63,248 nt of DNA from a virus (lineage: Duplodnaviria > Caudoviricetes): positions 1 through 63,248 of the IMG/VR virus record IMGVR_UViG_3300020042_008450; one strand, written 5' to 3'. Made by a program: the position numbers and the translations under genes. The first letter of the stretch is position 1, and each line of letters starts with the position of its first letter. The notes beneath the pieces were generated by a model, which ran no database searches, was not told where the DNA came from, and was given only the letters and a program-made list of their open reading frames with translations. Shown one piece after another: positions 1 to 63,248 of this stretch.

Positions 1-12
1 CTGACATTAAGT

Positions 13-438
13 TTAGTAGTTTATGATGTGTGAGCCGTGAACTCTAACTGAGATCTGGCCATTGTAATAATCTGTTGATTCTAATACCTTGCGATTGAAC
101 TGTTCTCTAGCTTCAATGTAACTGCATTGTGCTTTTGATGTGCAATAGTAAAGTATTTCTCTGGTGAAGTTTTCGGTGCCTAAGGTATCTACGTCAACAG
201 TTAAATTTTCGCTTGAACCGTAGTACTCGCGCCAATCACTGTCAATTTTGGTTCTAATTTTCTTTTTTTTCTTGATGCCGTTTTTCTGCTTGACTGTTTT
301 GTAAGTTGTTTTTGAAAATTTAGCTAGTTTTTTGCCTATGTACTTGCGACCAGAAAGATTATTGGTGATCAGGTAAACAAATCCTATGCATTCTTCTGGC
401 AGTGTCTCAACTGGAGTGTTTTGATAAAGCCATGCCAT
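13..438 (-). CDS. GIY-YIG family nuclease-like protein
   Basis: GFVY(LITN)...KYIGKK GIY-YIG-type motif pair, followed by WREYYGSS and YYNG, typical of small T4-like phage GIY-YIG proteins. Confidence 0.7.
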   Translation of the reverse strand: MAWLYQNTPVETLPEECIGFVYLITNNLSGRKYIGKKLAKFSKTTYKTVKQKNGIKKKKKIRTKIDSDWREYYGSSENLTVDVDTLGTENFTREILYYCTSKAQCSYIEAREQFNRKVLESTDYYNGQISVRVHGSHIINY

Positions 439-525
439 GCGGAATCTGTTGTGTTACCTTTGCTGTATAGTTATGCCTGGTGTTTAGGATTATATTAAAA
501 AGTTGCCTCTCTTTGCCGTGGATTA

Positions 526-2607
526 CTACGCAAGTTCAACTTCGGTGTTGTAGTTGGTGAAACCGTTTTCTTTTACGACCTTGAGTATGTTTTCTACTCG
601 CCCGCTCAGCTCGTCTCTGTGACTCACAAGCCAGATGCTCTTGTGACGTTCACGACTCATGCGTTTGAGCAAGGCCAACGCATTTTCTACTCCTGCTGAG
701 TCTAGCCCATTGTCAATCAGTTCATCCACAAACAACAGGTTGATTGGAGAGTATAGGCTTTCCCACACATCGCGGAACGCAAAGTTGAGACTCAAGATTA
801 GTCTGGTGCGTTCACCACGGCTGAGATTGTCAAAGTCCAGTTCGCGACCCAGTTCTTCAATGCTGACGCTGAGATCGTTTTGAAACTTCACAGTGTGTGG
901 CAAGCCAATACGATCTAAATAGTGTGTGAGCCTTGCGTTGAGATAACTCAAGTTCTGATCAATAATTTTCTTGCGAACAAAACTGTCCTTGCTGGTCAGC
1001 AGTTTGAGCAAGAAGTCCTGATGCTCTTGTAGTCTATTGAGATTGTTCAAGGCATCGTAACTCACAACTTGCAAAGCCTGTTGAGTCATGTCTTCAATCT
1101 GTTCTGAATAGGGATCTTTTTCTTCACCTTTGGTGGCGATCTGCGTCAGCAGTGTGTTCATGCGACCGCGGTGCTCAACAGCCTGCGCTTCTGTATCATA
1201 ATATGTGACTGGTTGTGAGCCTACTTCTACAGGCGTGTGTTCGGTTAACTGTTCAGAATAGGGGTCTATTTCTGCACGTTTGGCGTCAATCTTGTGCTGA
1301 ATGTTTTCTAGTTCACTCGAGTGTCGAATGGCTTCTGTTTGTGTTTTGTAGTGCGTGACAAGCCGACCGCCTAGCTCGCCCAGGGCCTGCAGGGCATCTG
1401 TATTTTCTATGAACTGACCATTGGTGGACAAGGCCTGTAATGCAGCTTCCTGCAAGGCAGTCTCTTTTGTGCCCAGTACTTTTTCGTGGCTGGTGTCATG
1501 AAAGTCTTGACCACACGCATAACACTTGTGATTTTTTAGTTCTTCAAGTTCGTCCTTGAGTTTGACAATGACCTTTTGTTCTTTGACCGCGTCTGACATG
1601 CATCTGGCAATTAGTTTTTGTAGGTCAGCAATGTCTTTGGATTTTTGATCATAGGCAGCCAAATCCACATGTGCCTGTAGTTCTGCTGAGATGTCAATGT
1701 GGCTGAGCTGGCTGTAAGCCAACTCTAATTCAGCCATGTCCTTGGTTTGTTTTTGTTTCCAAGCAGTTTGACGACCCGCCAGCGCAGTATACGCATCCTG
1801 TTGTTGCTTCCTTGCGGACCACAAGGTTAGATCTCGGTGAGCCAGCAATTCTAGATCAATGTCAATTTTTGCTAGATCATCATATTGTGAAACAAGATAC
1901 GCTACATCGCTGTCGTATTTTTTCTGCCACAGCACTTGTCTACGTTTCAAACTTTCAATCTGTTCTTCTATGCGTTTGTTGGCTTCGACTACTGCTCTGA
2001 TTCTAAATTCTTCTTGTGACACAGAGTCTTTGGTGCCTCTGGCCAGTTCTTTGATTGCGTCAGCACGTTCGCTCAGTAGTGTGATACCCAGCAACTGTTC
2101 AATGATGGTTCGTTGATCATTGGCTTTTAGGCCCAGGAATGGTTCAGTATAGGTGTTGAGAGCTACAACATGTTTGAACATGTCGTGACTCATGTTCATC
2201 ACACGTTCAATTGCGTCTTGTGTTTCTCTTGAATCGCCCTGTGCTTCGTCTGTGGCCACAGTGGCTTCATTGTTCACATAGAACTTGAGCACATTGGGCT
2301 TGCGTCCACGTTCGATTCTATACTCTGCACCGTTGACTGCAAACTCCAGGCTGACCAACATGTGCTTGCTGTTGGTCTTGTTTACCAGATTGTCCTTGCG
2401 AATGTTTGAGAGTGCATTGCCGTACAAGGCATAGCTGAGTGCATTGATGATTGTGGTTTTGCCTGTGCCGTTGCGACTGCCGTCACCACCTAGATCAAGA
2501 TTTTCTCCCAGCACCAAGGTAAGGTCCTTGCGATCAAAGTTGATGGCTTGGGTAGCAGCACCCACGCTCATGAAGTTTTTAACAGTGAGGTTTTTAATTT
2601 GGATCAT
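526..2607 (-). CDS. gp46: Recombination endonuclease ATPase subunit (T4 gp46 / Rad50-SbcC-like)
   Basis: KNFMS start motif, Walker A GxNGTGKTT, central CYAC zinc hook inside a coiled coil, signature LSRGE, Walker B LFVDE, H-loop VSHR; adjacent to gp47. Confidence 0.95.
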   Translation of the reverse strand: MIQIKNLTVKNFMSVGAATQAINFDRKDLTLVLGENLDLGGDGSRNGTGKTTIINALSYALYGNALSNIRKDNLVNKTNSKHMLVSLEFAVNGAEYRIERGRKPNVLKFYVNNEATVATDEAQGDSRETQDAIERVMNMSHDMFKHVVALNTYTEPFLGLKANDQRTIIEQLLGITLLSERADAIKELARGTKDSVSQEEFRIRAVVEANKRIEEQIESLKRRQVLWQKKYDSDVAYLVSQYDDLAKIDIDLELLAHRDLTLWSARKQQQDAYTALAGRQTAWKQKQTKDMAELELAYSQLSHIDISAELQAHVDLAAYDQKSKDIADLQKLIARCMSDAVKEQKVIVKLKDELEELKNHKCYACGQDFHDTSHEKVLGTKETALQEAALQALSTNGQFIENTDALQALGELGGRLVTHYKTQTEAIRHSSELENIQHKIDAKRAEIDPYSEQLTEHTPVEVGSQPVTYYDTEAQAVEHRGRMNTLLTQIATKGEEKDPYSEQIEDMTQQALQVVSYDALNNLNRLQEHQDFLLKLLTSKDSFVRKKIIDQNLSYLNARLTHYLDRIGLPHTVKFQNDLSVSIEELGRELDFDNLSRGERTRLILSLNFAFRDVWESLYSPINLLFVDELIDNGLDSAGVENALALLKRMSRERHKSIWLVSHRDELSGRVENILKVVKENGFTNYNTEVELA

Positions 2608-3620
2608 AAATTTTGATAGATCTTCAACAGCAGTTTGTTATCGTAGAATTCACTTTCAATGTTGGTGATCTGGTCAGTGACAATTTGATCCACACTTTCA
2701 AACTTGATCTCTCCCGGCGCCATGTCTGTGTCCACTGAACTGGACTTGTTGGGTATCAGGGCCATCTCTCTAAGTCCGTAGTCTTTGATAAATGTTTCTT
2801 TGATAAAGTTGGCTTCTTCGTAGCTGATCTCAATATCCAGTTGCACACGCACATGCATGCCTGGTGCTAGAATAGTAGCAGCATTGTCAATCACATTACT
2901 GAGGCCAAACACACGATATCTGGGCTGATCCGGCCAAGAATGAAACTCTGGTTCTCGATCCCATTCCAGAATCATCAGGCCACGATCATCGTCGCCAGCA
3001 TCTGCATAGTTGTGCGGAAAACAATTGCCAATGTAGGTAATGTTCTTTTTGGTCTGCCGCTTGTGAAAGTGTCCTGTGAACACATGTTCAAAGCCAGTGA
3101 AGTGTTCTCGTTGCACTTCGCCATGATCCGGCATTTCAATCTGTGCATTCATCAAATAACCGGGCAGCTCAAAGTGCCCAAACATGTACTTGCCCGTTAG
3201 TTTGGGTATGCGTTTATGATCATCTCCACATAGCCAAGGAGCAATAACCACATCACCGTGGCTGAACCAGTCGTTGCATATTTGCACACGAGGAAGATGT
3301 TTGGCCCACTCTACACTTTGTATATCGCGATTGTCTCGATAATATAAATCATGGTTGCCTGGAATAAAATACACTTGTTCAAAGTTGTCATTCATGTGCT
3401 CCAGTGCTTGTAGACTGTAGTTCAGTGTAACAATGTTCAGGCTAGCACGGTTGTTGTGCCAGTCACCCAGGAACATGCAGGTTTCACAACCTTGTTCCTT
3501 GGCTTTGGCCGTAGCCCACTTCACAAAGTTCAAACAGTCTTCATTGTGCTGAGTACTGTTGCTCTTGAGTCCAAAATGTATGTCCGTGAAGACCGCGGCT
3601 TTGCGAAATAGATTTGTCAT
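2604..3620 (-). CDS. gp47: Recombination endonuclease nuclease subunit (T4 gp47 / Mre11-SbcD-like)
   Basis: Metallophosphoesterase motifs TDIHFG, LGD, GNHD, GHFE, GHFH; ATGA overlap with gp46. Confidence 0.95.
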   Translation of the reverse strand: MTNLFRKAAVFTDIHFGLKSNSTQHNEDCLNFVKWATAKAKEQGCETCMFLGDWHNNRASLNIVTLNYSLQALEHMNDNFEQVYFIPGNHDLYYRDNRDIQSVEWAKHLPRVQICNDWFSHGDVVIAPWLCGDDHKRIPKLTGKYMFGHFELPGYLMNAQIEMPDHGEVQREHFTGFEHVFTGHFHKRQTKKNITYIGNCFPHNYADAGDDDRGLMILEWDREPEFHSWPDQPRYRVFGLSNVIDNAATILAPGMHVRVQLDIEISYEEANFIKETFIKDYGLREMALIPNKSSSVDTDMAPGEIKFESVDQIVTDQITNIESEFYDNKLLLKIYQNL

Positions 3621-3638
3621 CGGTTCCTTTAATTCACA

Positions 3639-3667
3639 ATTTTACAATCTATAGCTGCTAAAGTCAA
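3639..3667 (-). promoter_or_regulatory. Sigma70-type promoter upstream of gp47
   Basis: Minus strand TTGACT-17 nt-TAAAAT, then AAAGGA RBS and ATG at 3620. Confidence 0.6.
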
Positions 3668-3680
3668 TGACTTTGGAAGA

Positions 3681-4619
3681 TCAAGAAGTGGCTGTGTTAG
3701 TGTCGAGAACAGGGACAGGCACAGGATAGGTTGTGATAGTAACCGGACCGCTCATGGCTGCCATTGAGTGCTTGCCAGAATTCTGGCGTGTCCATGAAGG
3801 GTTGAGCCCGTTCATCTCCAGAATGTCATCACGAATGTTTTGACTTTTCTTTTCAATGTTCAGGATACGAGTAAAGCTATTGGTAATAGCGGCAGTATAA
3901 TACGCAAAAGGATTCTGCGATTTTGACTCGTCAAATTGCAGTCCAATCTGGCTGAGTTGTAGCAGGGCTTGTCCACGCATTTCTTCATTGTAGGTGTATC
4001 CTCTCCAGTTTGATCTTGTGGCATAACGTTCACACAGCTTCATGAACATCATGGCCAGTTTTCTAGTCATGTCACCGTGGTCCTTGGAATATGCACCTGT
4101 GGCTAGGTCGCCTTGCCAGTGACTACGACCCACGATAAACGGCACCTTGGCGTCGTCTATTCTATAGTGTTCAAACGGGGGGAAGTTCACACGCACATGA
4201 TTCATGTCCAGTATAGGCGCATCCAGAATATCTGCTAGTGGATCGTCTTCAACCACGTCGTCAAGGTCCAGAATATCTTCCAGTCGGCTGCGTTTTTTGG
4301 CTTCGGCTTTGGTGATTTTTTTGGGTGCTTTGGGAATGTGATCCCAGCAAGAGATGCGAAACACAATGTCTGTGTTGGGGATTTTTTTTGGATCCACAAT
4401 AGTGCCTTCGCGCTTGAGTCGATCGGCTTGGTTGCGCCGCGCCTCTGCTATGGTTCTTTGATTGATTTTGTCACGAGACGGCAAAATAATATCAAATTGG
4501 TGATCCAGCACAGGATCCCGATACCAGCAATAGTTGTTTTTGCTAAGGTGAATTTCTTTAAGAATATCTCTGTTGTTGAGATAGTTAACGCGGGGAGCTG
4601 CTTTGGGTAGTAATGACAT
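3681..4619 (-). CDS. gp55: Late-transcription sigma factor (T4 gp55-like), N-terminally extended
   Basis: NYLNN start and YATRSNWRGYTYNEEM...FDESKSQNPFAYYT...F.R.LN.EKK, the characteristic gp55 core; gp55-gp47-gp46 order. Confidence 0.85.
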   Translation of the reverse strand: MSLLPKAAPRVNYLNNRDILKEIHLSKNNYCWYRDPVLDHQFDIILPSRDKINQRTIAEARRNQADRLKREGTIVDPKKIPNTDIVFRISCWDHIPKAPKKITKAEAKKRSRLEDILDLDDVVEDDPLADILDAPILDMNHVRVNFPPFEHYRIDDAKVPFIVGRSHWQGDLATGAYSKDHGDMTRKLAMMFMKLCERYATRSNWRGYTYNEEMRGQALLQLSQIGLQFDESKSQNPFAYYTAAITNSFTRILNIEKKSQNIRDDILEMNGLNPSWTRQNSGKHSMAAMSGPVTITTYPVPVPVLDTNTATS

Positions 4620-4647
4620 GTGTGTCGTAATCTCCTGATATGTACTT

Positions 4648-4675
4648 AGTATAACACATTTTCAGCAGTTGTCAA
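4648..4675 (-). promoter_or_regulatory. Sigma70-type promoter upstream of gp55
   Basis: Minus strand TTGACA-16 nt-TATACT with an extended -10 TG; AGGAGA RBS at 4631-4636. Confidence 0.6.
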
Positions 4676-4705
4676 CCTTTCTTAAACTGCGTGGTTAAAA
4701 ATTTG

Positions 4706-4713
4706 GGTAAATA
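4706..4713 (+). promoter_or_regulatory. Putative gp55-dependent late promoter (GGTAAATA)
   Basis: TAAATA core of the T4 late promoter TATAAATA, 20 nt before the first structural gene; the same core recurs at 13978, 14387, 33541 and 34303. Confidence 0.65.
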
Positions 4714-4733
4714 AGGTATAGGAAACAATAATC

Positions 4734-6857
4734 ATGGCAGGATATGACGCGAACAAAGCAGCAACGTATAATAAACTTCGTCAACAAGGACTAAGTGAAG
4801 ATGCTGCCGCCGGCCAAGCAGGAATACCTTTAGGCGATACAAATTATGTAATCAGTGGAAAATATAATGCTGACGGAACAAAGAATCCAAATCCTGGTGC
4901 CATGGGTGCTGACATACAAGGATCCAACAAAGTTGCTGGTGTTGATTATGATAAACTAACTGCTGCTGAAGTAGCAGAAAATGCTAGGTTTGACAGAGGA
5001 CTAGAGTCATCATCAAACTTTGAACAAGTTGATTTTCAAGTAGAAGCCAAAAATCCGCCAGGTAAAGTTACACCAATCAACTATACTACTACCAGTACCG
5101 AAACAGTAAGTGGTGGAGGATCAACCACAATCACAGCAGGTGCTAGACAACCCACCGCAGCAAGTCAAGCACTACAACCAGAAATCACAGCAAAACAAGC
5201 TGAACTCAATCAGTATATCAAAGACAATCCCAGCGACTTTGCTAGAAAAAAACAAGGCCTGCCACCGCTTAGTCCTGAAGAAAATGAACAACGTCTAGAC
5301 AAACTAAATCAGTTAAACAGCGAATCCAACGCACTTAAAAGAAAGCAGATTGATGCTGAATCAACTACGCCGCCAACAGTAACTACAACACCCAATACCA
5401 CAACAACTACACAAACAGTTACCACAGGGACCAGCAGTTCTCGTGGGGCAGTTGATCCAGGCAACGATGAAAAGTTATCACAAGAAAATGAAACTCAACT
5501 GGATGCTACTGCTTCACCAGCCAATGCATCCACGGCTCGGTCTGCTGCACCAGTTTCGCCAGTTGACGATCCATTTGAACAAAGCAGACTTGATGCAGAA
5601 CAAAGGCTCAATGATGAACCAATAGAGTTTGAACCTGCAGATGTCAATCCCGAAGATGATCCATTTGAAGCTGAAAGATTAGAACGAGAACAAGAACTCA
5701 ATCGACAAGAGTTAGCAGTAGAGGCCAGCGAACCTGAACCAGTTTCGCCAGCTGAAGATCCGTTTGAACAAAGCAGACTTGATGCAGAACAAAGGCTCAA
5801 TGATGAACCAATAGAGTTTGAACCTGCAGATGTTGACCCTGCAGATGATCCCTTTGAAGCTGAAAGATTAGAACGAGAACAAGAACTCAATCGACAAGAG
5901 TTGTCCGAGACAGCAACTGAAGCTGAACCAGTTGATGCTGAACAATTGGGAAATGATTACGGGTTTACCAGCGAAGAAACTGAAGGCGCTGAACCAACTC
6001 CATTGGGCGCTGAACCAGATTCTACAGCGGCCATGAAGGCCTTGGTCAAGAGCCAGGGCACTCTGCAGAGTCGTTACAAACAGCCTGGTAATGGCGACTG
6101 GCGTGTTAGACTCAGCCTGGCACCCTACAGCGACTACCTTTACAATGCCACTGGCGCTGGTATCCTGGCTCCACTCACTGCCACCAACGGAGTGATATTT
6201 CCCTACACTCCCAACATCAGCACAACATACTCTGCAGACTACGAAAAGTACAATTTAATACATTCCAACTATCGCGGATTGTTTTACAAAAGCAGCAGTG
6301 TTGGCGATGTGCAGGTGCGTGGCACATTCACAGCACAGGACACCAAAGAAGCTGCATACATGTTGGCAGTGATACATTTTTTTAGAAGTGTGACCAAGAT
6401 GTTTTATGGTCAAGACGCTGAACGAGGAACCCCACCTCCCCTGGTATACCTCAGTGGCTACGGCGACCAGCAGTTTAATAATCATGCCTGTGTGGTAGGG
6501 TCGTTTAATTACAGCTTGCCCAATGAAGTAGACTACATAAGAACAAACGGTCCCAACAACTTTGGTCCCAACATGAGCAATCGGCAAACACCTACTGCTA
6601 GCAGTCCCGGAGGTGCCAATTTTTCTGGAGCAATCCGTCTGGCCAATGCGCTGCTGAACAAGGGTGCAATACCACAACTTCCTGCTCAAAACGCCTTGCG
6701 CAGCGCCGTAAACAACACCAACGAATGCACCTATGTGCCAACCAAGATGGAAATTGATATCACGCTAATACCAGTTCAAACTCGTAGTCAAGTCAGCAAA
6801 CAGTTTAGTCTTAAAGAATTTGCCAATGGCAATTTACTCAAGAAAGGATTCTGGTAA
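4734..6857 (+). CDS. Baseplate/tail-tube initiator-like protein (gp48/gp54-like C-terminus) with a long acidic, repeat-containing N-terminal extension
   Basis: C-terminal approx. 250 aa (DWRVRL...GVIFPYTP...HSNY...PPP.VYLSGYG...VDYI) resembles tube-fold baseplate proteins; first gene of the baseplate operon. Confidence 0.5.
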   Translation: MAGYDANKAATYNKLRQQGLSEDAAAGQAGIPLGDTNYVISGKYNADGTKNPNPGAMGADIQGSNKVAGVDYDKLTAAEVAENARFDRGLESSSNFEQVDFQVEAKNPPGKVTPINYTTTSTETVSGGGSTTITAGARQPTAASQALQPEITAKQAELNQYIKDNPSDFARKKQGLPPLSPEENEQRLDKLNQLNSESNALKRKQIDAESTTPPTVTTTPNTTTTTQTVTTGTSSSRGAVDPGNDEKLSQENETQLDATASPANASTARSAAPVSPVDDPFEQSRLDAEQRLNDEPIEFEPADVNPEDDPFEAERLEREQELNRQELAVEASEPEPVSPAEDPFEQSRLDAEQRLNDEPIEFEPADVDPADDPFEAERLEREQELNRQELSETATEAEPVDAEQLGNDYGFTSEETEGAEPTPLGAEPDSTAAMKALVKSQGTLQSRYKQPGNGDWRVRLSLAPYSDYLYNATGAGILAPLTATNGVIFPYTPNISTTYSADYEKYNLIHSNYRGLFYKSSSVGDVQVRGTFTAQDTKEAAYMLAVIHFFRSVTKMFYGQDAERGTPPPLVYLSGYGDQQFNNHACVVGSFNYSLPNEVDYIRTNGPNNFGPNMSNRQTPTASSPGGANFSGAIRLANALLNKGAIPQLPAQNALRSAVNNTNECTYVPTKMEIDITLIPVQTRSQVSKQFSLKEFANGNLLKKGFW
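5550..5902 (+). repeat. Tandem direct repeat, 189-bp (63-aa) period, two near-identical copies
   Basis: ccagtttcgccag...gaacaaagcagacttgatgcagaacaaaggctcaatgatgaaccaatagagtttgaacctgcagatg...caagaactcaatcgacaagagtt at 5550 and again at 5739. Confidence 0.95.
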
Positions 6858-7159
6858 TGGCAATTGCATACGATTCTACCAGCCCGTATTTTGACACAGG
6901 CTACAGTCAATTTTTTCTTGACACCATGGTCAATAGACCCATACCCAAAGAAGATGATGACTTAACGTTTACTATCAACACAACCTATCAGTATAGACCA
7001 GACATGTTGGCCTATGACCTGTATCAAAACGCTGCGCTATGGTGGGTATTTTATCAGCGAAACCCCAACACACTAACTGCACCACCCCTGGACTTTGTGG
7101 TTGGTGTGCAAATCTTTTTGCCAAAAATGCCCACACTGAAGTCGGCCCTGGGAATCTAA
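6857..7159 (+). CDS. Baseplate wedge protein, gp53-like (LysM-like)
   Basis: YQYRPDMLAYDLY...LWWVF..RN motif typical of gp53/LysM-like baseplate proteins; position in module. Confidence 0.75.
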   Translation: MAIAYDSTSPYFDTGYSQFFLDTMVNRPIPKEDDDLTFTINTTYQYRPDMLAYDLYQNAALWWVFYQRNPNTLTAPPLDFVVGVQIFLPKMPTLKSALGI

Positions 7160-7162
7160 TAA

Positions 7163-10100
7163 ATGGCTACTGGTCGCGACCCATTACCACCTGAGGTACT
7201 GGAACTAGTTAACAGAGCAAGACAACTATCTCGTAGCATTGCCACCATCGGGCCTGCTACACCTGAGTCAATACCCAAAGCTCTGGCAGTCGTACAAGAA
7301 GCAAGATCACAAATTGACATTCTTAAATCTTCAAACTTTGTGTCTCAAAATGCCATTAACAATGCATTGTCAACATTGAACACAGCAGAGACAAGTCTAA
7401 ATGAATCACAGCAACAAGAATCCGCAGCAGTAGCACAACCAGCACCGCCTGCTACTGCTAGTCAGGCTGCCACTGATGATGCGGCCAAAGGTCCCAATGC
7501 ACCGGACACTCAGCAAGTTGCTGCCAATGGTAGAGTAACACCATCACCAGATACCACATCGTCTTCAAATGCTGCGCCTCCAACCACCACTAATTCTGGT
7601 GGCGGCGATTCAGGCACCAATGCTCCTGTTCGTACCACCCAACAAACACAGGCAACCGGACCGGCCAGTGATACTGGTCAAGCTGTTGCAGCACCCAATG
7701 CTGCATTTGGTCAAGATGCTGCACAAGTTGGGCAGACCAAACTTGCAACAGAACCGGGCACTGTGACCAGTGATGATGCAGCCCGGCCAGCCTCTGCTGC
7801 AAATCAAAATTCTGCAACAGAAGATTACACCAGTATCAAGATTGTTCCCCGTGCCAATCCCCTGGACAACTACTACAGCTATTCTTATTCAATATCAGTT
7901 TATTTGATAACGCCCACTCAATACGAAACAATGTTGCGCAGCAAGGTTAAAAAAATTGATGGGTACTTTTTGTTGTTCCAAAGCGGCGGCGCTGGTATCA
8001 ACGTAGGTGGAGTCAAAACTGGAATGGGATCAACCACAAATGCCACCAACAATCGGGACAGTGGACGTAATCCATTTTTTGGTGATGACTTTTATATTGA
8101 AGCGTTGACACTAGAGACCACTCCACTGGGCAAGGCAACAGGTGCCAGCCAAATGGCCAACAGCATGAAAATAACTGTGACTGAACCGTCGGGCATGACC
8201 TTGATTGATAGACTCTACAAGGCTGTTGAAAATCTGCAACAAGGAGCCGGATCAGGCAAAGTAAACTACACTGCTGCTGATTATCTTACTGTGATAAGAT
8301 TTTACGGCTACGACGAAAGTGGCAATATAGTTTACCCTATACGCAGCATGGGCGAGCTTAGTGGCACAAGTGATCCCAAGGCTGTGATAGAAAAATTTAT
8401 ACCTTTTAAAATAGCCGGTATCAATTGGTCAGTTGGATCAAAATTGGTCACCTACGAATGGGATTGTGTGCCACAGGGAATATATGCCGGCGGCATGACT
8501 GGACGAGGCGCAGTTCCTTATGATATACAATTGACTGACAGTACGGTGCAAGGCTTACTAGGGTCTGACGCTAAATTTTCAACAACTACACCGCCAGCTA
8601 CCAATCCAGGTGCCAGCACTACTCCTGCAGCCGATGACGGATCTTATGATCGTGCAGAGACAGCTAGACTCAATCGACAAAGTCAAGCCGCAGCACCAGC
8701 AAAAGCTATAGCAGCCCCCACAGCCAAAAAAACACTCACTCAAGGCCTCATGGGTGCAATGAATGAATATCAAAAAGCATTAGTCACTAGGGGAATATTT
8801 AAAATTGCGGATGAATACTCAATTGAATTTCAGGGCATTCCCGGAGTACCCGCTGCTGCAATTGCAGATGCAACACTAAAACCAATTGGTCAAGTCAAGG
8901 ATGACAAAGCCAAAACAGCAGCCGGAGTACCAGCTGTAAAAAATGCCCAGAGTCTCAAACAAGACACCAACACAGTTGACTCAGTGAGTCAGAGTTTTAG
9001 TATCACCGCTGGACAAATGATAACGCAGGCCATAGAACTCACCATACGCAACAGCAGTTACATATCAAATCAACAACTGGTTATAGTACAGCCAGATGGA
9101 ACATCTACGCCCAACCCTAATTCTAGAAACAAACCGGTGTCATGGTTTATAATAACAATGTTTGCCACAGCACAACCCGGCGGGATTGATCCATTGAGAA
9201 ACGATTATGCTTACAAAATCAAGTATGTGGTTAGACCTTTTATTCCGTCTAGTCTCAACAGCAAGTATTTTCCAGCCAGCAAGTTCAACGGTATACACAA
9301 ACGATATCCCTATTGGTTTACTGGACAAAACAACGCGGTACTAGAATATCAAGAAACACTAAACGCTCTATACTCAATCACAGTTTCTGGCAACGACCCA
9401 AAAAACAGTGCAGCCGCTGTGCAAAAAGCAGCGTTTACCAGCAGCGCAACAGATATTGCCAAGTACAACTATGCTCCGCGTAGCAACGAAACCAGCTCTG
9501 GACAAAAAGGAAAAATCAACGAACCTGCTGCCAATGCAGCCGAATATTTGTTTAGCCCCGGGGACCTGGCCAACACCAAAGTAAAAATAATTGGCGACCC
9601 TGATTGGATACAGCAAGGCAGTTTGTTTAGAGAAATCAAAGAAGGTGAAAACAAAGTAGAAGTACTCACAGGTTTTGCACCAGATGGCAGCATCTCTTTT
9701 GAAACTGGTGACGTGCTGTTTGAAATGGTATGGCAACGCCCCGAAGACTACAACATAGACACTGGCCTAGCAGACCCGTATTCTGGCGGGTATTCTGGCA
9801 ATACCAATACCACAAGAGAAGCGGTACAAAGCAGAACATACTATGCGGTCAAAGTCCTTAGCGAATTTAGAGGTGGAAAATTTGAACAAACCGTTGAAGG
9901 AACATTGTTCTTGTTTCCCAAACCCAAATCCTCGTCCGGTGCCAGTACCAGTGCCAGTGCTAGTACTGGTGCAAATGTATCAACCAGTGCCAATGACGGC
10001 GATGCAGGGGAAGCAGAAGCAAGAGCAAACATGGCATCAGGTGCTGCATCCTCCCTTGGCGGCGATGCTGGGTTGTCACCTGCTGCTGCCCAACAGGCCC

Positions 10101-10510
10101 GTAGCGATTATGCTCTCAAAGATCCTAGACTGCTAACCAGTTCTGATGGTGGACAAGCAGCAATACTAGGAGCACAAGGATCATTCAACAACGTGGGTGT
10201 AGCAAATCAATTTTCAAATCTAGCCACAGTTGAGCCAGGGGTACTGGCAAATCTCAATGCTACCTTGCTGCCAGCAGGTGTGGCACGACTGGCAACCAGT
10301 GGTACTGGTGGAATTATCAGCACAGTAGCAGAATCAGTAGGATCTGGTCCTCCAAAATTGCCACAAGTGTTGACAGGACAAACAAACTTGACAGCCACAC
10401 AGATAGTTGGACAATTGACTCAGGCTGCTGCTGGCATAGGATCACGACGTAGTGCCACACCGGGTTCAACCGGCGGCCCTTCAACGCAGCAAATAGTCAA
10501 AGAGGAATAA
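7163..10510 (+). CDS. Putative baseplate hub protein with low-complexity termini
   Basis: Lies between gp53-like and gp5; KIIGDPDWI and Y.V.V.SEFRGGKFEQ near the end of the ordered region resemble hub (gp27/GpD-like) C-termini; Ala/Thr/Ser-rich ends. Confidence 0.5.
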   Translation: MATGRDPLPPEVLELVNRARQLSRSIATIGPATPESIPKALAVVQEARSQIDILKSSNFVSQNAINNALSTLNTAETSLNESQQQESAAVAQPAPPATASQAATDDAAKGPNAPDTQQVAANGRVTPSPDTTSSSNAAPPTTTNSGGGDSGTNAPVRTTQQTQATGPASDTGQAVAAPNAAFGQDAAQVGQTKLATEPGTVTSDDAARPASAANQNSATEDYTSIKIVPRANPLDNYYSYSYSISVYLITPTQYETMLRSKVKKIDGYFLLFQSGGAGINVGGVKTGMGSTTNATNNRDSGRNPFFGDDFYIEALTLETTPLGKATGASQMANSMKITVTEPSGMTLIDRLYKAVENLQQGAGSGKVNYTAADYLTVIRFYGYDESGNIVYPIRSMGELSGTSDPKAVIEKFIPFKIAGINWSVGSKLVTYEWDCVPQGIYAGGMTGRGAVPYDIQLTDSTVQGLLGSDAKFSTTTPPATNPGASTTPAADDGSYDRAETARLNRQSQAAAPAKAIAAPTAKKTLTQGLMGAMNEYQKALVTRGIFKIADEYSIEFQGIPGVPAAAIADATLKPIGQVKDDKAKTAAGVPAVKNAQSLKQDTNTVDSVSQSFSITAGQMITQAIELTIRNSSYISNQQLVIVQPDGTSTPNPNSRNKPVSWFIITMFATAQPGGIDPLRNDYAYKIKYVVRPFIPSSLNSKYFPASKFNGIHKRYPYWFTGQNNAVLEYQETLNALYSITVSGNDPKNSAAAVQKAAFTSSATDIAKYNYAPRSNETSSGQKGKINEPAANAAEYLFSPGDLANTKVKIIGDPDWIQQGSLFREIKEGENKVEVLTGFAPDGSISFETGDVLFEMVWQRPEDYNIDTGLADPYSGGYSGNTNTTREAVQSRTYYAVKVLSEFRGGKFEQTVEGTLFLFPKPKSSSGASTSASASTGANVSTSANDGDAGEAEARANMASGAASSLGGDAGLSPAAAQQARSDYALKDPRLLTSSDGGQAAILGAQGSFNNVGVANQFSNLATVEPGVLANLNATLLPAGVARLATSGTGGIISTVAESVGSGPPKLPQVLTGQTNLTATQIVGQLTQAAAGIGSRRSATPGSTGGPSTQQIVKEE

Positions 10511-10518
10511 GGAATACC

Positions 10519-12036
10519 ATGGCAGAAATTACACCACGTGTCAAAGGCCGTGCAAGCAATTACAAACTGGATCGTGGCGGCATGCCCGCAGAATTTGGTC
10601 CGTTTACTGGTGTGGTAATGAGCACGGTGGATCCCACACGATCAGGACGATTGCGTGTGTACATTGAAGCATTTGCCGATGGTGGCCCTGCCAACGAAGA
10701 CGATGACACCAACTGGACCACGGTCAGTTACATGCCGCCATTTTTTGGATCAACACCGTTGCCAGCCACAGGCGGCGCCACTGACTCAACAGGAGCCTAT
10801 CCCGGCAATGAAAACAGCTACGGCATGTGGTTTACTCCACCGGATGTGGGTATCACAGTGGTATGCATATTTGTCAATGGTGATCGCAGCCAAGGATTTT
10901 ATATTGGAGTGATTCCTGAGCAAGGCCTGGGCAACATGGTGCCAGCAATTGCATCGTCAACTCGTTATGTCACAGGCAACGAAAATCAAGAAGCATATTT
11001 TGCCAAAGCAACAAGACTGCCAGTTACTGAAATCAACACTCTCAACGATGAACTTTTCAACGATCCCAGATTCTTTGATCAGCCCAAACCGGTACACAGT
11101 TATCTGGCACAGAGTTTATTTCAACAAGGCTTGATCAATGACCTGGAACGTGGTACCATACGTTCCAGCAGTCAGCGTGAAACTCCCAGTGCTGTGTTTG
11201 GTGTTAGCACTCCAGGGGTTGCTATCTATCAGGGTGGCATGAACGCCAATGACATTAGAACCAAACTAAATGCTGGAGAAATCAAGCCTAGCGAAGCCAA
11301 GGTAATTGGACGAGTTGGTGGACATAGTCTTGTGATGGATGACGGTGATCTAGACGGTGACAATGCCTTGTTTAGATTGAGAACCTCAAAAGGTCATCAG
11401 ATCACCATGAGTGACACTGGCAACTTCTTTTACATCACTCATGCCAACGGTCAGGCCTGGTTGGAGTTTGGAGTAGAAGGCACAGTGGATGTGTATGCCA
11501 CCAACTCAGTGAACGTGCGCACCAAAGGTGATATCAATTTACACGCCGACCGAGATATCAACATGTATGCTGGCCGATCAATAAAAGCCAAAGCCAGTGA
11601 TGAATTTCAAATTGAAAGTGACAATATTATTTCGTTGCGAGCACAGCAAGATATTACCTTGTACAGTACCAGCACCATTGGCGTCAAGGCCGACGGTGTG
11701 CTAACGCTGAACAGTGCATCAGGATCATGGGGAGTACCCGGAGCACTAGTACTTGATGGCGGCACAATTGATTTAAACGGCCCCAAGGCAGGTCGAGTAA
11801 CTGCGGCATTGCCTATTATAAAAACTCTGTTTGACGATACCAAATTCAGCACCAGTGATGGCTGGGAAGTTAATACCAACGCTCTACAAAGTATAGTAAG
11901 CCGCGCCCCCACACATGAACCCTATCCGTATCACAACAAAGGTGTTGATGTAGACGTGGCATTTGAAGAAGGTAAACCTACTCCACCGCCAGGCGCAACC
12001 CCAGTGCCAGCCGGCGTAGAAATACAGGCAAAATAA
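10519..12036 (+). CDS. gp5: Baseplate central spike, gp5/VgrG-like (OB fold plus beta-helix; no lysozyme domain evident)
   Basis: DPTRSGRLRVYI...W..VSY...YGMWFTPPDVG..V.C.F..GD OB-fold motifs; GH...MDD...LRT.KGHQI.M.D and short beta-helix repeats. Confidence 0.8.
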   Translation: MAEITPRVKGRASNYKLDRGGMPAEFGPFTGVVMSTVDPTRSGRLRVYIEAFADGGPANEDDDTNWTTVSYMPPFFGSTPLPATGGATDSTGAYPGNENSYGMWFTPPDVGITVVCIFVNGDRSQGFYIGVIPEQGLGNMVPAIASSTRYVTGNENQEAYFAKATRLPVTEINTLNDELFNDPRFFDQPKPVHSYLAQSLFQQGLINDLERGTIRSSSQRETPSAVFGVSTPGVAIYQGGMNANDIRTKLNAGEIKPSEAKVIGRVGGHSLVMDDGDLDGDNALFRLRTSKGHQITMSDTGNFFYITHANGQAWLEFGVEGTVDVYATNSVNVRTKGDINLHADRDINMYAGRSIKAKASDEFQIESDNIISLRAQQDITLYSTSTIGVKADGVLTLNSASGSWGVPGALVLDGGTIDLNGPKAGRVTAALPIIKTLFDDTKFSTSDGWEVNTNALQSIVSRAPTHEPYPYHNKGVDVDVAFEEGKPTPPPGATPVPAGVEIQAK

Positions 12037-12037
12037 C

Positions 12038-13972
12038 ATGGGTAATTTTACATTCAATCTTGATAGTTTAAAGTCATCTGCTGGCAGTTCTGCTGCCAGT
12101 TTTGAAACTGCTCTAAATTCAAAAACCAAAGACGAAGATTTAACCTATACTGGAACTGATACTATAGTCTGGGACAGAGTGAATGGCGAACGACTTCGCC
12201 GAGGCTTACCCAGCTTGACCAGTTTGGGATTTCCGCGTCCGCCTGAAGATCCCAATAATGCCCAGGCAGGCAGTGCAGGAACGGCAGCAACATCGACTAC
12301 CACTCCAGACGGGTCGGCAAAAGTATTTGATATCAAAGGTCCTCCGGGGCTGACTCGAGAACAAGCATTTGAAATTTTCAAAAAGCAAGCCAATGCCGGT
12401 GGCCTGGTGGGGTTTAAATCTGGCGACGTGCTCAGTGCAGCAACTCAAGCAGCCGATGGCTTGCCAGGCGCACAAGCCATAGTGGCACAAGCTCAGTCAG
12501 GTGTAACTGGCAGTCTCAACGTGGGAGGTTTTGCATCTGGCCTATCAGCGGCTGGAGTAGATTTATCCACAGGACGTATATCATCAGTTGATGCAGCATT
12601 TGCTCAAGGTGGTATCAGTGGCGGAGCTGGTGCGTTAGGCAGTGTGCTAGGCAGTGTGGCGGGTGGTCTAGGTGGCGCCGGTGGAGCACTTGGAGGATCT
12701 CTGGCAGGAACAGCAGCAGGGCTAACAGCATTAGTCGGCCCAGCAGTATCAGCTCTTGGTACAACTGGTTCTGCCTTGGTGGGCGCCGCAGCCAAAGCCG
12801 GCAGCGTGGCAACAACAGCACTACAAACAATAAACAGTGCGCTGACAAGAACTCCAGTGGGCCCAAATCCAATCAATGTTGCTGATTTTGCCAAAACCAT
12901 ACCAGCAGTAAACGGCATAGGACCCATGGATTCAGCCCAGGTTACTGGGGTGCTGGCCCAGGCCAAAAATCTAGTGGGACAATCTGCCAGCACAATTACC
13001 AATGCCAAGGGCATCGGCGAGTTTGGACTGGACATTCAACAACTTGAAACGGCCGGCTATGTCAAGCCTGGCACCAGCAATCTGCTTGCACAAGGCGCCA
13101 ACAGTCTAGCAGCAGTTGCCAAAAGTCCTTCAATCTGGACAGGTAAAGGTGGAATACAAGGACTTGAAGGATTGTTGGCAAGCCCGTCAACTCAGGGCCT
13201 GATACAACAAGATCTTATGACCAAGGGCGTGGCCGGCCTGGGTGCAGTGGGAATACCAGTTAAAAATTTATCTGCACAAGGCCTTGCAGGTATGAGTCTA
13301 AATGCTGCCAAAAGTCTACCAAATGCCGAAGCGTTTGCCAAGGGCCTGCCCATACCTGGAGATGCAACAGGTGCTGTCAAGGCAGCATACGACACCGCAG
13401 TGCGCGATGCTGCATTTGCAGTCAACATGGTGTCAACCAAGATACCAAACACATTCAAAGACATAGAGATACCTGTTCCGGCAACTAATACTGTCAGCAG
13501 AGCCACAGTTGATGCTGCTAGTACTCGTATTGCTGGCAATGACAAAATTCCGCCGGTTAATTATGGTCCACCTGCCCCTGTTGCTGCCAGCGAAGCAGAA
13601 GCCCAGCTGATAGATCTTCTATCAAATTTAAACAATCTTGTAAAGTTATTAAATGCTCGCGCATTATTTTTAGCTAACCTAAACGATAAAGTTGCAGCCT
13701 TGGAAAACCAACAAACAGTAACAGAAAGTGAATGGGCAGTAGTAGATACTGAGTTCCAGACAGGACGGACCAACTACAACGCTACGGTTGTTCCAAAACT
13801 AGGTGAGTATATTCGTGCTCGAACTGTTGCAGATTATCGAGTGCAACAAGTTACTGCTGCTGATTTCAAGGTACTAGACGCTGGCGCACTTGAAATTGTA
13901 AAACGCAGTAGAGACTTGAAAGAACGTATTAGTCAATTGCAGTTCAAAATTGAAGGCCGTTCAGCTGCATAA
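12038..13972 (+). CDS. Virion/baseplate-associated protein, Gly/Ala-rich, with a possible degenerate lysozyme-like domain
   Basis: Long ORF between gp5 and gp25; segment GIGEFG...QLETAGYVKPG...WTGKGGI..L..LL. Confidence 0.4.
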   Translation: MGNFTFNLDSLKSSAGSSAASFETALNSKTKDEDLTYTGTDTIVWDRVNGERLRRGLPSLTSLGFPRPPEDPNNAQAGSAGTAATSTTTPDGSAKVFDIKGPPGLTREQAFEIFKKQANAGGLVGFKSGDVLSAATQAADGLPGAQAIVAQAQSGVTGSLNVGGFASGLSAAGVDLSTGRISSVDAAFAQGGISGGAGALGSVLGSVAGGLGGAGGALGGSLAGTAAGLTALVGPAVSALGTTGSALVGAAAKAGSVATTALQTINSALTRTPVGPNPINVADFAKTIPAVNGIGPMDSAQVTGVLAQAKNLVGQSASTITNAKGIGEFGLDIQQLETAGYVKPGTSNLLAQGANSLAAVAKSPSIWTGKGGIQGLEGLLASPSTQGLIQQDLMTKGVAGLGAVGIPVKNLSAQGLAGMSLNAAKSLPNAEAFAKGLPIPGDATGAVKAAYDTAVRDAAFAVNMVSTKIPNTFKDIEIPVPATNTVSRATVDAASTRIAGNDKIPPVNYGPPAPVAASEAEAQLIDLLSNLNNLVKLLNARALFLANLNDKVAALENQQTVTESEWAVVDTEFQTGRTNYNATVVPKLGEYIRARTVADYRVQQVTAADFKVLDAGALEIVKRSRDLKERISQLQFKIEGRSAA

Positions 13973-13977
13973 GCATC

Positions 13978-13985
13978 GGTAAATA
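13978..13985 (+). promoter_or_regulatory. Putative late promoter (GGTAAATA)
   Basis: TAAATA core ends 4 nt before the gp25 ATG. Confidence 0.6.
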
Positions 13986-13989
13986 CACT

Positions 13990-14367
13990 ATGGCACAAAA
14001 ATTCATTGGCTTTAACACCCAAGGGCAATACAAAAAGTTTACCCTTACAGACTTTGAACTGATCAAGCGCGACCTGTTGAACGCATTTAACATTCGTCAA
14101 GGTCAGCTACCCGGGCGGCCAGCGTATGGCACGGTACTCTGGGACTTTTTGTTTGAGAATCAAGTGGAAGCATCGCAGCAGGCAATAGAGCGAGAAGTTC
14201 AGCGTGTGGCCGCAGGTGACCCTAGAATTTTCATCAGCCAAGTTGTAACCTTCCCACAAGAAAATGGAATCTTGATTCAAGTAGAGCTCACCGTGACCCC
14301 GTCTACAGATGCCGAGCGGCTGAGTATTTTCTTTGATCTACAACAACGCAACGCCTCCTATGTATAA
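13990..14367 (+). CDS. gp25: Baseplate wedge subunit gp25 (GPW/gp25 family)
   Basis: LIKRDLLN.F..R.G....RP.YG..LWD.LFE...DPRI motif; size and position before gp6. Confidence 0.9.
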   Translation: MAQKFIGFNTQGQYKKFTLTDFELIKRDLLNAFNIRQGQLPGRPAYGTVLWDFLFENQVEASQQAIEREVQRVAAGDPRIFISQVVTFPQENGILIQVELTVTPSTDAERLSIFFDLQQRNASYV

Positions 14368-14386
14368 CTAAGCCGTTTTTGTTGCC

Positions 14387-14394
14387 GCTAAATA
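14387..14394 (+). promoter_or_regulatory. Putative late promoter (GCTAAATA)
   Basis: TAAATA core in the intergenic gap before gp6, followed by GAGG RBS. Confidence 0.55.
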
Positions 14395-14415
14395 AACAAT
14401 AGAGGCGTATCAAGA

Positions 14416-17400
14416 ATGGCAAAAACAACTAGACAAACAGCGATATTTGGTGTTGAAGACTGGAAACAGATCTATCAAACCTATCGCGAGGCAGACTTTC
14501 AAAGCTATGACTTTGAAACTCTTCGCAAGAGTTTTATTGATTACTTGCGCCTGTACTATCCTGAAACATTCAATGACTACATTGAAAGTTCGGAATACAT
14601 TGCCTTGTTGGACGTTATTGCGTTTATGGGACAGGCCCTTGCTTTCCGTACAGACCTAAACACTCGTGAAAATTACATGGATACTGCTGAACGCAGGGAC
14701 AGTGTAACTCGCCTGGCCAATCTTGTAAGCTATACCGCCAAGCGCAATGTGGCCGCACAAGGCCTACTCAAAGTGTTCTCAGTCACAACAACAGAAAATG
14801 TTGTGGACTATCAAGGTGTAAATCTTTCCAACGTCACTGTGAACTGGGCGGACCCAACCAATCCTGACTGGCAAGAACAGTTTACCACAATCATCAACAG
14901 CAGTCTGGTAGACACTCAACGTGTGGGTCGACCGGGCAACCGTCAGACCATTCTGGGTGTGCGTACAGATGAATATGCAGTTAACCTGGTGCCAGGATTT
15001 TTGCCCATAGTGCCTTATACCTCTGTGGTTGATGGCGTTACTATGCCTTTTGAGGCCATGAGTTCAACATCTGTGGGTGCTACGTATCTATACGAGCCCC
15101 CACCAAGAGCCAACCAACCATTCAATATCTTGTTCCGTAACGATCAACTGGGATTCCAGTCAGCCAACACTGGCTACTTCTTTATGTTCAAACAAGGCGT
15201 GTTGCAAAACCAAGACTTTAATCTAGCTGAAAGAGTTTCTAACCGTACAGTGAATATCAACATTGAAGGTGTCAACAATGAAGACCGCTGGTTATTCCAA
15301 CTAGATACAGTAGGAAATATCAATCGTGAATGGGCCTATACTGAAAATATCTACGAGGCAGCCGCAGAACAAATAGGCACTTCTTTACGCCCAATCTACA
15401 CAGTGACATCTAGAACTAATGACCAAATTACCATGGTGTTTGGTGATGGTGTGTTCTCAGAAATCCCAGTGGGAACATACCGTGCGTATGTTCGTGCATC
15501 AAACGGACTGCAATACATTATCAACCCTGAAGAAATGCAGGCTGTAACAGTTCCCATCAGTTACATCAGCCGTAATGGTAATCTTGAAACTATGACTTTT
15601 ACGTGTGGTATCACACGTCCAGTTAGTAATAGTCAGGCTCGCGAAAGTATTGACGAAATCAAGCAACGGGCTCCTGCTAGATACTACACACAAGATCGCA
15701 TGGTCAACGGTGAAGATTACAATCTGTTTCCTTACACACAATACAATTCAATTGTGAAAAGCAAGGCTCTAAATCGTGCAAGTATTGGCACCAGTCGTTA
15801 TCTTGACCTTGTGGACAACACAGGAAAATATTCCAGCACCAATACCTTTGGCAGCGACGGTGGACTATGGGAACAGAATATTCTTCCTACTATTCTATTC
15901 TCCTGGACTAATCGAAACGAAATTGCAGATGTTATTACCAATCAGGTACAGCCGGCTCTTGCCAAAAACACAATGCAACAGTTTTACTATGCTAATTTTC
16001 CTAGAGTTACAGCAACCACCTTGCCCACATATGGTTCAACTACCTGGGTTGCAGGAGCCACCTGGAATCAAAGCACAACATTGGCCAATGAAACCACTGG
16101 CTATTTTAGAAACGCAATAACCTCGGCCACCTGGCCCAACGGAACACCAATTCCGGTTGGCTCCACTACCACCACAGCATTCAAATACGTGGCTGTAGGC
16201 AGCTTGATCAAATTTGTTGCACCATCAGGCTATTACTTTGACCGCAATAACAAGTTGCAACAAGGTACACCAAGTCGTGCTGACGAAACACTAGACATCT
16301 GGGCCAGCCCACTGAGCATACAAGGCACTGGTTACAACAACGGCCTGGGCAACCTAAGTTCTGGAGCAGGACCAGTTGCACTCAACAACTTTGTACCAAC
16401 GGGCGCTCTAGTAGACACTATTATTCCGTTGTTCGTCACAGATCTGCCACTCAACCTGGAACAGGCCATGGCTGAACAAATTTTGTTGAATCGCAACTTT
16501 AGTATTGGCTATGACAACAACGGTGACATCACAGGTACACCGTACAGTTGGTATCTAATTACTAGCACAAACTTATACAGCACACAGTCCAATGGAGACA
16601 ACGCAACGTGGGCACAAATTCCTGAAAGCCCAGCGGTGAATTCTCCTCAAAACGGTAACGCAGGAAATACTAATGGCATAAATTCAGACTCATCTTGGTT
16701 AGTGAAGTTTGTGGTGCAAAATCAAAACTATACAATTACCTTCCGTGGTCTTGGGTACTATTTTGGATCAGTATTGCAAACTAGATTTTTCTTCTACGAT
16801 GGTGCTCAGGTATACGACAGTCGCACTGGTACTGTAATTAAAGATTTTATTAATGTACTAGCAGTAAACACACAACCTGACTCTACTGATCATTTGCCTG
16901 GCGACATTTTTATGACCATTACTGGACAACCAGTCGAGAGTGACGGTTATGTTGATGACTTCCAGGTGCTAGTTGGTTACCGTGATAGTGACAATGATGG
17001 TGTGCCCGACAACCCAGACTTTTTCTCAGAAATTGTAGCTCCCACAGTAGACAGTACACAGAAATACATATACCTGCAACAGACTGTGGACTTTGATAAT
17101 CTACAACGATATTTGCTAGTAGAACCAAATCGAGTTACTAGTGACTATGCTACATTAGACGATATTGAATTAGTTAAAAGTGAATGGAGTCCTGGACAAG
17201 TATTCTACGCATATAGCGAGGATGCTTTTTACGAACTGAGTATCGGAACCACAGGATTACGAACCTTGGTGGATGTGTCAACTGAATGGGTTGCTAGAAT
17301 AGGCCGTCAGCAACTGTACTACCAATATCGACATAATTCACCACTAACCAGTCGCATTGATCCTGGCACTACCAATATTATTGACATGTATGTTGTCACG

Positions 17401-18060
17401 TTGTCGTATTATACAGCATATCAGAACTGGCTTCGTGATACCACTGGCACAGTGATTGAGCCAGATGTGCCCAGCATTGACGAACTGTCAACAGCATATC
17501 AAAAACTGCAAGATTACAAAATGTTGAGCGACAACATTGTGTTGAATTCAGTGGTGTTCAAACCCTTGTTTGGTGAAAAAGCCGCGTCTAATCTGCGAGC
17601 CACAATCAAAGTTATACGTGCATCAAACAGCACAGCCAGCGCCAGTGAAATCAAAAGCGCAGTGATATCTTCAATGAACACATATTTTTCCATTGATAAA
17701 TGGAACTTTGGAGATACGTTTTACTTCTCAGAATTGGCAGCATACTTGCATAGAACACTTGGTACAATAATTAGTTCAGTGGTCTTGGTACCACTTGACA
17801 CACAAAAGTACTTTGGTGACTTATACGAAATACGTTCGGCCCCCAATGAAATATTTGTCAACGGCGCAACAATCAACAATGTTGATGTGATTGAAGCACT
17901 TACCAGTACCAATCTTCGCACAGCCGCTGGCAGTGGAGTTACATTTACTGCCGGCGGTAGCAGTACAAGCACCAGTTCCAATGGCACCAGCGGATCAGGA
18001 ACAAGCAGCGGTGGCAGCAGCAGCGGTGGCGGAAGCTACAGCGGCGGAGGATCATATTAA
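14416..18060 (+). CDS. gp6: Baseplate wedge subunit gp6-like
   Basis: DFETLR..FIDYL...FNDY.ESS...LLD..A...[15 protein letters not shown]; FGDG.F...P; [21 protein letters not shown]. Confidence 0.9.
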
Positions 18061-21000
18061 TGGCTAATGTTCGTAGTGTAGATTTTCTTCCTGAAATATT
18101 TCAAACTGATGCTAACAAGCAGTTTCTAGCAGCCACCCTAGACCAACTGATTCAAGAGCCTAACTTTAAAAAGGCACAAGGATTCATTGGCCGCACAGTG
18201 GGACCAGGTGTCAATCCCAACGATGGATATGTGATTGAGCCAACCACATCCAGAGCTAACTATCAGTTGGAGCCTGGCGTGGTTAGTCTAGAGCCTGACA
18301 CAGATACAATCAAGGATGTTATAACATACCCGGGGCTGAATGATGCTATTACATCTCAAGGTGGTAACAGTTCTCGACCAGACCTGTTGTACTCAAGCGA
18401 ATACTACACTTGGGATCCATTTGTTAATTTTGATTCGTTTGTTAATTTCAGTCAATATTTTTGGTTGCCCGACGGCCCTGCGCCAGTTGATGTGGCCAGT
18501 GTGGGCGTGGCTGTTACTGATAATTTTGTAGTTACTAGAGAAAACGGTGTTTACAGTTTTTCAGGAATTAGTGGAACTAATCCCAGTATTAACCTAGTTC
18601 GGGGCGGAAGCTATACATTCCAAGTTGCACAAAACAATAAAGAAACTGTAAACTATCGAGTTCAAAATTCTGGTATTAGTGCATACGTAATTGATTTTCA
18701 AAACAATCCAACACTGACTCTTGAACGTGGAAATACATATGTTTTTAACTTAACTCTAGATGGAATATATCCATTTTGGATTAAGACATCTCCAACTACT
18801 GGACTTGGTGAAATATATAACGTTGGTGTAAGTCGCAATGGTGCAATTCAAGGATTGGTCACATTTACAGTTCCACAGGATGCGCCCGACATTTTATATT
18901 ACGCAGCCGAAAATCAAATCAACATGCAAGGAGCATTGAATATTGTCAATGCATCGGCAGGAACAGGTCCAGGATTTTGGATACAATCAACCCCTGGAGT
19001 TTCTGGAGCAGTTACATCTACTCCCAACATAAGCAGTAGAGACGTTTACGGAACTGTGAATAACGGCGAGGATCTTGGCATAGTAACATTCAATGTACCA
19101 AGTAAAACAGCCCAAGCGTTTTATTACAATCTTAACAATATAGGTACGGTTGATCTTATTACTGACTTGCAATTTGCTCAGATTAATAATCAACCTCTGA
19201 CAGCATTTATGGCCACCTACGGTGGCATTGATGGAATCACAAATCTCAATACCAGAACTTTGATTTTTACTAATCCAATAGAATCTACTGAGGACGGCGG
19301 TTGGTACCGCACTAGTTTATTTGATCCTTTGGTACAGAATAGCAACAATAATGGGTTAAACGGAAGTTATGACAGTATACCGTACGATTACACTGTGGAT
19401 ATTGAGCCAGCGCAACGATTTCAACTATATCAAATCAACTATACTGATATTGCTGGAGTCACGTATATCCAATTAAGTGAAATATCATCTATTTTGCCAT
19501 TGGATAAATTTACAATCATATATGGTAGTTCCTATAGTAGCACTCAATGGTACAAGGATTCAACTGGAATCTTTCAACAAATACCATTGTTGAGTGCCAT
19601 TCAGGACACTCTATATTATCAAGATGGTACTGACTCAGAAATTTTTGGACAAATCAATCTGCTAGAACAAGTTGATAGTAAAACCATTTATGTAGATGAC
19701 ATAATTGGTCAGAGCAACTATACTGCACCAAACAGTGTTGCATTTACCAACGGACTTAAAGTACGATTTACCGGTGATGTAAGTCCTGCTAGTTATTCTT
19801 CAGGAATTACTGCAATTACTTGTACTCAGACAGAAGCCAATACCAATTATATTACCAGTAATGACAGTACTAATCTGTATGTGGGTCAGGACATAACCTT
19901 CTCAGCACCCACCTTGGGCGGATTAACACAAGGACAATTGTATTTTGTTCGGTCAATTTCTGCAAACAGAACAAAATTTACTGTGAGTGCAGTGCAGTAC
20001 GGACCAGCGGTGGTCCTGGCCAACGGTACTGGTACCATGAATGGTATTGCCATTAGTAATCGAGAATATTATGTTTCTGGCGTTGGTACCGCAATCAAAT
20101 TGCTCCCAGTCGTTGATTTTATCACACCTGAATTGTATGTTCAAGATGCTGACACTGATACTATTCTAGTAGAACCTAGTCAGTTAGATTACATTACGAT
20201 TGATCGCGCCAGCTTAGATTTAAATCCATGGACAAGAAGCAATCGTTGGTTCCACGTTGATGTAATCAACGCCACGGCTGATTATAACAATACAACTGCG
20301 GTTCTTGACAACAATTATCGTGCCAAACGGCCTATTATACAATTTCGTCCAGGCCTGCGTTTATGGAATATGGGCACTGCTGGTAAAGATCCAGTAGACA
20401 TTATTGACTTTACAGAAACTGATGCATTCTCAAACATTGAAGGATCCACCAGTTACAGTGTAAATGAATACACCTTTGTTGAAGGTTCACGGGTGATATT
20501 TGCAGCCGATCTTGATGCAGATGTGCGAGATAAAATTTACGTGGTAAGTTTTGTTATTCCCGACACTGTTGCACCGCTTATTGCACAACCTATTATAACA
20601 CTAACTGTGGCTCAAGATGGCGTAGTAACAGCCGATCAGTGTGTTGTGAGCAAGGCTCCGGGTAGCCAGGCTGGACTCACTTTCTGGTATGACGGTGTGA
20701 CCTGGAACTCAGCACAACAAAAAACTGACATTCAGCAAGCTCCACTGTTTAACATTTATAACGTTGATGAGATAAGTTTTGGTGACCAAACAACATATCA
20801 AAGTTCAACCTTTGCTGGCAGCAAGTTGTTTAGTTATGCAGTTGGGGACACCGGCATTCTTGATCCTGTGCTGCAATTTCCGTTGCAATACCTAAACATC
20901 AACAACGTTGGCGATATTGTGTTTGAAAACAACCTGTACAAAGATACATTCTTGTATGTTGTTGATAATGTGAGTGTTACTAGTGACATCAGTTCTGGCT

Positions 21001-24000
21001 CAGCAAGAGAGTATGCTGATCAAATAGTCTACTCTAAATTGATTGGATGGAAAACAGCCATAGTTGAGCAGCAGATCTATCAACAATTTAAATTTACATA
21101 TACTGGTGCAACATTAAAACTTGATGTATCAGCAATTGACCAAGTTACCAGTGCTGTGCCAGTAATTAAGATATATGTTGGCAGCGAGTTTCAAGATCCA
21201 GGAACCTATACTTACACGGTTTCTACTGACAGTACGATAATTACTTTATCAAATACCTATGTGCCAACTGATATTATTGAAGTATTAGTATTGAGCGAGC
21301 AAGCTAGTAAAATTGCATTTTACCAAGTTGCCAGTAATCTTGAGTCAAATCCGCTGAACACAAATTCAAACGCATTTACCTTAGGAACAATTCGCACTCA
21401 TTATCAAAGCATATGCGAAAATTTAACAACTTTGTCAGGGCCCGTCAACGGAGCCAATAACACACGTGATCTTGGAGATATTGGTCCTTACGGGTTAATT
21501 ATTCTGCAACAAAGTGCGCCGCTGACTCTGGCAGGATATTTTATGCGTAGCACAGACTATGACATATTTGCATCATTACAATATAACAGTCGTGAATATA
21601 TTAAATTCAAAGCACAAATGCTTGATGCAGTGTTGAATCAGAATATTGGTTTTAACACCACAGCACAGGTGCTAGACACCGCAATACAATCTATCACTTT
21701 GGGTAAACTTGATAATCAGCCATTCTACTGGAGTGATATGCTACCGGCTGGTATTATTAGCTATGGTAACACATACACTGTGAGTTTTATTACCACGCAA
21801 GTGTTTGATACCGTTCAGATTTACGATTACACATCGGCAAATTATTTTGGCTTGCTGGTATATTTGAATGATCAGTTATTAAATCGTGGAGTTGACTATG
21901 TTGTAGCAACTGATGGTCCTCGGATCACAGTGTTGGCCACACTAACAGTTGGAGATAAAATTACCATCAACGAATATGAGTCAACTGTTGGTAATTTTGC
22001 ACCAAATACCCCAACAAAACTTGGGTTATATCCAATTTGGAATCCAGGAGTGATATCACAAGAAACCAGCGCCGGAATTGTATCAATGACTCTTGGGCAC
22101 GATGGTAGTGTTACTCCATTGTTTGGCGACATTCGAGATGATGTTTTATTAGAATTTGAAACACGAATTTTCAACAATTTAAAACTTGACGACAATCCTA
22201 TTCCGTTAACAGTGGACAACGTACTTCCAGGACAATTCCGCGACACTGGATACAGTTTTGAAGAAATTAATAATATTTTTTCTAAAGATTTCTTGAGCTA
22301 TTGCGGCTGGAACAAACTAGACTACGGACAACAAACTTATCAGGCCAGCAACGAATTTACTTGGAACTATAGCAAAGCGCAAAGTCGACTAGACAAACAA
22401 AATTTATTGGGCGCCTGGCGCGGTATCTATCGATACTACTACGACACTCAACAGCCAAGTTTAACTCCTTGGGAAATGCTGGGCATCAGCGTAGAACCCA
22501 CATGGTGGCAAGATACCTATGGCCCGGCACCTTACACCAGTGATAACTTGGTGTTATGGGATGACCTAGCAGCTGGTTATGTTGCTGATCCAGTCACACC
22601 ATACTTCAAGCCTGAGTTTGCCAGAGCTGCCAGCATGGTAGCCGGCCCCAAGCGTGAAGGCATCTGGTTTGAAAAATATGGGTCAGGTCCGTATCCTAGT
22701 ATGCTACCGGTAATTCCCACAGGATCTGAAGGTGAGATTCTGAGCCCGCTTGACAGTGTGGTCGGCGCTTTGCCTTCAAACTACAACCCATCTACTGAAT
22801 TTGTCAAGAGCTGGACACTTGGCGACGGTGGCCCTGTAGAAGCATCTTGGTGGAACTCTAGTTCTTATCCATTCTCAGTCATGCATATGTTGGCAGTAAC
22901 ACGTCCAGCTAAGTTTTTTACATTGTTTGCTGACCGTGATTTGTATCGCTACAACGAAGATTATCAACAATATCTCTATAACAATCGCTACCGTCTTGAC
23001 GCAAATGGAATTGAGGTGTACGGCAATGGGGTGTCAAAGGCTAGTTATCTAAATTGGATTGTGGATTATAATCGACAAACTGGTGTAAATTCTACTGACT
23101 TATTGACTGCCGATCTCAAAAGTTTGGATGTGAGATTGTGCTATCGTATGGCATCATTCTCGGACAAGCAATACATCAAGTTGTTTACTGAAAAATCTAG
23201 TCCAAACAGCACTAATACTACATTATTGATTCCTGACGAAAGTTATGATATTTTGCTGTACAAGAATCAGCCCTTTGATCAGATAGTTTACTCCAGCGTG
23301 GCCGTACAAAAAGTCACTGGTGGATATGCAGTATTTGGTTATGGAAATTCTCAACCATTTTTTAATATATTACAGAGTTATGCTACTGGTCGCTTGCAAA
23401 CATATAGTGCCGGTGGAGTCACAGTTCGAGTCCCAACATTCTACGCTGATACTGTGGTACAAGTGCCTTATGGATTTGTGTTCAGCAATGAAACTTCGGT
23501 TGCTGATTTTTTGCTAAGTTACGGCAAACTTCTTGAGAGTCAAGGTCTCAGTTTCACCAATATTTCTAATGGCTATGTGTTAGATTGGCCCAGAATGGTT
23601 AACGAATTTTTGTATTGGAGTCAGCAAGGATGGGATACGGACGCAATCATTAATCTAAACCCTTTAGCATCCAAACTTACTATAACAAGGGAACAAGCTA
23701 TTGTTGACAGTCTCAAGGTCGAGACCATTGAAAATCTATTGCTAGATCAAAATTCTAGAGAGTTACCAACTCGGACACTCAATGTTGTACGTCTAGGAAA
23801 TACATTTACTATTGAACCGCTGAACACTCAGAATATTAGTTTTATTAATTTAAGATTTACCAATTACGAGCACATGATTGTGTTGAGTAATCAAAGTGTA
23901 TTTGGGGATTTAGTATACAATCCAACTACTGGCGCCCGCCAGAACCGATTAAATTTTATTGCGGTAGTTAGTGCTGACTGGGATGGGTCAGTCAACGCTC

Positions 24001-27000
24001 CGGGATTCTTGTTGAATCAAGACAATGTAGAAGAATGGGATGGAATAAAAACTTATACAAAGGGTCAAATTGTCAAGTATAAAAATGTCTATTGGTCGGC
24101 GTTGAAGATTGTGCAGCCCACTGAAACATTTAATTTCAATAACTGGACCCAGAGCGATTATACACAGACTGAGTTAGGGCTATTGCCTAATTTAGCCAAC
24201 AAAGCAAATCAGTTAACCAACAGTTATGATATCAATGCAGCTAATATTGACACCGACAACGATTTACTCAGTTATGGGTTAATTGGATTCCATCCACGAC
24301 AATACATGGCGGCTCTAAATCTTGATAGTGTTAGCCAGGTAAATGTGTATAGACAGTTCCTTGGGTCAAAAGGAACCATATTATCCGCTGAATTGTTCAA
24401 ACAGGCCAATTTAGGCAAGGAATCAGCCAATTACGATATTTACGAAAACTGGGCAGTACAGCGAGCAGTGTACGGTGCCAACGCTAACCGTAGCTTTGTT
24501 GAATTACGATTAGATCGAGCCCAACTCAGCGCAAACCCTAGTTTGGTTCAAGTAGTGGTGCCTCAACAAGTCAGCGAAGCTGATGAAACTATATTACTAA
24601 GTGATGTGTGGAGACAAAGTTATAAATTGTCCAGCACTGATATATTGCCAACCACAACAATCCTTCCTACTGATATTGGATTACCAACTGCTGGCTATGT
24701 AAATTTAGATGATGCTGACATTACAGTATTTGATATCAATGATCCTGCCAGTTTAAATGCCAATATTGATAATATTGAAGTTGGTACCAGTGTCTGGGTT
24801 GCAAAAATTAATGATTATGATTGGAACATTTATAGAGCACAAGCGGTTCCCGGAATAATACAACACGTTTGTGACAATTTAGATAATACTAGCCGAGTAA
24901 TTTTTAGCACTCAGCACGGACTTAGCGCAGGCAATAAACTGATTATCAAGTTTTTTGATATTGAAGTTAATGGTGTTTATCAAGTATTGTCAGTTCCTAA
25001 TCTCACCACAGTAAACATTGCATTTTCATTCACAGGAGATAGAACGGTTGTTGCTGGCCAAGGCATTGGGTTTACGCTACAAACTATGCGGGTTGCACAA
25101 GCCAGCGACATTCTTAACTTATCATACGCTAACAATATTTTACCTGGAGCAAAGGTGTGGGTTGACGATAATGGTGAAGGGTTGTGGGAAGTCTTAGAAA
25201 AAAATTCAGTGTTCTCCGACATCACAATGTTGAAACCAGTGCTGTTAGATGCGGGTGAGCAGTACGGAACAAGTATTGCACAGGCACAAAATAGATTAGT
25301 TCTGTTGGTGGGTAGTCCTAGATATGGGTTTGGTACTGGAATTGAAACTGGTGCCGTATATGTGTATGTTAAGAATTATGGAGACCAATACACCCCGGTG
25401 AGTCCTCTTGCTGACACTGATGGAATTTTAACATTAGATGTTGCCGGTGCTAGAGGGTTTGGTAATGCTCTAGATTTTGGAAATCAAACCTGGGCAGTTG
25501 CAGGTGCAAGTCAAAGTCTTGGCGCTGGTAGCCAACCCAATAACGGGTATGCAGCAATAATATTTCGTGACCCGGCCCTGGGCCAGCCCAATGTTATACC
25601 ATATACAACATGGCAGTTGATAACTCAACCGTCTGGATACGGAACTCTTCTTACCGGAGCAGGCGAATTTGGATATAGTGTTGCCATGAGCCTTGACGAA
25701 AGATGGATGTATATTGGTGCTCCTGGATTGAATGCAGTTCATGCATATGGGCGAGTTGACTGGGAGTTACAGGTTATAAAATCGTTCTCAAACGGAACAA
25801 CAACAATTTTTAATTTAAGCTCTGCAATACAAATTGATAACAATAGCCAACTTAAAGTTACGTTTAATGGGCAAGTTCAAACAGTTGGTGTAGACTATAC
25901 AATTTCTTTAGATTTTAGTACAATAACCCTTGCAGCAGCACCAGGAGTGTATGCAGCAACAGCAATTGTGCCAGGAACTACGTACACAATTTTAAGTATT
26001 GGAACTACTAATTTTACTCTTATTGGAGCAGAGAGCAACACCGTTGGAGTTGAGTTTGTTGCCACCGGTGTAGGTAGTGGCACAGGAACTGTGCTAGAAG
26101 AAGTATTGATTGAGTTTGCAAGATACAATAGTTTTCAAATTCCATATAATGCCGGTACGTTTGATCTGTCAAATGGCATTGATGAAGTTGGCAACAACGT
26201 GGGACTATTTACAGCTGATAATATCTATTCTTTTAGTATTAAAGTTAACGAAACTTTGTGGCGGCCAAACATTGACTACACATTTGCTGGTACCACTGTT
26301 ACCTTTGTATCACCGCTAGTGTTGACTGATATTGTTGTAGCAAACGCAACTGGTTATTTTAAGTATGTTGATACTATTGATTCTAGCTCAGTAAGTGGTG
26401 GCCTCACTGCTGGAGATCAATTTGGACACAGTGTGTCTTGTACTACCGATGGTCGGCAAGTTATAATTGGCACCCCAGACAAAACCTACACTGATCCTGT
26501 TACTAGTGCCACTTATGTAGAAGCTGGTACTGTTTATGTGTTTGATCGAAATGTCCAAAAATTTATCTATGGCACAGATACCTCAAGCACCACATTCCCA
26601 GTACTGGGCGGAGCACCTGTTGCGCCAGTAAGTGTCATTGTAAATAACCAATTCTTAATTAATCAAACTGATTCTACCCTGGGGGCTAATAGTTCCTTTA
26701 CAGTGTTTGGTGATGTAATAACAATTGATACTAATTTGCAAATTGGCGATATAATTGAAATTGAAACAAATCAATTCAATCAGTTGCAAAAAATTAATCA
26801 ACATTCAGCGGCTGAATTTTCAAACTTTGGTCAAGCGGTTGATATTTGCGCTAATAATTGCAGTATATACGTGGGCGAGCCTCAAAGCAGTGCTCAAATT
26901 TACAAAGGTGGTGTGGTTGAACGGTTTGTCAATAAGAGTCGTGCGTACGGCACCTTGGCCTGTGGCAATCCATTTGGCACATTAACTCCTGGTAATACTC

Positions 27001-30000
27001 TGCGGGTAAACAATCAAGATGTATTAGTACCGGGCGCTTGGTCTACGTCCACTGCCTACAATGCAAACACTGTGGTGTATAACACCAGCGGCTCTATCAC
27101 TACCATTTATGTTTCCTTGCAGTACACTCCAGCCTTCACACTATTGACCAACACAGCTTATTGGTTGTCAGTGGACACAACCCTGGTGCCAGCATCAGTA
27201 AGTTATAGAACTTTGGCTGCACAGATCAACACAGATGTACCTAATGTGGTAGCTGTGGTGGATGCGGACGGACATCTCACCATATCAACCAAGAACCTAG
27301 CGGCTGCCCTTGAATTTAACAAACTGCAGGTAGCACCAGGTAGTATAGGCACTGCATTTCAAGACATTGCATTTGATACATATGCATGGACACAAACAAT
27401 TTTCAGTCCTTATCCAGTGGAACTCAGCGGGTTTGGTTCCAGTGTCAGCATAGACAGCGGTGCAATTAATCTTGTGGTTGGTGCACCGCAAGGCAGCTTG
27501 TATCTTGAAACTATTTTTGATGACGGCACTACTATTTTTGACGCAGGAAGTACAATATTTTTTACTCTTGTTGATCAGAGTGGCGCTGTTTACACGTACG
27601 ATTATTTGCCAAGTTCAACTCTGAATGTGAATAATCCGGGCAAGTTCATTTTTGGTCAGCAAATTGCTAATAGTGAAGTTAATCCTTATGATACGTTCGG
27701 AACCGCAGTTAACTACACATCTGGAGTGTTGGCCGCAGGCGCACCAAAAAATGATTCAGGTGACAGTACAGCAAACTTTGGCGCAGTATTTGTATTTGAT
27801 AATAAAACTCGTGCGCCAGTTTGGACAGTAATAGAACAACAAGCACCGGTAGTTGATGTAAGATTATTAAATTCAGTATTCCTGTACAATCGAATAACCA
27901 GTGCCACAACTGAATTTTTAGATTTTATTAATCCATTACAAGGTAAAATTTTGGGCGCGGCCCGCCAAAATATCAATTACATTGGTGCAATTGATCCTGC
28001 ATCATATAATGTGGGACCTGCAAATATTCAAGGAACTACTTGGAATTCTGACTATGTGGGACAGATCTGGTGGGATATTTCGACGGTGAGATTTATTGAT
28101 CCCAACCAAGACAGTATTGTTTACGCTAGTCGGCGCTGGGGGCAATTGTTTCCAGGTAGTCAAGTTGATGTATATCAATGGGTTCTCAGCCCCACTCCTC
28201 CATCCAATTACACTGGCGAAGGAACACCGTTAAATTCGTTGTCGTATACTGTTAACAGCCGATTGACTAAAGATGGAAATTTTGTCACCGAATATTATTT
28301 TTGGGTACGTGGTATAACCACTACGTCTACAAAAATTAATAAAACATTGTCAGCGGCAACTGTGGCCAATTATATTGAAAATCCCAAAGCTAGCGGAATT
28401 TTATACATAGCTCCAATAAATTCCAGTACCATTGCTCTGTATAATACTGGTGATTACATTGAGGCAAGCGATACAATTATTAATATTGGGTTTGATCGAG
28501 AACTAACTGACGATAATGTCCATACCGAATATGAACTAATTGCACAAGATCGAGCTGATGGATTTTTGAGTGATAATTTATATCGTAAACTGCAGGACAG
28601 CTTTTGTGGAGTTGATTCATTTGGTAATAATGTTCCCGACACAAATTTAAGTATTGCAGAACGCTACGGAGTACAATTCCGTCCTAGACAATCAATGTTT
28701 ACCAACAGGTTTGAAGCGTTGCGCAATTATTTAACTCGCAGCAACACAATCTTATCACAGTATCCCATTAGCGAAAGCCGTAGTTTCAATCTGTTGAATT
28801 CCTCAGAGCCCGAACCGTCTGTAAACTCAGGATTATGGAACTTGCGAGTTGCTAATTTAGAAATTTTGGGATTCCAAAATATCAATACAGTTGCCCTGGG
28901 CTACAAATATCTAGTGGTCAGTGATAGTGATAATCGGGGACTATGGACAATCTACACGGTGCAAATCAGTCAAGATATTTTGGGTGCCCCTCGAGTGCTA
29001 GAATTAACTCGGGTGCAAGGATACAACACTGCTGATTATTGGAGTTTTATAGATTGGTATCGTCCTGGATATAAATCTAGTACTACAATCATAACTGAAG
29101 TTGTCACATACGGCGCACTGACCGCTTTAGATGTTGCAGTTGGTAGTAGTGTTAAAGTTACTGCAAATGCACAGGGCAAATTTGAAATTTACTTGTTAAC
29201 TGACCTTGGATGGGAGCGAGTAGCGTTGCAGGACGGCACAATTGAATTCTCAAACGAACTGTGGGATTATTCAGCAGGTCGTTTTGGATTTGATCTAGAA
29301 GTCTTTGACGCACAATATTATGATCAAGAACCAGTAATTGAAACTCGAAAAATTATACAAGCCATTAATGAAGAATTATTTGTTGATGATCTTGCAATTG
29401 AACGAAATCGTGCATTGGTATTGATGTTTAATTTTGTTTTGAGTGAATTCTCAGCCCCCGAATGGTTAGTTAAAACCAGTTTAATTGATGTTGATCATAA
29501 AATTCGTCAGCTAGTCCCTTATCAAAATTATGTGCGTGACAATCAAGAGTTTGTGAGTGACTACATCCAGGAAGTCAAGCCATACCATGTACAGATTCGT
29601 GAGTTTAGTCTTACGTACACCGGTTTTGATAGTTCAGCTGGTGACCTAACTGATTTTGATATTCCAGCATATTATAATACTAGCTTAGAAATACCAAAAT
29701 ACACTAGTCCAATTTTATTGCCATATGACCACGGCACTGCATTTAATTCAACTATTAACGCTACCAGTGACGCACCGGCATCCAGTACAATTTGGGACGC
29801 CTGGCCGTATAGTCAATGGTATGACAATTATCTAATGAGTATAACTGGTGTAACAATAATTGATAATGGATCTGGTTACACCACTATTCCAGAGGTTACT
29901 ATTGGGGTTGAGTGGGCGCCGGTTACATTTTTTGAAGTTGGACAACAGATTTTTTATGTTGACAATTTATACACTGTAACTACATCTGGAGTAACTGGCC

Positions 30001-33000
30001 TGGCAGCACCGTTATTTACTAGTGAGTCACAAACAAATGGTGATGCAACATTGATGTATGTTGGAAATGCAGCCGCTGGTACCGCAGTAATTAATAGTCT
30101 AGGAGAAGTAGTAAATATTGTTCTTACGGAAACTGGAAGTGGATATCAAACAACTCCAACTGTGGCAATTATCGGCGGCAACGGCCAAAACGCAAGAGCA
30201 TATCCCATTATGGGAGGCCCAGCTACTGGTCAAGTCTACAATGTTAGTGCAATTCCAGATGCAGTTGATTTTTATTCGCTAACAAGAACGTTCCGTACAG
30301 TGATGCGGTATGATAGATTCCAGTATTTTTCTAACGTGTTACCGTGGAGTTCAACAGAAACTTACCAAGATGGCATGCTGGTGCGTTATGATGATCGAGT
30401 ATGGCAAGCGGCCAGCCCCGATTCAACCGCAGTAGTGGCCAGCTCAACATTTGATTTAGAAGATTGGATAATAGTCAACACAGCCACATACGCTTATCCG
30501 GGTAGCACACAAGCCACCGGGCTGACCGGTGTTGACCGTACCATGGGGTTGTACGTGCCGGGCGTTAATCAGCCTGGACTTGAACTGCCATTATTAATTG
30601 ACGGGGTTGATTATCCGGGTGTGCAAGTATATGGTAATTATTTCTTAGGAGATCCCCTTGCTACTGATGCTGAATACACTAGTGCATTTACGGACACCAC
30701 ATTAGGGACATTGCCCACAGATGTCAATACAGATGGCGGTGAGTTCATGGGACTGTATGAAGGACATGCTCCTGAAGAATTGGTCAACGGTGCTGAGTTT
30801 GACACTCTAGACATGCGAGTGTACACTCGTCCAGGTGCAGACTGGAATCGTGATGGACATGGATTCCAGTTATCCAGCATTCGATATTTGAACAACACTG
30901 CAATCACCAGTACGTATAGTTGGGCCAATATAGTAGATCATCCAGTACAAGTGTTGGTTAGTAACCAAACCACCAAGTTAGATCTTGCACTTGATATAGA
31001 TTATACTATTGATTGGGAAAATCAAACTATAACATTAACCACTGTGCCAAACAATCAGATTATCAACATCAGTGTGTATGAACTTGGTGGCGGCAATCAA
31101 CTTTACCGAGCCAATTATACAGGCGGCAACATTGACGAAACTGTGATTATTCCGGTGAATTCAAACGAGATCAATAATGTATTTGTATTTGTTGATGGCG
31201 AAGTCATTGGCGGAGTTACCTGGGAGCCATACGCAGCCAGCACAAACTGGAACATTACCAATATCTATGCCAAGCTAGATGTTGTTAATGATAGTGGTAA
31301 TTTTTACAGAGCTTTGCAATCAGTTCCTAGCGGTGTGAACATTACTGATGTAACATACTGGTTAGAATTTGTGCCAACACTTGAAACTCTAGTAGACCTT
31401 GGGACACCCCCAGCAGCAACATCAGGAATTATGCTAACAGCGTTTGGATTAACTAGCACTGTTGCTGGCAATTTTGTAATTGGTCGTCAATATACTATTT
31501 CTACGCTTGGAAACACTAATTTTGTTACAGTAGGCGCATCGGCAAATACTGTGGGGATTACCTTTACTGCTACCGGAATTGGATCAGGTACTGGTACTGC
31601 GTCTTCGGTTTATAGTTGGAGCACGCCACAGGTGCAATACCTTGAGGCTACCTCTGCCCAGGCCATCAGTAAAGTGTTGCCATTAACAGGTAGTATGATT
31701 GGAACAAATCCGGCCAATATGATTGTTACTCGTAACGGCCTCCGCTTGAGACCAGCAGAGGGTATTGAATGGTTGGGCGACGATTCGAGTGTCAGCTTTG
31801 GGTTGCCGCAAAGAGGTAACTACTCTCAAAGTATTATTAACGCACCCACCGACATCACAGTTTGGGTTGATAACATTTTGCAAATACAAAGTGTTGGTGC
31901 CACTATTGGTAGCTATAGTGTTACTAACTGGACCGGATCAAATGTTCCTGGTCGACAAGTTGTGTTTACATCACCACCTACCAGCGGATCAAGAATCTTG
32001 ATCACTGTAGATACACAATCAGATTATAATGTGGTTGGGCAAACATTAGAAATTCAAACAATTAACGTTGATGATGTATTTGCAATCACCACCTGGAATG
32101 ATACTTCTCAACAAAATGCATTGTCATTGGTATTTGTTGGACCAGTATTGTCTGGTTCAGTAATAGCAGAACCATATGACAGCACATTATACGATCTCGG
32201 AGCTGTGGAAGCAGCTCCAGGATCTTATGATTACAGTGTGGGAGTAACCATAGCTAATAATGATTTTTGGTTGGAACGTGATCCAGTGGCTGCTGGTAGA
32301 CTATGGGTTACGCTGGATGGCTACAGACTGTTTGAAGGTGCAGATTATGTGGTTGAAGATGGCTACTTGATTCTGGCAACAGGAGCCATTGGTGCATCGC
32401 AAGTTCTAGTAATTACTGAGTTTACCAACAGTGTGGTACCAGAAGCTATGGCATTTAGAATATTCCAAGACATGCGCGGAGTTCAAGCAACCTACCGTAT
32501 TACTTTGGCAACTACTACAGTGTTGCTGCAAGATTTATCTGCTGCTGATACCGTTGCGTATGTTGCTAATGCTGCATTATTGTCTGAACCTAGTTTAGAG
32601 TTGGGTATTTTTGGAGCAGTTACTATTGACGGCGAACGTATAACTTATCGTGCTAGAGATGCTGCACTGAATACTATTTCAGGGCTGAGACGCGGCACGG
32701 CTGGTACAGCAACCGCAGAACATCTAAGCGGTGCAGATGTATATGATATTGGTCGTGGCAATTTGTTGCCTGCGCAGTTCCAGGACTATATTGTGAGCGA
32801 TTCCACACTGGGTGACGGTACAACCAGCGTGTTCTATGCACCAAGCATTTTGTTTGAAGACTTCTTGGATTCCAGCAGCGAACGTCCAGCTGTGGAGGTT
32901 TATGTGGGCGGAATTCGACAATATGCCTACAGCGACACCACAGCAGTTAGCCAGTATCGCTGGTTTGTAACTGATTATGATCCGTTGGCAGTGGACTTTG

Positions 33001-33536
33001 TGGTAGAAGAGATGCCACAAACAAACGCTGGCTCTTTTGTGATAGGTACTGAATATAGGATCACTAGCGTAGGAACTACTAATTTTGTTGCTATTGGTGG
33101 CACTGCAAGTGCAGTAGTTACTGGAGCAATTTCTGGAACTACATTGACTGTTTCTGCCGTGACTTCTGGAACATTAGCTGTTGGCACTCGTATTACTGGA
33201 ACTGGTATCACTGCAGGAACTAATATTACTGTTCTTGGCACCGGCACCGGCGGAGTTGGAACCTATACAGTTAGTGCTTCTCAAACAGTGTCATCAACTA
33301 CAATAACTGGTCAACCAGTGGTTGGTAAAACTTTTAAGGCTACTGGTGCTGGATCAGGAACAGGCACCGCAACTACTGGTTATCCAGCACTTACTGCTCC
33401 AGCAGCTGGTGTTGAGGTCACAATTCTGGTGCGTCAGGGTGTAACTTGGTACCAGCAAGGCGCAAGCGAAGCTAGCGACGGCATAGCACTGCAAGACACC
33501 AACACCCAGGCCGCAAGGTTTTTGCGCGGCTTTTAA
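18060..33536 (+). CDS. Giant (5158 aa) mosaic baseplate/virion protein, gp7-like by position
   Basis: Uninterrupted 15.5-kb ORF coupled to gp6; FLPEIFQT start, late Y..EVKPYH motif, GSGY..P.V.I repeats, FG-GAP-like and CBM-like modules. Confidence 0.75.
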
Positions 33537-33540
33537 ACTA

Positions 33541-33548
33541 GGTAAATA
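33541..33548 (+). promoter_or_regulatory. Putative late promoter (GGTAAATA)
   Basis: TAAATA core 7 nt before the ATG at 33556. Confidence 0.6.
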
Positions 33549-33555
33549 AACTATC

Positions 33556-33705
33556 ATGCCAAACACACAGTCTACACAAACGGTTGAGCTTAAAAAAGAG
33601 GAAAAACCTCGCAAGCCCAATGAAACTGGGTCAGTATCCGTACAGGCCCACATGAGAATTTTTGATCCAAAAACACAGAAAACTTATGTGGAGGGTCGAG
33701 CATGA
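33556..33705 (+). CDS. Small 49-aa protein absent from the ORF track (MPNTQSTQ...VQAHMRIFDPKTQKTYVEGRA)
   Basis: ATG follows a late-promoter motif; its TGA overlaps the next ATG (ATGA at 33702-33705); it fills the gap exactly. Confidence 0.75.
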   Translation: MPNTQSTQTVELKKEEKPRKPNETGSVSVQAHMRIFDPKTQKTYVEGRA

Positions 33706-34307
33706 TAACTCCGGGTTTGTGCAAAATTGAAGGATTTGTCAAGATCACTGATCCTGCCACAGGCGAAGTTTTGGTAGACAAAAAAAATGCTATTCATTAC
33801 GAAAATATCTCTGTGGCCATGGCTCAAACACTAAGTGATCGTAATCTGGGCTATATATATCTAATGGCGTTTGGCAACGGAGGAAGCTCAGTTGACCCCA
33901 CTGGCGTGATCACCTACTTGCCCCCAAACACCACAGGACAAAATGCTGACTTGTACAACCAGACTTACCAAAAAGTGGTAAATGATAATTCAGCAGCTGA
34001 CACCGACCCCACCAACAACAAAATGACTGTGCTACACACAGCAGGCAATGTTTATACTGACATTCTTGTGACATGTTTGTTGGACTACGGTGAGCCTCCA
34101 GAACAGCAGGCATTTGATAACTCAACCAATTTCAACGGTGAGTTTGTGTTTGATGAGCTTGGACTTAAATCCTGGAACGGTGCAGCGGATAATCTACGGT
34201 TGATCACTCATGTGATCTTTCACCCAGTACAAAAGAGTTTGAATCGCCAGATTCAAATTGATTACACATTGAGAATTCAGACATTGAGCAATATCAATGC
34301 TGTATAA
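33702..34307 (+). CDS. Baseplate/virion structural protein
   Basis: G.VKI.D...GEVLVDKKNAI, MAFGNGG, FDELGL and H..F.PVQKS.NR.IQI.Y..RI resemble fibre-attachment baseplate proteins; inside the structural module. Confidence 0.6.
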   Translation: MITPGLCKIEGFVKITDPATGEVLVDKKNAIHYENISVAMAQTLSDRNLGYIYLMAFGNGGSSVDPTGVITYLPPNTTGQNADLYNQTYQKVVNDNSAADTDPTNNKMTVLHTAGNVYTDILVTCLLDYGEPPEQQAFDNSTNFNGEFVFDELGLKSWNGAADNLRLITHVIFHPVQKSLNRQIQIDYTLRIQTLSNINAV

Positions 34308-34310
34308 ATA
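34303..34310 (+). promoter_or_regulatory. Late promoter, exact T4 consensus TATAAATA
   Basis: TATAAATA overlaps the upstream stop codon, followed by AGGA RBS and ATG 34329. Confidence 0.7.
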
Positions 34311-34328
34311 TTGAAATAGGAAACCGAC

Positions 34329-36071
34329 ATGGCATATACAATCAATCTAACCGACGGTGCAGTTTTTGCCACCGTCAACGACGGCACAGTTAATACTGCT
34401 AGCAGTATGACACTGGTGGGCAAAAACTATGCAGGCTACGGAGAGTTTTTGGATGAAAACTTTATCCACCTGCTGGAAAATGGCGCAAACACCACAGCAC
34501 CTGCTGCCCCATTAACCGGGCAATTGTGGTGGGACAAAACCAACACTCTGCTCAAAGTCTACAATGGCTCTACATTCAAAACCATTAGTGCAGCAACAGC
34601 AAGTGCTACACAACCAACATCAAACGTAACTGGCGACTTATGGTACGATACCACAAATCAACAGGTCAAAGTTTACACTGGTTCTAGTTTTATTGTTGTG
34701 GGTCCTGCATTTACTTCAGCTGAAGGTACTGCTGGCGCTGTGCCAGAAACTATAAATGACAACACTGCCACACCGCATTATGTTACTACTTTGTATGTAA
34801 ATAACATCCGTGTGGCAATTATCAGCAAGGATTCAAACTTTACTGCGGCTGCACCAGTTGCAACCTTGTTTCCCACTGTTTACAAAGGTATCACCGTCAG
34901 CAATTCAACTGGCACAACTTTTGCAGGCAATGTTACCAACACCGGCAGTGTGATTATCACAAGCGGCGGCACAGCAACTGGAACATTTACTAGTACTGGA
35001 GCTAATATCACAGGCACATTGAGTGCTAGTGGCAATATCACAGGCGCCAATGTATCGGCCACAAACCATACAGGAACCACAGTAAGTGTGTCAGGTAACG
35101 TCATTAGTGGCAATGCAGTAATTGGCGGTGTTGTATCCAGCACAGGTAATATCACCGGCGGCAACTTGATAACAGCTGGCTTGGCGTCAGTAACAGGTAA
35201 TATCACCGGTGGTAATATCAACACTGGTGGCCTAGTAAGTGCCACCGGCAACGTTCGTGGCGGCAATATTGTTTCGGTTGCAACTGTGGCTGGTGCGTCT
35301 GTTTCGGTAACTGGCAATGTTGACTCGGGCAATTTGAGATCAGCAGGACTGGTTAGTGTGGCTGGTAATATTTCTAGTTCAGCCAACATAGCAGGAACAT
35401 TTTTCCTGGGCAACGGCTCACAACTCACAGGCTTGAGCTTGGGTGTTAGTGTTACCAAGTTTGTGAACGGTACTACAGAAGGCAACGTTGGTGTTACCAA
35501 CGGCAACATCAACTTCAACGTTGGTGGCGTGGGGAACGTTGTGGTTATTGACACCACTACCGTTTATGCCAACGTGGTAAGTGTGGCTTCAATTGCCAAA
35601 ACAGGAACCAACGCTGTGGGCAACATTGGTAGTTCAAGCAACTACTTTAACCAAGTATTTGCGCAGGCCACTACAGCACTTTATGCTGACGTTGCAGAAC
35701 GTTTTGCATCTGACGAATTGCTAGAGCCAGGCACAGTTGTTGAACTTGGCGGTGTTCAGGAAATCACAAGAAGTCTCACTGCACTAAGTGAAAACGTGTT
35801 TGGTGTCATAAGTACAAGACCAGCTTATACCATGAACGGTGGTGCTGGAGAAGACGATACTCACCCCAAAGTGGCCATGACTGGACGTGTACCTGTCAAA
35901 GTTACTGGCTATATCCGCAAGGGTGATCGATTGGTTGCAGCTGGTGCTGGTATTGCAAGAGCAGCACAACCTGGCGAAGCTACTGCGTTCAATGTAATTG
36001 GGCGAAGTTTGGTTGACAAGACCACCCCCGAATCAGGTACAATTGAAGCTATTGTAACAATCAAGAACTAA
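34329..36071 (+). CDS. Tail fibre/spike protein with C-terminal autocleaving chaperone (peptidase G2-like)
   Basis: N-terminal LVGKNYAGYG...ENF..LLEN...GQLWWD; GNITGGN beta-repeats; C-terminal YADVAE...PGTVV...GVIST.PAY.MN...GRVPVKV.G...KGD.LV. Confidence 0.75.
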   Translation: MAYTINLTDGAVFATVNDGTVNTASSMTLVGKNYAGYGEFLDENFIHLLENGANTTAPAAPLTGQLWWDKTNTLLKVYNGSTFKTISAATASATQPTSNVTGDLWYDTTNQQVKVYTGSSFIVVGPAFTSAEGTAGAVPETINDNTATPHYVTTLYVNNIRVAIISKDSNFTAAAPVATLFPTVYKGITVSNSTGTTFAGNVTNTGSVIITSGGTATGTFTSTGANITGTLSASGNITGANVSATNHTGTTVSVSGNVISGNAVIGGVVSSTGNITGGNLITAGLASVTGNITGGNINTGGLVSATGNVRGGNIVSVATVAGASVSVTGNVDSGNLRSAGLVSVAGNISSSANIAGTFFLGNGSQLTGLSLGVSVTKFVNGTTEGNVGVTNGNINFNVGGVGNVVVIDTTTVYANVVSVASIAKTGTNAVGNIGSSSNYFNQVFAQATTALYADVAERFASDELLEPGTVVELGGVQEITRSLTALSENVFGVISTRPAYTMNGGAGEDDTHPKVAMTGRVPVKVTGYIRKGDRLVAAGAGIARAAQPGEATAFNVIGRSLVDKTTPESGTIEAIVTIKN

Positions 36072-36085
36072 ACAGGAAATAGATA

Positions 36086-37048
36086 ATGGCGTATTCATCA
36101 GGTGGACTAATACAAGCTACCGACTACAACGGTTTTGCCAGCACTACGGCCAGCGCCAATGTCAATGACATCTGGGGCACAGGATCTGGGGACAAGGGCT
36201 GGGGGCAGTCGGCGCTGAGCACAGTCAGCGCAGCCGGTACAGTCACTGCCACAAACTGGGCCAGTCTGGTCAACACGCTTTCAAGCATGGGCAGTCAAAC
36301 TGGCACATCAATCACAGCAAGATCAGCACCTACCACAGGCAACCTGATTGAAGTTCTGGCAGCATTGAACACAGATCTAACCAATATCACTACCAATAGA
36401 AACAATGCTGTGGCGGTGGGATCACAATACACAGGCTGGACCGGAACCAACTCAAAGACTGATGCCACGTCAGGAGCAACCTGGACCATCACCTTTGTCA
36501 ACACAGTGACATTTTCTAGCGCAGCCGCGGCCAGACACTTTTTCAATGGTGGCGGCCTGATCAAACTGGATGTGAGCAAAACAGCCACTGGTGCCCTGGG
36601 CGATCCAGAATGGAATGACTTGGCCAATACCTTGTGTGGTGATATTTACATTTCAGGCGCAGCAGCGGCCCACACCATTGCAGCCGTTAGTTACACAGGA
36701 GTCACCAAGACTGGCGGCACCGGCACAGCTACCACACTGGCCACAACTCTGGGTTTTTACAACCTGACCACCAGTGATCAAGTGATCTACAAACAGTTTG
36801 CCGATACAGCACCTTATACCAGTAACTTTATTCAACATTCAGCAAAAACAGGCGGTAGCGGTACCACAGTAGTGATCACAACACTTTGGAGTGCTGCTGA
36901 CGGAGATGCTATTTCGGGTGGCACAGCAAGCTCGGGCGCAACACCAGGCACAGCACCAACCACAATTTGTACATACTTTCCACCTAGCACAACATATTTG
37001 ACCAGTGCAAGTTGGGGGACACCAACTGTGGCTGCCACAACAACCTAA
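36086..37048 (+). CDS. Virion structural/fibre-associated protein (Thr/Ala/Gly-rich)
   Basis: MAYSSGGLIQATDYN start and ARHFFN.GG.I motif; last gene before the terminator. Confidence 0.55.
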   Translation: MAYSSGGLIQATDYNGFASTTASANVNDIWGTGSGDKGWGQSALSTVSAAGTVTATNWASLVNTLSSMGSQTGTSITARSAPTTGNLIEVLAALNTDLTNITTNRNNAVAVGSQYTGWTGTNSKTDATSGATWTITFVNTVTFSSAAAARHFFNGGGLIKLDVSKTATGALGDPEWNDLANTLCGDIYISGAAAAHTIAAVSYTGVTKTGGTGTATTLATTLGFYNLTTSDQVIYKQFADTAPYTSNFIQHSAKTGGSGTTVVITTLWSAADGDAISGGTASSGATPGTAPTTICTYFPPSTTYLTSASWGTPTVAATTT

Positions 37049-37050
37049 CC

Positions 37051-37079
37051 AAAAGGGGCAGTTGCCCCTTTACTTTTAT
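37051..37079 (+). terminator. Rho-independent terminator
   Basis: AAAGGGGC-AGTT-GCCCCTTT hairpin followed by T-rich tract, immediately after the structural module. Confidence 0.8.
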
Positions 37080-37097
37080 CTGGATTTGTTGTATAAT
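37069..37097 (+). promoter_or_regulatory. Sigma70-type promoter heading the biosynthetic island
   Basis: TTTACT-17 nt-TATAAT; -10 ends 5 nt before ATG 37103 (leaderless geometry). Confidence 0.55.
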
Positions 37098-37102
37098 ACA
37101 GC

Positions 37103-37411
37103 ATGGATACTGATGCTTTAATTGCCCACGCACGAACACGTTTTGATCATGTGACTGCACGCCGTGTGCTCAAAGAAAAATACCAAGCCCGAATGATCTT
37201 TGGTTATTGCGGAGGCCTGTGGCGTGCCGGCCCCGAACTGTTGGCAGTGCTACAGTCTATTCCTGTTGAGGACGATGTGGTGTTACTGGATCTTTATGAT
37301 ACTCCTGTAAAGATAAGTCCGTTAGAATTACAACACCTGGCCTTTGATCGTTGGCAAGAACAGCTGAATGCCTGGCTCGTTGAACATGATGAGTTGAGTA
37401 AAAAACGATGA
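37103..37411 (+). CDS. Hypothetical protein
   Basis: ATG ORF, ATGA-coupled to the next gene. Confidence 0.7.
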   Translation: MDTDALIAHARTRFDHVTARRVLKEKYQARMIFGYCGGLWRAGPELLAVLQSIPVEDDVVLLDLYDTPVKISPLELQHLAFDRWQEQLNAWLVEHDELSKKR

Positions 37412-38220
37412 CCACTGGCGCACTTATTTTTGCCTTCAACAACGAGGCCACTGATTATGTGCGAATGGCCACCTGGAGTGCTGAAAACATTCGTCGGCAC
37501 TTGAACATTCCAGTTGCAGTGGTCACTGACGCAGATCCTGTAGATCCTAGACTCAAAGACTTTGATCAAGTGATACATGCAAAACCAGACGCTGGAGGAA
37601 CACGGTGGTTTGAAGATTATGCCAACACAGTGACCTGGCACAATGCCGGCAGGGTCAACGCATATGATCTAACACCCTGGGATCACACCTTGGTCTTGGA
37701 TGCTGATTATGTGGTAGCCTGCTCAGATCTAACATCAATCTTGGAATACAACACAGACTTTGTGTGTCACCGATCTGCCGTCAACATGAACACCGGGAAT
37801 CCCTTGAAGGGACTTAATGTTTTTGGGCGACACAACATGCCCATGTGGTGGGCCACAGTAATGGTATTCCGCAAATCAAACACTGCACAATACATATTTG
37901 ATTGCATGCAAATGATTCGAAACAACTGGGAACATTACCGAGCACTGTATGGCATTGACAAAAAGACCTATCGTAATGATTTTGCTTTGAGTATTGCTCT
38001 GGGAATTGTGAGCGGTCAAACAGGCCGGGTAGATGAAATACCCTGGCCCTTACTGACTGTGATGCCAGACACCGTACTGACTGGAGTTGCAGACGAAACT
38101 GATGCATACAACATTGCATATCACGACACAAACAACCAACCAAAATATATTCACTGGCGCGGCACCGATTTCCATGCCATGGGCAAACAGCACTTGGAGA
38201 ACATAATTGCGGCCCACTGA
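37408..38220 (+). CDS. GT-A fold glycosyltransferase (GT8-like)
   Basis: DY..MA..SA..I...V.VVTD; TPWDHTLVLDADY with DxD; RND and late H.MGK. Confidence 0.65.
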   Translation: MTTGALIFAFNNEATDYVRMATWSAENIRRHLNIPVAVVTDADPVDPRLKDFDQVIHAKPDAGGTRWFEDYANTVTWHNAGRVNAYDLTPWDHTLVLDADYVVACSDLTSILEYNTDFVCHRSAVNMNTGNPLKGLNVFGRHNMPMWWATVMVFRKSNTAQYIFDCMQMIRNNWEHYRALYGIDKKTYRNDFALSIALGIVSGQTGRVDEIPWPLLTVMPDTVLTGVADETDAYNIAYHDTNNQPKYIHWRGTDFHAMGKQHLENIIAAH

Positions 38221-38968
38221 AGAACAAGGTTATGTTGTGGTAGCAGTCAACACAGCCACAGTTGATTATGTTCGTTGTGCTGCTATGTTGGTGCAGAGTC
38301 TAAAAACACAGCATCCTACTGCAAGAGTGTGTTTGATAACAGATCAACAAGTAACAGATCCCTTGTTTGATTATGTGCATGTGCTGCCGGTCGTATCAGA
38401 CAATGCCTATGCCAACGACGCAGCAGTATTCCAGTTAACGCCGTTTCGTGAAACAATCAAACTGGAAGCAGACATGCTGATAGCCAGTCCTATCTCACAC
38501 TGGTGGGACTTGTTTAGACACCGTGATGTTGTGATCAGCACAGGCTGTAGAAACTGGCGCGGCGATATCAGTGCTGTGCGTTATTATCGCCGAGTGTTTG
38601 ACGAAAATCATTTGCCTGATGTGTACAATGCTGTTACTTACTGGCGACTGAGTGACACTGCTAAAGAGTTTTTTGGACTAGTACGTGATATCTTTGCCAA
38701 TTGGGAACACGTTCGTACACTGATAAAATTTTCGCCGGTCACAGCAGACACTGATCTAGTGTATGCTATGGCTGCACAGATCATGGGCGAACACAGAGTT
38801 ACCATGCCCTTTGCTACATATCCACAAATTGTTCACATGAAACCGCATCATGCAGGCACAACAGATCGGTGGACACACGAACTAACCTGGGAACATGATC
38901 CGTTACGCATCAACACCGTGGCACAATGGGGCGCATTCCATTATCACATCAAGGACTGGCAGTCATGA
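38207..38968 (+). CDS. GT-A fold glycosyltransferase (GT8-like), paralog of 37408
   Basis: DYVRCA..L..SL...VCLITD; TPFRETIKLEADM with ExD; late HMK. Confidence 0.6.
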   Translation: MRPTEEQGYVVVAVNTATVDYVRCAAMLVQSLKTQHPTARVCLITDQQVTDPLFDYVHVLPVVSDNAYANDAAVFQLTPFRETIKLEADMLIASPISHWWDLFRHRDVVISTGCRNWRGDISAVRYYRRVFDENHLPDVYNAVTYWRLSDTAKEFFGLVRDIFANWEHVRTLIKFSPVTADTDLVYAMAAQIMGEHRVTMPFATYPQIVHMKPHHAGTTDRWTHELTWEHDPLRINTVAQWGAFHYHIKDWQS

Positions 38969-39300
38969 CACCTGATGAATTCTGGAGCATATTGCATGCA
39001 GTGCCCGACACACACCCTGTGAGTTATAGATTGTATCATGACTCTAATGGTAACCCATTATTTTACAGCATGGATGATGTGCCAGGTACATACATTGAAA
39101 TAGATCCGGTGACCTTTGCTCGCAGTCCCATGCATGTGTGTGTACGTGATGGAAAACTAACGCAACGTGTGTGGACTACAACTACGAAACTTGTGCCTGC
39201 TGACTCTGGACCCCCTTGCGATCTTTGCAATGTCGCTGTAATCGTCAGTGAGCACCGGCCCCATCAAAAATGGACCAAGAAAACTTATGAAACAAATTGA
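38965..39300 (+). CDS. Hypothetical protein (start moved to MTPDEFW)
   Basis: ATGA overlap with the upstream stop at 38965-38968. Confidence 0.65.
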   Translation: MTPDEFWSILHAVPDTHPVSYRLYHDSNGNPLFYSMDDVPGTYIEIDPVTFARSPMHVCVRDGKLTQRVWTTTTKLVPADSGPPCDLCNVAVIVSEHRPHQKWTKKTYETN

Positions 39301-40210
39301 TATAGCAGACCTAGATGTGATATTTTTGACATTTGATGAGCCCAAGAAAGAAGAATACTGGGCAATCATACGCAACATGATTCCTTGGGCCAAACGTGTG
39401 GATGGTATCAAAGGGTCAGACGCAGCACACAAAGCCGCTGCTGCTGCCAGCGACACTGAACGTTTTATCTTGGTTGATGGTGACAATTTACCATCTGCAG
39501 ATTTTTTCAACAAAACATTAGAATTACCCACGGCTGACTATGAACATGCAGTGTTCCGTTGGCGTGCTAGAAATCATGTGAATGGATTAATGTATGGCAA
39601 CGGTGGCATCAGTAGTTGGACTCGTGAATTTGTGAATGCCATGCGTACCCACGAAGCCACAGATGGACGCACAGAAACACAAGTTGAGTTTTGTTTTGAT
39701 CCCTTGTACTGGGCCATGCACGACTGCTACAGCACAACATACCCGGCACAGTCGCCATTTCATGCTTGGCGTGCTGGATTCCGCGAAGGTGTAAAAATGT
39801 GCCTGAACAAAGGGGCTAAACCCACTGTAGAAGAATTCAAAAATCAAGTGCTGAGGAATCTTGACCACTTGACCATATGGCACAACATTGGTGCAGATGT
39901 AGAGCATGGAGAATGGTGCATGGCCGGCGCTAGACAAGGCACGTATATGACCATGCTGACTAACTGGGATTACAAACTGGTACAAGACTTTGATGCACTA
40001 GCTGAAATTTGGGCCACAGTAAAAGATAACCAACCGAGAATACTCGGCAACCTAATAGGTCCAGAAATTGGCACACAGTTGGATCTGCCAATGGCCATAT
40101 TGGAATCCGAACAAAGTGCATTCTTCAAATATCACTACCGATCGAACTGGCACAATCGAGGTGTCATGGTCAGAGAGATGGATGTGATCCGACAACAAGA
40201 GGGGTGGTAA
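39287..40210 (+). CDS. GT-A fold (GT2-like) glycosyltransferase-like protein
   Basis: DVIFL.FDEP...V.G.KG...AH..AA...T..F..VDGD with DxD; N..NGL.YG.GG; AWRAGFREG.K; ATG start at MKQID. Confidence 0.6.
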   Translation: MKQIDIADLDVIFLTFDEPKKEEYWAIIRNMIPWAKRVDGIKGSDAAHKAAAAASDTERFILVDGDNLPSADFFNKTLELPTADYEHAVFRWRARNHVNGLMYGNGGISSWTREFVNAMRTHEATDGRTETQVEFCFDPLYWAMHDCYSTTYPAQSPFHAWRAGFREGVKMCLNKGAKPTVEEFKNQVLRNLDHLTIWHNIGADVEHGEWCMAGARQGTYMTMLTNWDYKLVQDFDALAEIWATVKDNQPRILGNLIGPEIGTQLDLPMAILESEQSAFFKYHYRSNWHNRGVMVREMDVIRQQEGW

Positions 40211-41145
40211 TGTATCCATTGGGGTGCACCAGTGACCGTATATGGGATATGTCGTCCCTGGTCCAATATCTGCTGCAGAACCAACACAAATCTATTTCCA
40301 TAGATGTTCAGCCTGAAGCCATATGTTTGCATAATCTTGGATTCTATAAAATATTGGATTGTTTTGACTTTGAATCAGTGACCATTCACACTTGGAATCC
40401 TTTGGAAACACATCTCACCCACACAATTGAATACAAAGGACATAATTTTTGGTTTAAACGGCAAGCTGACATAACACCAAGACAATGTGAATATACTGGT
40501 GACAAAACTTTTTTATGTTTGTACCATAGGCCCACTGCTGGCCGGCTGGCATTGGCCGGCTATCTTCAAAAAAATCACGCAGATTCCAGCTTGATTCATT
40601 TCAGCACAGATACCTCAGATAACAGTCTGATTCAATTTGAGTTTGATAAGTTGTTGTCATGGCATCTGCCCAGCGTAGAAAACGCCGCTAGATTGTTGCC
40701 TTCTTTGCCTATGTTGTTGGGCCCTAGAGATCAATACACGGCTTCATTGGGATATTTTTACACTGATCCATTGACTGAACTTTACAGAGAAATACTAGTT
40801 GATGTGGTAGTTGAAAGTCATGTGGCCGGAAATACATTTTTCCCCACAGAAAAAACTGTGAGGCCAATGCTGTTAGGCAAACCATTTGTGGCATTTGCCA
40901 GCTGCAACTATTTGGCATATCTACGCCAAATGGGCTTTAGAACATTTTCAGATTTCTGGTCTGAAGATTATGATGGGTACGAAGGTAAAGAAAGATTGAT
41001 ACGAATATTTTCAGTACTGGATACCATAGCTGCAATGACTGCTGGCCAACGTGAAACAATGTATTGGGATCTTCAATACACTCTGCAACACAATCAAAAG
41101 ATATTGGCCCAGAGACAGTGGTCGGATAACATAACATTGATATGA
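40204..41145 (+). CDS. TEK-motif protein 1 (GT10/GT-B-like putative glycosyltransferase)
   Basis: VVVES....FFPTEKTVRPM..GKPF....YLAYLRQMGFRTF..FW.EDYD; start may be ATG 40210. Confidence 0.5.
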   Translation: MVMYPLGCTSDRIWDMSSLVQYLLQNQHKSISIDVQPEAICLHNLGFYKILDCFDFESVTIHTWNPLETHLTHTIEYKGHNFWFKRQADITPRQCEYTGDKTFLCLYHRPTAGRLALAGYLQKNHADSSLIHFSTDTSDNSLIQFEFDKLLSWHLPSVENAARLLPSLPMLLGPRDQYTASLGYFYTDPLTELYREILVDVVVESHVAGNTFFPTEKTVRPMLLGKPFVAFASCNYLAYLRQMGFRTFSDFWSEDYDGYEGKERLIRIFSVLDTIAAMTAGQRETMYWDLQYTLQHNQKILAQRQWSDNITLI

Positions 41146-42524
41146 TTGATAAAAGTACATTCATGAGATCTGCCGAACAGATGAAAGCAGACCTTGGTCC
41201 AGCATTGTGCCTGGCCAAATGGAAGCAGGTCAGCCTGCATTTACCTACAGGATTAAATAACTCATGCTATCACCCACCATTGCACTCTATAGATCCCGTG
41301 GCCATAGCTCAAGATCCTGATGCGCTACACAATACACAGCACAAGAAAGCTCAACGTGTGATGATGCTACGTAATGAACAGCCTGCAGAATGTAGCTACT
41401 GCTGGAACATGGAAGGTGAAGGCAAACTCAGTGATAGACACTACCGTTCGGGTGAGCCCTGGGCCGCAGTAGACTTTGAAAAGATAAAGAACAGCACAGG
41501 TGAAGAAAATGACGTTATCCCTAGCTATGTTGAAGTTAACTTTAATAACGCTTGCAATCTTAAGTGTAGTTATTGTAGTCCTCAATTTAGTAGCAGTTGG
41601 GCAGATGAAGCCCAGAGACTGGGCGCTTATCCTACCAGTACTCCGCATAACAGCCCCGATCATTTTACTGGGAATAGGCGCATTATTCCTGCCAGAGAAC
41701 ATAATCCTTATGTAGAAGCATTTTGGCAGTGGTGGCCCACGCTGTACCCTGAGCTCAAACACTTTAGAATGACCGGTGGGGAACCGCTGTTAGACAAGAA
41801 CACATACAGAGTATTCGACTATGTGTTAGCAAACCCCAAGCCGGACCTGCACTTAAACGTTACTAGTAACTTCTCTGTGGATGAGAAGTCTTGGCAGAAG
41901 TACTTGGGTTACGTTAAACAGCTATGCCAAGAAGGTAATCTAGAACACTATATGCAGTATGTTAGTTTAGATGGCTGGGGCCCTCAAGCAGAATACATGC
42001 GCCACGGCTTAGATTTTAATTTGTTATGGGATAGAGTTAACCAGTTCCTAACAGAAGTACCTTCTTACAATAGCTTAACGTTTATTGTAACAATGAACAA
42101 TCTATCAGTAACCAGCCTAGAGAACTTGTTTGCGGGTATATTAGGCCTGCGTCGAGTGTATAGTAAGACTTATCAACGTGTGTGGTTTGATACTCCTGTG
42201 CTGCGTGAACCAGCATGGCAATCACTACAGACGCTACCAGAGCCTTATGCAAACAAGCTAGAACATTTATGGGCATGGATGGTACGCCAAATTGAAACAG
42301 AAGAGGATCCTTTTCACGGCTTCAAAGACTATGAGCTAGCAAGACTAGATCGTGACATAGCCTGGATGCAAGCTGCACAGCAGCAAGATCATTCACAAGC
42401 ACGAGCAGACTTTTATCGTTTCTTTAGTGAACATGATCGGCGACGAGGCACCAACTTTTTAGAGACCTTTCCTGAAATGAGGTCCTGGTGGGCAGAATGT
42501 GAGTATCATGCTAGGACCGCATAA
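41142..42524 (+). CDS. Radical SAM protein 1 with N-terminal twitch/SPASM-like domain
   Basis: CNLKCSYC, GGEP; N-terminal CLAKW...SCYHPP...CSYCW. Confidence 0.9.
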   Translation: MIDKSTFMRSAEQMKADLGPALCLAKWKQVSLHLPTGLNNSCYHPPLHSIDPVAIAQDPDALHNTQHKKAQRVMMLRNEQPAECSYCWNMEGEGKLSDRHYRSGEPWAAVDFEKIKNSTGEENDVIPSYVEVNFNNACNLKCSYCSPQFSSSWADEAQRLGAYPTSTPHNSPDHFTGNRRIIPAREHNPYVEAFWQWWPTLYPELKHFRMTGGEPLLDKNTYRVFDYVLANPKPDLHLNVTSNFSVDEKSWQKYLGYVKQLCQEGNLEHYMQYVSLDGWGPQAEYMRHGLDFNLLWDRVNQFLTEVPSYNSLTFIVTMNNLSVTSLENLFAGILGLRRVYSKTYQRVWFDTPVLREPAWQSLQTLPEPYANKLEHLWAWMVRQIETEEDPFHGFKDYELARLDRDIAWMQAAQQQDHSQARADFYRFFSEHDRRRGTNFLETFPEMRSWWAECEYHARTA

Positions 42525-43608
42525 CATAGTAGTAGACGAGTGGGCCGAAGTATGGGACCTGCTACGACCCTATGCTGTGGAAAGCTTCTGGGACTGGAAA
42601 TCAGTAATCTTTGATCCCAACAAGTTTTATATTGTGGGCCGTGTGGTACTGAAAGAAAACTGGCAATCAATCACAGACTTGGCACGCCAGTATCCTGGGC
42701 AAATTGTGTTTTGCAATCCTGCAGAAGGATCTGAAACAATCAAGCTACAGCTCTCAAGATTGCGAATTACTGATCTGGTGCAGAATCGCAGCATACGCAT
42801 GATCACCAGCGGCAACCTAGAAGCAGGGTTTCATGAACTCAGCACAGACTGCTACTTTTCAAACATAGTGGAATACACTGAAAATCTAGCGGCAGCTGAG
42901 TCAGATGTGTACGCCGAGCCAGTCAAACGTTATGAATTTTTGTTTTTGAATGGACGACTCAGACCACATCGCAAGTATCTAATAGATGCACTACGCAGTC
43001 AAGATCTCTTGGAATATGCACTGTGGACCAATTTGGGCAGTCAGGTTGAAATGGAGTTTACGTCTGTGCTCCAACCAGCCAAACTAGAACACGTTAGACT
43101 GCTGCCCCCGGAATATGAAATACCTCGTGCCAGGCCCAATCTCAAGGCCAGTTTGAATTCAGGATTTGTCAAACATGAATTGTTTGGTAATACCTGGGGT
43201 GATGCCATTGTTAATCCGCAGGCCTACATGGACACATGTTTTAGTCTGGTAACAGAAACCATTTTTGATTACCCGTACACATTTAGAACAGAAAAGATCT
43301 GGAAGCCCATGATCATGTGTCATCCATTTGTGGTGGCTGCCAATGCAGGCTACTACAGAGACCTAAAGAATGCAGGATTTCAAACCTTTGGTCACCTGAT
43401 CGACGAATCATTTGATACCATAGACAACGCAAAAGACCGCGCTGATGCAGTGGTTGCAGCAGTCAAAGATATATGTTATAATGGTGCTAGTGGTTTCTTG
43501 ACTGCTGCTCGAGAGGTGTGTAAATACAATTATCAACACCTACGCGAGCACAATGCTCGTGAACGAAACCGTCTTCCGCAGAATTTAATAGCATACCTAA
43601 ATGAATGA
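42499..43608 (+). CDS. TEK-motif protein 2 (GT10/GT-B-like)
   Basis: FLNGR.RPHR; SLVTET...RTEKIWKPM..CHPF...GFQTF..LIDESFD. Confidence 0.5.
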   Translation: MSIMLGPHNIVVDEWAEVWDLLRPYAVESFWDWKSVIFDPNKFYIVGRVVLKENWQSITDLARQYPGQIVFCNPAEGSETIKLQLSRLRITDLVQNRSIRMITSGNLEAGFHELSTDCYFSNIVEYTENLAAAESDVYAEPVKRYEFLFLNGRLRPHRKYLIDALRSQDLLEYALWTNLGSQVEMEFTSVLQPAKLEHVRLLPPEYEIPRARPNLKASLNSGFVKHELFGNTWGDAIVNPQAYMDTCFSLVTETIFDYPYTFRTEKIWKPMIMCHPFVVAANAGYYRDLKNAGFQTFGHLIDESFDTIDNAKDRADAVVAAVKDICYNGASGFLTAAREVCKYNYQHLREHNARERNRLPQNLIAYLNE

Positions 43609-44938
43609 TCTAGAATTTAAACGCACAGCACTAGACCCGCTGAGTGCGAGTTTTTGTGCAGCCAAGTGGTACAATGCTACCATTTGGTTGGGAAGTGGAC
43701 AGACCACAAGTTGCCACCACCCGCCGGCTCATTTGGTGGACGCTGATAAAGTCCAGGCCAACCCTAGGCTGCTGCACAATACTGATCAGAAGAAAGCAGA
43801 CCGTGCAAAAATGCAGGCAGGCGAGCGTCCTGCAGGTTGCGAATACTGCTGGAAGATTGAAGACATGGGTCGAGACGCAGTAAGCGACCGCGTGTATAAA
43901 AGCAAGATTTATCCCATTACCGCTCTGAAAGAAGCATATGAAACTCCACCTGACCAAGACGTCAATTTACGCACTCTTGAAATTGCATTCGATCGCACTT
44001 GCCAATTTGCTTGTAGCTATTGTAACCCTGCTTTCAGTAGCACATGGGTCAATGACATCCGAAAGCACGGCGGGTATACCAATCTGGTGTCTGATGGGCG
44101 CAACCACTTTACTCACACTCACGATAGTGCTCAATTATACCGCTTTGGCGAAACTAATCCCTATGTTGAAGCATTTTTCAAGTGGTGGGAAACGGATCTA
44201 CACCGGACTCTTCAAGAGCTGAGAATCACCGGCGGCGAACCGCTGATGTCAGGAGAGACCTGGAAGCTGATTGATTGGTTCAAAACAAACAAAAACAAAA
44301 GCTCTACCCGCCTGGCCATCAACTCAAATCTGGGCATGGATCGCATCAAGCTGCAGGAGTTCATTGAACGAGTTCAAGATATCCCACACCTAGAGATATA
44401 CACCAGCATGGAGAGTGTGGATCAACAAGCTGAGTATATTCGTGATGGGCTTGACTACGATCTCTGGATGCACAATGTACAAGAGCTACTGGAACATGAT
44501 CATATAAAAGCTGTGCATTGTATGTGTACAATTAATGCTCTTTGTTTGGAACAACTTCCTGATTTGTTGTACCAGTTACTTAAATTAAAACAAGTTTATG
44601 GTCGCAAAAGAGTTAGTTTTACATTGAACATTCTACGCTTTCCCAGCTTTCAGTCAGCCCTGGTCCTGCCCGAACACATTCGAACTGGCTACAGAGTGGT
44701 ACTTGAAGAATGGCTGTATCGAAATCGTGACAACCCGTGTCTGCATGAGCATGAAATAAATCATACCCAGCGTCTAATAGATTACCTAGACGTGGTCAAG
44801 ACTCCGCACTCAGATGCATTTGAACAGCCCAAATTGCTGAATGATTTCAAACAGTTTTACACACAGTACGATCAACGTCGAGGAAAAGATTTTGTCACGG
44901 CATTTCCCCAATTAAAAGAATGGTACAATGGCCTATAA
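43601..44938 (+). CDS. Radical SAM protein 2 with N-terminal twitch/SPASM-like domain
   Basis: CQFACSYC, GGEP; N-terminal CAAKW...SCHHPP...CEYCW. Confidence 0.9.
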   Translation: MNDLEFKRTALDPLSASFCAAKWYNATIWLGSGQTTSCHHPPAHLVDADKVQANPRLLHNTDQKKADRAKMQAGERPAGCEYCWKIEDMGRDAVSDRVYKSKIYPITALKEAYETPPDQDVNLRTLEIAFDRTCQFACSYCNPAFSSTWVNDIRKHGGYTNLVSDGRNHFTHTHDSAQLYRFGETNPYVEAFFKWWETDLHRTLQELRITGGEPLMSGETWKLIDWFKTNKNKSSTRLAINSNLGMDRIKLQEFIERVQDIPHLEIYTSMESVDQQAEYIRDGLDYDLWMHNVQELLEHDHIKAVHCMCTINALCLEQLPDLLYQLLKLKQVYGRKRVSFTLNILRFPSFQSALVLPEHIRTGYRVVLEEWLYRNRDNPCLHEHEINHTQRLIDYLDVVKTPHSDAFEQPKLLNDFKQFYTQYDQRRGKDFVTAFPQLKEWYNGL

Positions 44939-46187
44939 TTACAACAGCACCGATCTAGTACGACCCACAGAATTGTCTGAACGTGAGCAATTTCTTTTAA
45001 AAGATTCCAAGACATTTTGTATCTATCCTTGGATTCATTTACATGCATACCCCACAGGGGAAGCATATCCTTGTTGTCATGCTGAAATGGGTGTGGGACA
45101 AGTGGGCAATTGCCGTGTGAACACACTGGAACAAATCTGGACTGACACTCCCATGCAACAGCTACGTGCTGACATGTTGAGTGAAACGCCCAATGCAGCC
45201 TGCACACGCTGTTATGAACAAGAAGAATCAGGATTCTTCTCCGGACGCAAGAGTGCAAACAAACACCACGGACATCATGTAAAGAAACTAGAGCAAAATC
45301 CTTTTGAAATGACCTATTGGGATATTCGTTTCAGCAACTTGTGCAATCTCAGCTGCCGTAGCTGTGGGCATATCTTTAGTAGTAGTTGGTATCAAGACCA
45401 AGCCAAATTAGCAGGCGGCAACTGGAAAGCACAAAACAAAGTGTTAAACTATGCTGGCCGCACAGAAACAGACATGTGGTCACAGCTGGAACCTCACTTG
45501 GACTATGTGGAACAGATTTATTTTGCAGGCGGCGAGCCCTTGCTGATGGAAGAACATTATCGAATCCTGGACGAACTGGTGCGAAGAAAACGCTTTGATG
45601 TACGCCTAATCTACAACACCAACTTCACACACACAGATTTAAAAGGTCGAAGTGTGTTTGAATACTGGAAACAATTTAAGTCAGTGGCAGTTGGTGCCAG
45701 TCTAGACGGTATGGGTCGATATGGTGAATACATACGCAAGGGCACAGACTGGGCTGTGGTAGAACAAAATCGTAGAGACATGCTGGCTATTTGTCCCGAA
45801 GTAGACTTCTATATATCGCCTACCCTGAGCATAATGAATGCATGGCACCTGCCAGAATTCCACAAAGAATGGGTGGCAAAAGGCCTTATTCGAGCACAGG
45901 ATCTAAACGTAAACATCCTTCAAGATCCACCACACTACAGAATAGACATAGCGCCTGCTGCATACAAGGGGTCATTGCTGGCCCGGTATCGCGAACACAT
46001 TGAATGGCTTCGCGGCCAAGATCAACTACAGCGAGCCACACAGGGTTTTGAAAGTGCTATCACCTTTATGACAGCCACAGACAACACACAACTGATTGAC
46101 ACATTCTGGCGTAAAACGCATGAACTAGATAATATCAGAAAAGAAAATATACTAGACGTGATTCCTGAACTGAAAGCACTTAAATGA
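44928..46187 (+). CDS. Radical SAM protein 3 with N-terminal twitch/SPASM-like domain
   Basis: CNLSCRSC, GGEP, YNTN; N-terminal CIYPW...G.AYPCC...VGN...L..IW...CTRC. Confidence 0.9.
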   Translation: MAYNYNSTDLVRPTELSEREQFLLKDSKTFCIYPWIHLHAYPTGEAYPCCHAEMGVGQVGNCRVNTLEQIWTDTPMQQLRADMLSETPNAACTRCYEQEESGFFSGRKSANKHHGHHVKKLEQNPFEMTYWDIRFSNLCNLSCRSCGHIFSSSWYQDQAKLAGGNWKAQNKVLNYAGRTETDMWSQLEPHLDYVEQIYFAGGEPLLMEEHYRILDELVRRKRFDVRLIYNTNFTHTDLKGRSVFEYWKQFKSVAVGASLDGMGRYGEYIRKGTDWAVVEQNRRDMLAICPEVDFYISPTLSIMNAWHLPEFHKEWVAKGLIRAQDLNVNILQDPPHYRIDIAPAAYKGSLLARYREHIEWLRGQDQLQRATQGFESAITFMTATDNTQLIDTFWRKTHELDNIRKENILDVIPELKALK

Positions 46188-47395
46188 ACTTGCCACACAA
46201 TAAATTCTGTGTACTACCATGGGTCAGCCTGGAAGCCAGTCCTATTGGCACTTTACGCCCCTGCTGCTTGGCTGATGATGAAATAGTGGACGATGCAGGA
46301 CAAAAGTTCAAATTGAACACAGCCAATTTCCAAGATATTCAGAACAGCAGCCATATGCGTAATTTACGAGCACAGTTTCTTGCAGGAGAAAAGCCGCAGA
46401 CCTGCCGCAAGTGCTGGAACGAAGAACGTTCAGGACGTGACAGCAAACGCATACATACCCTGAACAGACTCAAACACATGCTGCCTGATCAAGAATGGAC
46501 CACAGATGCCAAGCCCTTGATGTTCCTAGATCTCAAACTGGGCAACATCTGCAATCTAAAATGTCGTATATGTGGGCCCTGGAGTTCAAGTCAGTTTGCC
46601 ACAGAAGAACTAAACTCGATGCCGCGAGCAGAACAAAAAAGTTCTCATGCATATCAAATGCTGCGCGCCGGCGCCTGGCCCAAAGAAAACGAGCAATTCT
46701 GGAGTCAAATTGACACGGTGCTCACAGACATTCGTTACATTGAATTCACTGGTGGCGAGCCATTCATGATTGATCAACACTTTGACATGTTGCAAGGCAT
46801 TGTTGACCGTGGCATTGCACATCAAGTGGAAATACACTACAACACCAATGGTACACAATGGCCCAGTCGCGGTCCCGACATCTGGCGTCATTTTAAAACA
46901 GTGGAAGTGGCATTTAGTATAGATGATGTAGGTGCCAGATTTGAATATCAACGCACCAACGCAGACTGGACAGTGGTCCTGGATACAATCACAAGTTTTC
47001 AATATCTGCAAACTCAAATGCCTAATTTACAGTTACAGTGTTGTTCAACTGTGAACATATTTAATGTGCGCTACATTGATGAGTTGGCTCACTGGATAGC
47101 ATTACAAAAGTTTGACTTTGTTTACTGGAACCTGATGCATGACGCCTGGTACTTTAGCATTGCTACCCTGCCTGAGTCAGCCAAGGTTCAAATCTCCGAG
47201 CACCTGCGTTTAGCAACCGTACCGTTGCAGTATCGTGAAGAATTTGATCGCATCCTAGACTTTATGAACTCTGGTGCCAGTACCGACGGCTTTATATTGA
47301 GAATGAAAATAGCAGATCTAGATCGCAAAAGAAATCAAGACTTTGCGGGTGTGGCGCCTGAAATGGCCAAGATCATAGAATACAATTATGTCTAA
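46184..47395 (+). CDS. Radical SAM protein 4 with N-terminal twitch/SPASM-like domain
   Basis: CNLKCRIC, GGEP, YNTNG, SIDD; N-terminal CVLPW...RPCC...CRKCW. Confidence 0.9.
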   Translation: MNLPHNKFCVLPWVSLEASPIGTLRPCCLADDEIVDDAGQKFKLNTANFQDIQNSSHMRNLRAQFLAGEKPQTCRKCWNEERSGRDSKRIHTLNRLKHMLPDQEWTTDAKPLMFLDLKLGNICNLKCRICGPWSSSQFATEELNSMPRAEQKSSHAYQMLRAGAWPKENEQFWSQIDTVLTDIRYIEFTGGEPFMIDQHFDMLQGIVDRGIAHQVEIHYNTNGTQWPSRGPDIWRHFKTVEVAFSIDDVGARFEYQRTNADWTVVLDTITSFQYLQTQMPNLQLQCCSTVNIFNVRYIDELAHWIALQKFDFVYWNLMHDAWYFSIATLPESAKVQISEHLRLATVPLQYREEFDRILDFMNSGASTDGFILRMKIADLDRKRNQDFAGVAPEMAKIIEYNYV

Positions 47396-48317
47396 TAGAA
47401 TATCACTAGTGTCAGAAAAACCACTGACACTACATAGTCACTGGCTCCGAGATATCATTAGCAACTACATAACTGTTGAATTATACGATCTTGACAGAAC
47501 TTATAATAAAGCATCAACAATTTTTTATGCACCGTACAATAATTTTAATTCTGAATCAACTACAGCGGTTCAGCAATATTTTATTGATAATGGATACAAA
47601 ATTGTATATGATAATTTGTGGGAGGTTCCGGTAGTCAACAACAAAAAATATATAATACAACATCCATATTTTTTTAGGTATTATGAAAGTTTGTGGTATA
47701 AGCATCTTGGATATGATACGTACCAGCCTAATAGGAGTTACAAACATCTAGCTCTAATGCCAATGAGATTAAAACACCCTCATAGAGAATTGGCAGAAAT
47801 CAAGTTGCAACCTTGGTTAGATGATTTTATCTGGAGTTATGTTGGCAAAGGACGTCAACTGCCTGATGACGGTGATATGAATGACTGGAATACACAAAGA
47901 TATTTTAATCCAGAATGGTATAATGACACCTGTTTTAGTTTTGTATCTGAGAGCCAGGTTACTAAAAAAAACAACAATAATATTAGTTGGCTCACAGAAA
48001 AAACTGCCAAGCCCATTGCGTTTCAGCATCCTTTTGTGATCTTGGGTCAGATGGGAAGTTTACAAACGTTAAAAAATATGGGATTTGAAACGTTTGAAAA
48101 TTTATTTGACGAAAGCTATGACACAGAGTCAAATTGGATCAAACGGTTAGACACATTAACAAACAATGTAAAACAATTTCAAAAACGTCCTTACGATTTT
48201 GTTACAGAACAAAAAATTAAACACAATTACGAATTATTTTTTAATAACCAATTAGCAACCAAGTGGGCAGTAGAAGAAATAATTTATCCACTTTTGAATT
48301 ATGCTGAAAGTTTTTAA
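47388..48317 (+). CDS. TEK-motif protein 3 (GT10/GT-B-like), AT-rich gene
   Basis: SFVSES...LTEKTAKPIAFQHPF...LKNMGFETFENLFDESYD. Confidence 0.5.
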   Translation: MSNRISLVSEKPLTLHSHWLRDIISNYITVELYDLDRTYNKASTIFYAPYNNFNSESTTAVQQYFIDNGYKIVYDNLWEVPVVNNKKYIIQHPYFFRYYESLWYKHLGYDTYQPNRSYKHLALMPMRLKHPHRELAEIKLQPWLDDFIWSYVGKGRQLPDDGDMNDWNTQRYFNPEWYNDTCFSFVSESQVTKKNNNNISWLTEKTAKPIAFQHPFVILGQMGSLQTLKNMGFETFENLFDESYDTESNWIKRLDTLTNNVKQFQKRPYDFVTEQKIKHNYELFFNNQLATKWAVEEIIYPLLNYAESF

Positions 48318-49322
48318 ATGTCTAAACTAGTACATATGTATTCAGAAAACACTGCGCCGCACTGGTTCAGACCGCGACTCCCCCCAAATTATCCTGTGGA
48401 ATACTTTGACCCTGCAGCCATATACTCCACAGACACTGTGTTTTATTATGACATGTACGGCCCCAATCATGAGCACATTATGCATCAGCTGGCACAAGGT
48501 CAGCGAGTGATATTTGACGCCAAAAATGAACACTATATTCATGATTATAGACAATGGGTCCAGGATGCGTTTGTGGCACATCCAGGCCAGGGCATGTTTG
48601 TGATATCTGGGGATAGTGCTGTTGAAATTCCGGGAGTTACCATAGCGGCCACGCCTTACTGGTACTGGATCATGGATCAGGCCATGTTTACTATGTTTGG
48701 ACTGGACCAGCGTGTGCCGGCACCTAATCCCATACACAAGTTCTTTATGAGTATAGGACTTGCCCGTCCAGATCGTGATTATTTATATGATACCCTGGGC
48801 GACTTGGTCAACAACAGTGTTCACAGCTATCGTGCTCGTGGCCGCATGTTAGATAATGATTCAACTCACGTGGCTTGGCAACGATATGTCAATCCAGACT
48901 GGATCAACAGCACAGGATTCACACTGGCAGTGGAAACATACATTGATGATCAATCTAGATCAGGATATAGTTTGACACGCAATAACAATTGGTTCTTGTG
49001 CGAAAAAAGCTACAGGCCAATTGCAGCACAGCATCCATTTGTGATGGCCAGTACCGCAGGAAATCTAGCCTACTTGCAATCACAAGGGTTTGAAACATTC
49101 CCGGAACTGTTTGATGAAAGCTACGATGATATCCTGGACTGGCGTACTAGAATGAATCGTATTGTAGAAATTGTACGTGACTTTGATCTAGCAAGCCTAG
49201 ATCAGGTCAGTGTGCAACAAAAGATAAAGTATAATCATTCTAGATTTTTTGACACTGCCTTGACTGATCGGTTGTGCGCTGCCACCATTATTGATCCTGT
49301 ACTGGAGTTTGTACATGGCTAA
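48318..49322 (+). CDS. TEK-motif protein 4 (GT10/GT-B-like; CEK variant)
   Basis: LAVET...FLCEKSYRPIAAQHPF...LQSQGFETFPELFDESYD. Confidence 0.5.
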   Translation: MSKLVHMYSENTAPHWFRPRLPPNYPVEYFDPAAIYSTDTVFYYDMYGPNHEHIMHQLAQGQRVIFDAKNEHYIHDYRQWVQDAFVAHPGQGMFVISGDSAVEIPGVTIAATPYWYWIMDQAMFTMFGLDQRVPAPNPIHKFFMSIGLARPDRDYLYDTLGDLVNNSVHSYRARGRMLDNDSTHVAWQRYVNPDWINSTGFTLAVETYIDDQSRSGYSLTRNNNWFLCEKSYRPIAAQHPFVMASTAGNLAYLQSQGFETFPELFDESYDDILDWRTRMNRIVEIVRDFDLASLDQVSVQQKIKYNHSRFFDTALTDRLCAATIIDPVLEFVHG

Positions 49323-50598
49323 ATCCTTGTGTCTTGCTCCGTGGACACACACCTATCTTAGCCCGCAGACTGAACGCAGAATGTGCTGTGCGTCACGAGA
49401 ACCTGCACAGAACTTTGCTCAGTACATAGATACAGCCGCAGGCACAGGAAAGTATATTCCTATCACATTGGAGCAGCACTGGAATGGCGAACACATGCGA
49501 AGTGTACGCCGCCGCATGCTGGCTGGAGAAACCCTGCCTGAGTGCGAAGTATGCAATGATCAGTTACTGAATACTGATGTGTATCGTACTTATTTTGAAC
49601 ACCTGTTCAGCCACAAGTTGTCTGAAGTAATCAGCAGTACTGCATCAGACGGCAGCACCACTATGCAGCCCGTGAGCTGGGACTATCGTTTCAGCAACCT
49701 GTGCAACTTCAAGTGTAGAATGTGTGGAGACATGTTGAGCAGTGCATGGGAAAGCGAGCAGCGCCAGCACCGCATGATTGACTGGACCAACCCCAAGAAC
49801 GCCTGGATGCAGCCCAAAATTCGTCAAGAGATATCTGCGTTTCAGGACACTCAAATTGAAAAAGAATTCTCGGACGCTGTGGAACAACATCGTGTGGAAG
49901 AAGTGTACTGGGTAGGTGGCGAGCCGCTAATGTATGAGCAACACTGGCGATACATGGCTCGTATCGTTGAATTAAATGATGGACACCGAGTATATGCAAG
50001 GTATAATACCAATCTCAGCAGAGTTGACTATGGTGGGCGTAATCTATTTGGTGATATACTGGCTTATGTACGCGATTGGCAAATATGCGCAAGTTTGGAC
50101 GGCACAGGAGCCACAGGAGAATACATCCGAACAGGACTTGACTACAATCTCTGGCTTGCGAACTTCCGTCAAGGATTAAAACACAGTTCACATCCGCGAC
50201 AGATGCGCATAGACTTTACACTGACCTTGCCGGGCATGACACAGGTCATGGCCGTACAGCAATTGGCTCAGGAACTGGGTGTGCAACTGCTGGCCAAAGT
50301 GGTTTTTAGTTTTGGTCCAGATATTGTGATGAGCCCATTGGCATTACCGCGAGAACTACTGCATCCTTGGTTGGATGAATTGATTGCCAAAACATCAGGA
50401 GCCATGCAAGCAGTATTGATGCAGTTGAAAAACCGTCCCACGTTTGAAGAACAATGGCCTGATCAGTACCAACAAGCTATTGCTCAAGGTAAGGCTCGTG
50501 TGTTACAATTGGAACAAATACGCACACAAAAAATAACTATGACTGATATACTAGCAACCAGAGCTGACATACTAAAATGGTGGATGAACATTGCTTGA
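49315..50598 (+). CDS. Radical SAM protein 5 with N-terminal twitch/SPASM-like domain
   Basis: CNFKCRMC, GGEP, YNTN, ASLDG; N-terminal CLAPW...RMCC...CEVC; start moved to ATG MAKSL. Confidence 0.9.
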   Translation: MAKSLCLAPWTHTYLSPQTERRMCCASREPAQNFAQYIDTAAGTGKYIPITLEQHWNGEHMRSVRRRMLAGETLPECEVCNDQLLNTDVYRTYFEHLFSHKLSEVISSTASDGSTTMQPVSWDYRFSNLCNFKCRMCGDMLSSAWESEQRQHRMIDWTNPKNAWMQPKIRQEISAFQDTQIEKEFSDAVEQHRVEEVYWVGGEPLMYEQHWRYMARIVELNDGHRVYARYNTNLSRVDYGGRNLFGDILAYVRDWQICASLDGTGATGEYIRTGLDYNLWLANFRQGLKHSSHPRQMRIDFTLTLPGMTQVMAVQQLAQELGVQLLAKVVFSFGPDIVMSPLALPRELLHPWLDELIAKTSGAMQAVLMQLKNRPTFEEQWPDQYQQAIAQGKARVLQLEQIRTQKITMTDILATRADILKWWMNIA

Positions 50599-51631
50599 TT
50601 CAATTATTGAAATAGATCTACGCAGCATTGATAATCAAGTGCTGACCGTATATGTTGACGTGGCTGATAACGCCCTTTCGCGCAAATGGCTCACAGCACT
50701 GAACCATCTGATCAAGAACAACTATCACTTGGAAAAAAACTATTGCTGGCTGGGCTGGGCAGAGAGTGATCGCAATTCTGAATACATCTGCACACAAATC
50801 AATCGCAGTATACATGCTGTTAATTCAGCCGACCTGGGATATGTTATACAAGACTTCTTTACACCGGCCAACACAATTGATAGCAATCTTGGAATCAATC
50901 ATGCTCACCTAAATCAGCTACACAGTTATTTTGAAGACCTGCAAGGTGTGTCGGGTGCTATGAGTCCTTATTACACCGCCGCAAATGCCACAACTCGCTG
51001 GCATATACGCCAGTTAAATTTGCTGTGCCATGAACTAGAAAGTCTAGTATTGAGTATTCGCAAATTAAAAACTGCTCCTGAATGGCAACGTCCGTCGCAG
51101 CTGATGTGTTGGTTGACAGCACCGCGCTTTGAGTTAACAGTTGAAGATTACGAACTGTTTGGAATAGAAACAATTAATAGATCACTAGGTGGGGTATACG
51201 TGGGCGTGAACAAAGCTGTAGGTAAGCACCACTGGGAAGTGTTCACAGACGAAGGCCGGGACAGCCGTGTGAACGAACTAGTAACCAGCACACTTCGATC
51301 GCAGACCCAAGCAGCCGGCGACTTTGATATAGAATGGGCAAACGATCCTGGTTCATTCTATTGGCAGATAAGGAAACTATCTGAATTTCGTGAATGGCTA
51401 GTAGCCAACAACTTTGATCCTGAAGATAAAAGTCTAACAATTGGACATCCTAAAGTGGCACAAGTGGATCTTGTGCGTAGTTTTGGAACCACGGATTGTC
51501 GAGAAATATGGACACAGTTGTTGCAGCACCAAGACGTTTACAGAATAAGTACTAGTACAGCACAAGCCACATACCAGTATCGCTGGAGTGACTCTGATTA
51601 CGACCTACAGCAGATAAGGAAATTGAAATGA
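50591..51631 (+). CDS. Hypothetical protein
   Basis: 346-aa ORF (TTG start) overlapping both neighbours; no motif recognised. Confidence 0.7.
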   Translation: MLDSIIEIDLRSIDNQVLTVYVDVADNALSRKWLTALNHLIKNNYHLEKNYCWLGWAESDRNSEYICTQINRSIHAVNSADLGYVIQDFFTPANTIDSNLGINHAHLNQLHSYFEDLQGVSGAMSPYYTAANATTRWHIRQLNLLCHELESLVLSIRKLKTAPEWQRPSQLMCWLTAPRFELTVEDYELFGIETINRSLGGVYVGVNKAVGKHHWEVFTDEGRDSRVNELVTSTLRSQTQAAGDFDIEWANDPGSFYWQIRKLSEFREWLVANNFDPEDKSLTIGHPKVAQVDLVRSFGTTDCREIWTQLLQHQDVYRISTSTAQATYQYRWSDSDYDLQQIRKLK

Positions 51632-51834
51632 ATCTAGACGAGCTATTCGCACAACAACTTGGTACAGCCCCCACGCAAGTGTTTTACATGCTGCAAGAAG
51701 GAACAACAGTACACATCCGCAAACATCAATTGTCTGCTGGCCCTGTGGCCTTGATTGAACCAGATCTAGTGGGTTGGACCTACAATAGTACAACCGCAGA
51801 AGGTTGGCCATTATTTTTAAAGGAAACAGTATGA
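51628..51834 (+). CDS. Small hypothetical protein (68 aa)
   Basis: ATGA overlaps at both ends. Confidence 0.6.
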   Translation: MNLDELFAQQLGTAPTQVFYMLQEGTTVHIRKHQLSAGPVALIEPDLVGWTYNSTTAEGWPLFLKETV

Positions 51835-51932
51835 ACTGGATCAAAACTTTATGGGCAAGAATTACCCTAGAATATCGTTATCGCAAGAAACTCAAAGAGT
51901 TACGCAAAAGAGACCCTTTCATTTATAAATGA
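51831..51932 (+). CDS. 33-aa basic peptide MNWIKTLWARITLEYRYRKKLKELRKRDPFIYK, absent from the ORF track
   Basis: AAGGA RBS; ATGA overlap with the upstream gene and with the carbamoyltransferase start; fills the gap exactly. Confidence 0.75.
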   Translation: MNWIKTLWARITLEYRYRKKLKELRKRDPFIYK

Positions 51933-53407
51933 ACATACTGGGAATATCAGCAGGATTTCATGACGCTGCTGCCACAGTACTGGATCATGACGGCAATGTT
52001 CTTTTTGCCGGCCATTCAGAACGCTACAGCAAAAAGAAAAATGACGCTGACTTTTGTCAGGGTCTACTAGATGACATCTTGCTGTATGATCCTGCGCATG
52101 TGGCCTACTACGAACGTCCTTGGGCCAAGCAACTGCGCCAACTTTATGCCGGGCAAGGCATTGAGTGGAAAAAACTCACAGTAGCACAGATCTTGAAGTC
52201 ACAACTGGGCAGTCAGATCAAGCCTGATCGTGTGTCCAGTCACAATCATCACCTGAGCCATGCAGCGTCAGGATTTCAAACCAGCCCGTTTGATCGAGCC
52301 ACAGTTGTGGTAATAGATGCGGTGGGTGAATGGGACACCATGACCATCTGGGGTGCAGAATATGATTCAACGGGTCGTGCAATTTATAAACGACTGTGGC
52401 AACAACATTACCCGCACAGCATAGGATTGTTTTACAGTGCAGTCACAGCTCGCGTGGGTCTACGGCCCTTGGACGAAGAATACATTCTAATGGGCATGGC
52501 TGCGTACGGACAAAACAATCTTAGTAATAGACTACGCTACGATCTCATTCACAATGAATGGGAAATTCAATTCAAAGAAAATGTACACATAGGATTAAGT
52601 CAAAAGTATCTAAGTGATTATTCAGAATTTGACATTGCAGCGGCTGCACAAGAACTAGCCGAAGACCTTATTTTGAATGTGATGGTTCGTGCTAAGAAAT
52701 TCAACTGGAGTCAGAATCTAGTTTACATGGGCGGCGTGGCTCTTAACTGTAGTGCCAACAGACGTATTGGAAGTTATTTTGACAACATCTGGATCATGCC
52801 TTGTCCCGGTGACGCTGGCAGTAGTCTTGGCGCTGCTGCTCTAGTTCATGGTGGTAGAATCAACTGGACCAATGCTTATCTTGGGCATGACATTGCCGGA
52901 CCTTATCCTGTTAATGCTATTTTGGATGAGTTGGTTACTAGAAAAATTGTGGGTGTAGCATCAGGTCGAGCAGAGTTTGGACCCAGGGCCCTAGGCAATC
53001 GCAGTTTGCTAGCAGACCCTCGTGGCCCAGAAATAAAGGATCAAGTAAATGAGATCAAACGTAGACAACAATTCAGACCATTTGCCCCAGTTATCCTGGA
53101 AGAATACGTGGATCAGTATTTTGATATGCCTAGGGGTTTCAGTAACAGTAGGTACATGCAAGCAGTCGCTGTCTGCAGGCATCCTGACTTGTTTCCTGCT
53201 ATTGTGCATCATGATGGTACTAGTAGAGTGCAGACTGTTCCTGCGGATGGTTCAGGCATTAGAGAACTCTTGGAAAAGTGGTACGTGATGACTGGTTGTC
53301 CTATGCTGCTCAATACGTCATTGAACATACGCGGTGAACCCATGGTGAACGATCGTGCGGACGCAGACCGCTTTGAACAACTATATGGTGTTAGGGTTTG
53401 CAGTTAA
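51929..53407 (+). CDS. Carbamoyltransferase, NodU/CmcH/TobZ family
   Basis: ILGIS..FHDAAA, ER....K, HHLSHA, GGVALN, GDAG..LGAA, EFGPRALGNRS, RPFAP, LNTSLN. Confidence 0.95.
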   Translation: MNILGISAGFHDAAATVLDHDGNVLFAGHSERYSKKKNDADFCQGLLDDILLYDPAHVAYYERPWAKQLRQLYAGQGIEWKKLTVAQILKSQLGSQIKPDRVSSHNHHLSHAASGFQTSPFDRATVVVIDAVGEWDTMTIWGAEYDSTGRAIYKRLWQQHYPHSIGLFYSAVTARVGLRPLDEEYILMGMAAYGQNNLSNRLRYDLIHNEWEIQFKENVHIGLSQKYLSDYSEFDIAAAAQELAEDLILNVMVRAKKFNWSQNLVYMGGVALNCSANRRIGSYFDNIWIMPCPGDAGSSLGAAALVHGGRINWTNAYLGHDIAGPYPVNAILDELVTRKIVGVASGRAEFGPRALGNRSLLADPRGPEIKDQVNEIKRRQQFRPFAPVILEEYVDQYFDMPRGFSNSRYMQAVAVCRHPDLFPAIVHHDGTSRVQTVPADGSGIRELLEKWYVMTGCPMLLNTSLNIRGEPMVNDRADADRFEQLYGVRVCS

Positions 53408-54094
53408 CGCTGGCGCCAACACATTGTGAGCCCACGACAAGTGGCCTTGCATTGTGGGATGAAAGTCGTCTTCTTGTAGTAGATCATGTTTGACACAATA
53501 TTTGTAAAAGTTCTCAACTGGAGCAAACATTGATTTGAATCGATTGGCTAAATCCTGGGGCAAACATTTGGTTATATCAAACGTTGCATCTCTAACTGGC
53601 ATTCCAGGTTCAACAAAATTTAAAAACACAGCGTTGTACCCTTTGCTTTTTAAATATTCCCACAGCGAAACAACATAGATGTAGTTTTCTATAGCACGAC
53701 TATGCAGTGTTTTATTCTCGTTACTGGTGATAACACACTTGACGTTGTCTGTGTAGTTGTACACATAGTCTGGATTGTCGGCGATACCTTTGCCAACAAT
53801 AGCATTGTCTCTACGGTATCCACTCCACATTATTACAACTAATGTGTCTTTGAGATCCAGTGCAGTGGTTTCTAGTGCATGAATCACGCTGGTCATTATT
53901 TGATAATTTCCAGCGCCTTGTACTGAACAATCGTAAACTTCGTTAAATCCGCACTTGTCTCTAATGTAATAAGGCCATGCACTTGAATCAGTTTCGCTTA
54001 TGTTGTAGGTAAAACTGCACCCACCTACTAGGAGATTTTTGTATCCTAGATTGTTAATAGTTTCGAATACTCTAGGAGTACTTCTTATCTTCAT
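53381..54094 (-). CDS. SGNH/GDSL-like protein (putative acyltransferase/esterase)
   Basis: GGCSFT (block I), GAGN (block II), DDFHP (DxxH); start moved to MKIRS by ATGA coupling. Confidence 0.55.
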   Translation of the reverse strand: MKIRSTPRVFETINNLGYKNLLVGGCSFTYNISETDSSAWPYYIRDKCGFNEVYDCSVQGAGNYQIMTSVIHALETTALDLKDTLVVIMWSGYRRDNAIVGKGIADNPDYVYNYTDNVKCVITSNENKTLHSRAIENYIYVVSLWEYLKSKGYNAVFLNFVEPGMPVRDATFDITKCLPQDLANRFKSMFAPVENFYKYCVKHDLLQEDDFHPTMQGHLSWAHNVLAPALTANPNTI

Positions 54095-55134
54095 AGATAA
54101 GTTTCTAAGCCACCACGGCGGCGAATGTCTTGTGTGCAGCAACTAACACCGCCATCCCAGAAGTAGCTGTGTCGTAGTTCACTGATGATAGGTTCAATGC
54201 CATGTTTGCGGCAGTAGTCAAACACTTCCCGGTTGTAGGCTGAGAAGATAACATGGCTCTCGTCCAACACAAGGCAGTTGACATCAAACACAGTTTCTGC
54301 AACAAAGCCTGTCCATTTGGTTAGATAGGTGTTTACAAAATCTGTAAACTCTGCTGTGGGGGTTTGTCCTTGCACATACCATGCACCTGGGCTTTGTTCA
54401 TACTTGAACTTGCCCACTTCCATAGCAGCCCAAATACTGCTGTCCCATATCTTGCAAACGTCCCAGCCAGGAAAGTCTTTGGCCAGATCCAAGTTAACAT
54501 CGTGCTTGCTGCTCAGCAATACGCCAGGTTTCAAAATAGCAAACACAGCATCACCGTGTCCGTCTGTGATGGCTTCGTGTATTCTATATTCTGAACTCAG
54601 TACATTGTCCACAATCCATTGTGATTGTTCAGGTTTCAAGAAGTCTGAATTGTCAAAAAATACATCACGCCCCACACGCACAATACAACTGGCACTGGCA
54701 CCGTTTAGAACGCAGTCTTCATCCCAGCCTTTGGAACCGTGTGGATTGATCACACTGCCAGGATCAGCTGCTTCGTACTCGGCACAGACTGTGTCAAGCT
54801 CTTGCATGGGCAACACCCGCAAGAGCTTGTTTCCCAGAGTGATTTGCCAGTCCCGCGGCGTTAGCGGCGGCAACGGCGCACCGTCTCCTGTGATTTGTTG
54901 TTGTTGAAAATTGTGTTTGTTGGGTAGGTCAGGACGCCGCACTCGAGCACCAAACTTCTCAATGGTTTTTTGCAAGTTGTCCAGGTCTTCGGCTGTTTCA
55001 CACAAGATCTGTTGCAGTTGATTGCGCACCTGCGGGTTTTCAATAAAATCAAAATAGTCAGGTGTGTATGCTTGTCCAACAATCACTTCCTCAAGAGGTT
55101 GCCAGCTGGTGTGTGAATTAATTGTATTGCTCAT
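54091..55134 (-). CDS. Amidinotransferase (glycine/inosamine-phosphate amidinotransferase family)
   Basis: NSHTSWQPLEEVIVG, PRD, GHGD, FDVNCL, GGVSCCTQD with catalytic Cys. Confidence 0.85.
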   Translation of the reverse strand: MSNTINSHTSWQPLEEVIVGQAYTPDYFDFIENPQVRNQLQQILCETAEDLDNLQKTIEKFGARVRRPDLPNKHNFQQQQITGDGAPLPPLTPRDWQITLGNKLLRVLPMQELDTVCAEYEAADPGSVINPHGSKGWDEDCVLNGASASCIVRVGRDVFFDNSDFLKPEQSQWIVDNVLSSEYRIHEAITDGHGDAVFAILKPGVLLSSKHDVNLDLAKDFPGWDVCKIWDSSIWAAMEVGKFKYEQSPGAWYVQGQTPTAEFTDFVNTYLTKWTGFVAETVFDVNCLVLDESHVIFSAYNREVFDYCRKHGIEPIISELRHSYFWDGGVSCCTQDIRRRGGLETYL

Positions 55135-56305
55135 GAATGTCCTTGATCAAGCTATTTAAACGCTGCGTCTTGAGTTGCGCAAATAACTGTTGGTTGTGTT
55201 CTATGTCTGCTCGTGCGGTTTCAAACCGATCTGCCAATCTATGCCGTGCTTGACCAACTGCATCACACAAGCAAATCCAGCGTTGGGTATTATCCTCAAT
55301 ACGGTCATACATGGTGTCTAGCACTGTGTCAAAGGTCTTGTAGCCCAGGTCGCGCAGAGCTTGTAAACTGCCTGCAGGTCCAGCAACAAAGAACAATTGT
55401 CCGTGCTTGATGGGCTTGAAAGTTTTTTCAGTCAAGAATGTGCCGCCAGACTGATCTGCGTCCCAGTGTGTTTCCATCACAATGTTGCAATAGCTGTTGG
55501 CATGGTATTTGGATTCAGTGTCAGAATGATTGTTGCGCTGTGCCTGACTCAAGTGATCACTGGTATAAGGAGCAGCAGCCAAGAAACTCAGTGTAGCCGC
55601 ACGAAGATCAGATATGCTGTCAATTTCAATTGGATTGTCTGTGCCCAGTTCACCAGTTTCACAATAACTCCAGTAGCTGTTGTTCAACAGGCCTTGTCGA
55701 TGCAGGTCAGCCATGGCTGTGGCCCGCCATGATTTGTGCAGTCTGTTTAGCACTGTGAACTCATGTTCACGTGTTTGTGCATGTATTGGCAACGGTGCTA
55801 TGAGTTGATTACGCTGCCAATACCACAGCTCAAAGTCTGCAAAATATACAAAACCTGGAATATCTTGGGCAGCAGTGTTGGCGCTAACAAACACATAACA
55901 ATCGGGCGGCAGCAAATAATCCTGTGCCAGTTCATCCAGCCGGTCTTTGATACGAGTAGGATTATCTCCTTCGTGATAGTAAAACAACACACGCAGTTGT
56001 TTTGTTCGTAGTTTCTTGCGCACAACAGGGCCCATGAGTGCAAAATAGTTTATGCCAAAGTCAAAAAATCCCAGGCCCACAGGATAGTATGTGTTGGCTG
56101 GTAACTCATCATTGATGTTGTATAGCTGAACCGCTACGTCATGATGATCGCAATACTCTTGCAGCCTTAGCGGTATGGTATGCGGCCAGTGCTGACCAAA
56201 CTCGCGCCAGCCCTGTGTGTAGGGTCTTGCTTGATGCTGTGCCAAAGCGGGATATATTCTGCCCCTAATCACTCGGTCAGCTACAAAATTAAAGCTCAAT
56301 GGCAT
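55118..56305 (-). CDS. TEK-motif protein 5 (GT10/GT-B-like)
   Basis: LNR.HK.WR; NIVMET...FLTEKTFKPIKHGQLF...LRDLGYKTF. Confidence 0.5.
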   Translation of the reverse strand: MPLSFNFVADRVIRGRIYPALAQHQARPYTQGWREFGQHWPHTIPLRLQEYCDHHDVAVQLYNINDELPANTYYPVGLGFFDFGINYFALMGPVVRKKLRTKQLRVLFYYHEGDNPTRIKDRLDELAQDYLLPPDCYVFVSANTAAQDIPGFVYFADFELWYWQRNQLIAPLPIHAQTREHEFTVLNRLHKSWRATAMADLHRQGLLNNSYWSYCETGELGTDNPIEIDSISDLRAATLSFLAAAPYTSDHLSQAQRNNHSDTESKYHANSYCNIVMETHWDADQSGGTFLTEKTFKPIKHGQLFFVAGPAGSLQALRDLGYKTFDTVLDTMYDRIEDNTQRWICLCDAVGQARHRLADRFETARADIEHNQQLFAQLKTQRLNSLIKDIHEQYN

Positions 56306-57386
56306 TTAACATCTCGTTCAGTTCAGTCCATAATACTGCTTCAAAGCCGCCATTGTAAAAATGATTCCAGTTGTGCTCAATAACTTCTTGAGCTTCATCG
56401 AACAATTCTTGCTTGCCTTCTGGAGGCAACTCGTCCAAGCTACGTAACAAGCTGGCAATGCGTTCAATACGTACATTGTCCTCTGCAGAATCATAACTCT
56501 CGTCCCAGATATCTCCAAATGTTCTAAATCCGTAGCTGCGCAGGTATTCCAAACTGCCCTTGGTACCCACAACAACAAATGGCATGCCTAGGGCAATAGG
56601 CTTGAATGTTTTTTCGGTCAAGTGATGCCTACGACCTGTGGCCACAGTCTCTGTGACCAGGTATAACAGACTTTCAGCTGACTCATCAAACAGGCTAAGC
56701 CAACAACTATGCATGGGATGATCAGTTTCGTCTGCAAAATTAATGGGCAATGTTTGCGCTGCAAAAACAGATTCAATGTCTGGATATTTTGCTGTCAATG
56801 GCTTGACTGCATCGTGTATGCTGATGTTCTCTGCTGGACAGATGTTGGGACAACTGATATGATTATTCATCATGTCATTCTTGAATATATAATACAGCAT
56901 CTCTAATCTATGTTGTCGTTCACCAGCAACAATACGATTGGGGGCAATAAATGTCTTTGTAATAGTGCGTTCTGACCAGGGTTTAATCAAGAACGTTTTA
57001 TCGTATCCTCGATACCAATCTAGTGCGGCCCAGCCATGAAAGAAGTAATAATAGCTTTTCCATCCATACCTGACACATAGAGCATCTACATTATCGCTAT
57101 CACGCTCACTAGTACATATAGCACCAATTGGAGCACGGTTGTCTTGTAAATCTGCATTGTTTGCTCTAACACGTTCAAATGTTGCGGTGTGTATGCTCAA
57201 ATGAATAGGCTCTTGGTCAAAAAAGAATATATAATTGTGTTCGTGTACATCTTCTCTACCATACCCAATAACACTATCGGGATCACTGCGTCCAAAAGGA
57301 TCGCACATCAATGCACGTACACCAGGACAATTTTGGTGCAACCAAGGCCAAAAAGTGTTGTTGTAAATTTCATCTATTCTAATCAT
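56289..57386 (-). CDS. TEK-motif protein 6 (GT10/GT-B-like)
   Basis: PNR....RQHR; YLVTET...HLTEKTFKPIALGMPF...LRSYGFRTF..IWDESYD. Confidence 0.5.
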   Translation of the reverse strand: MIRIDEIYNNTFWPWLHQNCPGVRALMCDPFGRSDPDSVIGYGREDVHEHNYIFFFDQEPIHLSIHTATFERVRANNADLQDNRAPIGAICTSERDSDNVDALCVRYGWKSYYYFFHGWAALDWYRGYDKTFLIKPWSERTITKTFIAPNRIVAGERQHRLEMLYYIFKNDMMNNHISCPNICPAENISIHDAVKPLTAKYPDIESVFAAQTLPINFADETDHPMHSCWLSLFDESAESLLYLVTETVATGRRHHLTEKTFKPIALGMPFVVVGTKGSLEYLRSYGFRTFGDIWDESYDSAEDNVRIERIASLLRSLDELPPEGKQELFDEAQEVIEHNWNHFYNGGFEAVLWTELNEMLNAIEL

Positions 57387-59598
57387 GTTTGACGTTTTCT
57401 ATTCGGGAATTAAACCTAACCAATTTGCGCATGAGCGTGAGGCAGATAGTATTGAGCATGCACAGACATTGTGCCGCACAAGGTATTTCTGGTGGATCAC
57501 ATACTTAGCTGATTATGGCACACATGATTGGGATTTTCAACCCGTGCCCTGGCAAGGCGAATACACTCACACATGGCCCAGTCAACATCATGAGTATTCG
57601 GGCACCTACCTTGTGCCTAAGTCAGGTGAGATCAAATATCACTTTCATGATCAAATTATCCCTAATAAAAGCTCAACCATTCATTTCTATACTGCAATGT
57701 CAACCGCAGAGTTTGATTACTCCTGGGCACCACATCCACATGACCCTCCTTACATCTATGTGTTTGGGAATCAGTGGTGGCCAGCAGAGAAGATGCCCAC
57801 AGTAGAATATCATGTGCCAGGCGCAACTGAACGCAAGTACATGACAACACCAAGAGCCAAACTAGCACAAAATCTCAACCAGCCCTGGTACAACATGATC
57901 AACAGCGACATGGACTATTCATGGATGCCAGATCCTGGGGATCCTCCTTACATCTATGTGTTTGGTAATCAGTGGTGGCCAGCAGAGAAGATGCCCACTG
58001 TGGAGTATCGTGTGCCAGGCGCAACTGAACGCAAGTATGTTTCATGGCCACGTGCTAGTTTGCTGTCAGACTCTAGCAATTGGACTGTGCCCGACTCAGT
58101 TGCTCGTGAAGATGTAGATTTCACCTGGGTGCCTGATCCCGGTGAACCCGCCTATGTGTATCAGTTTGCTACACAGCATCAAAAGACCGGCGGTCCTGTG
58201 TATCGTGTACCTGGTGCTGTAGAAGTCAAGTATCTTGCAGAACTAAAAATTCGCACAGTAGGCAAGGCCACAGCCATATACGAAATTGATCACATGGATG
58301 GTGCTGCTGGCCAAATAGCCAACACCACTCGACGAGTGCGATACTTTGACAACTATAGAGATACCTTGATACGCTTGGCCAAGAGTATAGGCACAGAACA
58401 CGAATATGTTTGGGTATGTAGTAGCATCTGTGATTACACTGACTTTGACTTCTCCTGGCATCCCGAACAATGGCAAGCCACAATGCTGCATGTGTTTGCC
58501 AGTAATGACCAAAAGTTTGGTGACACATTCTTCATGCATGTGCCTACCTTTGCTGAGTCAGCAGAACGCAAGCCATTGCTGGAATGGTACGATTGTAATT
58601 TTGTTGACAAAAATGTGTCACGCCGGCGCATGCCTGTGATTGAGCATGCTGGCGACAGCAATGTTGACGCAGTTAAAGCTACTGAATGGGCCGGCCCACT
58701 GGCCCTGTTTACTACCAATGGTTTGCCTATGACTATCCCGGCTGTGAACTTGTGGCGCTCTGAAACCAAAACAATAACACCGCTGAGCTCGGGAGCAAGT
58801 GCAGTAGTTGTTCCAAAGTCTGCTGTACCATACATAAAAACGCAAATGTATGATTATCCCTACATTGACAAAACACAACAACAGCGTCACGGTGACGACA
58901 AATTAGATATTGTGTTTATTTCAAACGGTGAACCCAATGCCAAATCCAATTTTTTGCAGATGACAATGTATCTGGCCAACGAGTCAAGGTACACAAACCG
59001 AGTTCACTTAGTAGAAGGTGTAAACGGACGAGTGGCAGCATACCACGCGGCTGCTCGAGCCAGCACTACACCTTGGTTCTTTGCTGTGTTTGCCAAACTG
59101 GAAGTGAATCAAATGTTTGATTGGACCTGGCAACCAGATCGTATGCAACAAGCCAAACACTATATCTTTCATGCTCAGAATCCTGTTAATGGTCTAGTGT
59201 ACGGACATCAGGCCATGATTGCGTACAACCGGCAACTGGCACTAGCCAATCCCGGAGTAGGATTAGACTTCACGCTGGACTCACCGCACGAAGTGGTGTC
59301 TATCTTGAGTGGCGTAGCACACTACGACACCTCACCGTGGTCATCTTGGCGCACAGCATTTAGAGAAGTGTTAAAACTTCGAGCCAGCTTGCCAGATGTG
59401 GAAAATGAATATCGTCTAAACAAATGGCTTGATGTCAACAGTGACGAAGCAGATCCGCAGTGGAGTCGACTTGGTGCCGAGGATGCTGTGGAGTATTATG
59501 ATCAGGTTGACGGAGACTTTGCAGAGCTCAGAAAAAGCTATGAATGGGCCTGGCTTGCTAGCTATGCCTTTATCAAACGCAGTCTAGTACCGAACTAA
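57385..59598 (+). CDS. Multi-module protein: Trp/Pro-rich repeats plus C-terminal GT2-like domain paralogous to 39287
   Basis: Repeated DxSWxP..PPYIYVF units; C-terminal DIVFISNGEP...V.GV.GR.AAY.AAA...NPVNGLVYG...SWRTAFRE.LK. Confidence 0.6.
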   Translation: MFDVFYSGIKPNQFAHEREADSIEHAQTLCRTRYFWWITYLADYGTHDWDFQPVPWQGEYTHTWPSQHHEYSGTYLVPKSGEIKYHFHDQIIPNKSSTIHFYTAMSTAEFDYSWAPHPHDPPYIYVFGNQWWPAEKMPTVEYHVPGATERKYMTTPRAKLAQNLNQPWYNMINSDMDYSWMPDPGDPPYIYVFGNQWWPAEKMPTVEYRVPGATERKYVSWPRASLLSDSSNWTVPDSVAREDVDFTWVPDPGEPAYVYQFATQHQKTGGPVYRVPGAVEVKYLAELKIRTVGKATAIYEIDHMDGAAGQIANTTRRVRYFDNYRDTLIRLAKSIGTEHEYVWVCSSICDYTDFDFSWHPEQWQATMLHVFASNDQKFGDTFFMHVPTFAESAERKPLLEWYDCNFVDKNVSRRRMPVIEHAGDSNVDAVKATEWAGPLALFTTNGLPMTIPAVNLWRSETKTITPLSSGASAVVVPKSAVPYIKTQMYDYPYIDKTQQQRHGDDKLDIVFISNGEPNAKSNFLQMTMYLANESRYTNRVHLVEGVNGRVAAYHAAARASTTPWFFAVFAKLEVNQMFDWTWQPDRMQQAKHYIFHAQNPVNGLVYGHQAMIAYNRQLALANPGVGLDFTLDSPHEVVSILSGVAHYDTSPWSSWRTAFREVLKLRASLPDVENEYRLNKWLDVNSDEADPQWSRLGAEDAVEYYDQVDGDFAELRKSYEWAWLASYAFIKRSLVPN
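57745..58037 (+). repeat. Direct repeat, approx. 95 bp near-identical, 198-bp period
   Basis: cctccttacatctatgtgtttgg.aatcagtggtggccagcagagaagatgcccac...gtgccaggcgcaactgaacgcaagta at 57745 and 57943. Confidence 0.95.
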
Positions 59599-60706
59599 TA
59601 ATGTAGTCAACTTCTGAGTCTGTGAGCTCAGGATAGATCGGCAGACTCAGTGCTCGTCTACTCAATGAACTTGCAGCACTGAGAATACTGGATCCAGCAT
59701 ACTGTTGATATGCCGCTAGTTCGTGCAATGGATGTTGGTAATGTACTCGAGTCTCTATGCCTGCAGACCTCAGGTCGACTTGCAGTTGATCCCGATTGTT
59801 AGTGTCAATAACAAACTTGTGGAAACAGTGAGTAGCCACATTTGAGTCGTCAATCAAACAGCGAAACGGTGCTGCACCAAATGCCGCCATATACTGCCGT
59901 GCAATTTTTTCTCTACGAGCCTGCCATTGATCAAGATACACTGTCTTGACCATCATTTGCGCACAGTCTACTTCGCTCATGCGCGAGTTGGTGCCTGTGT
60001 GTGCATGACTGGATCTTTTACCGTTGTCACACCAGTTACGTGCATAGTCACTTAGATTGCGATCGTTGGTGACTACAGCACCACCGTTGCCGTAGTTGTT
60101 TAGATTTTTCATAGGATCAAAACTAATGGCACTGGCTTCACCCATCCGATGGCAATGGTTGGATAACCAGTGTTGTGCTGCATCTTCAATTATCAATGGT
60201 GTAACACGTCGCAGACTATCGGGCAATGCTGAACCATACAATCCAATGCCAATCTTATTGGGCAATGCTGAACCATACAATCCAATGCCAAGTATGGCTC
60301 GGTAATGTAAATCTGGCGGAATATCGCTAAATTTCATGTTGCCATATGCATCGGTATCGATCAAGTGTATGTTCCAGCCTGCTCGTACAAATGCATTTGC
60401 ACTGGCAGGAAATGTCATGGCAGGAATCAATATCGTGGGCGGTTTTGTCTGGAGATACAGCTTATGCTCTGTGCGGCCTGGGCGGTAATAACCAGCCAGT
60501 ATCTCCAGGGCCTGTGTACCTGAGTGACACAGCACTGCATAATTTGAATGATTCTTTTGAGCCAGCCATTCCTCAAACTGCTGTGTGAACGGGCCGTTCA
60601 TGAGATTGCCAGATGCTAGAACCTGGTCCGTCGCATCCAGTATCTCCTCTCGTAGATTGTTATACTGTCTTTGTAGACCAGTAAACGCTATTTGAAAGCC
60701 ACTCAT
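59573..60706 (-). CDS. DegT/DnrJ/EryC1/StrS family PLP-dependent sugar aminotransferase
   Basis: SGT.AL, P.MTF.A.ANA, EDAAQ, SFDPMKNL (PLP lysine), G.GG, NSRM, LSLPIYPEL; start at MSGFQ. Confidence 0.92.
   Translation of the reverse strand: MSGFQIAFTGLQRQYNNLREEILDATDQVLASGNLMNGPFTQQFEEWLAQKNHSNYAVLCHSGTQALEILAGYYRPGRTEHKLYLQTKPPTILIPAMTFPASANAFVRAGWNIHLIDTDAYGNMKFSDIPPDLHYRAILGIGLYGSALPNKIGIGLYGSALPDSLRRVTPLIIEDAAQHWLSNHCHRMGEASAISFDPMKNLNNYGNGGAVVTNDRNLSDYARNWCDNGKRSSHAHTGTNSRMSEVDCAQMMVKTVYLDQWQARREKIARQYMAAFGAAPFRCLIDDSNVATHCFHKFVIDTNNRDQLQVDLRSAGIETRVHYQHPLHELAAYQQYAGSSILSAASSLSRRALSLPIYPELTDSEVDYIISSVLDCV
60221..60291. repeat. Perfect 32-bp duplication, 39-bp period, in frame
   Basis: gggcaatgctgaaccatacaatccaatgccaa at 60221 and 60260; encodes GIGLYGSALP twice. 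Confidence 0.95.
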
Positions 60707-61628
60707 AGTATTTCTGGAATCCTTGTTCAACGTCTACTTTGGGATCAAAGCCCAGGATGGTTCTTGCACGATCGATGTTGAGCGCGCCGCGGCTGGGAAA
60801 GTCTGCATCTCGATCGCGACATTCAATGGTACCAGAGCCCACAATTTTTACAATCATTTCAGCTGCTTGTAACAAACTTATTGAATGTGATTTTGTGATG
60901 TTGTATGTTCGGTTGGCACTCATGATTCTAGTTGCAGCAGCAACCACACCGTCAGCAGCATCATCCACATAGGTGAAGTCCAGTGTTTCTGACGCTCCGT
61001 TGACCTTAAGCACACCACCACGCATGGCTGTTAACATAAACTTGGCAACCACACGATCTTCTACATCCAGGGGCCCGTACACAGCACTGGGTCGAAGTAT
61101 CACATACTCCATGCCAGTTCTGCGAGCATAGTCTTTGACCAACCATTCTCCGGCCAGCTTCATGATGCCATACTGTCCTTGCGGTCTGCATTCGTCATCT
61201 TCCAGCACTTGGTCTTCAAAATCGCCATAGACCATGCTGCTGGACATGTACACAAAACGATTGACCTTGTGCTTTTTGGCACTCTCAAGAAGATTGATTA
61301 GACCACGCATCATGACATCAGCAGCGTATGCAGGGTTGGCATTGACTACTTTTTGTCTGGGAAAGCTGGCACAGTGTATGATCACATCTGGTGTCTCAGC
61401 ACCAATGATTGTGTCCATGCGATCTGCATTTTCAATGTAGTCATGATAGTGAGCACATGGTGCTAACTTTTTAAGACGCTCTCCAATCAAGTAGTCAACT
61501 TCTTCACGCGGAATAATACCGTAAGTGGTTTGACTATCTACTATGCTCACTGTGTCTTCACGCTGCTGCAAACGAGCTGCTACATTGTGTCCAATAAGAC
61601 CCAGCCCACCAGTTATCAATACTTTCAT
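60660..61628 (-). CDS. NAD-dependent NDP-sugar epimerase/dehydratase (extended SDR)
   Basis: ITGGLGLIG, SSSMVYG, YGIMK (YxxxK), LR...VYGP, DFTYVDD. Confidence 0.93.
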   Translation of the reverse strand: MKVLITGGLGLIGHNVAARLQQREDTVSIVDSQTTYGIIPREEVDYLIGERLKKLAPCAHYHDYIENADRMDTIIGAETPDVIIHCASFPRQKVVNANPAYAADVMMRGLINLLESAKKHKVNRFVYMSSSMVYGDFEDQVLEDDECRPQGQYGIMKLAGEWLVKDYARRTGMEYVILRPSAVYGPLDVEDRVVAKFMLTAMRGGVLKVNGASETLDFTYVDDAADGVVAAATRIMSANRTYNITKSHSISLLQAAEMIVKIVGSGTIECRDRDADFPSRGALNIDRARTILGFDPKVDVEQGFQKYYEWLSNSVYWSTKTV

Positions 61629-61900
61629 CGGTTGCCCCATTTCATTTGATACCATGTATACACTTTTTCATCCATCACAGTAAAGTCACCAGCACTACTG
61701 TAGTCCCAGTATTTTCCGTCTCGATATGTTCCTGCGTGTCCAAAACTCGTGAGCAACCAGTTTTCTGCAGCCATGCCTGGCCACCCTTTTATCTTGTACA
61801 ATGTGATTGGCACAAACTTTTCACCATCCCATACCTGTTTCTTCACAGGTGAAGGCAGAACAACTTCAGCATCTATATATTCAATTTTTTGTGTCCACAT
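61625..61900 (-). CDS. Hypothetical protein (start moved to MWTQK)
   Basis: ATG ORF overlapping both neighbours; stop ATGA-coupled to the epimerase. Confidence 0.6.
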   Translation of the reverse strand: MWTQKIEYIDAEVVLPSPVKKQVWDGEKFVPITLYKIKGWPGMAAENWLLTSFGHAGTYRDGKYWDYSSAGDFTVMDEKVYTWYQMKWGNR

Positions 61901-62216
61901 ATTTGAGTCTCCAAAAAGTTTCGTTCTGTTCGCTGAGTCGTGCCACAATATGATACAACAGGTGATAGCTTGAGTGATCCCTGCGCTGAGTCCAGTAAGG
62001 TTTCCCCACAGCATGTTCCATGACAAATTTGCCTGCGTCTGTTTGTTGCCACTCCCAGATTGGTGCAGCAACATATATGTCCGGATCCTCTACATCGCCC
62101 ATTCTAATTTCATGCACACACACATCACGAAAACGCACTGGCTTGTTGTCCAAAATTTTTGTTTCGGCAGCACGCCAGTGCTTGTATTCGTCTTGTTCGT
62201 GGTGTATAATTGCCAT
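61881..62216 (-). CDS. Hypothetical protein
   Basis: ATG ORF with MGDVEDPD.YVAAPIW.W motif, preceded by a promoter-like element. Confidence 0.7.
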   Translation of the reverse strand: MAIIHHEQDEYKHWRAAETKILDNKPVRFRDVCVHEIRMGDVEDPDIYVAAPIWEWQQTDAGKFVMEHAVGKPYWTQRRDHSSYHLLYHIVARLSEQNETFWRLKYVDTKN

Positions 62217-62221
62217 ACACT

Positions 62222-62250
62222 AGTATAGCAGATTATTCTATCAGTGTCGA
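62222..62250 (-). promoter_or_regulatory. Sigma70-type promoter for the leftward 62216 operon
   Basis: Minus strand TCGACA-17 nt-TATACT with extended -10 TG, 5 nt before ATG 62216. Confidence 0.55.
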
Positions 62251-62919
62251 GGTCATTGGAAAGATTGCTGCAATGGCCTGAGCACATGCACGAGCAATAT
62301 TCATGTGTTCTTTTTGGGTGCCGTTGCTGGCACGAAGCTCAATGTAGTGAATCCAACTACGCAGTGTACCATTCATGTACATGCGACTCACAGTGAGTCC
62401 TTCTGGTAGCACAGCACGGGCCTGTTCTTTGGCAATGCCGTTATCGATTGCCCACTTGTATTCTTGTTTGACACTGAACAGCACACGTTGTTGTGCTCGT
62501 TCCCATTCAATGGCCAAGAGCTTTTGTGCTTCGTCACTCATGTCTAGCTCTACGCTGTTCTGTCTATTTTTTGTGTCCTGGAATCTTGCCTCACGCAGCA
62601 CAAACGCTTCATCAAGTTCAGCTGTAGGATTAGCATATCGCTGACTGAACTCTTGGAAGCTGAAACTTCTGTGACGTAGAATCTGTCGAGCAATGTCTCT
62701 GGTGGTGGTGATTTCCATACAGGCACTGACCATTTCAAGTGGGCTCCAGTGTTGGTGTTTGACCAGGTACCGGATGAGTCGTTCTGATGTTTCAGTGTTG
62801 ACTTGACTGGCAGGATTGCTGACACGGGCGCAATACGCAATGAGCTCTTGGGCATCGCCGACTCCCTGGTTGGCAAATTCTGCGGTTGGTTGACTGTGGG
62901 ATACAAGTTTAACGTTCAT
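62233..62919 (-). CDS. thyX: FAD-dependent thymidylate synthase
   Basis: ARVS, HWSPLE, RQILRHRSFSFQEFSQRY (ThyX motif), EQAR.VLP, Q.EH. Confidence 0.97.
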   Translation of the reverse strand: MNVKLVSHSQPTAEFANQGVGDAQELIAYCARVSNPASQVNTETSERLIRYLVKHQHWSPLEMVSACMEITTTRDIARQILRHRSFSFQEFSQRYANPTAELDEAFVLREARFQDTKNRQNSVELDMSDEAQKLLAIEWERAQQRVLFSVKQEYKWAIDNGIAKEQARAVLPEGLTVSRMYMNGTLRSWIHYIELRASNGTQKEHMNIARACAQAIAAIFPMTSTLIE

Positions 62920-62986
62920 TTAAATTTTTTATATTGTTTTTGTTTATTGAGACTCTGACTACCATTAGAAATTTCTATATTTTGTT

Positions 62987-63247
62987 TTATAAATCTTTTA
63001 AAAGTTTATCAGTTTCTGGTTGTACCAGTTTGGCAACTTCGGTTACATCAACTACAAAATCAACATCGCGAACTAAATCGCCAAGATCAGTTAGTGTGCG
63101 GGACAAAACAATTTCAATTTCAGTTATATCAAGTCCTTGCGATCGCAAGGTTTGGAAATTAACAGTTTTTTGTTTACGTCCATCAATCTTTATTACTACT
63201 TTCTTGATGCATTCAAGAGGAATATCTGTCTTGGTAACTTCGTTAAT
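62987..63247 (-). CDS. Partial hypothetical protein (5' end outside the window)
   Basis: Open frame ...INEVTKTDIPLECIKKVV...VAKLVQPETDKLLKDL* running off the window edge. Confidence 0.7.
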   Translation of the reverse strand: MNEVTKTDIPLECIKKVVIKIDGRKQKTVNFQTLRSQGLDITEIEIVLSRTLTDLGDLVRDVDFVVDVTEVAKLVQPETDKLLKDL

Positions 63248-63248
63248 G

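What the first reader, a model, noticed from the sequence alone, without database searches (positions are those of the whole stretch)
37103..61628. Approx. 24.5-kb phage-encoded glycan-building and tailoring island (candidate undescribed system)
Seen: about 24 contiguous, overlap-coupled genes directly after the tail module. They include about 10 glycosyltransferase-like ORFs of three types, 5 radical SAM enzymes, a carbamoyltransferase, an SGNH protein, an amidinotransferase, a DegT aminotransferase and an NDP-sugar epimerase. Known: epimerase/dehydratase plus DegT enzymes make NDP-amino sugars; amidinotransferases convert amines to guanidines (StrB1); NodU/TobZ enzymes O-carbamoylate sugars; twitch radical SAMs such as BtrN oxidise sugar-like substrates. 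Inference: a self-contained route to a complex cationic oligosaccharide. With no flippase, polymerase or obvious membrane protein, a cytoplasmic acceptor is favoured: virion proteins (a glycan shield or adhesin) or phage DNA (anti-restriction/anti-CRISPR hypermodification). I know of no characterised pathway with this composition, although similar gene clusters may be common in uncultured aquatic T4-like phages.
Basis: partly seen in the sequence, partly recalled or inferred. Interest (0 to 1): 0.9.

Follow-up and report, generated by a model that had tools for sequence, protein, structure and literature searches.

The report
Jumbo-phage sugar-building and radical-SAM island
An uncultured giant lake-water phage carries, right behind its tail-fibre genes, a conserved 24.5-kb block of soluble sugar-transferring, sugar-tailoring and iron-sulfur "radical SAM" enzymes that most likely builds an unusual positively charged sugar chain, probably on the virus particle, although the product and its target are untested.

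Summary
Window 37103-61655 holds 24 tightly packed genes plus a 33-codon micro-ORF. They include six paralogous GT-B proteins (one folded), a GT-A enzyme, a repeat protein with a DxD-less GT-A-like domain, and two GT8-like proteins (lead only). There are also five N-terminal-twitch radical SAM enzymes (NCBIfam NF033640), a carbamoyltransferase, an amidinotransferase, a DegT aminotransferase and an SDR. The "SGNH" call rests on motifs only.

The window is a fragment (CheckV 18%) of a roughly 330-kb T4-related jumbo phage from freshwater. The first half of the block is syntenic in all 80 related loci kept of 280 found. The second half is syntenic in 5 of 5 near-complete relatives.

New here:
- The block starts at a conserved terminator plus sigma-70-type promoter, not the late-type motif of the fibre genes.
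- No protein has a membrane segment.
- Five relatives lack hydroxymethylase, C5-methyltransferase and DpdA, which weakens the DNA-modification reading.

The best reading (0.4) is cytoplasmic glycosylation of virion proteins with a radical-edited amino/guanidino/carbamoyl glycan.

This scan found the same island earlier on at least 33 other genomes. I found no paper describing it; the nearest is the pelagimyophage "host recognition cluster".

The parts
37052..37097 (+). Intrinsic terminator hairpin (37052-37071) overlapping a sigma-70-type promoter, TTTACT-17 nt-TATAAT (37069-37097). The ATG of the first island gene lies 5 nt after the -10 hexamer, so the mRNA may be leaderless.
   Evidence: Scan. 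The same three elements occur in 61 of 62 distinct orthologous upstream sequences.
37103..37411 (+). Conserved 102-aa protein of unknown function; first gene of the island.
   Evidence: No Pfam or PHROG hit. Orthologue at 45% identity or more in 79 of 80 loci.
37408..38220 (+). GT8-like 'DxD' protein 1. The fold was not tested.
   Evidence: No Pfam, PHROG or NCBIfam hit. Atlas nearest named clusters are Nucleotid_trans/GT8 at 0.95-0.96. Present in 80 of 80 loci. 31% identical to an RsoM2USA ORF.
38207..38968 (+). GT8-like paralogue 2, with ExD in place of DxD.
   Evidence: 27% identical to 37408. Hits phrog_1903, unknown function. Present in 80 of 80 loci.
38926..39300 (+). Conserved 124-aa ORF of unknown function.
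   Evidence: tblastn orthologue in 70 of 80 loci at 45% identity or more. No family hit.
39248..40210 (+). GT-A-fold transferase with a nearly invariant DxD (D77, D79) and a C-terminal helical domain. It is the most conserved enzyme of the island.
   Evidence: AF2 pLDDT 92.2. Foldseek top hit is the PBCV-1 capsid glycosyltransferase 2p6w, E 1.2e-4. VIA Z 9.3, rmsd 3.1, 140 aligned. 71-90% identity in 80 of 80 loci. 1205 clusters at 50% identity.
40204..41145 (+). TEK-family GT-B paralogue 1; a variable gene.
   Evidence: blastp to the other TEK proteins. At 45% identity or more in only 7 of 80 loci.
41142..42524 (+). N-twitch radical SAM 1.
   Evidence: NF033640, 319.6 bits. Present in 56 of 56 full-flank loci. 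34% identical to RsoM2USA ORF349.
42499..43608 (+). TEK-family GT-B paralogue 2; a core gene.
   Evidence: blastp. A match follows the 41142 orthologue in the loci, at 45% identity or more in 36 of 56 full-flank loci.
43601..44938 (+). N-twitch radical SAM 2.
   Evidence: NF033640, 300.8 bits. Present in 56 of 56 full-flank loci.
44928..46187 (+). N-twitch radical SAM 3.
   Evidence: NF033640, 392 bits. Pfam SPASM at residues 31-96, ahead of the radical SAM core at 135-278. Present in 56 of 56 full-flank loci.
46184..47395 (+). N-twitch radical SAM 4.
   Evidence: NF033640, 336.7 bits. Present in 53 of 56 full-flank loci.
47388..48317 (+). TEK-family GT-B paralogue 3; variable.
   Evidence: 32% identical to 48318. 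Rarely conserved at this place.
48318..49322 (+). TEK-family GT-B paralogue 4; this is the one folded.
   Evidence: AF2 pLDDT 93.9. Foldseek hits are TarM, GtfA/B, EXT1/2 and SdgB. VIA Z 12.7 to H. pylori alpha-1,3-fucosyltransferase and 12.6 to T4 beta-glucosyltransferase. E229-K230 are invariant in 38 sequences.
49291..50598 (+). N-twitch radical SAM 5.
   Evidence: NF033640, 287 bits. Conserved wherever the flank reaches it.
50591..51631 (+). Conserved 346-aa protein of unknown function.
   Evidence: No Pfam, NCBIfam, PHROG or PDB hit. 66-86% identical in 8 orthologues.
51831..51932 (+). 33-codon basic micro-ORF whose stop overlaps the carbamoyltransferase start (ATGA).
   Evidence: 73-94% identical copies directly before the carbamoyltransferase in 5 of 5 near-complete relatives and in 13 further loci, plus one copy cut by a locus end.
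51929..53407 (+). NodU/CmcH-family carbamoyltransferase.
   Evidence: Pfam Carbam_trans_N and _C. phrog_1601, E 1e-95. 70-82% identical in 5 of 5 relatives.
53381..54142 (-). Variable 253-aa protein, SGNH-like by motif only.
   Evidence: Weak DUF6071 hit, E 0.0015. Nothing in NCBIfam, PDB or PHROGs. No orthologue in L087-L091.
54091..55134 (-). Amidinotransferase of the AGAT/StrB1/SxtG superfamily.
   Evidence: Profile against PDB sequences, E 2.7e-17 to 1.9e-12, with the C-terminal catalytic-Cys stretch aligned. 82-88% identical in 4 of 5 relatives.
55118..56305 (-). TEK-family GT-B paralogue 5.
   Evidence: blastp. Present in 5 of 5 relatives.
56289..57386 (-). TEK-family GT-B paralogue 6.
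   Evidence: blastp. Present in 5 of 5 relatives.
57385..59598 (+). Repeat protein: four units of about 65 aa, followed by a GT-A-like domain that lacks DxD.
   Evidence: Alignment shows DGD replaced in 6 of 6 sequences. The repeat motif occurs 2-18 times and orthologues are 603-2047 aa long. No Pfam, PHROG or PDB hit.
59573..60730 (-). DegT/DnrJ/EryC1 PLP-dependent sugar aminotransferase, carrying a 13-aa in-frame duplication.
   Evidence: Pfam E 3.6e-56. Best NCBIfam is PseC, below its cut-off. Duplication shown.
60660..61655 (-). NAD-dependent SDR, NDP-sugar 4,6-dehydratase/epimerase-like.
   Evidence: Pfam Epimerase, E 3.2e-44. Best NCBIfam is dTDP-glucose 4,6-dehydratase, below its cut-off.

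Best explanation
The island is a virus-encoded, fully cytoplasmic glycosylation system. It is a core module of a freshwater jumbo-phage clade.

Proposed steps (all inferred; no activity was tested):
1. The SDR and the DegT aminotransferase turn a host NDP-hexose into an NDP-amino (deoxy) sugar.
2. The amidinotransferase converts an amine into a guanidine, and the carbamoyltransferase adds a carbamoyl group.
3. About nine catalytically plausible glycosyltransferases assemble an oligosaccharide. These are six GT-B 'TEK' enzymes, the GT-A 39248 and the GT8-like pair.
4. Five anciently diverged N-terminal-twitch radical SAM enzymes, interleaved with the GT-B genes, edit the sugars by H-atom abstraction (epimerisation, oxidation or deoxygenation).
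5. The repeat protein with a dead GT-A domain acts as a scaffold or glycan binder.

The most likely acceptor is a phage structural protein, above all the Ser/Thr-rich fibre proteins encoded immediately upstream. The enzymes are made from the island's own sigma-70-type promoter, before or independently of the late structural genes, and would persist to decorate them.

Shown: the families and folds, the conservation, the lack of membrane segments, and the promoter architecture.
For: - Enzyme families and folds are established.
- All five radical SAMs keep both cluster motifs. Each has its own orthologue at 62-95% identity, against 20-33% between paralogues.
- The island always lies right after the fibre genes, in 80 of 80 loci. 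In distant Ralstonia phage RsoM2USA a minimal core (GT8-like pair, two 39248-like genes, one N-twitch radical SAM) sits after the tail sheath and structural genes.
- There is no membrane segment, flippase, polymerase or priming transferase in the island.
- 0 of 5 near-complete relatives carry ThyA-type, C5-MT or TGT/DpdA genes that would give DNA a handle for sugars.
- The best structural relatives include protein glycosyltransferases (GtfA/B, SdgB, GtfC) and the PBCV-1 capsid glycosyltransferase. Among BFVD (viral) matches is Mimivirus L138.
- The upstream proteins 34329 and 36086 are fibre-like and rich in Ser, Thr and Gly.
- In relative G003 another N-twitch radical SAM and a TPR-GT9-like ORF sit next to the major capsid gene.
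- The core enzymes are as conserved as the structural proteins. That fits a virion function better than a host-specific one.
Against: - No product or acceptor is shown.
- The island has a sigma-70-type promoter like those of the gp55 and gp47 homologues. It has no late-type TAAATA motif at any of 18 + strand island starts, against 5 of 12 structural-gene starts. Virion decoration genes would more simply be late.
- The folded GT-B is equally close to T4 DNA beta-glucosyltransferase (Z 12.6 against 12.7).
- The GT-A Z-scores (about 9) are only moderate and are shared with nucleotidyltransferases.
- Out-of-island N-twitch radical SAMs have no GT-B or GT-A neighbours in any of 11 regions examined, so the family need not act on sugars.
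- The capsid-adjacent radical SAM is seen in 1 of the 3 relatives where gp23 was found.
- The Tet/JBP search had no positive control.
Confidence: 0.4

Rival explanations
1. Host-envelope remodelling. The soluble transferases act early in infection on lipid-linked or nucleotide-linked precursors of the host's surface polysaccharide. The host's own flippase and ligase then export an altered glycan that blocks superinfection or the re-adsorption of progeny.
For: - The sigma-70-type, non-late promoter fits an early host-directed function.
- The authors of the pelagimyophage study proposed this role for glycosyltransferases, with radical SAM cassettes, in the tail-fibre 'host recognition cluster' (PMC7029224, passages read).
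- GT8- and GT10-like enzymes are typical of LPS synthesis (recalled).
- Peripheral transferases need no membrane segment.
Against: - The island has no priming phosphoglycosyl transferase, flippase, polymerase or ligase.
- The core is strongly conserved across 80 loci, whereas O-antigen-type loci and the published host recognition cluster are hypervariable.
- The host is unknown.
Confidence: 0.15
2. DNA hypermodification. The transferases glycosylate phage DNA bases, and the tailoring enzymes decorate the sugars to evade restriction and CRISPR.
For: - The folded GT-B matches T4 beta-glucosyltransferase at Z 12.6 and phage HY126 glycosyltransferase at Z 11.7.
- Early-type promoter.
- ThyX lies next to the island.
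- Phage GT-A and GT-B enzymes that add up to trisaccharides to 5hmC exist, some of them near structural genes (bioRxiv 10.1101/2023.12.21.572611, passages read).
Against: - 0 of 5 near-complete relatives (75-99% complete) have a ThyA-type hydroxymethylase, a C5-methyltransferase or a TGT/DpdA, and the controls rang. Tet/JBP was also absent, but that search had no control.
- Ten GT-like genes are far more than known DNA glycans need.
Confidence: 0.1
3. The radical SAM enzymes modify protein rather than sugar, for example by epimerisation or cross-linking of a structural protein as in RiPP maturases. The transferases then glycosylate the same protein.
For: - SPASM/twitch radical SAMs are often peptide modifiers (recalled). 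NCBIfam secondary hits include sactipeptide and other peptide maturases at weak E-values.
- 7-17 N-twitch copies per related genome exceed the cut-off. Most lie outside the island among unrelated genes such as RNR, gp46/47 and gp23, with no sugar enzymes beside them.
Against: - No precursor-like small ORF or RiPP recognition element was identified.
- Inside the island the radical SAM genes are interleaved with GT-B genes in a fixed order.
- Twitch enzymes such as BtrN act on sugar-like substrates (recalled).
Confidence: 0.1
4. A free cationic oligosaccharide or aminoglycoside-like metabolite is made early in infection. It acts on host translation or on competing phages.
For: - The enzyme set parallels aminoglycoside clusters: DegT aminotransferase, amidinotransferase related to StrB1, a TobZ/NodU-family carbamoyltransferase, twitch radical SAMs and GT-B enzymes. 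The parallels themselves are recalled.
- All proteins are soluble.
- Early-type promoter.
Against: - No cyclitol-forming enzyme (DOI or inositol-phosphate synthase) appeared in any family scan of the island.
- There is no exporter or self-resistance gene.
- About nine transferases imply a much longer chain than known aminoglycosides have.
Confidence: 0.07

Closest known systems
Autonomous glycosylation systems of giant viruses (PBCV-1 A64R and partners; the Mimivirus L136-L138 fibril cluster)
   Same: - Both are virus-encoded soluble glycosyltransferases plus NDP-sugar aminotransferase/dehydratase enzymes working in the cytoplasm.
- 39248's best Foldseek hit is the PBCV-1 capsid glycosyltransferase.
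- Mimivirus L138 is among the BFVD matches of the folded GT-B.
- Paper PMC4691112 was seen only as a search listing and the start of its abstract. The gene details are recalled.
   Different: - The host here is a bacterium.
- Five radical SAM enzymes, an amidinotransferase and a carbamoyltransferase are added.
- Sequence identity is about 10%.
- No glycan has been shown on this phage.
NCBIfam NF033640, N_Twi_rSAM (twitch domain-containing radical SAM protein)
   Same: All five radical SAM proteins exceed the curated cut-off and keep both Fe-S motifs.
   Different: - The family has no reaction assigned. I found no paper naming it. The phrase 'twitch domain-containing radical SAM' gave only general SPASM/twitch papers.
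- Here it is expanded to 7-17 copies per phage genome.
Host recognition cluster (HRC) of pelagimyophages and cyanomyophages (Zaragoza-Solas et al. 2020, PMC7029224)
   Same: It is an island within the tail-fibre region of T4-related aquatic phages that holds glycosyltransferases (GT8 most often) and radical SAM cassettes (passages read).
   Different: - The published cluster is hypervariable, in phages roughly half this size. It was described only by annotation, with host O-chain change proposed.
- The present island is a conserved, ordered core module with its own promoter.
- I did not test homology between the two.
Phage DNA glycan hypermodification clusters (5mYOX/ThyS plus GT-A/GT-B; bioRxiv 10.1101/2023.12.21.572611) and T4 beta-glucosyltransferase
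   Same: - Both involve phage GT-A and GT-B enzymes with partner sugar epimerases.
- T4 BGT is structurally tied for best match of the folded GT-B.
   Different: No enzyme that would make a hydroxymethyl base was found in 5 of 5 relatives.
Serine-rich-repeat and SD-repeat protein O-glycosylation (GtfA/GtfB, GtfC, SdgB) and wall teichoic acid TarM
   Same: - These are the top Foldseek matches of the folded GT-B.
- They are cytoplasmic glycosylation of repeat proteins, and they use an enzyme/pseudo-enzyme pair. That resembles active 39248 alongside DxD-less 57385.
   Different: - TM-scores are only 0.37-0.42 and identity about 10%.
- The repeats of 57385 are not Ser-rich.
Aminoglycoside and other sugar-antibiotic pathways (StrB1, TobZ, BtrN; recalled)
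   Same: The same enzyme classes are present: amidinotransferase (StrB1, E 2.5e-13), O-carbamoyltransferase family, twitch radical SAM and DegT.
   Different: - There is no cyclitol synthase.
- The twitch domain is at the N-terminus rather than the C-terminus.
- There are many more glycosyltransferases.

Membership tests
NF033640 N_Twi_rSAM | Score above the curated cut-off (170 bits) over the whole model | tested here: met
   287-392 bits for all five proteins.
NF033640 N_Twi_rSAM | CxxxCxxC radical SAM cluster motif, plus an N-terminal Cys set for an auxiliary cluster placed ahead of the core | tested here: met
   C139, C143 and C146, together with C31, C50, C92 and C95, are invariant in the five paralogues. 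A Pfam SPASM hit lies N-terminal to Radical_SAM in 3 of 5, one of them below cut-off.
NF033640 N_Twi_rSAM | SAM cleavage and a defined substrate | not testable with these tools
   No member with a known reaction was found.
GT-B glycosyltransferase superfamily (TEK proteins) | Two Rossmann-like domains matching solved GT-B enzymes over the full length | tested here: met
   For 48318: pLDDT 93.9. All 13 Foldseek matches at E <= 0.001 are GT-B enzymes. VIA Z 12.7, rmsd 3.9, 264 aligned. The other five are linked only by blastp.
CAZy GT10 fucosyltransferase | Match to Pfam PF00852 Glyco_transf_10 | tested here: not met
   No Pfam hit for any of the six TEK proteins at E <= 0.01. The Atlas neighbour with GT10 scores only 0.81. 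The best Z is to a GT10 enzyme but is tied with other GT-B families.
GT-A (GT2-like) glycosyltransferase: 39248 | GT-A Rossmann-like fold with DxD after the fourth strand | tested here: met
   Foldseek hits are 2p6w, ArnC, TarP and BcsA. Z 9.3 over residues 16-166, but nucleotidyltransferases also reach Z about 8.5. D77 and D79 are conserved in at least 90% of 49 sequences.
GT-A (GT2-like) glycosyltransferase: 39248 | Pfam GT2-family HMM match | tested here: inconclusive
   3 of 49 family members give weak Glyco_tranf_2_3 or Glycos_transf_2 hits (best E 0.004). The window protein gives none.
CAZy GT8 (37408 and 38207) | Pfam PF01501 match or a GT-A fold | tested here: inconclusive
   0 of 28 members hit PF01501. 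There is no PDB sequence hit. hhalign to the 39248 family gives probability 0.8%. Atlas features place it at 0.95-0.96 beside Nucleotid_trans/GT8 clusters.
Amidinotransferase (AGAT/StrB1/SxtG, guanidino-group modifying superfamily) | Homology to solved members across the length, with the C-terminal catalytic Cys and the His-x-Asp stretch kept | tested here: met
   E 2.7e-17 in three stretches. The C-terminal Cys-bearing stretch and the H-x-D stretch are both aligned to AGAT. Which residues are catalytic is recalled.
NodU/CmcH/TobZ carbamoyltransferase | Both Pfam domains above cut-off | tested here: met
   138.6 and 160.9 bits. The NodU equivalog cut-off is not reached (131.6 against 1000), so this is membership of the family only.
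DegT/DnrJ/EryC1 aminotransferase | Pfam PF01041 over the full length | tested here: met
   191.4 bits, residues 26-381. No equivalog cut-off is reached, so the substrate is unknown.
SGNH hydrolase (53381) | HMM match or a conserved block I Ser and block V D-x-x-H | tested here: inconclusive
   There is no SGNH-family HMM hit and no PDB hit. Block-like motifs are visible in the sequence, but the blocks themselves are recalled.
Phage DNA glycosylation system | An enzyme that makes a hydroxymethyl or other acceptor base (ThyA-type hydroxymethylase, C5-MT plus Tet/JBP, or DpdA) | tested here: not met
   PF00303, PF00145 and PF01702 each give 0 of 5 near-complete relatives, and the controls rang. 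PF12851 gives 0 of 5 but had no control. The window itself is only a fragment.
Wzx/Wzy or ABC-type surface polysaccharide locus | Membrane priming transferase, flippase or transporter, and polymerase | tested here: not met
   No 19-residue window reaches a Kyte-Doolittle mean of 1.6 in any of the 28 proteins.
Virus-encoded virion glycosylation | A glycan demonstrated on a virion protein | not testable with these tools
   Needs purified virions.

The most novel reading that the evidence does not exclude
The island is an early-expressed, wholly soluble factory for a free or polymer-bound guanidinylated, carbamoylated oligosaccharide. Its sugars are rewritten after assembly by five members of an untested radical SAM family. 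In the boldest form, the product is a phage-made aminoglycoside-like effector that acts on host translation or on rival phages rather than decorating the virion.
Probability: 0.07. Interest if true: 0.95.

Novelty: new variant of a known kind. Interest (0 to 1): 0.7.

Why it matters
- It would be the largest glycan pathway known in a bacteriophage, and the first in which radical SAM chemistry edits a viral glycan.
- It would give a first substrate context to an uncharacterised radical SAM family (NF033640) that these phages expand to 7-17 copies per genome.
- The island is a core module of an abundant, uncultured freshwater jumbo-phage clade. More than 8000 clusters at 90% identity exist for one of its enzymes.
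- Its product probably matters for adsorption, particle stability or defence evasion in lakes.
- The GT-B 'TEK' family, the 39248 GT-A family and the DxD-less repeat protein have no Pfam model.

Tried and rejected
Searches that found nothing useful
- Megablast of the island against 50,697 phage records gave no match. tblastn of 41142, 39248 and 37408 found only RsoM2USA, plus two weak Vibrio phage hits for the radical SAM.
- PDB sequence or profile searches gave nothing meaningful for the TEK family, the GT8-like pair, the 39248 family, 53381, 57385 and 50591.
- Member-wise Pfam scans of the GT8-like alignment and the 39248 alignment gave only scattered weak hits.
- hhalign of the two GT-A-like families showed no relation.
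- The profile search with the GT8-like alignment returned 6461 relatives, but none of the 120 listed carries a Pfam label. The fold question therefore stayed open.
- The exact T4 late promoter TATAAATA occurs only at chance level: 2 found against 2.04 expected. I replaced it with the shorter TAAATA motif test.

Host and expression leads that stayed weak
- The genome-contig scan gave 3 loci. Two lie on two contigs of one MAG labelled Haliscomenobacter, which carry 12 N-twitch genes in all, 10 of them in two island-like runs of five. They look like binned phage contigs. This is a weak host hint, not used as evidence.
- Metatranscriptome contigs of four lake runs hold exact pieces of the island. 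Summed contig depth is higher over 33.7-37.0 kb than over the island, and two contigs end at 37049 and 37090.
- The tool states that contig depth cannot rank genes and that DNA may be present in such libraries. I therefore count this only as a weak hint that fibre transcripts stop at the terminator. Parts without cover mean nothing.
- The idea that N-twitch radical SAMs always accompany capsid or fibre genes was rejected: adjacency to gp23 is seen in 1 of 3 relatives, and the other copies sit among RNR, gp46/47 and unknown genes.

Tools and sources not used
- Complex prediction was not used. No binding claim is made.
- Supplementary files of papers were not asked for. The supplements of PMC7029224 and of the DNA-glycan preprint could list clusters like this one.
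- Freeman et al. 2023 on mycobacteriophage virion glycosylation is recalled, not read.

Full report
WHAT THE WINDOW IS
The window is a whole IMG/VR virus record of 63,248 bases that CheckV rates 18% complete. Upstream of the finding lie homologues of several T4-type genes (PHROG hits):
- gp46/gp47;
- the gp55 late sigma factor;
- the gp5 baseplate hub;
- gp6 and other wedge proteins.

These are followed by a 5158-aa ORF and two fibre-like, Ser/Thr/Gly-rich proteins, 34329 and 36086.

Near-complete relatives are 262-343 kb long (CheckV 75-99%). Among 50,697 phage records the only relative is the 344-kb Ralstonia phage RsoM2USA, which its describers place with XacN1 (PMC8504454, passages read).

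The DNA occurs in lake and freshwater metagenomes: 16 runs hold at least half of the sampled words, from at least 13 studies.

THE OBSERVATION
ORF listing gives 24 genes between 37103 and 61655, plus a 33-codon micro-ORF. 21 of 23 junctions overlap.

Radical SAM enzymes:
- Five proteins are N-terminal-twitch radical SAM enzymes, scoring 287-392 bits on NF033640 against a cut-off of 170.
- The SPASM-like Cys set lies ahead of the radical SAM core.
- All seven cluster cysteines are invariant across the five.

'TEK' proteins:
- The six form one paralogous family with no Pfam, NCBIfam or PHROG model.
- 273 metagenomic relatives were found, and every source name listed for them is 'hypothetical'.
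- I folded 48318 with a 38-sequence alignment (pLDDT 93.9). It is a GT-B.
- All 13 Foldseek matches at E <= 0.001 are GT-B enzymes: TarM, GtfA/B, EXT1/2, SdgB, a trehalose-phosphate synthase and a plant UGT.
- VIA-align gives Z 12.7 (rmsd 3.9, 264 aligned) to H. pylori alpha-1,3-fucosyltransferase. That is tied with T4 beta-glucosyltransferase at Z 12.6.
- E229-K230, the 'TEK' motif, are invariant.

39248 and 57385:
- 39248, folded with 49 sequences (pLDDT 92.2), has a GT-A N-terminal domain.
- Its best Foldseek hit is the PBCV-1 capsid glycosyltransferase (E 1.2e-4).
- VIA Z is 9.3, which is only moderate and is shared with nucleotidyltransferases.
- Its DxD is nearly invariant.
- The C-terminal domain of 57385 is a paralogue of 39248 in which DxD and the YGNGG stretch are replaced. 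This holds in the window and in 5 of 5 orthologues.
- The N-terminus of 57385 carries 2-18 copies of a unit of about 65 aa.

The remaining proteins:
- The 37408/38207 pair has no HMM or PDB hit. It remains GT8-like only by Atlas features at 0.95-0.96.
- Carbamoyltransferase, DegT and SDR are clear.
- 54091 is an amidinotransferase. Its profile hits AGAT at 2.7e-17, StrB1 at 2.5e-13, plus HsvA and SxtG, with the Cys-bearing C-terminus aligned.
- The SGNH call for 53381 is not confirmed.

CONSERVATION
280 IMG/VR contigs encode a relative of 39248, and the best 80 were fetched (73 distinct sequences). All keep this order:

33702 - 34329 - 36086 - 37103 - 37408 - 38207 - 38926 - 39248 - [variable TEK] - 41142 - 42499 - 43601 - 44928 - 46184 - [variable TEK] - 49291 - 50591 - carbamoyltransferase

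In the 56 loci with full flanks:
- radical SAMs 1-3 are present in 56 of 56;
- radical SAM 4 is present in 53 of 56;
- median identities are 73-79%, against 61% for the fibre 34329.

The second half is kept in 5 of 5 near-complete relatives. Its order is: carbamoyltransferase, amidinotransferase (4 of 5), two TEK genes, the repeat protein, DegT, SDR and ThyX.

RsoM2USA has only a minimal core after its tail genes: the GT8-like pair, two 39248-like genes and one N-twitch radical SAM.

NEW ANATOMY: THE ISLAND IS ITS OWN TRANSCRIPTION UNIT
Directly after the stop of 36086 lies a GC-rich hairpin at 37052-37071. Its 3' side runs into TTTACT-17 nt-TATAAT, and the ATG follows 5 nt later. All three elements recur in 61 of 62 distinct orthologous upstream sequences. 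The -10 hexamers always keep the form TAnnnT, and the stem sequences differ while still pairing.

The phage's gp55 and gp47 homologues have classical sigma-70 promoters, TTGACA-17-TATACT and TTGACT-17-TAAAAT.

Structural genes carry TAAATA instead:
- 5 of the 12 + strand TAAATA sites in the window lie within 45 nt upstream of structural gene starts, zones that make up 2.2% of the window.
- None lies before any of the 18 + strand island starts.

So the island is probably transcribed by the unmodified host polymerase, in the early or middle period, possibly as a leaderless mRNA. Its timing was not measured.

TARGET
No island protein has a membrane segment, so the chemistry is cytoplasmic.

For DNA as acceptor, a base with a handle is needed. 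Pfam searches of the five near-complete relatives gave:
- ThyA-type hydroxymethylase (PF00303): 0 of 5;
- C5-methyltransferase (PF00145): 0 of 5;
- TGT/DpdA (PF01702): 0 of 5. The control genomes rang in these three searches;
- Tet/JBP (PF12851): 0 of 5, but nothing rang anywhere, so that search is uninformative.

This lowers the DNA reading but does not exclude it, because known phage DNA glycans use exactly those routes (preprint passages).

Several facts favour a virion protein acceptor:
- the fixed position behind the fibre genes;
- the core-like conservation;
- the structural kinship to protein O-glycosyltransferases and to giant-virus capsid/fibril glycosyltransferases.

The early-type promoter, and the published guess for pelagimyophage islands (host O-chain change; PMC7029224), keep a host-envelope role alive.

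THE RADICAL SAM FAMILY IS BROADER THAN THE ISLAND
- The five relatives have 7-17 copies above the cut-off; 5-7 of them lie within the island span and the rest are scattered.
- In 11 out-of-island regions, no TEK, GT8-like or 39248-like gene lies nearby.
- Their neighbours include RNR, a pectate-lyase-like protein, and gp46/gp47 with a radical SAM inserted between them.
- In G003 only, the neighbours are the major capsid gene and a TPR-GT9-like ORF.

That these enzymes edit sugars is therefore an inference from their interleaving with GT-B genes.

LITERATURE
I found no paper that describes this island or assigns a reaction to NF033640. The searches were:
- radical SAM + twitch + phage + glycosyltransferase;
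- the family's name;
- jumbo phage + radical SAM;
- NF033640 / N_Twi_rSAM / N-terminal twitch;
- radical SAM + glycosyltransferase + carbamoyltransferase + phage + tail fiber.

The library lacks most subscription journals, and supplements were closed.

EARLIER NOTES OF THIS SCAN
The same kind of island was reported on at least 33 other genomes, with the same open question about its target. I re-tested the family, fold, synteny and micro-ORF claims here. I added the promoter-class contrast, the absence of DNA-handle genes, the amidinotransferase confirmation and the out-of-island radical SAM census.

VERDICT
This is a real, conserved and undescribed glycan-building and tailoring module. The mechanism is inferred, and virion-protein glycosylation is the leading reading at 0.4. 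In kind it is a new variant of virus-encoded glycosylation. Interest 0.7.

Noticed in passing
window 51831-51932 (+): A 33-codon basic micro-ORF overlaps the carbamoyltransferase start by ATGA. Copies 73-94% identical sit in the same place in 5 of 5 near-complete relatives and in 13 further loci, plus one copy cut by a locus end. In relatives it follows 50591 directly. In the window a 199-nt spacer intervenes.
   Followed up: partly
window 60217-60291 (-), inside DegT: A 39-bp tandem duplication (1.9 copies, 97% match) gives a 13-aa in-frame repeat of the strand-loop just before the conserved EDAAQ stretch. Four orthologues at 52-57% identity, plus a 26%-identical DegT paralogue, each have a single copy. 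It could be a real variant or an assembly artefact.
   Followed up: partly
window 57385-59598; L087-L091: The repeat protein varies from 603 to 2047 aa among relatives, through 2-18 copies of a unit of about 65 aa. Its GT-A-like domain lacks DxD in all six sequences.
   Followed up: partly
G001-G005 (relatives); L095-L105: N-twitch radical SAM genes are expanded to 7-17 copies per genome above the cut-off. One is inserted between the gp46 and gp47 homologues (L100). One follows the major capsid gene next to a TPR-GT9-like ORF (L099).
   Followed up: partly
window 4708, 13980, 14389, 33543, 34305 (+): A TAAATA motif, preceded by G/C and G/T, sits 10-27 nt before five structural-gene starts and looks like this phage's late promoter. 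The gp55 and gp47 homologues have textbook sigma-70 promoters.
   Followed up: partly
window 33556-33705 (+): A small ORF of about 49 codons with a late-type motif just upstream overlaps the start of 33702 by ATGA.
   Followed up: no
window 18060-33536 (+): A single 5158-aa ORF follows the gp6-like wedge gene. RsoM2USA has a 2541-aa structural protein at the same place.
   Followed up: no
L092, L093 (genome contigs): A MAG labelled Haliscomenobacter sp. holds two contigs (183 kb and 148 kb) that each carry a version of the island (82-88% identity to 44928). Across the two contigs, 12 N-twitch genes exceed the cut-off. This is either binned phage DNA or a host hint.
   Followed up: partly
L098 (G001:C1:218000-237999): Two distant paralogues (23-25% identity) of the amidinotransferase lie outside the island in relative G001, near another radical SAM.
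   Followed up: no
window 62222-62250 (-): A sigma-70-like site (TCGACA-17-TATACT, with TG before the second hexamer) at the 3' end of ThyX points into the 61625/SDR/DegT minus-strand genes.
   Followed up: no
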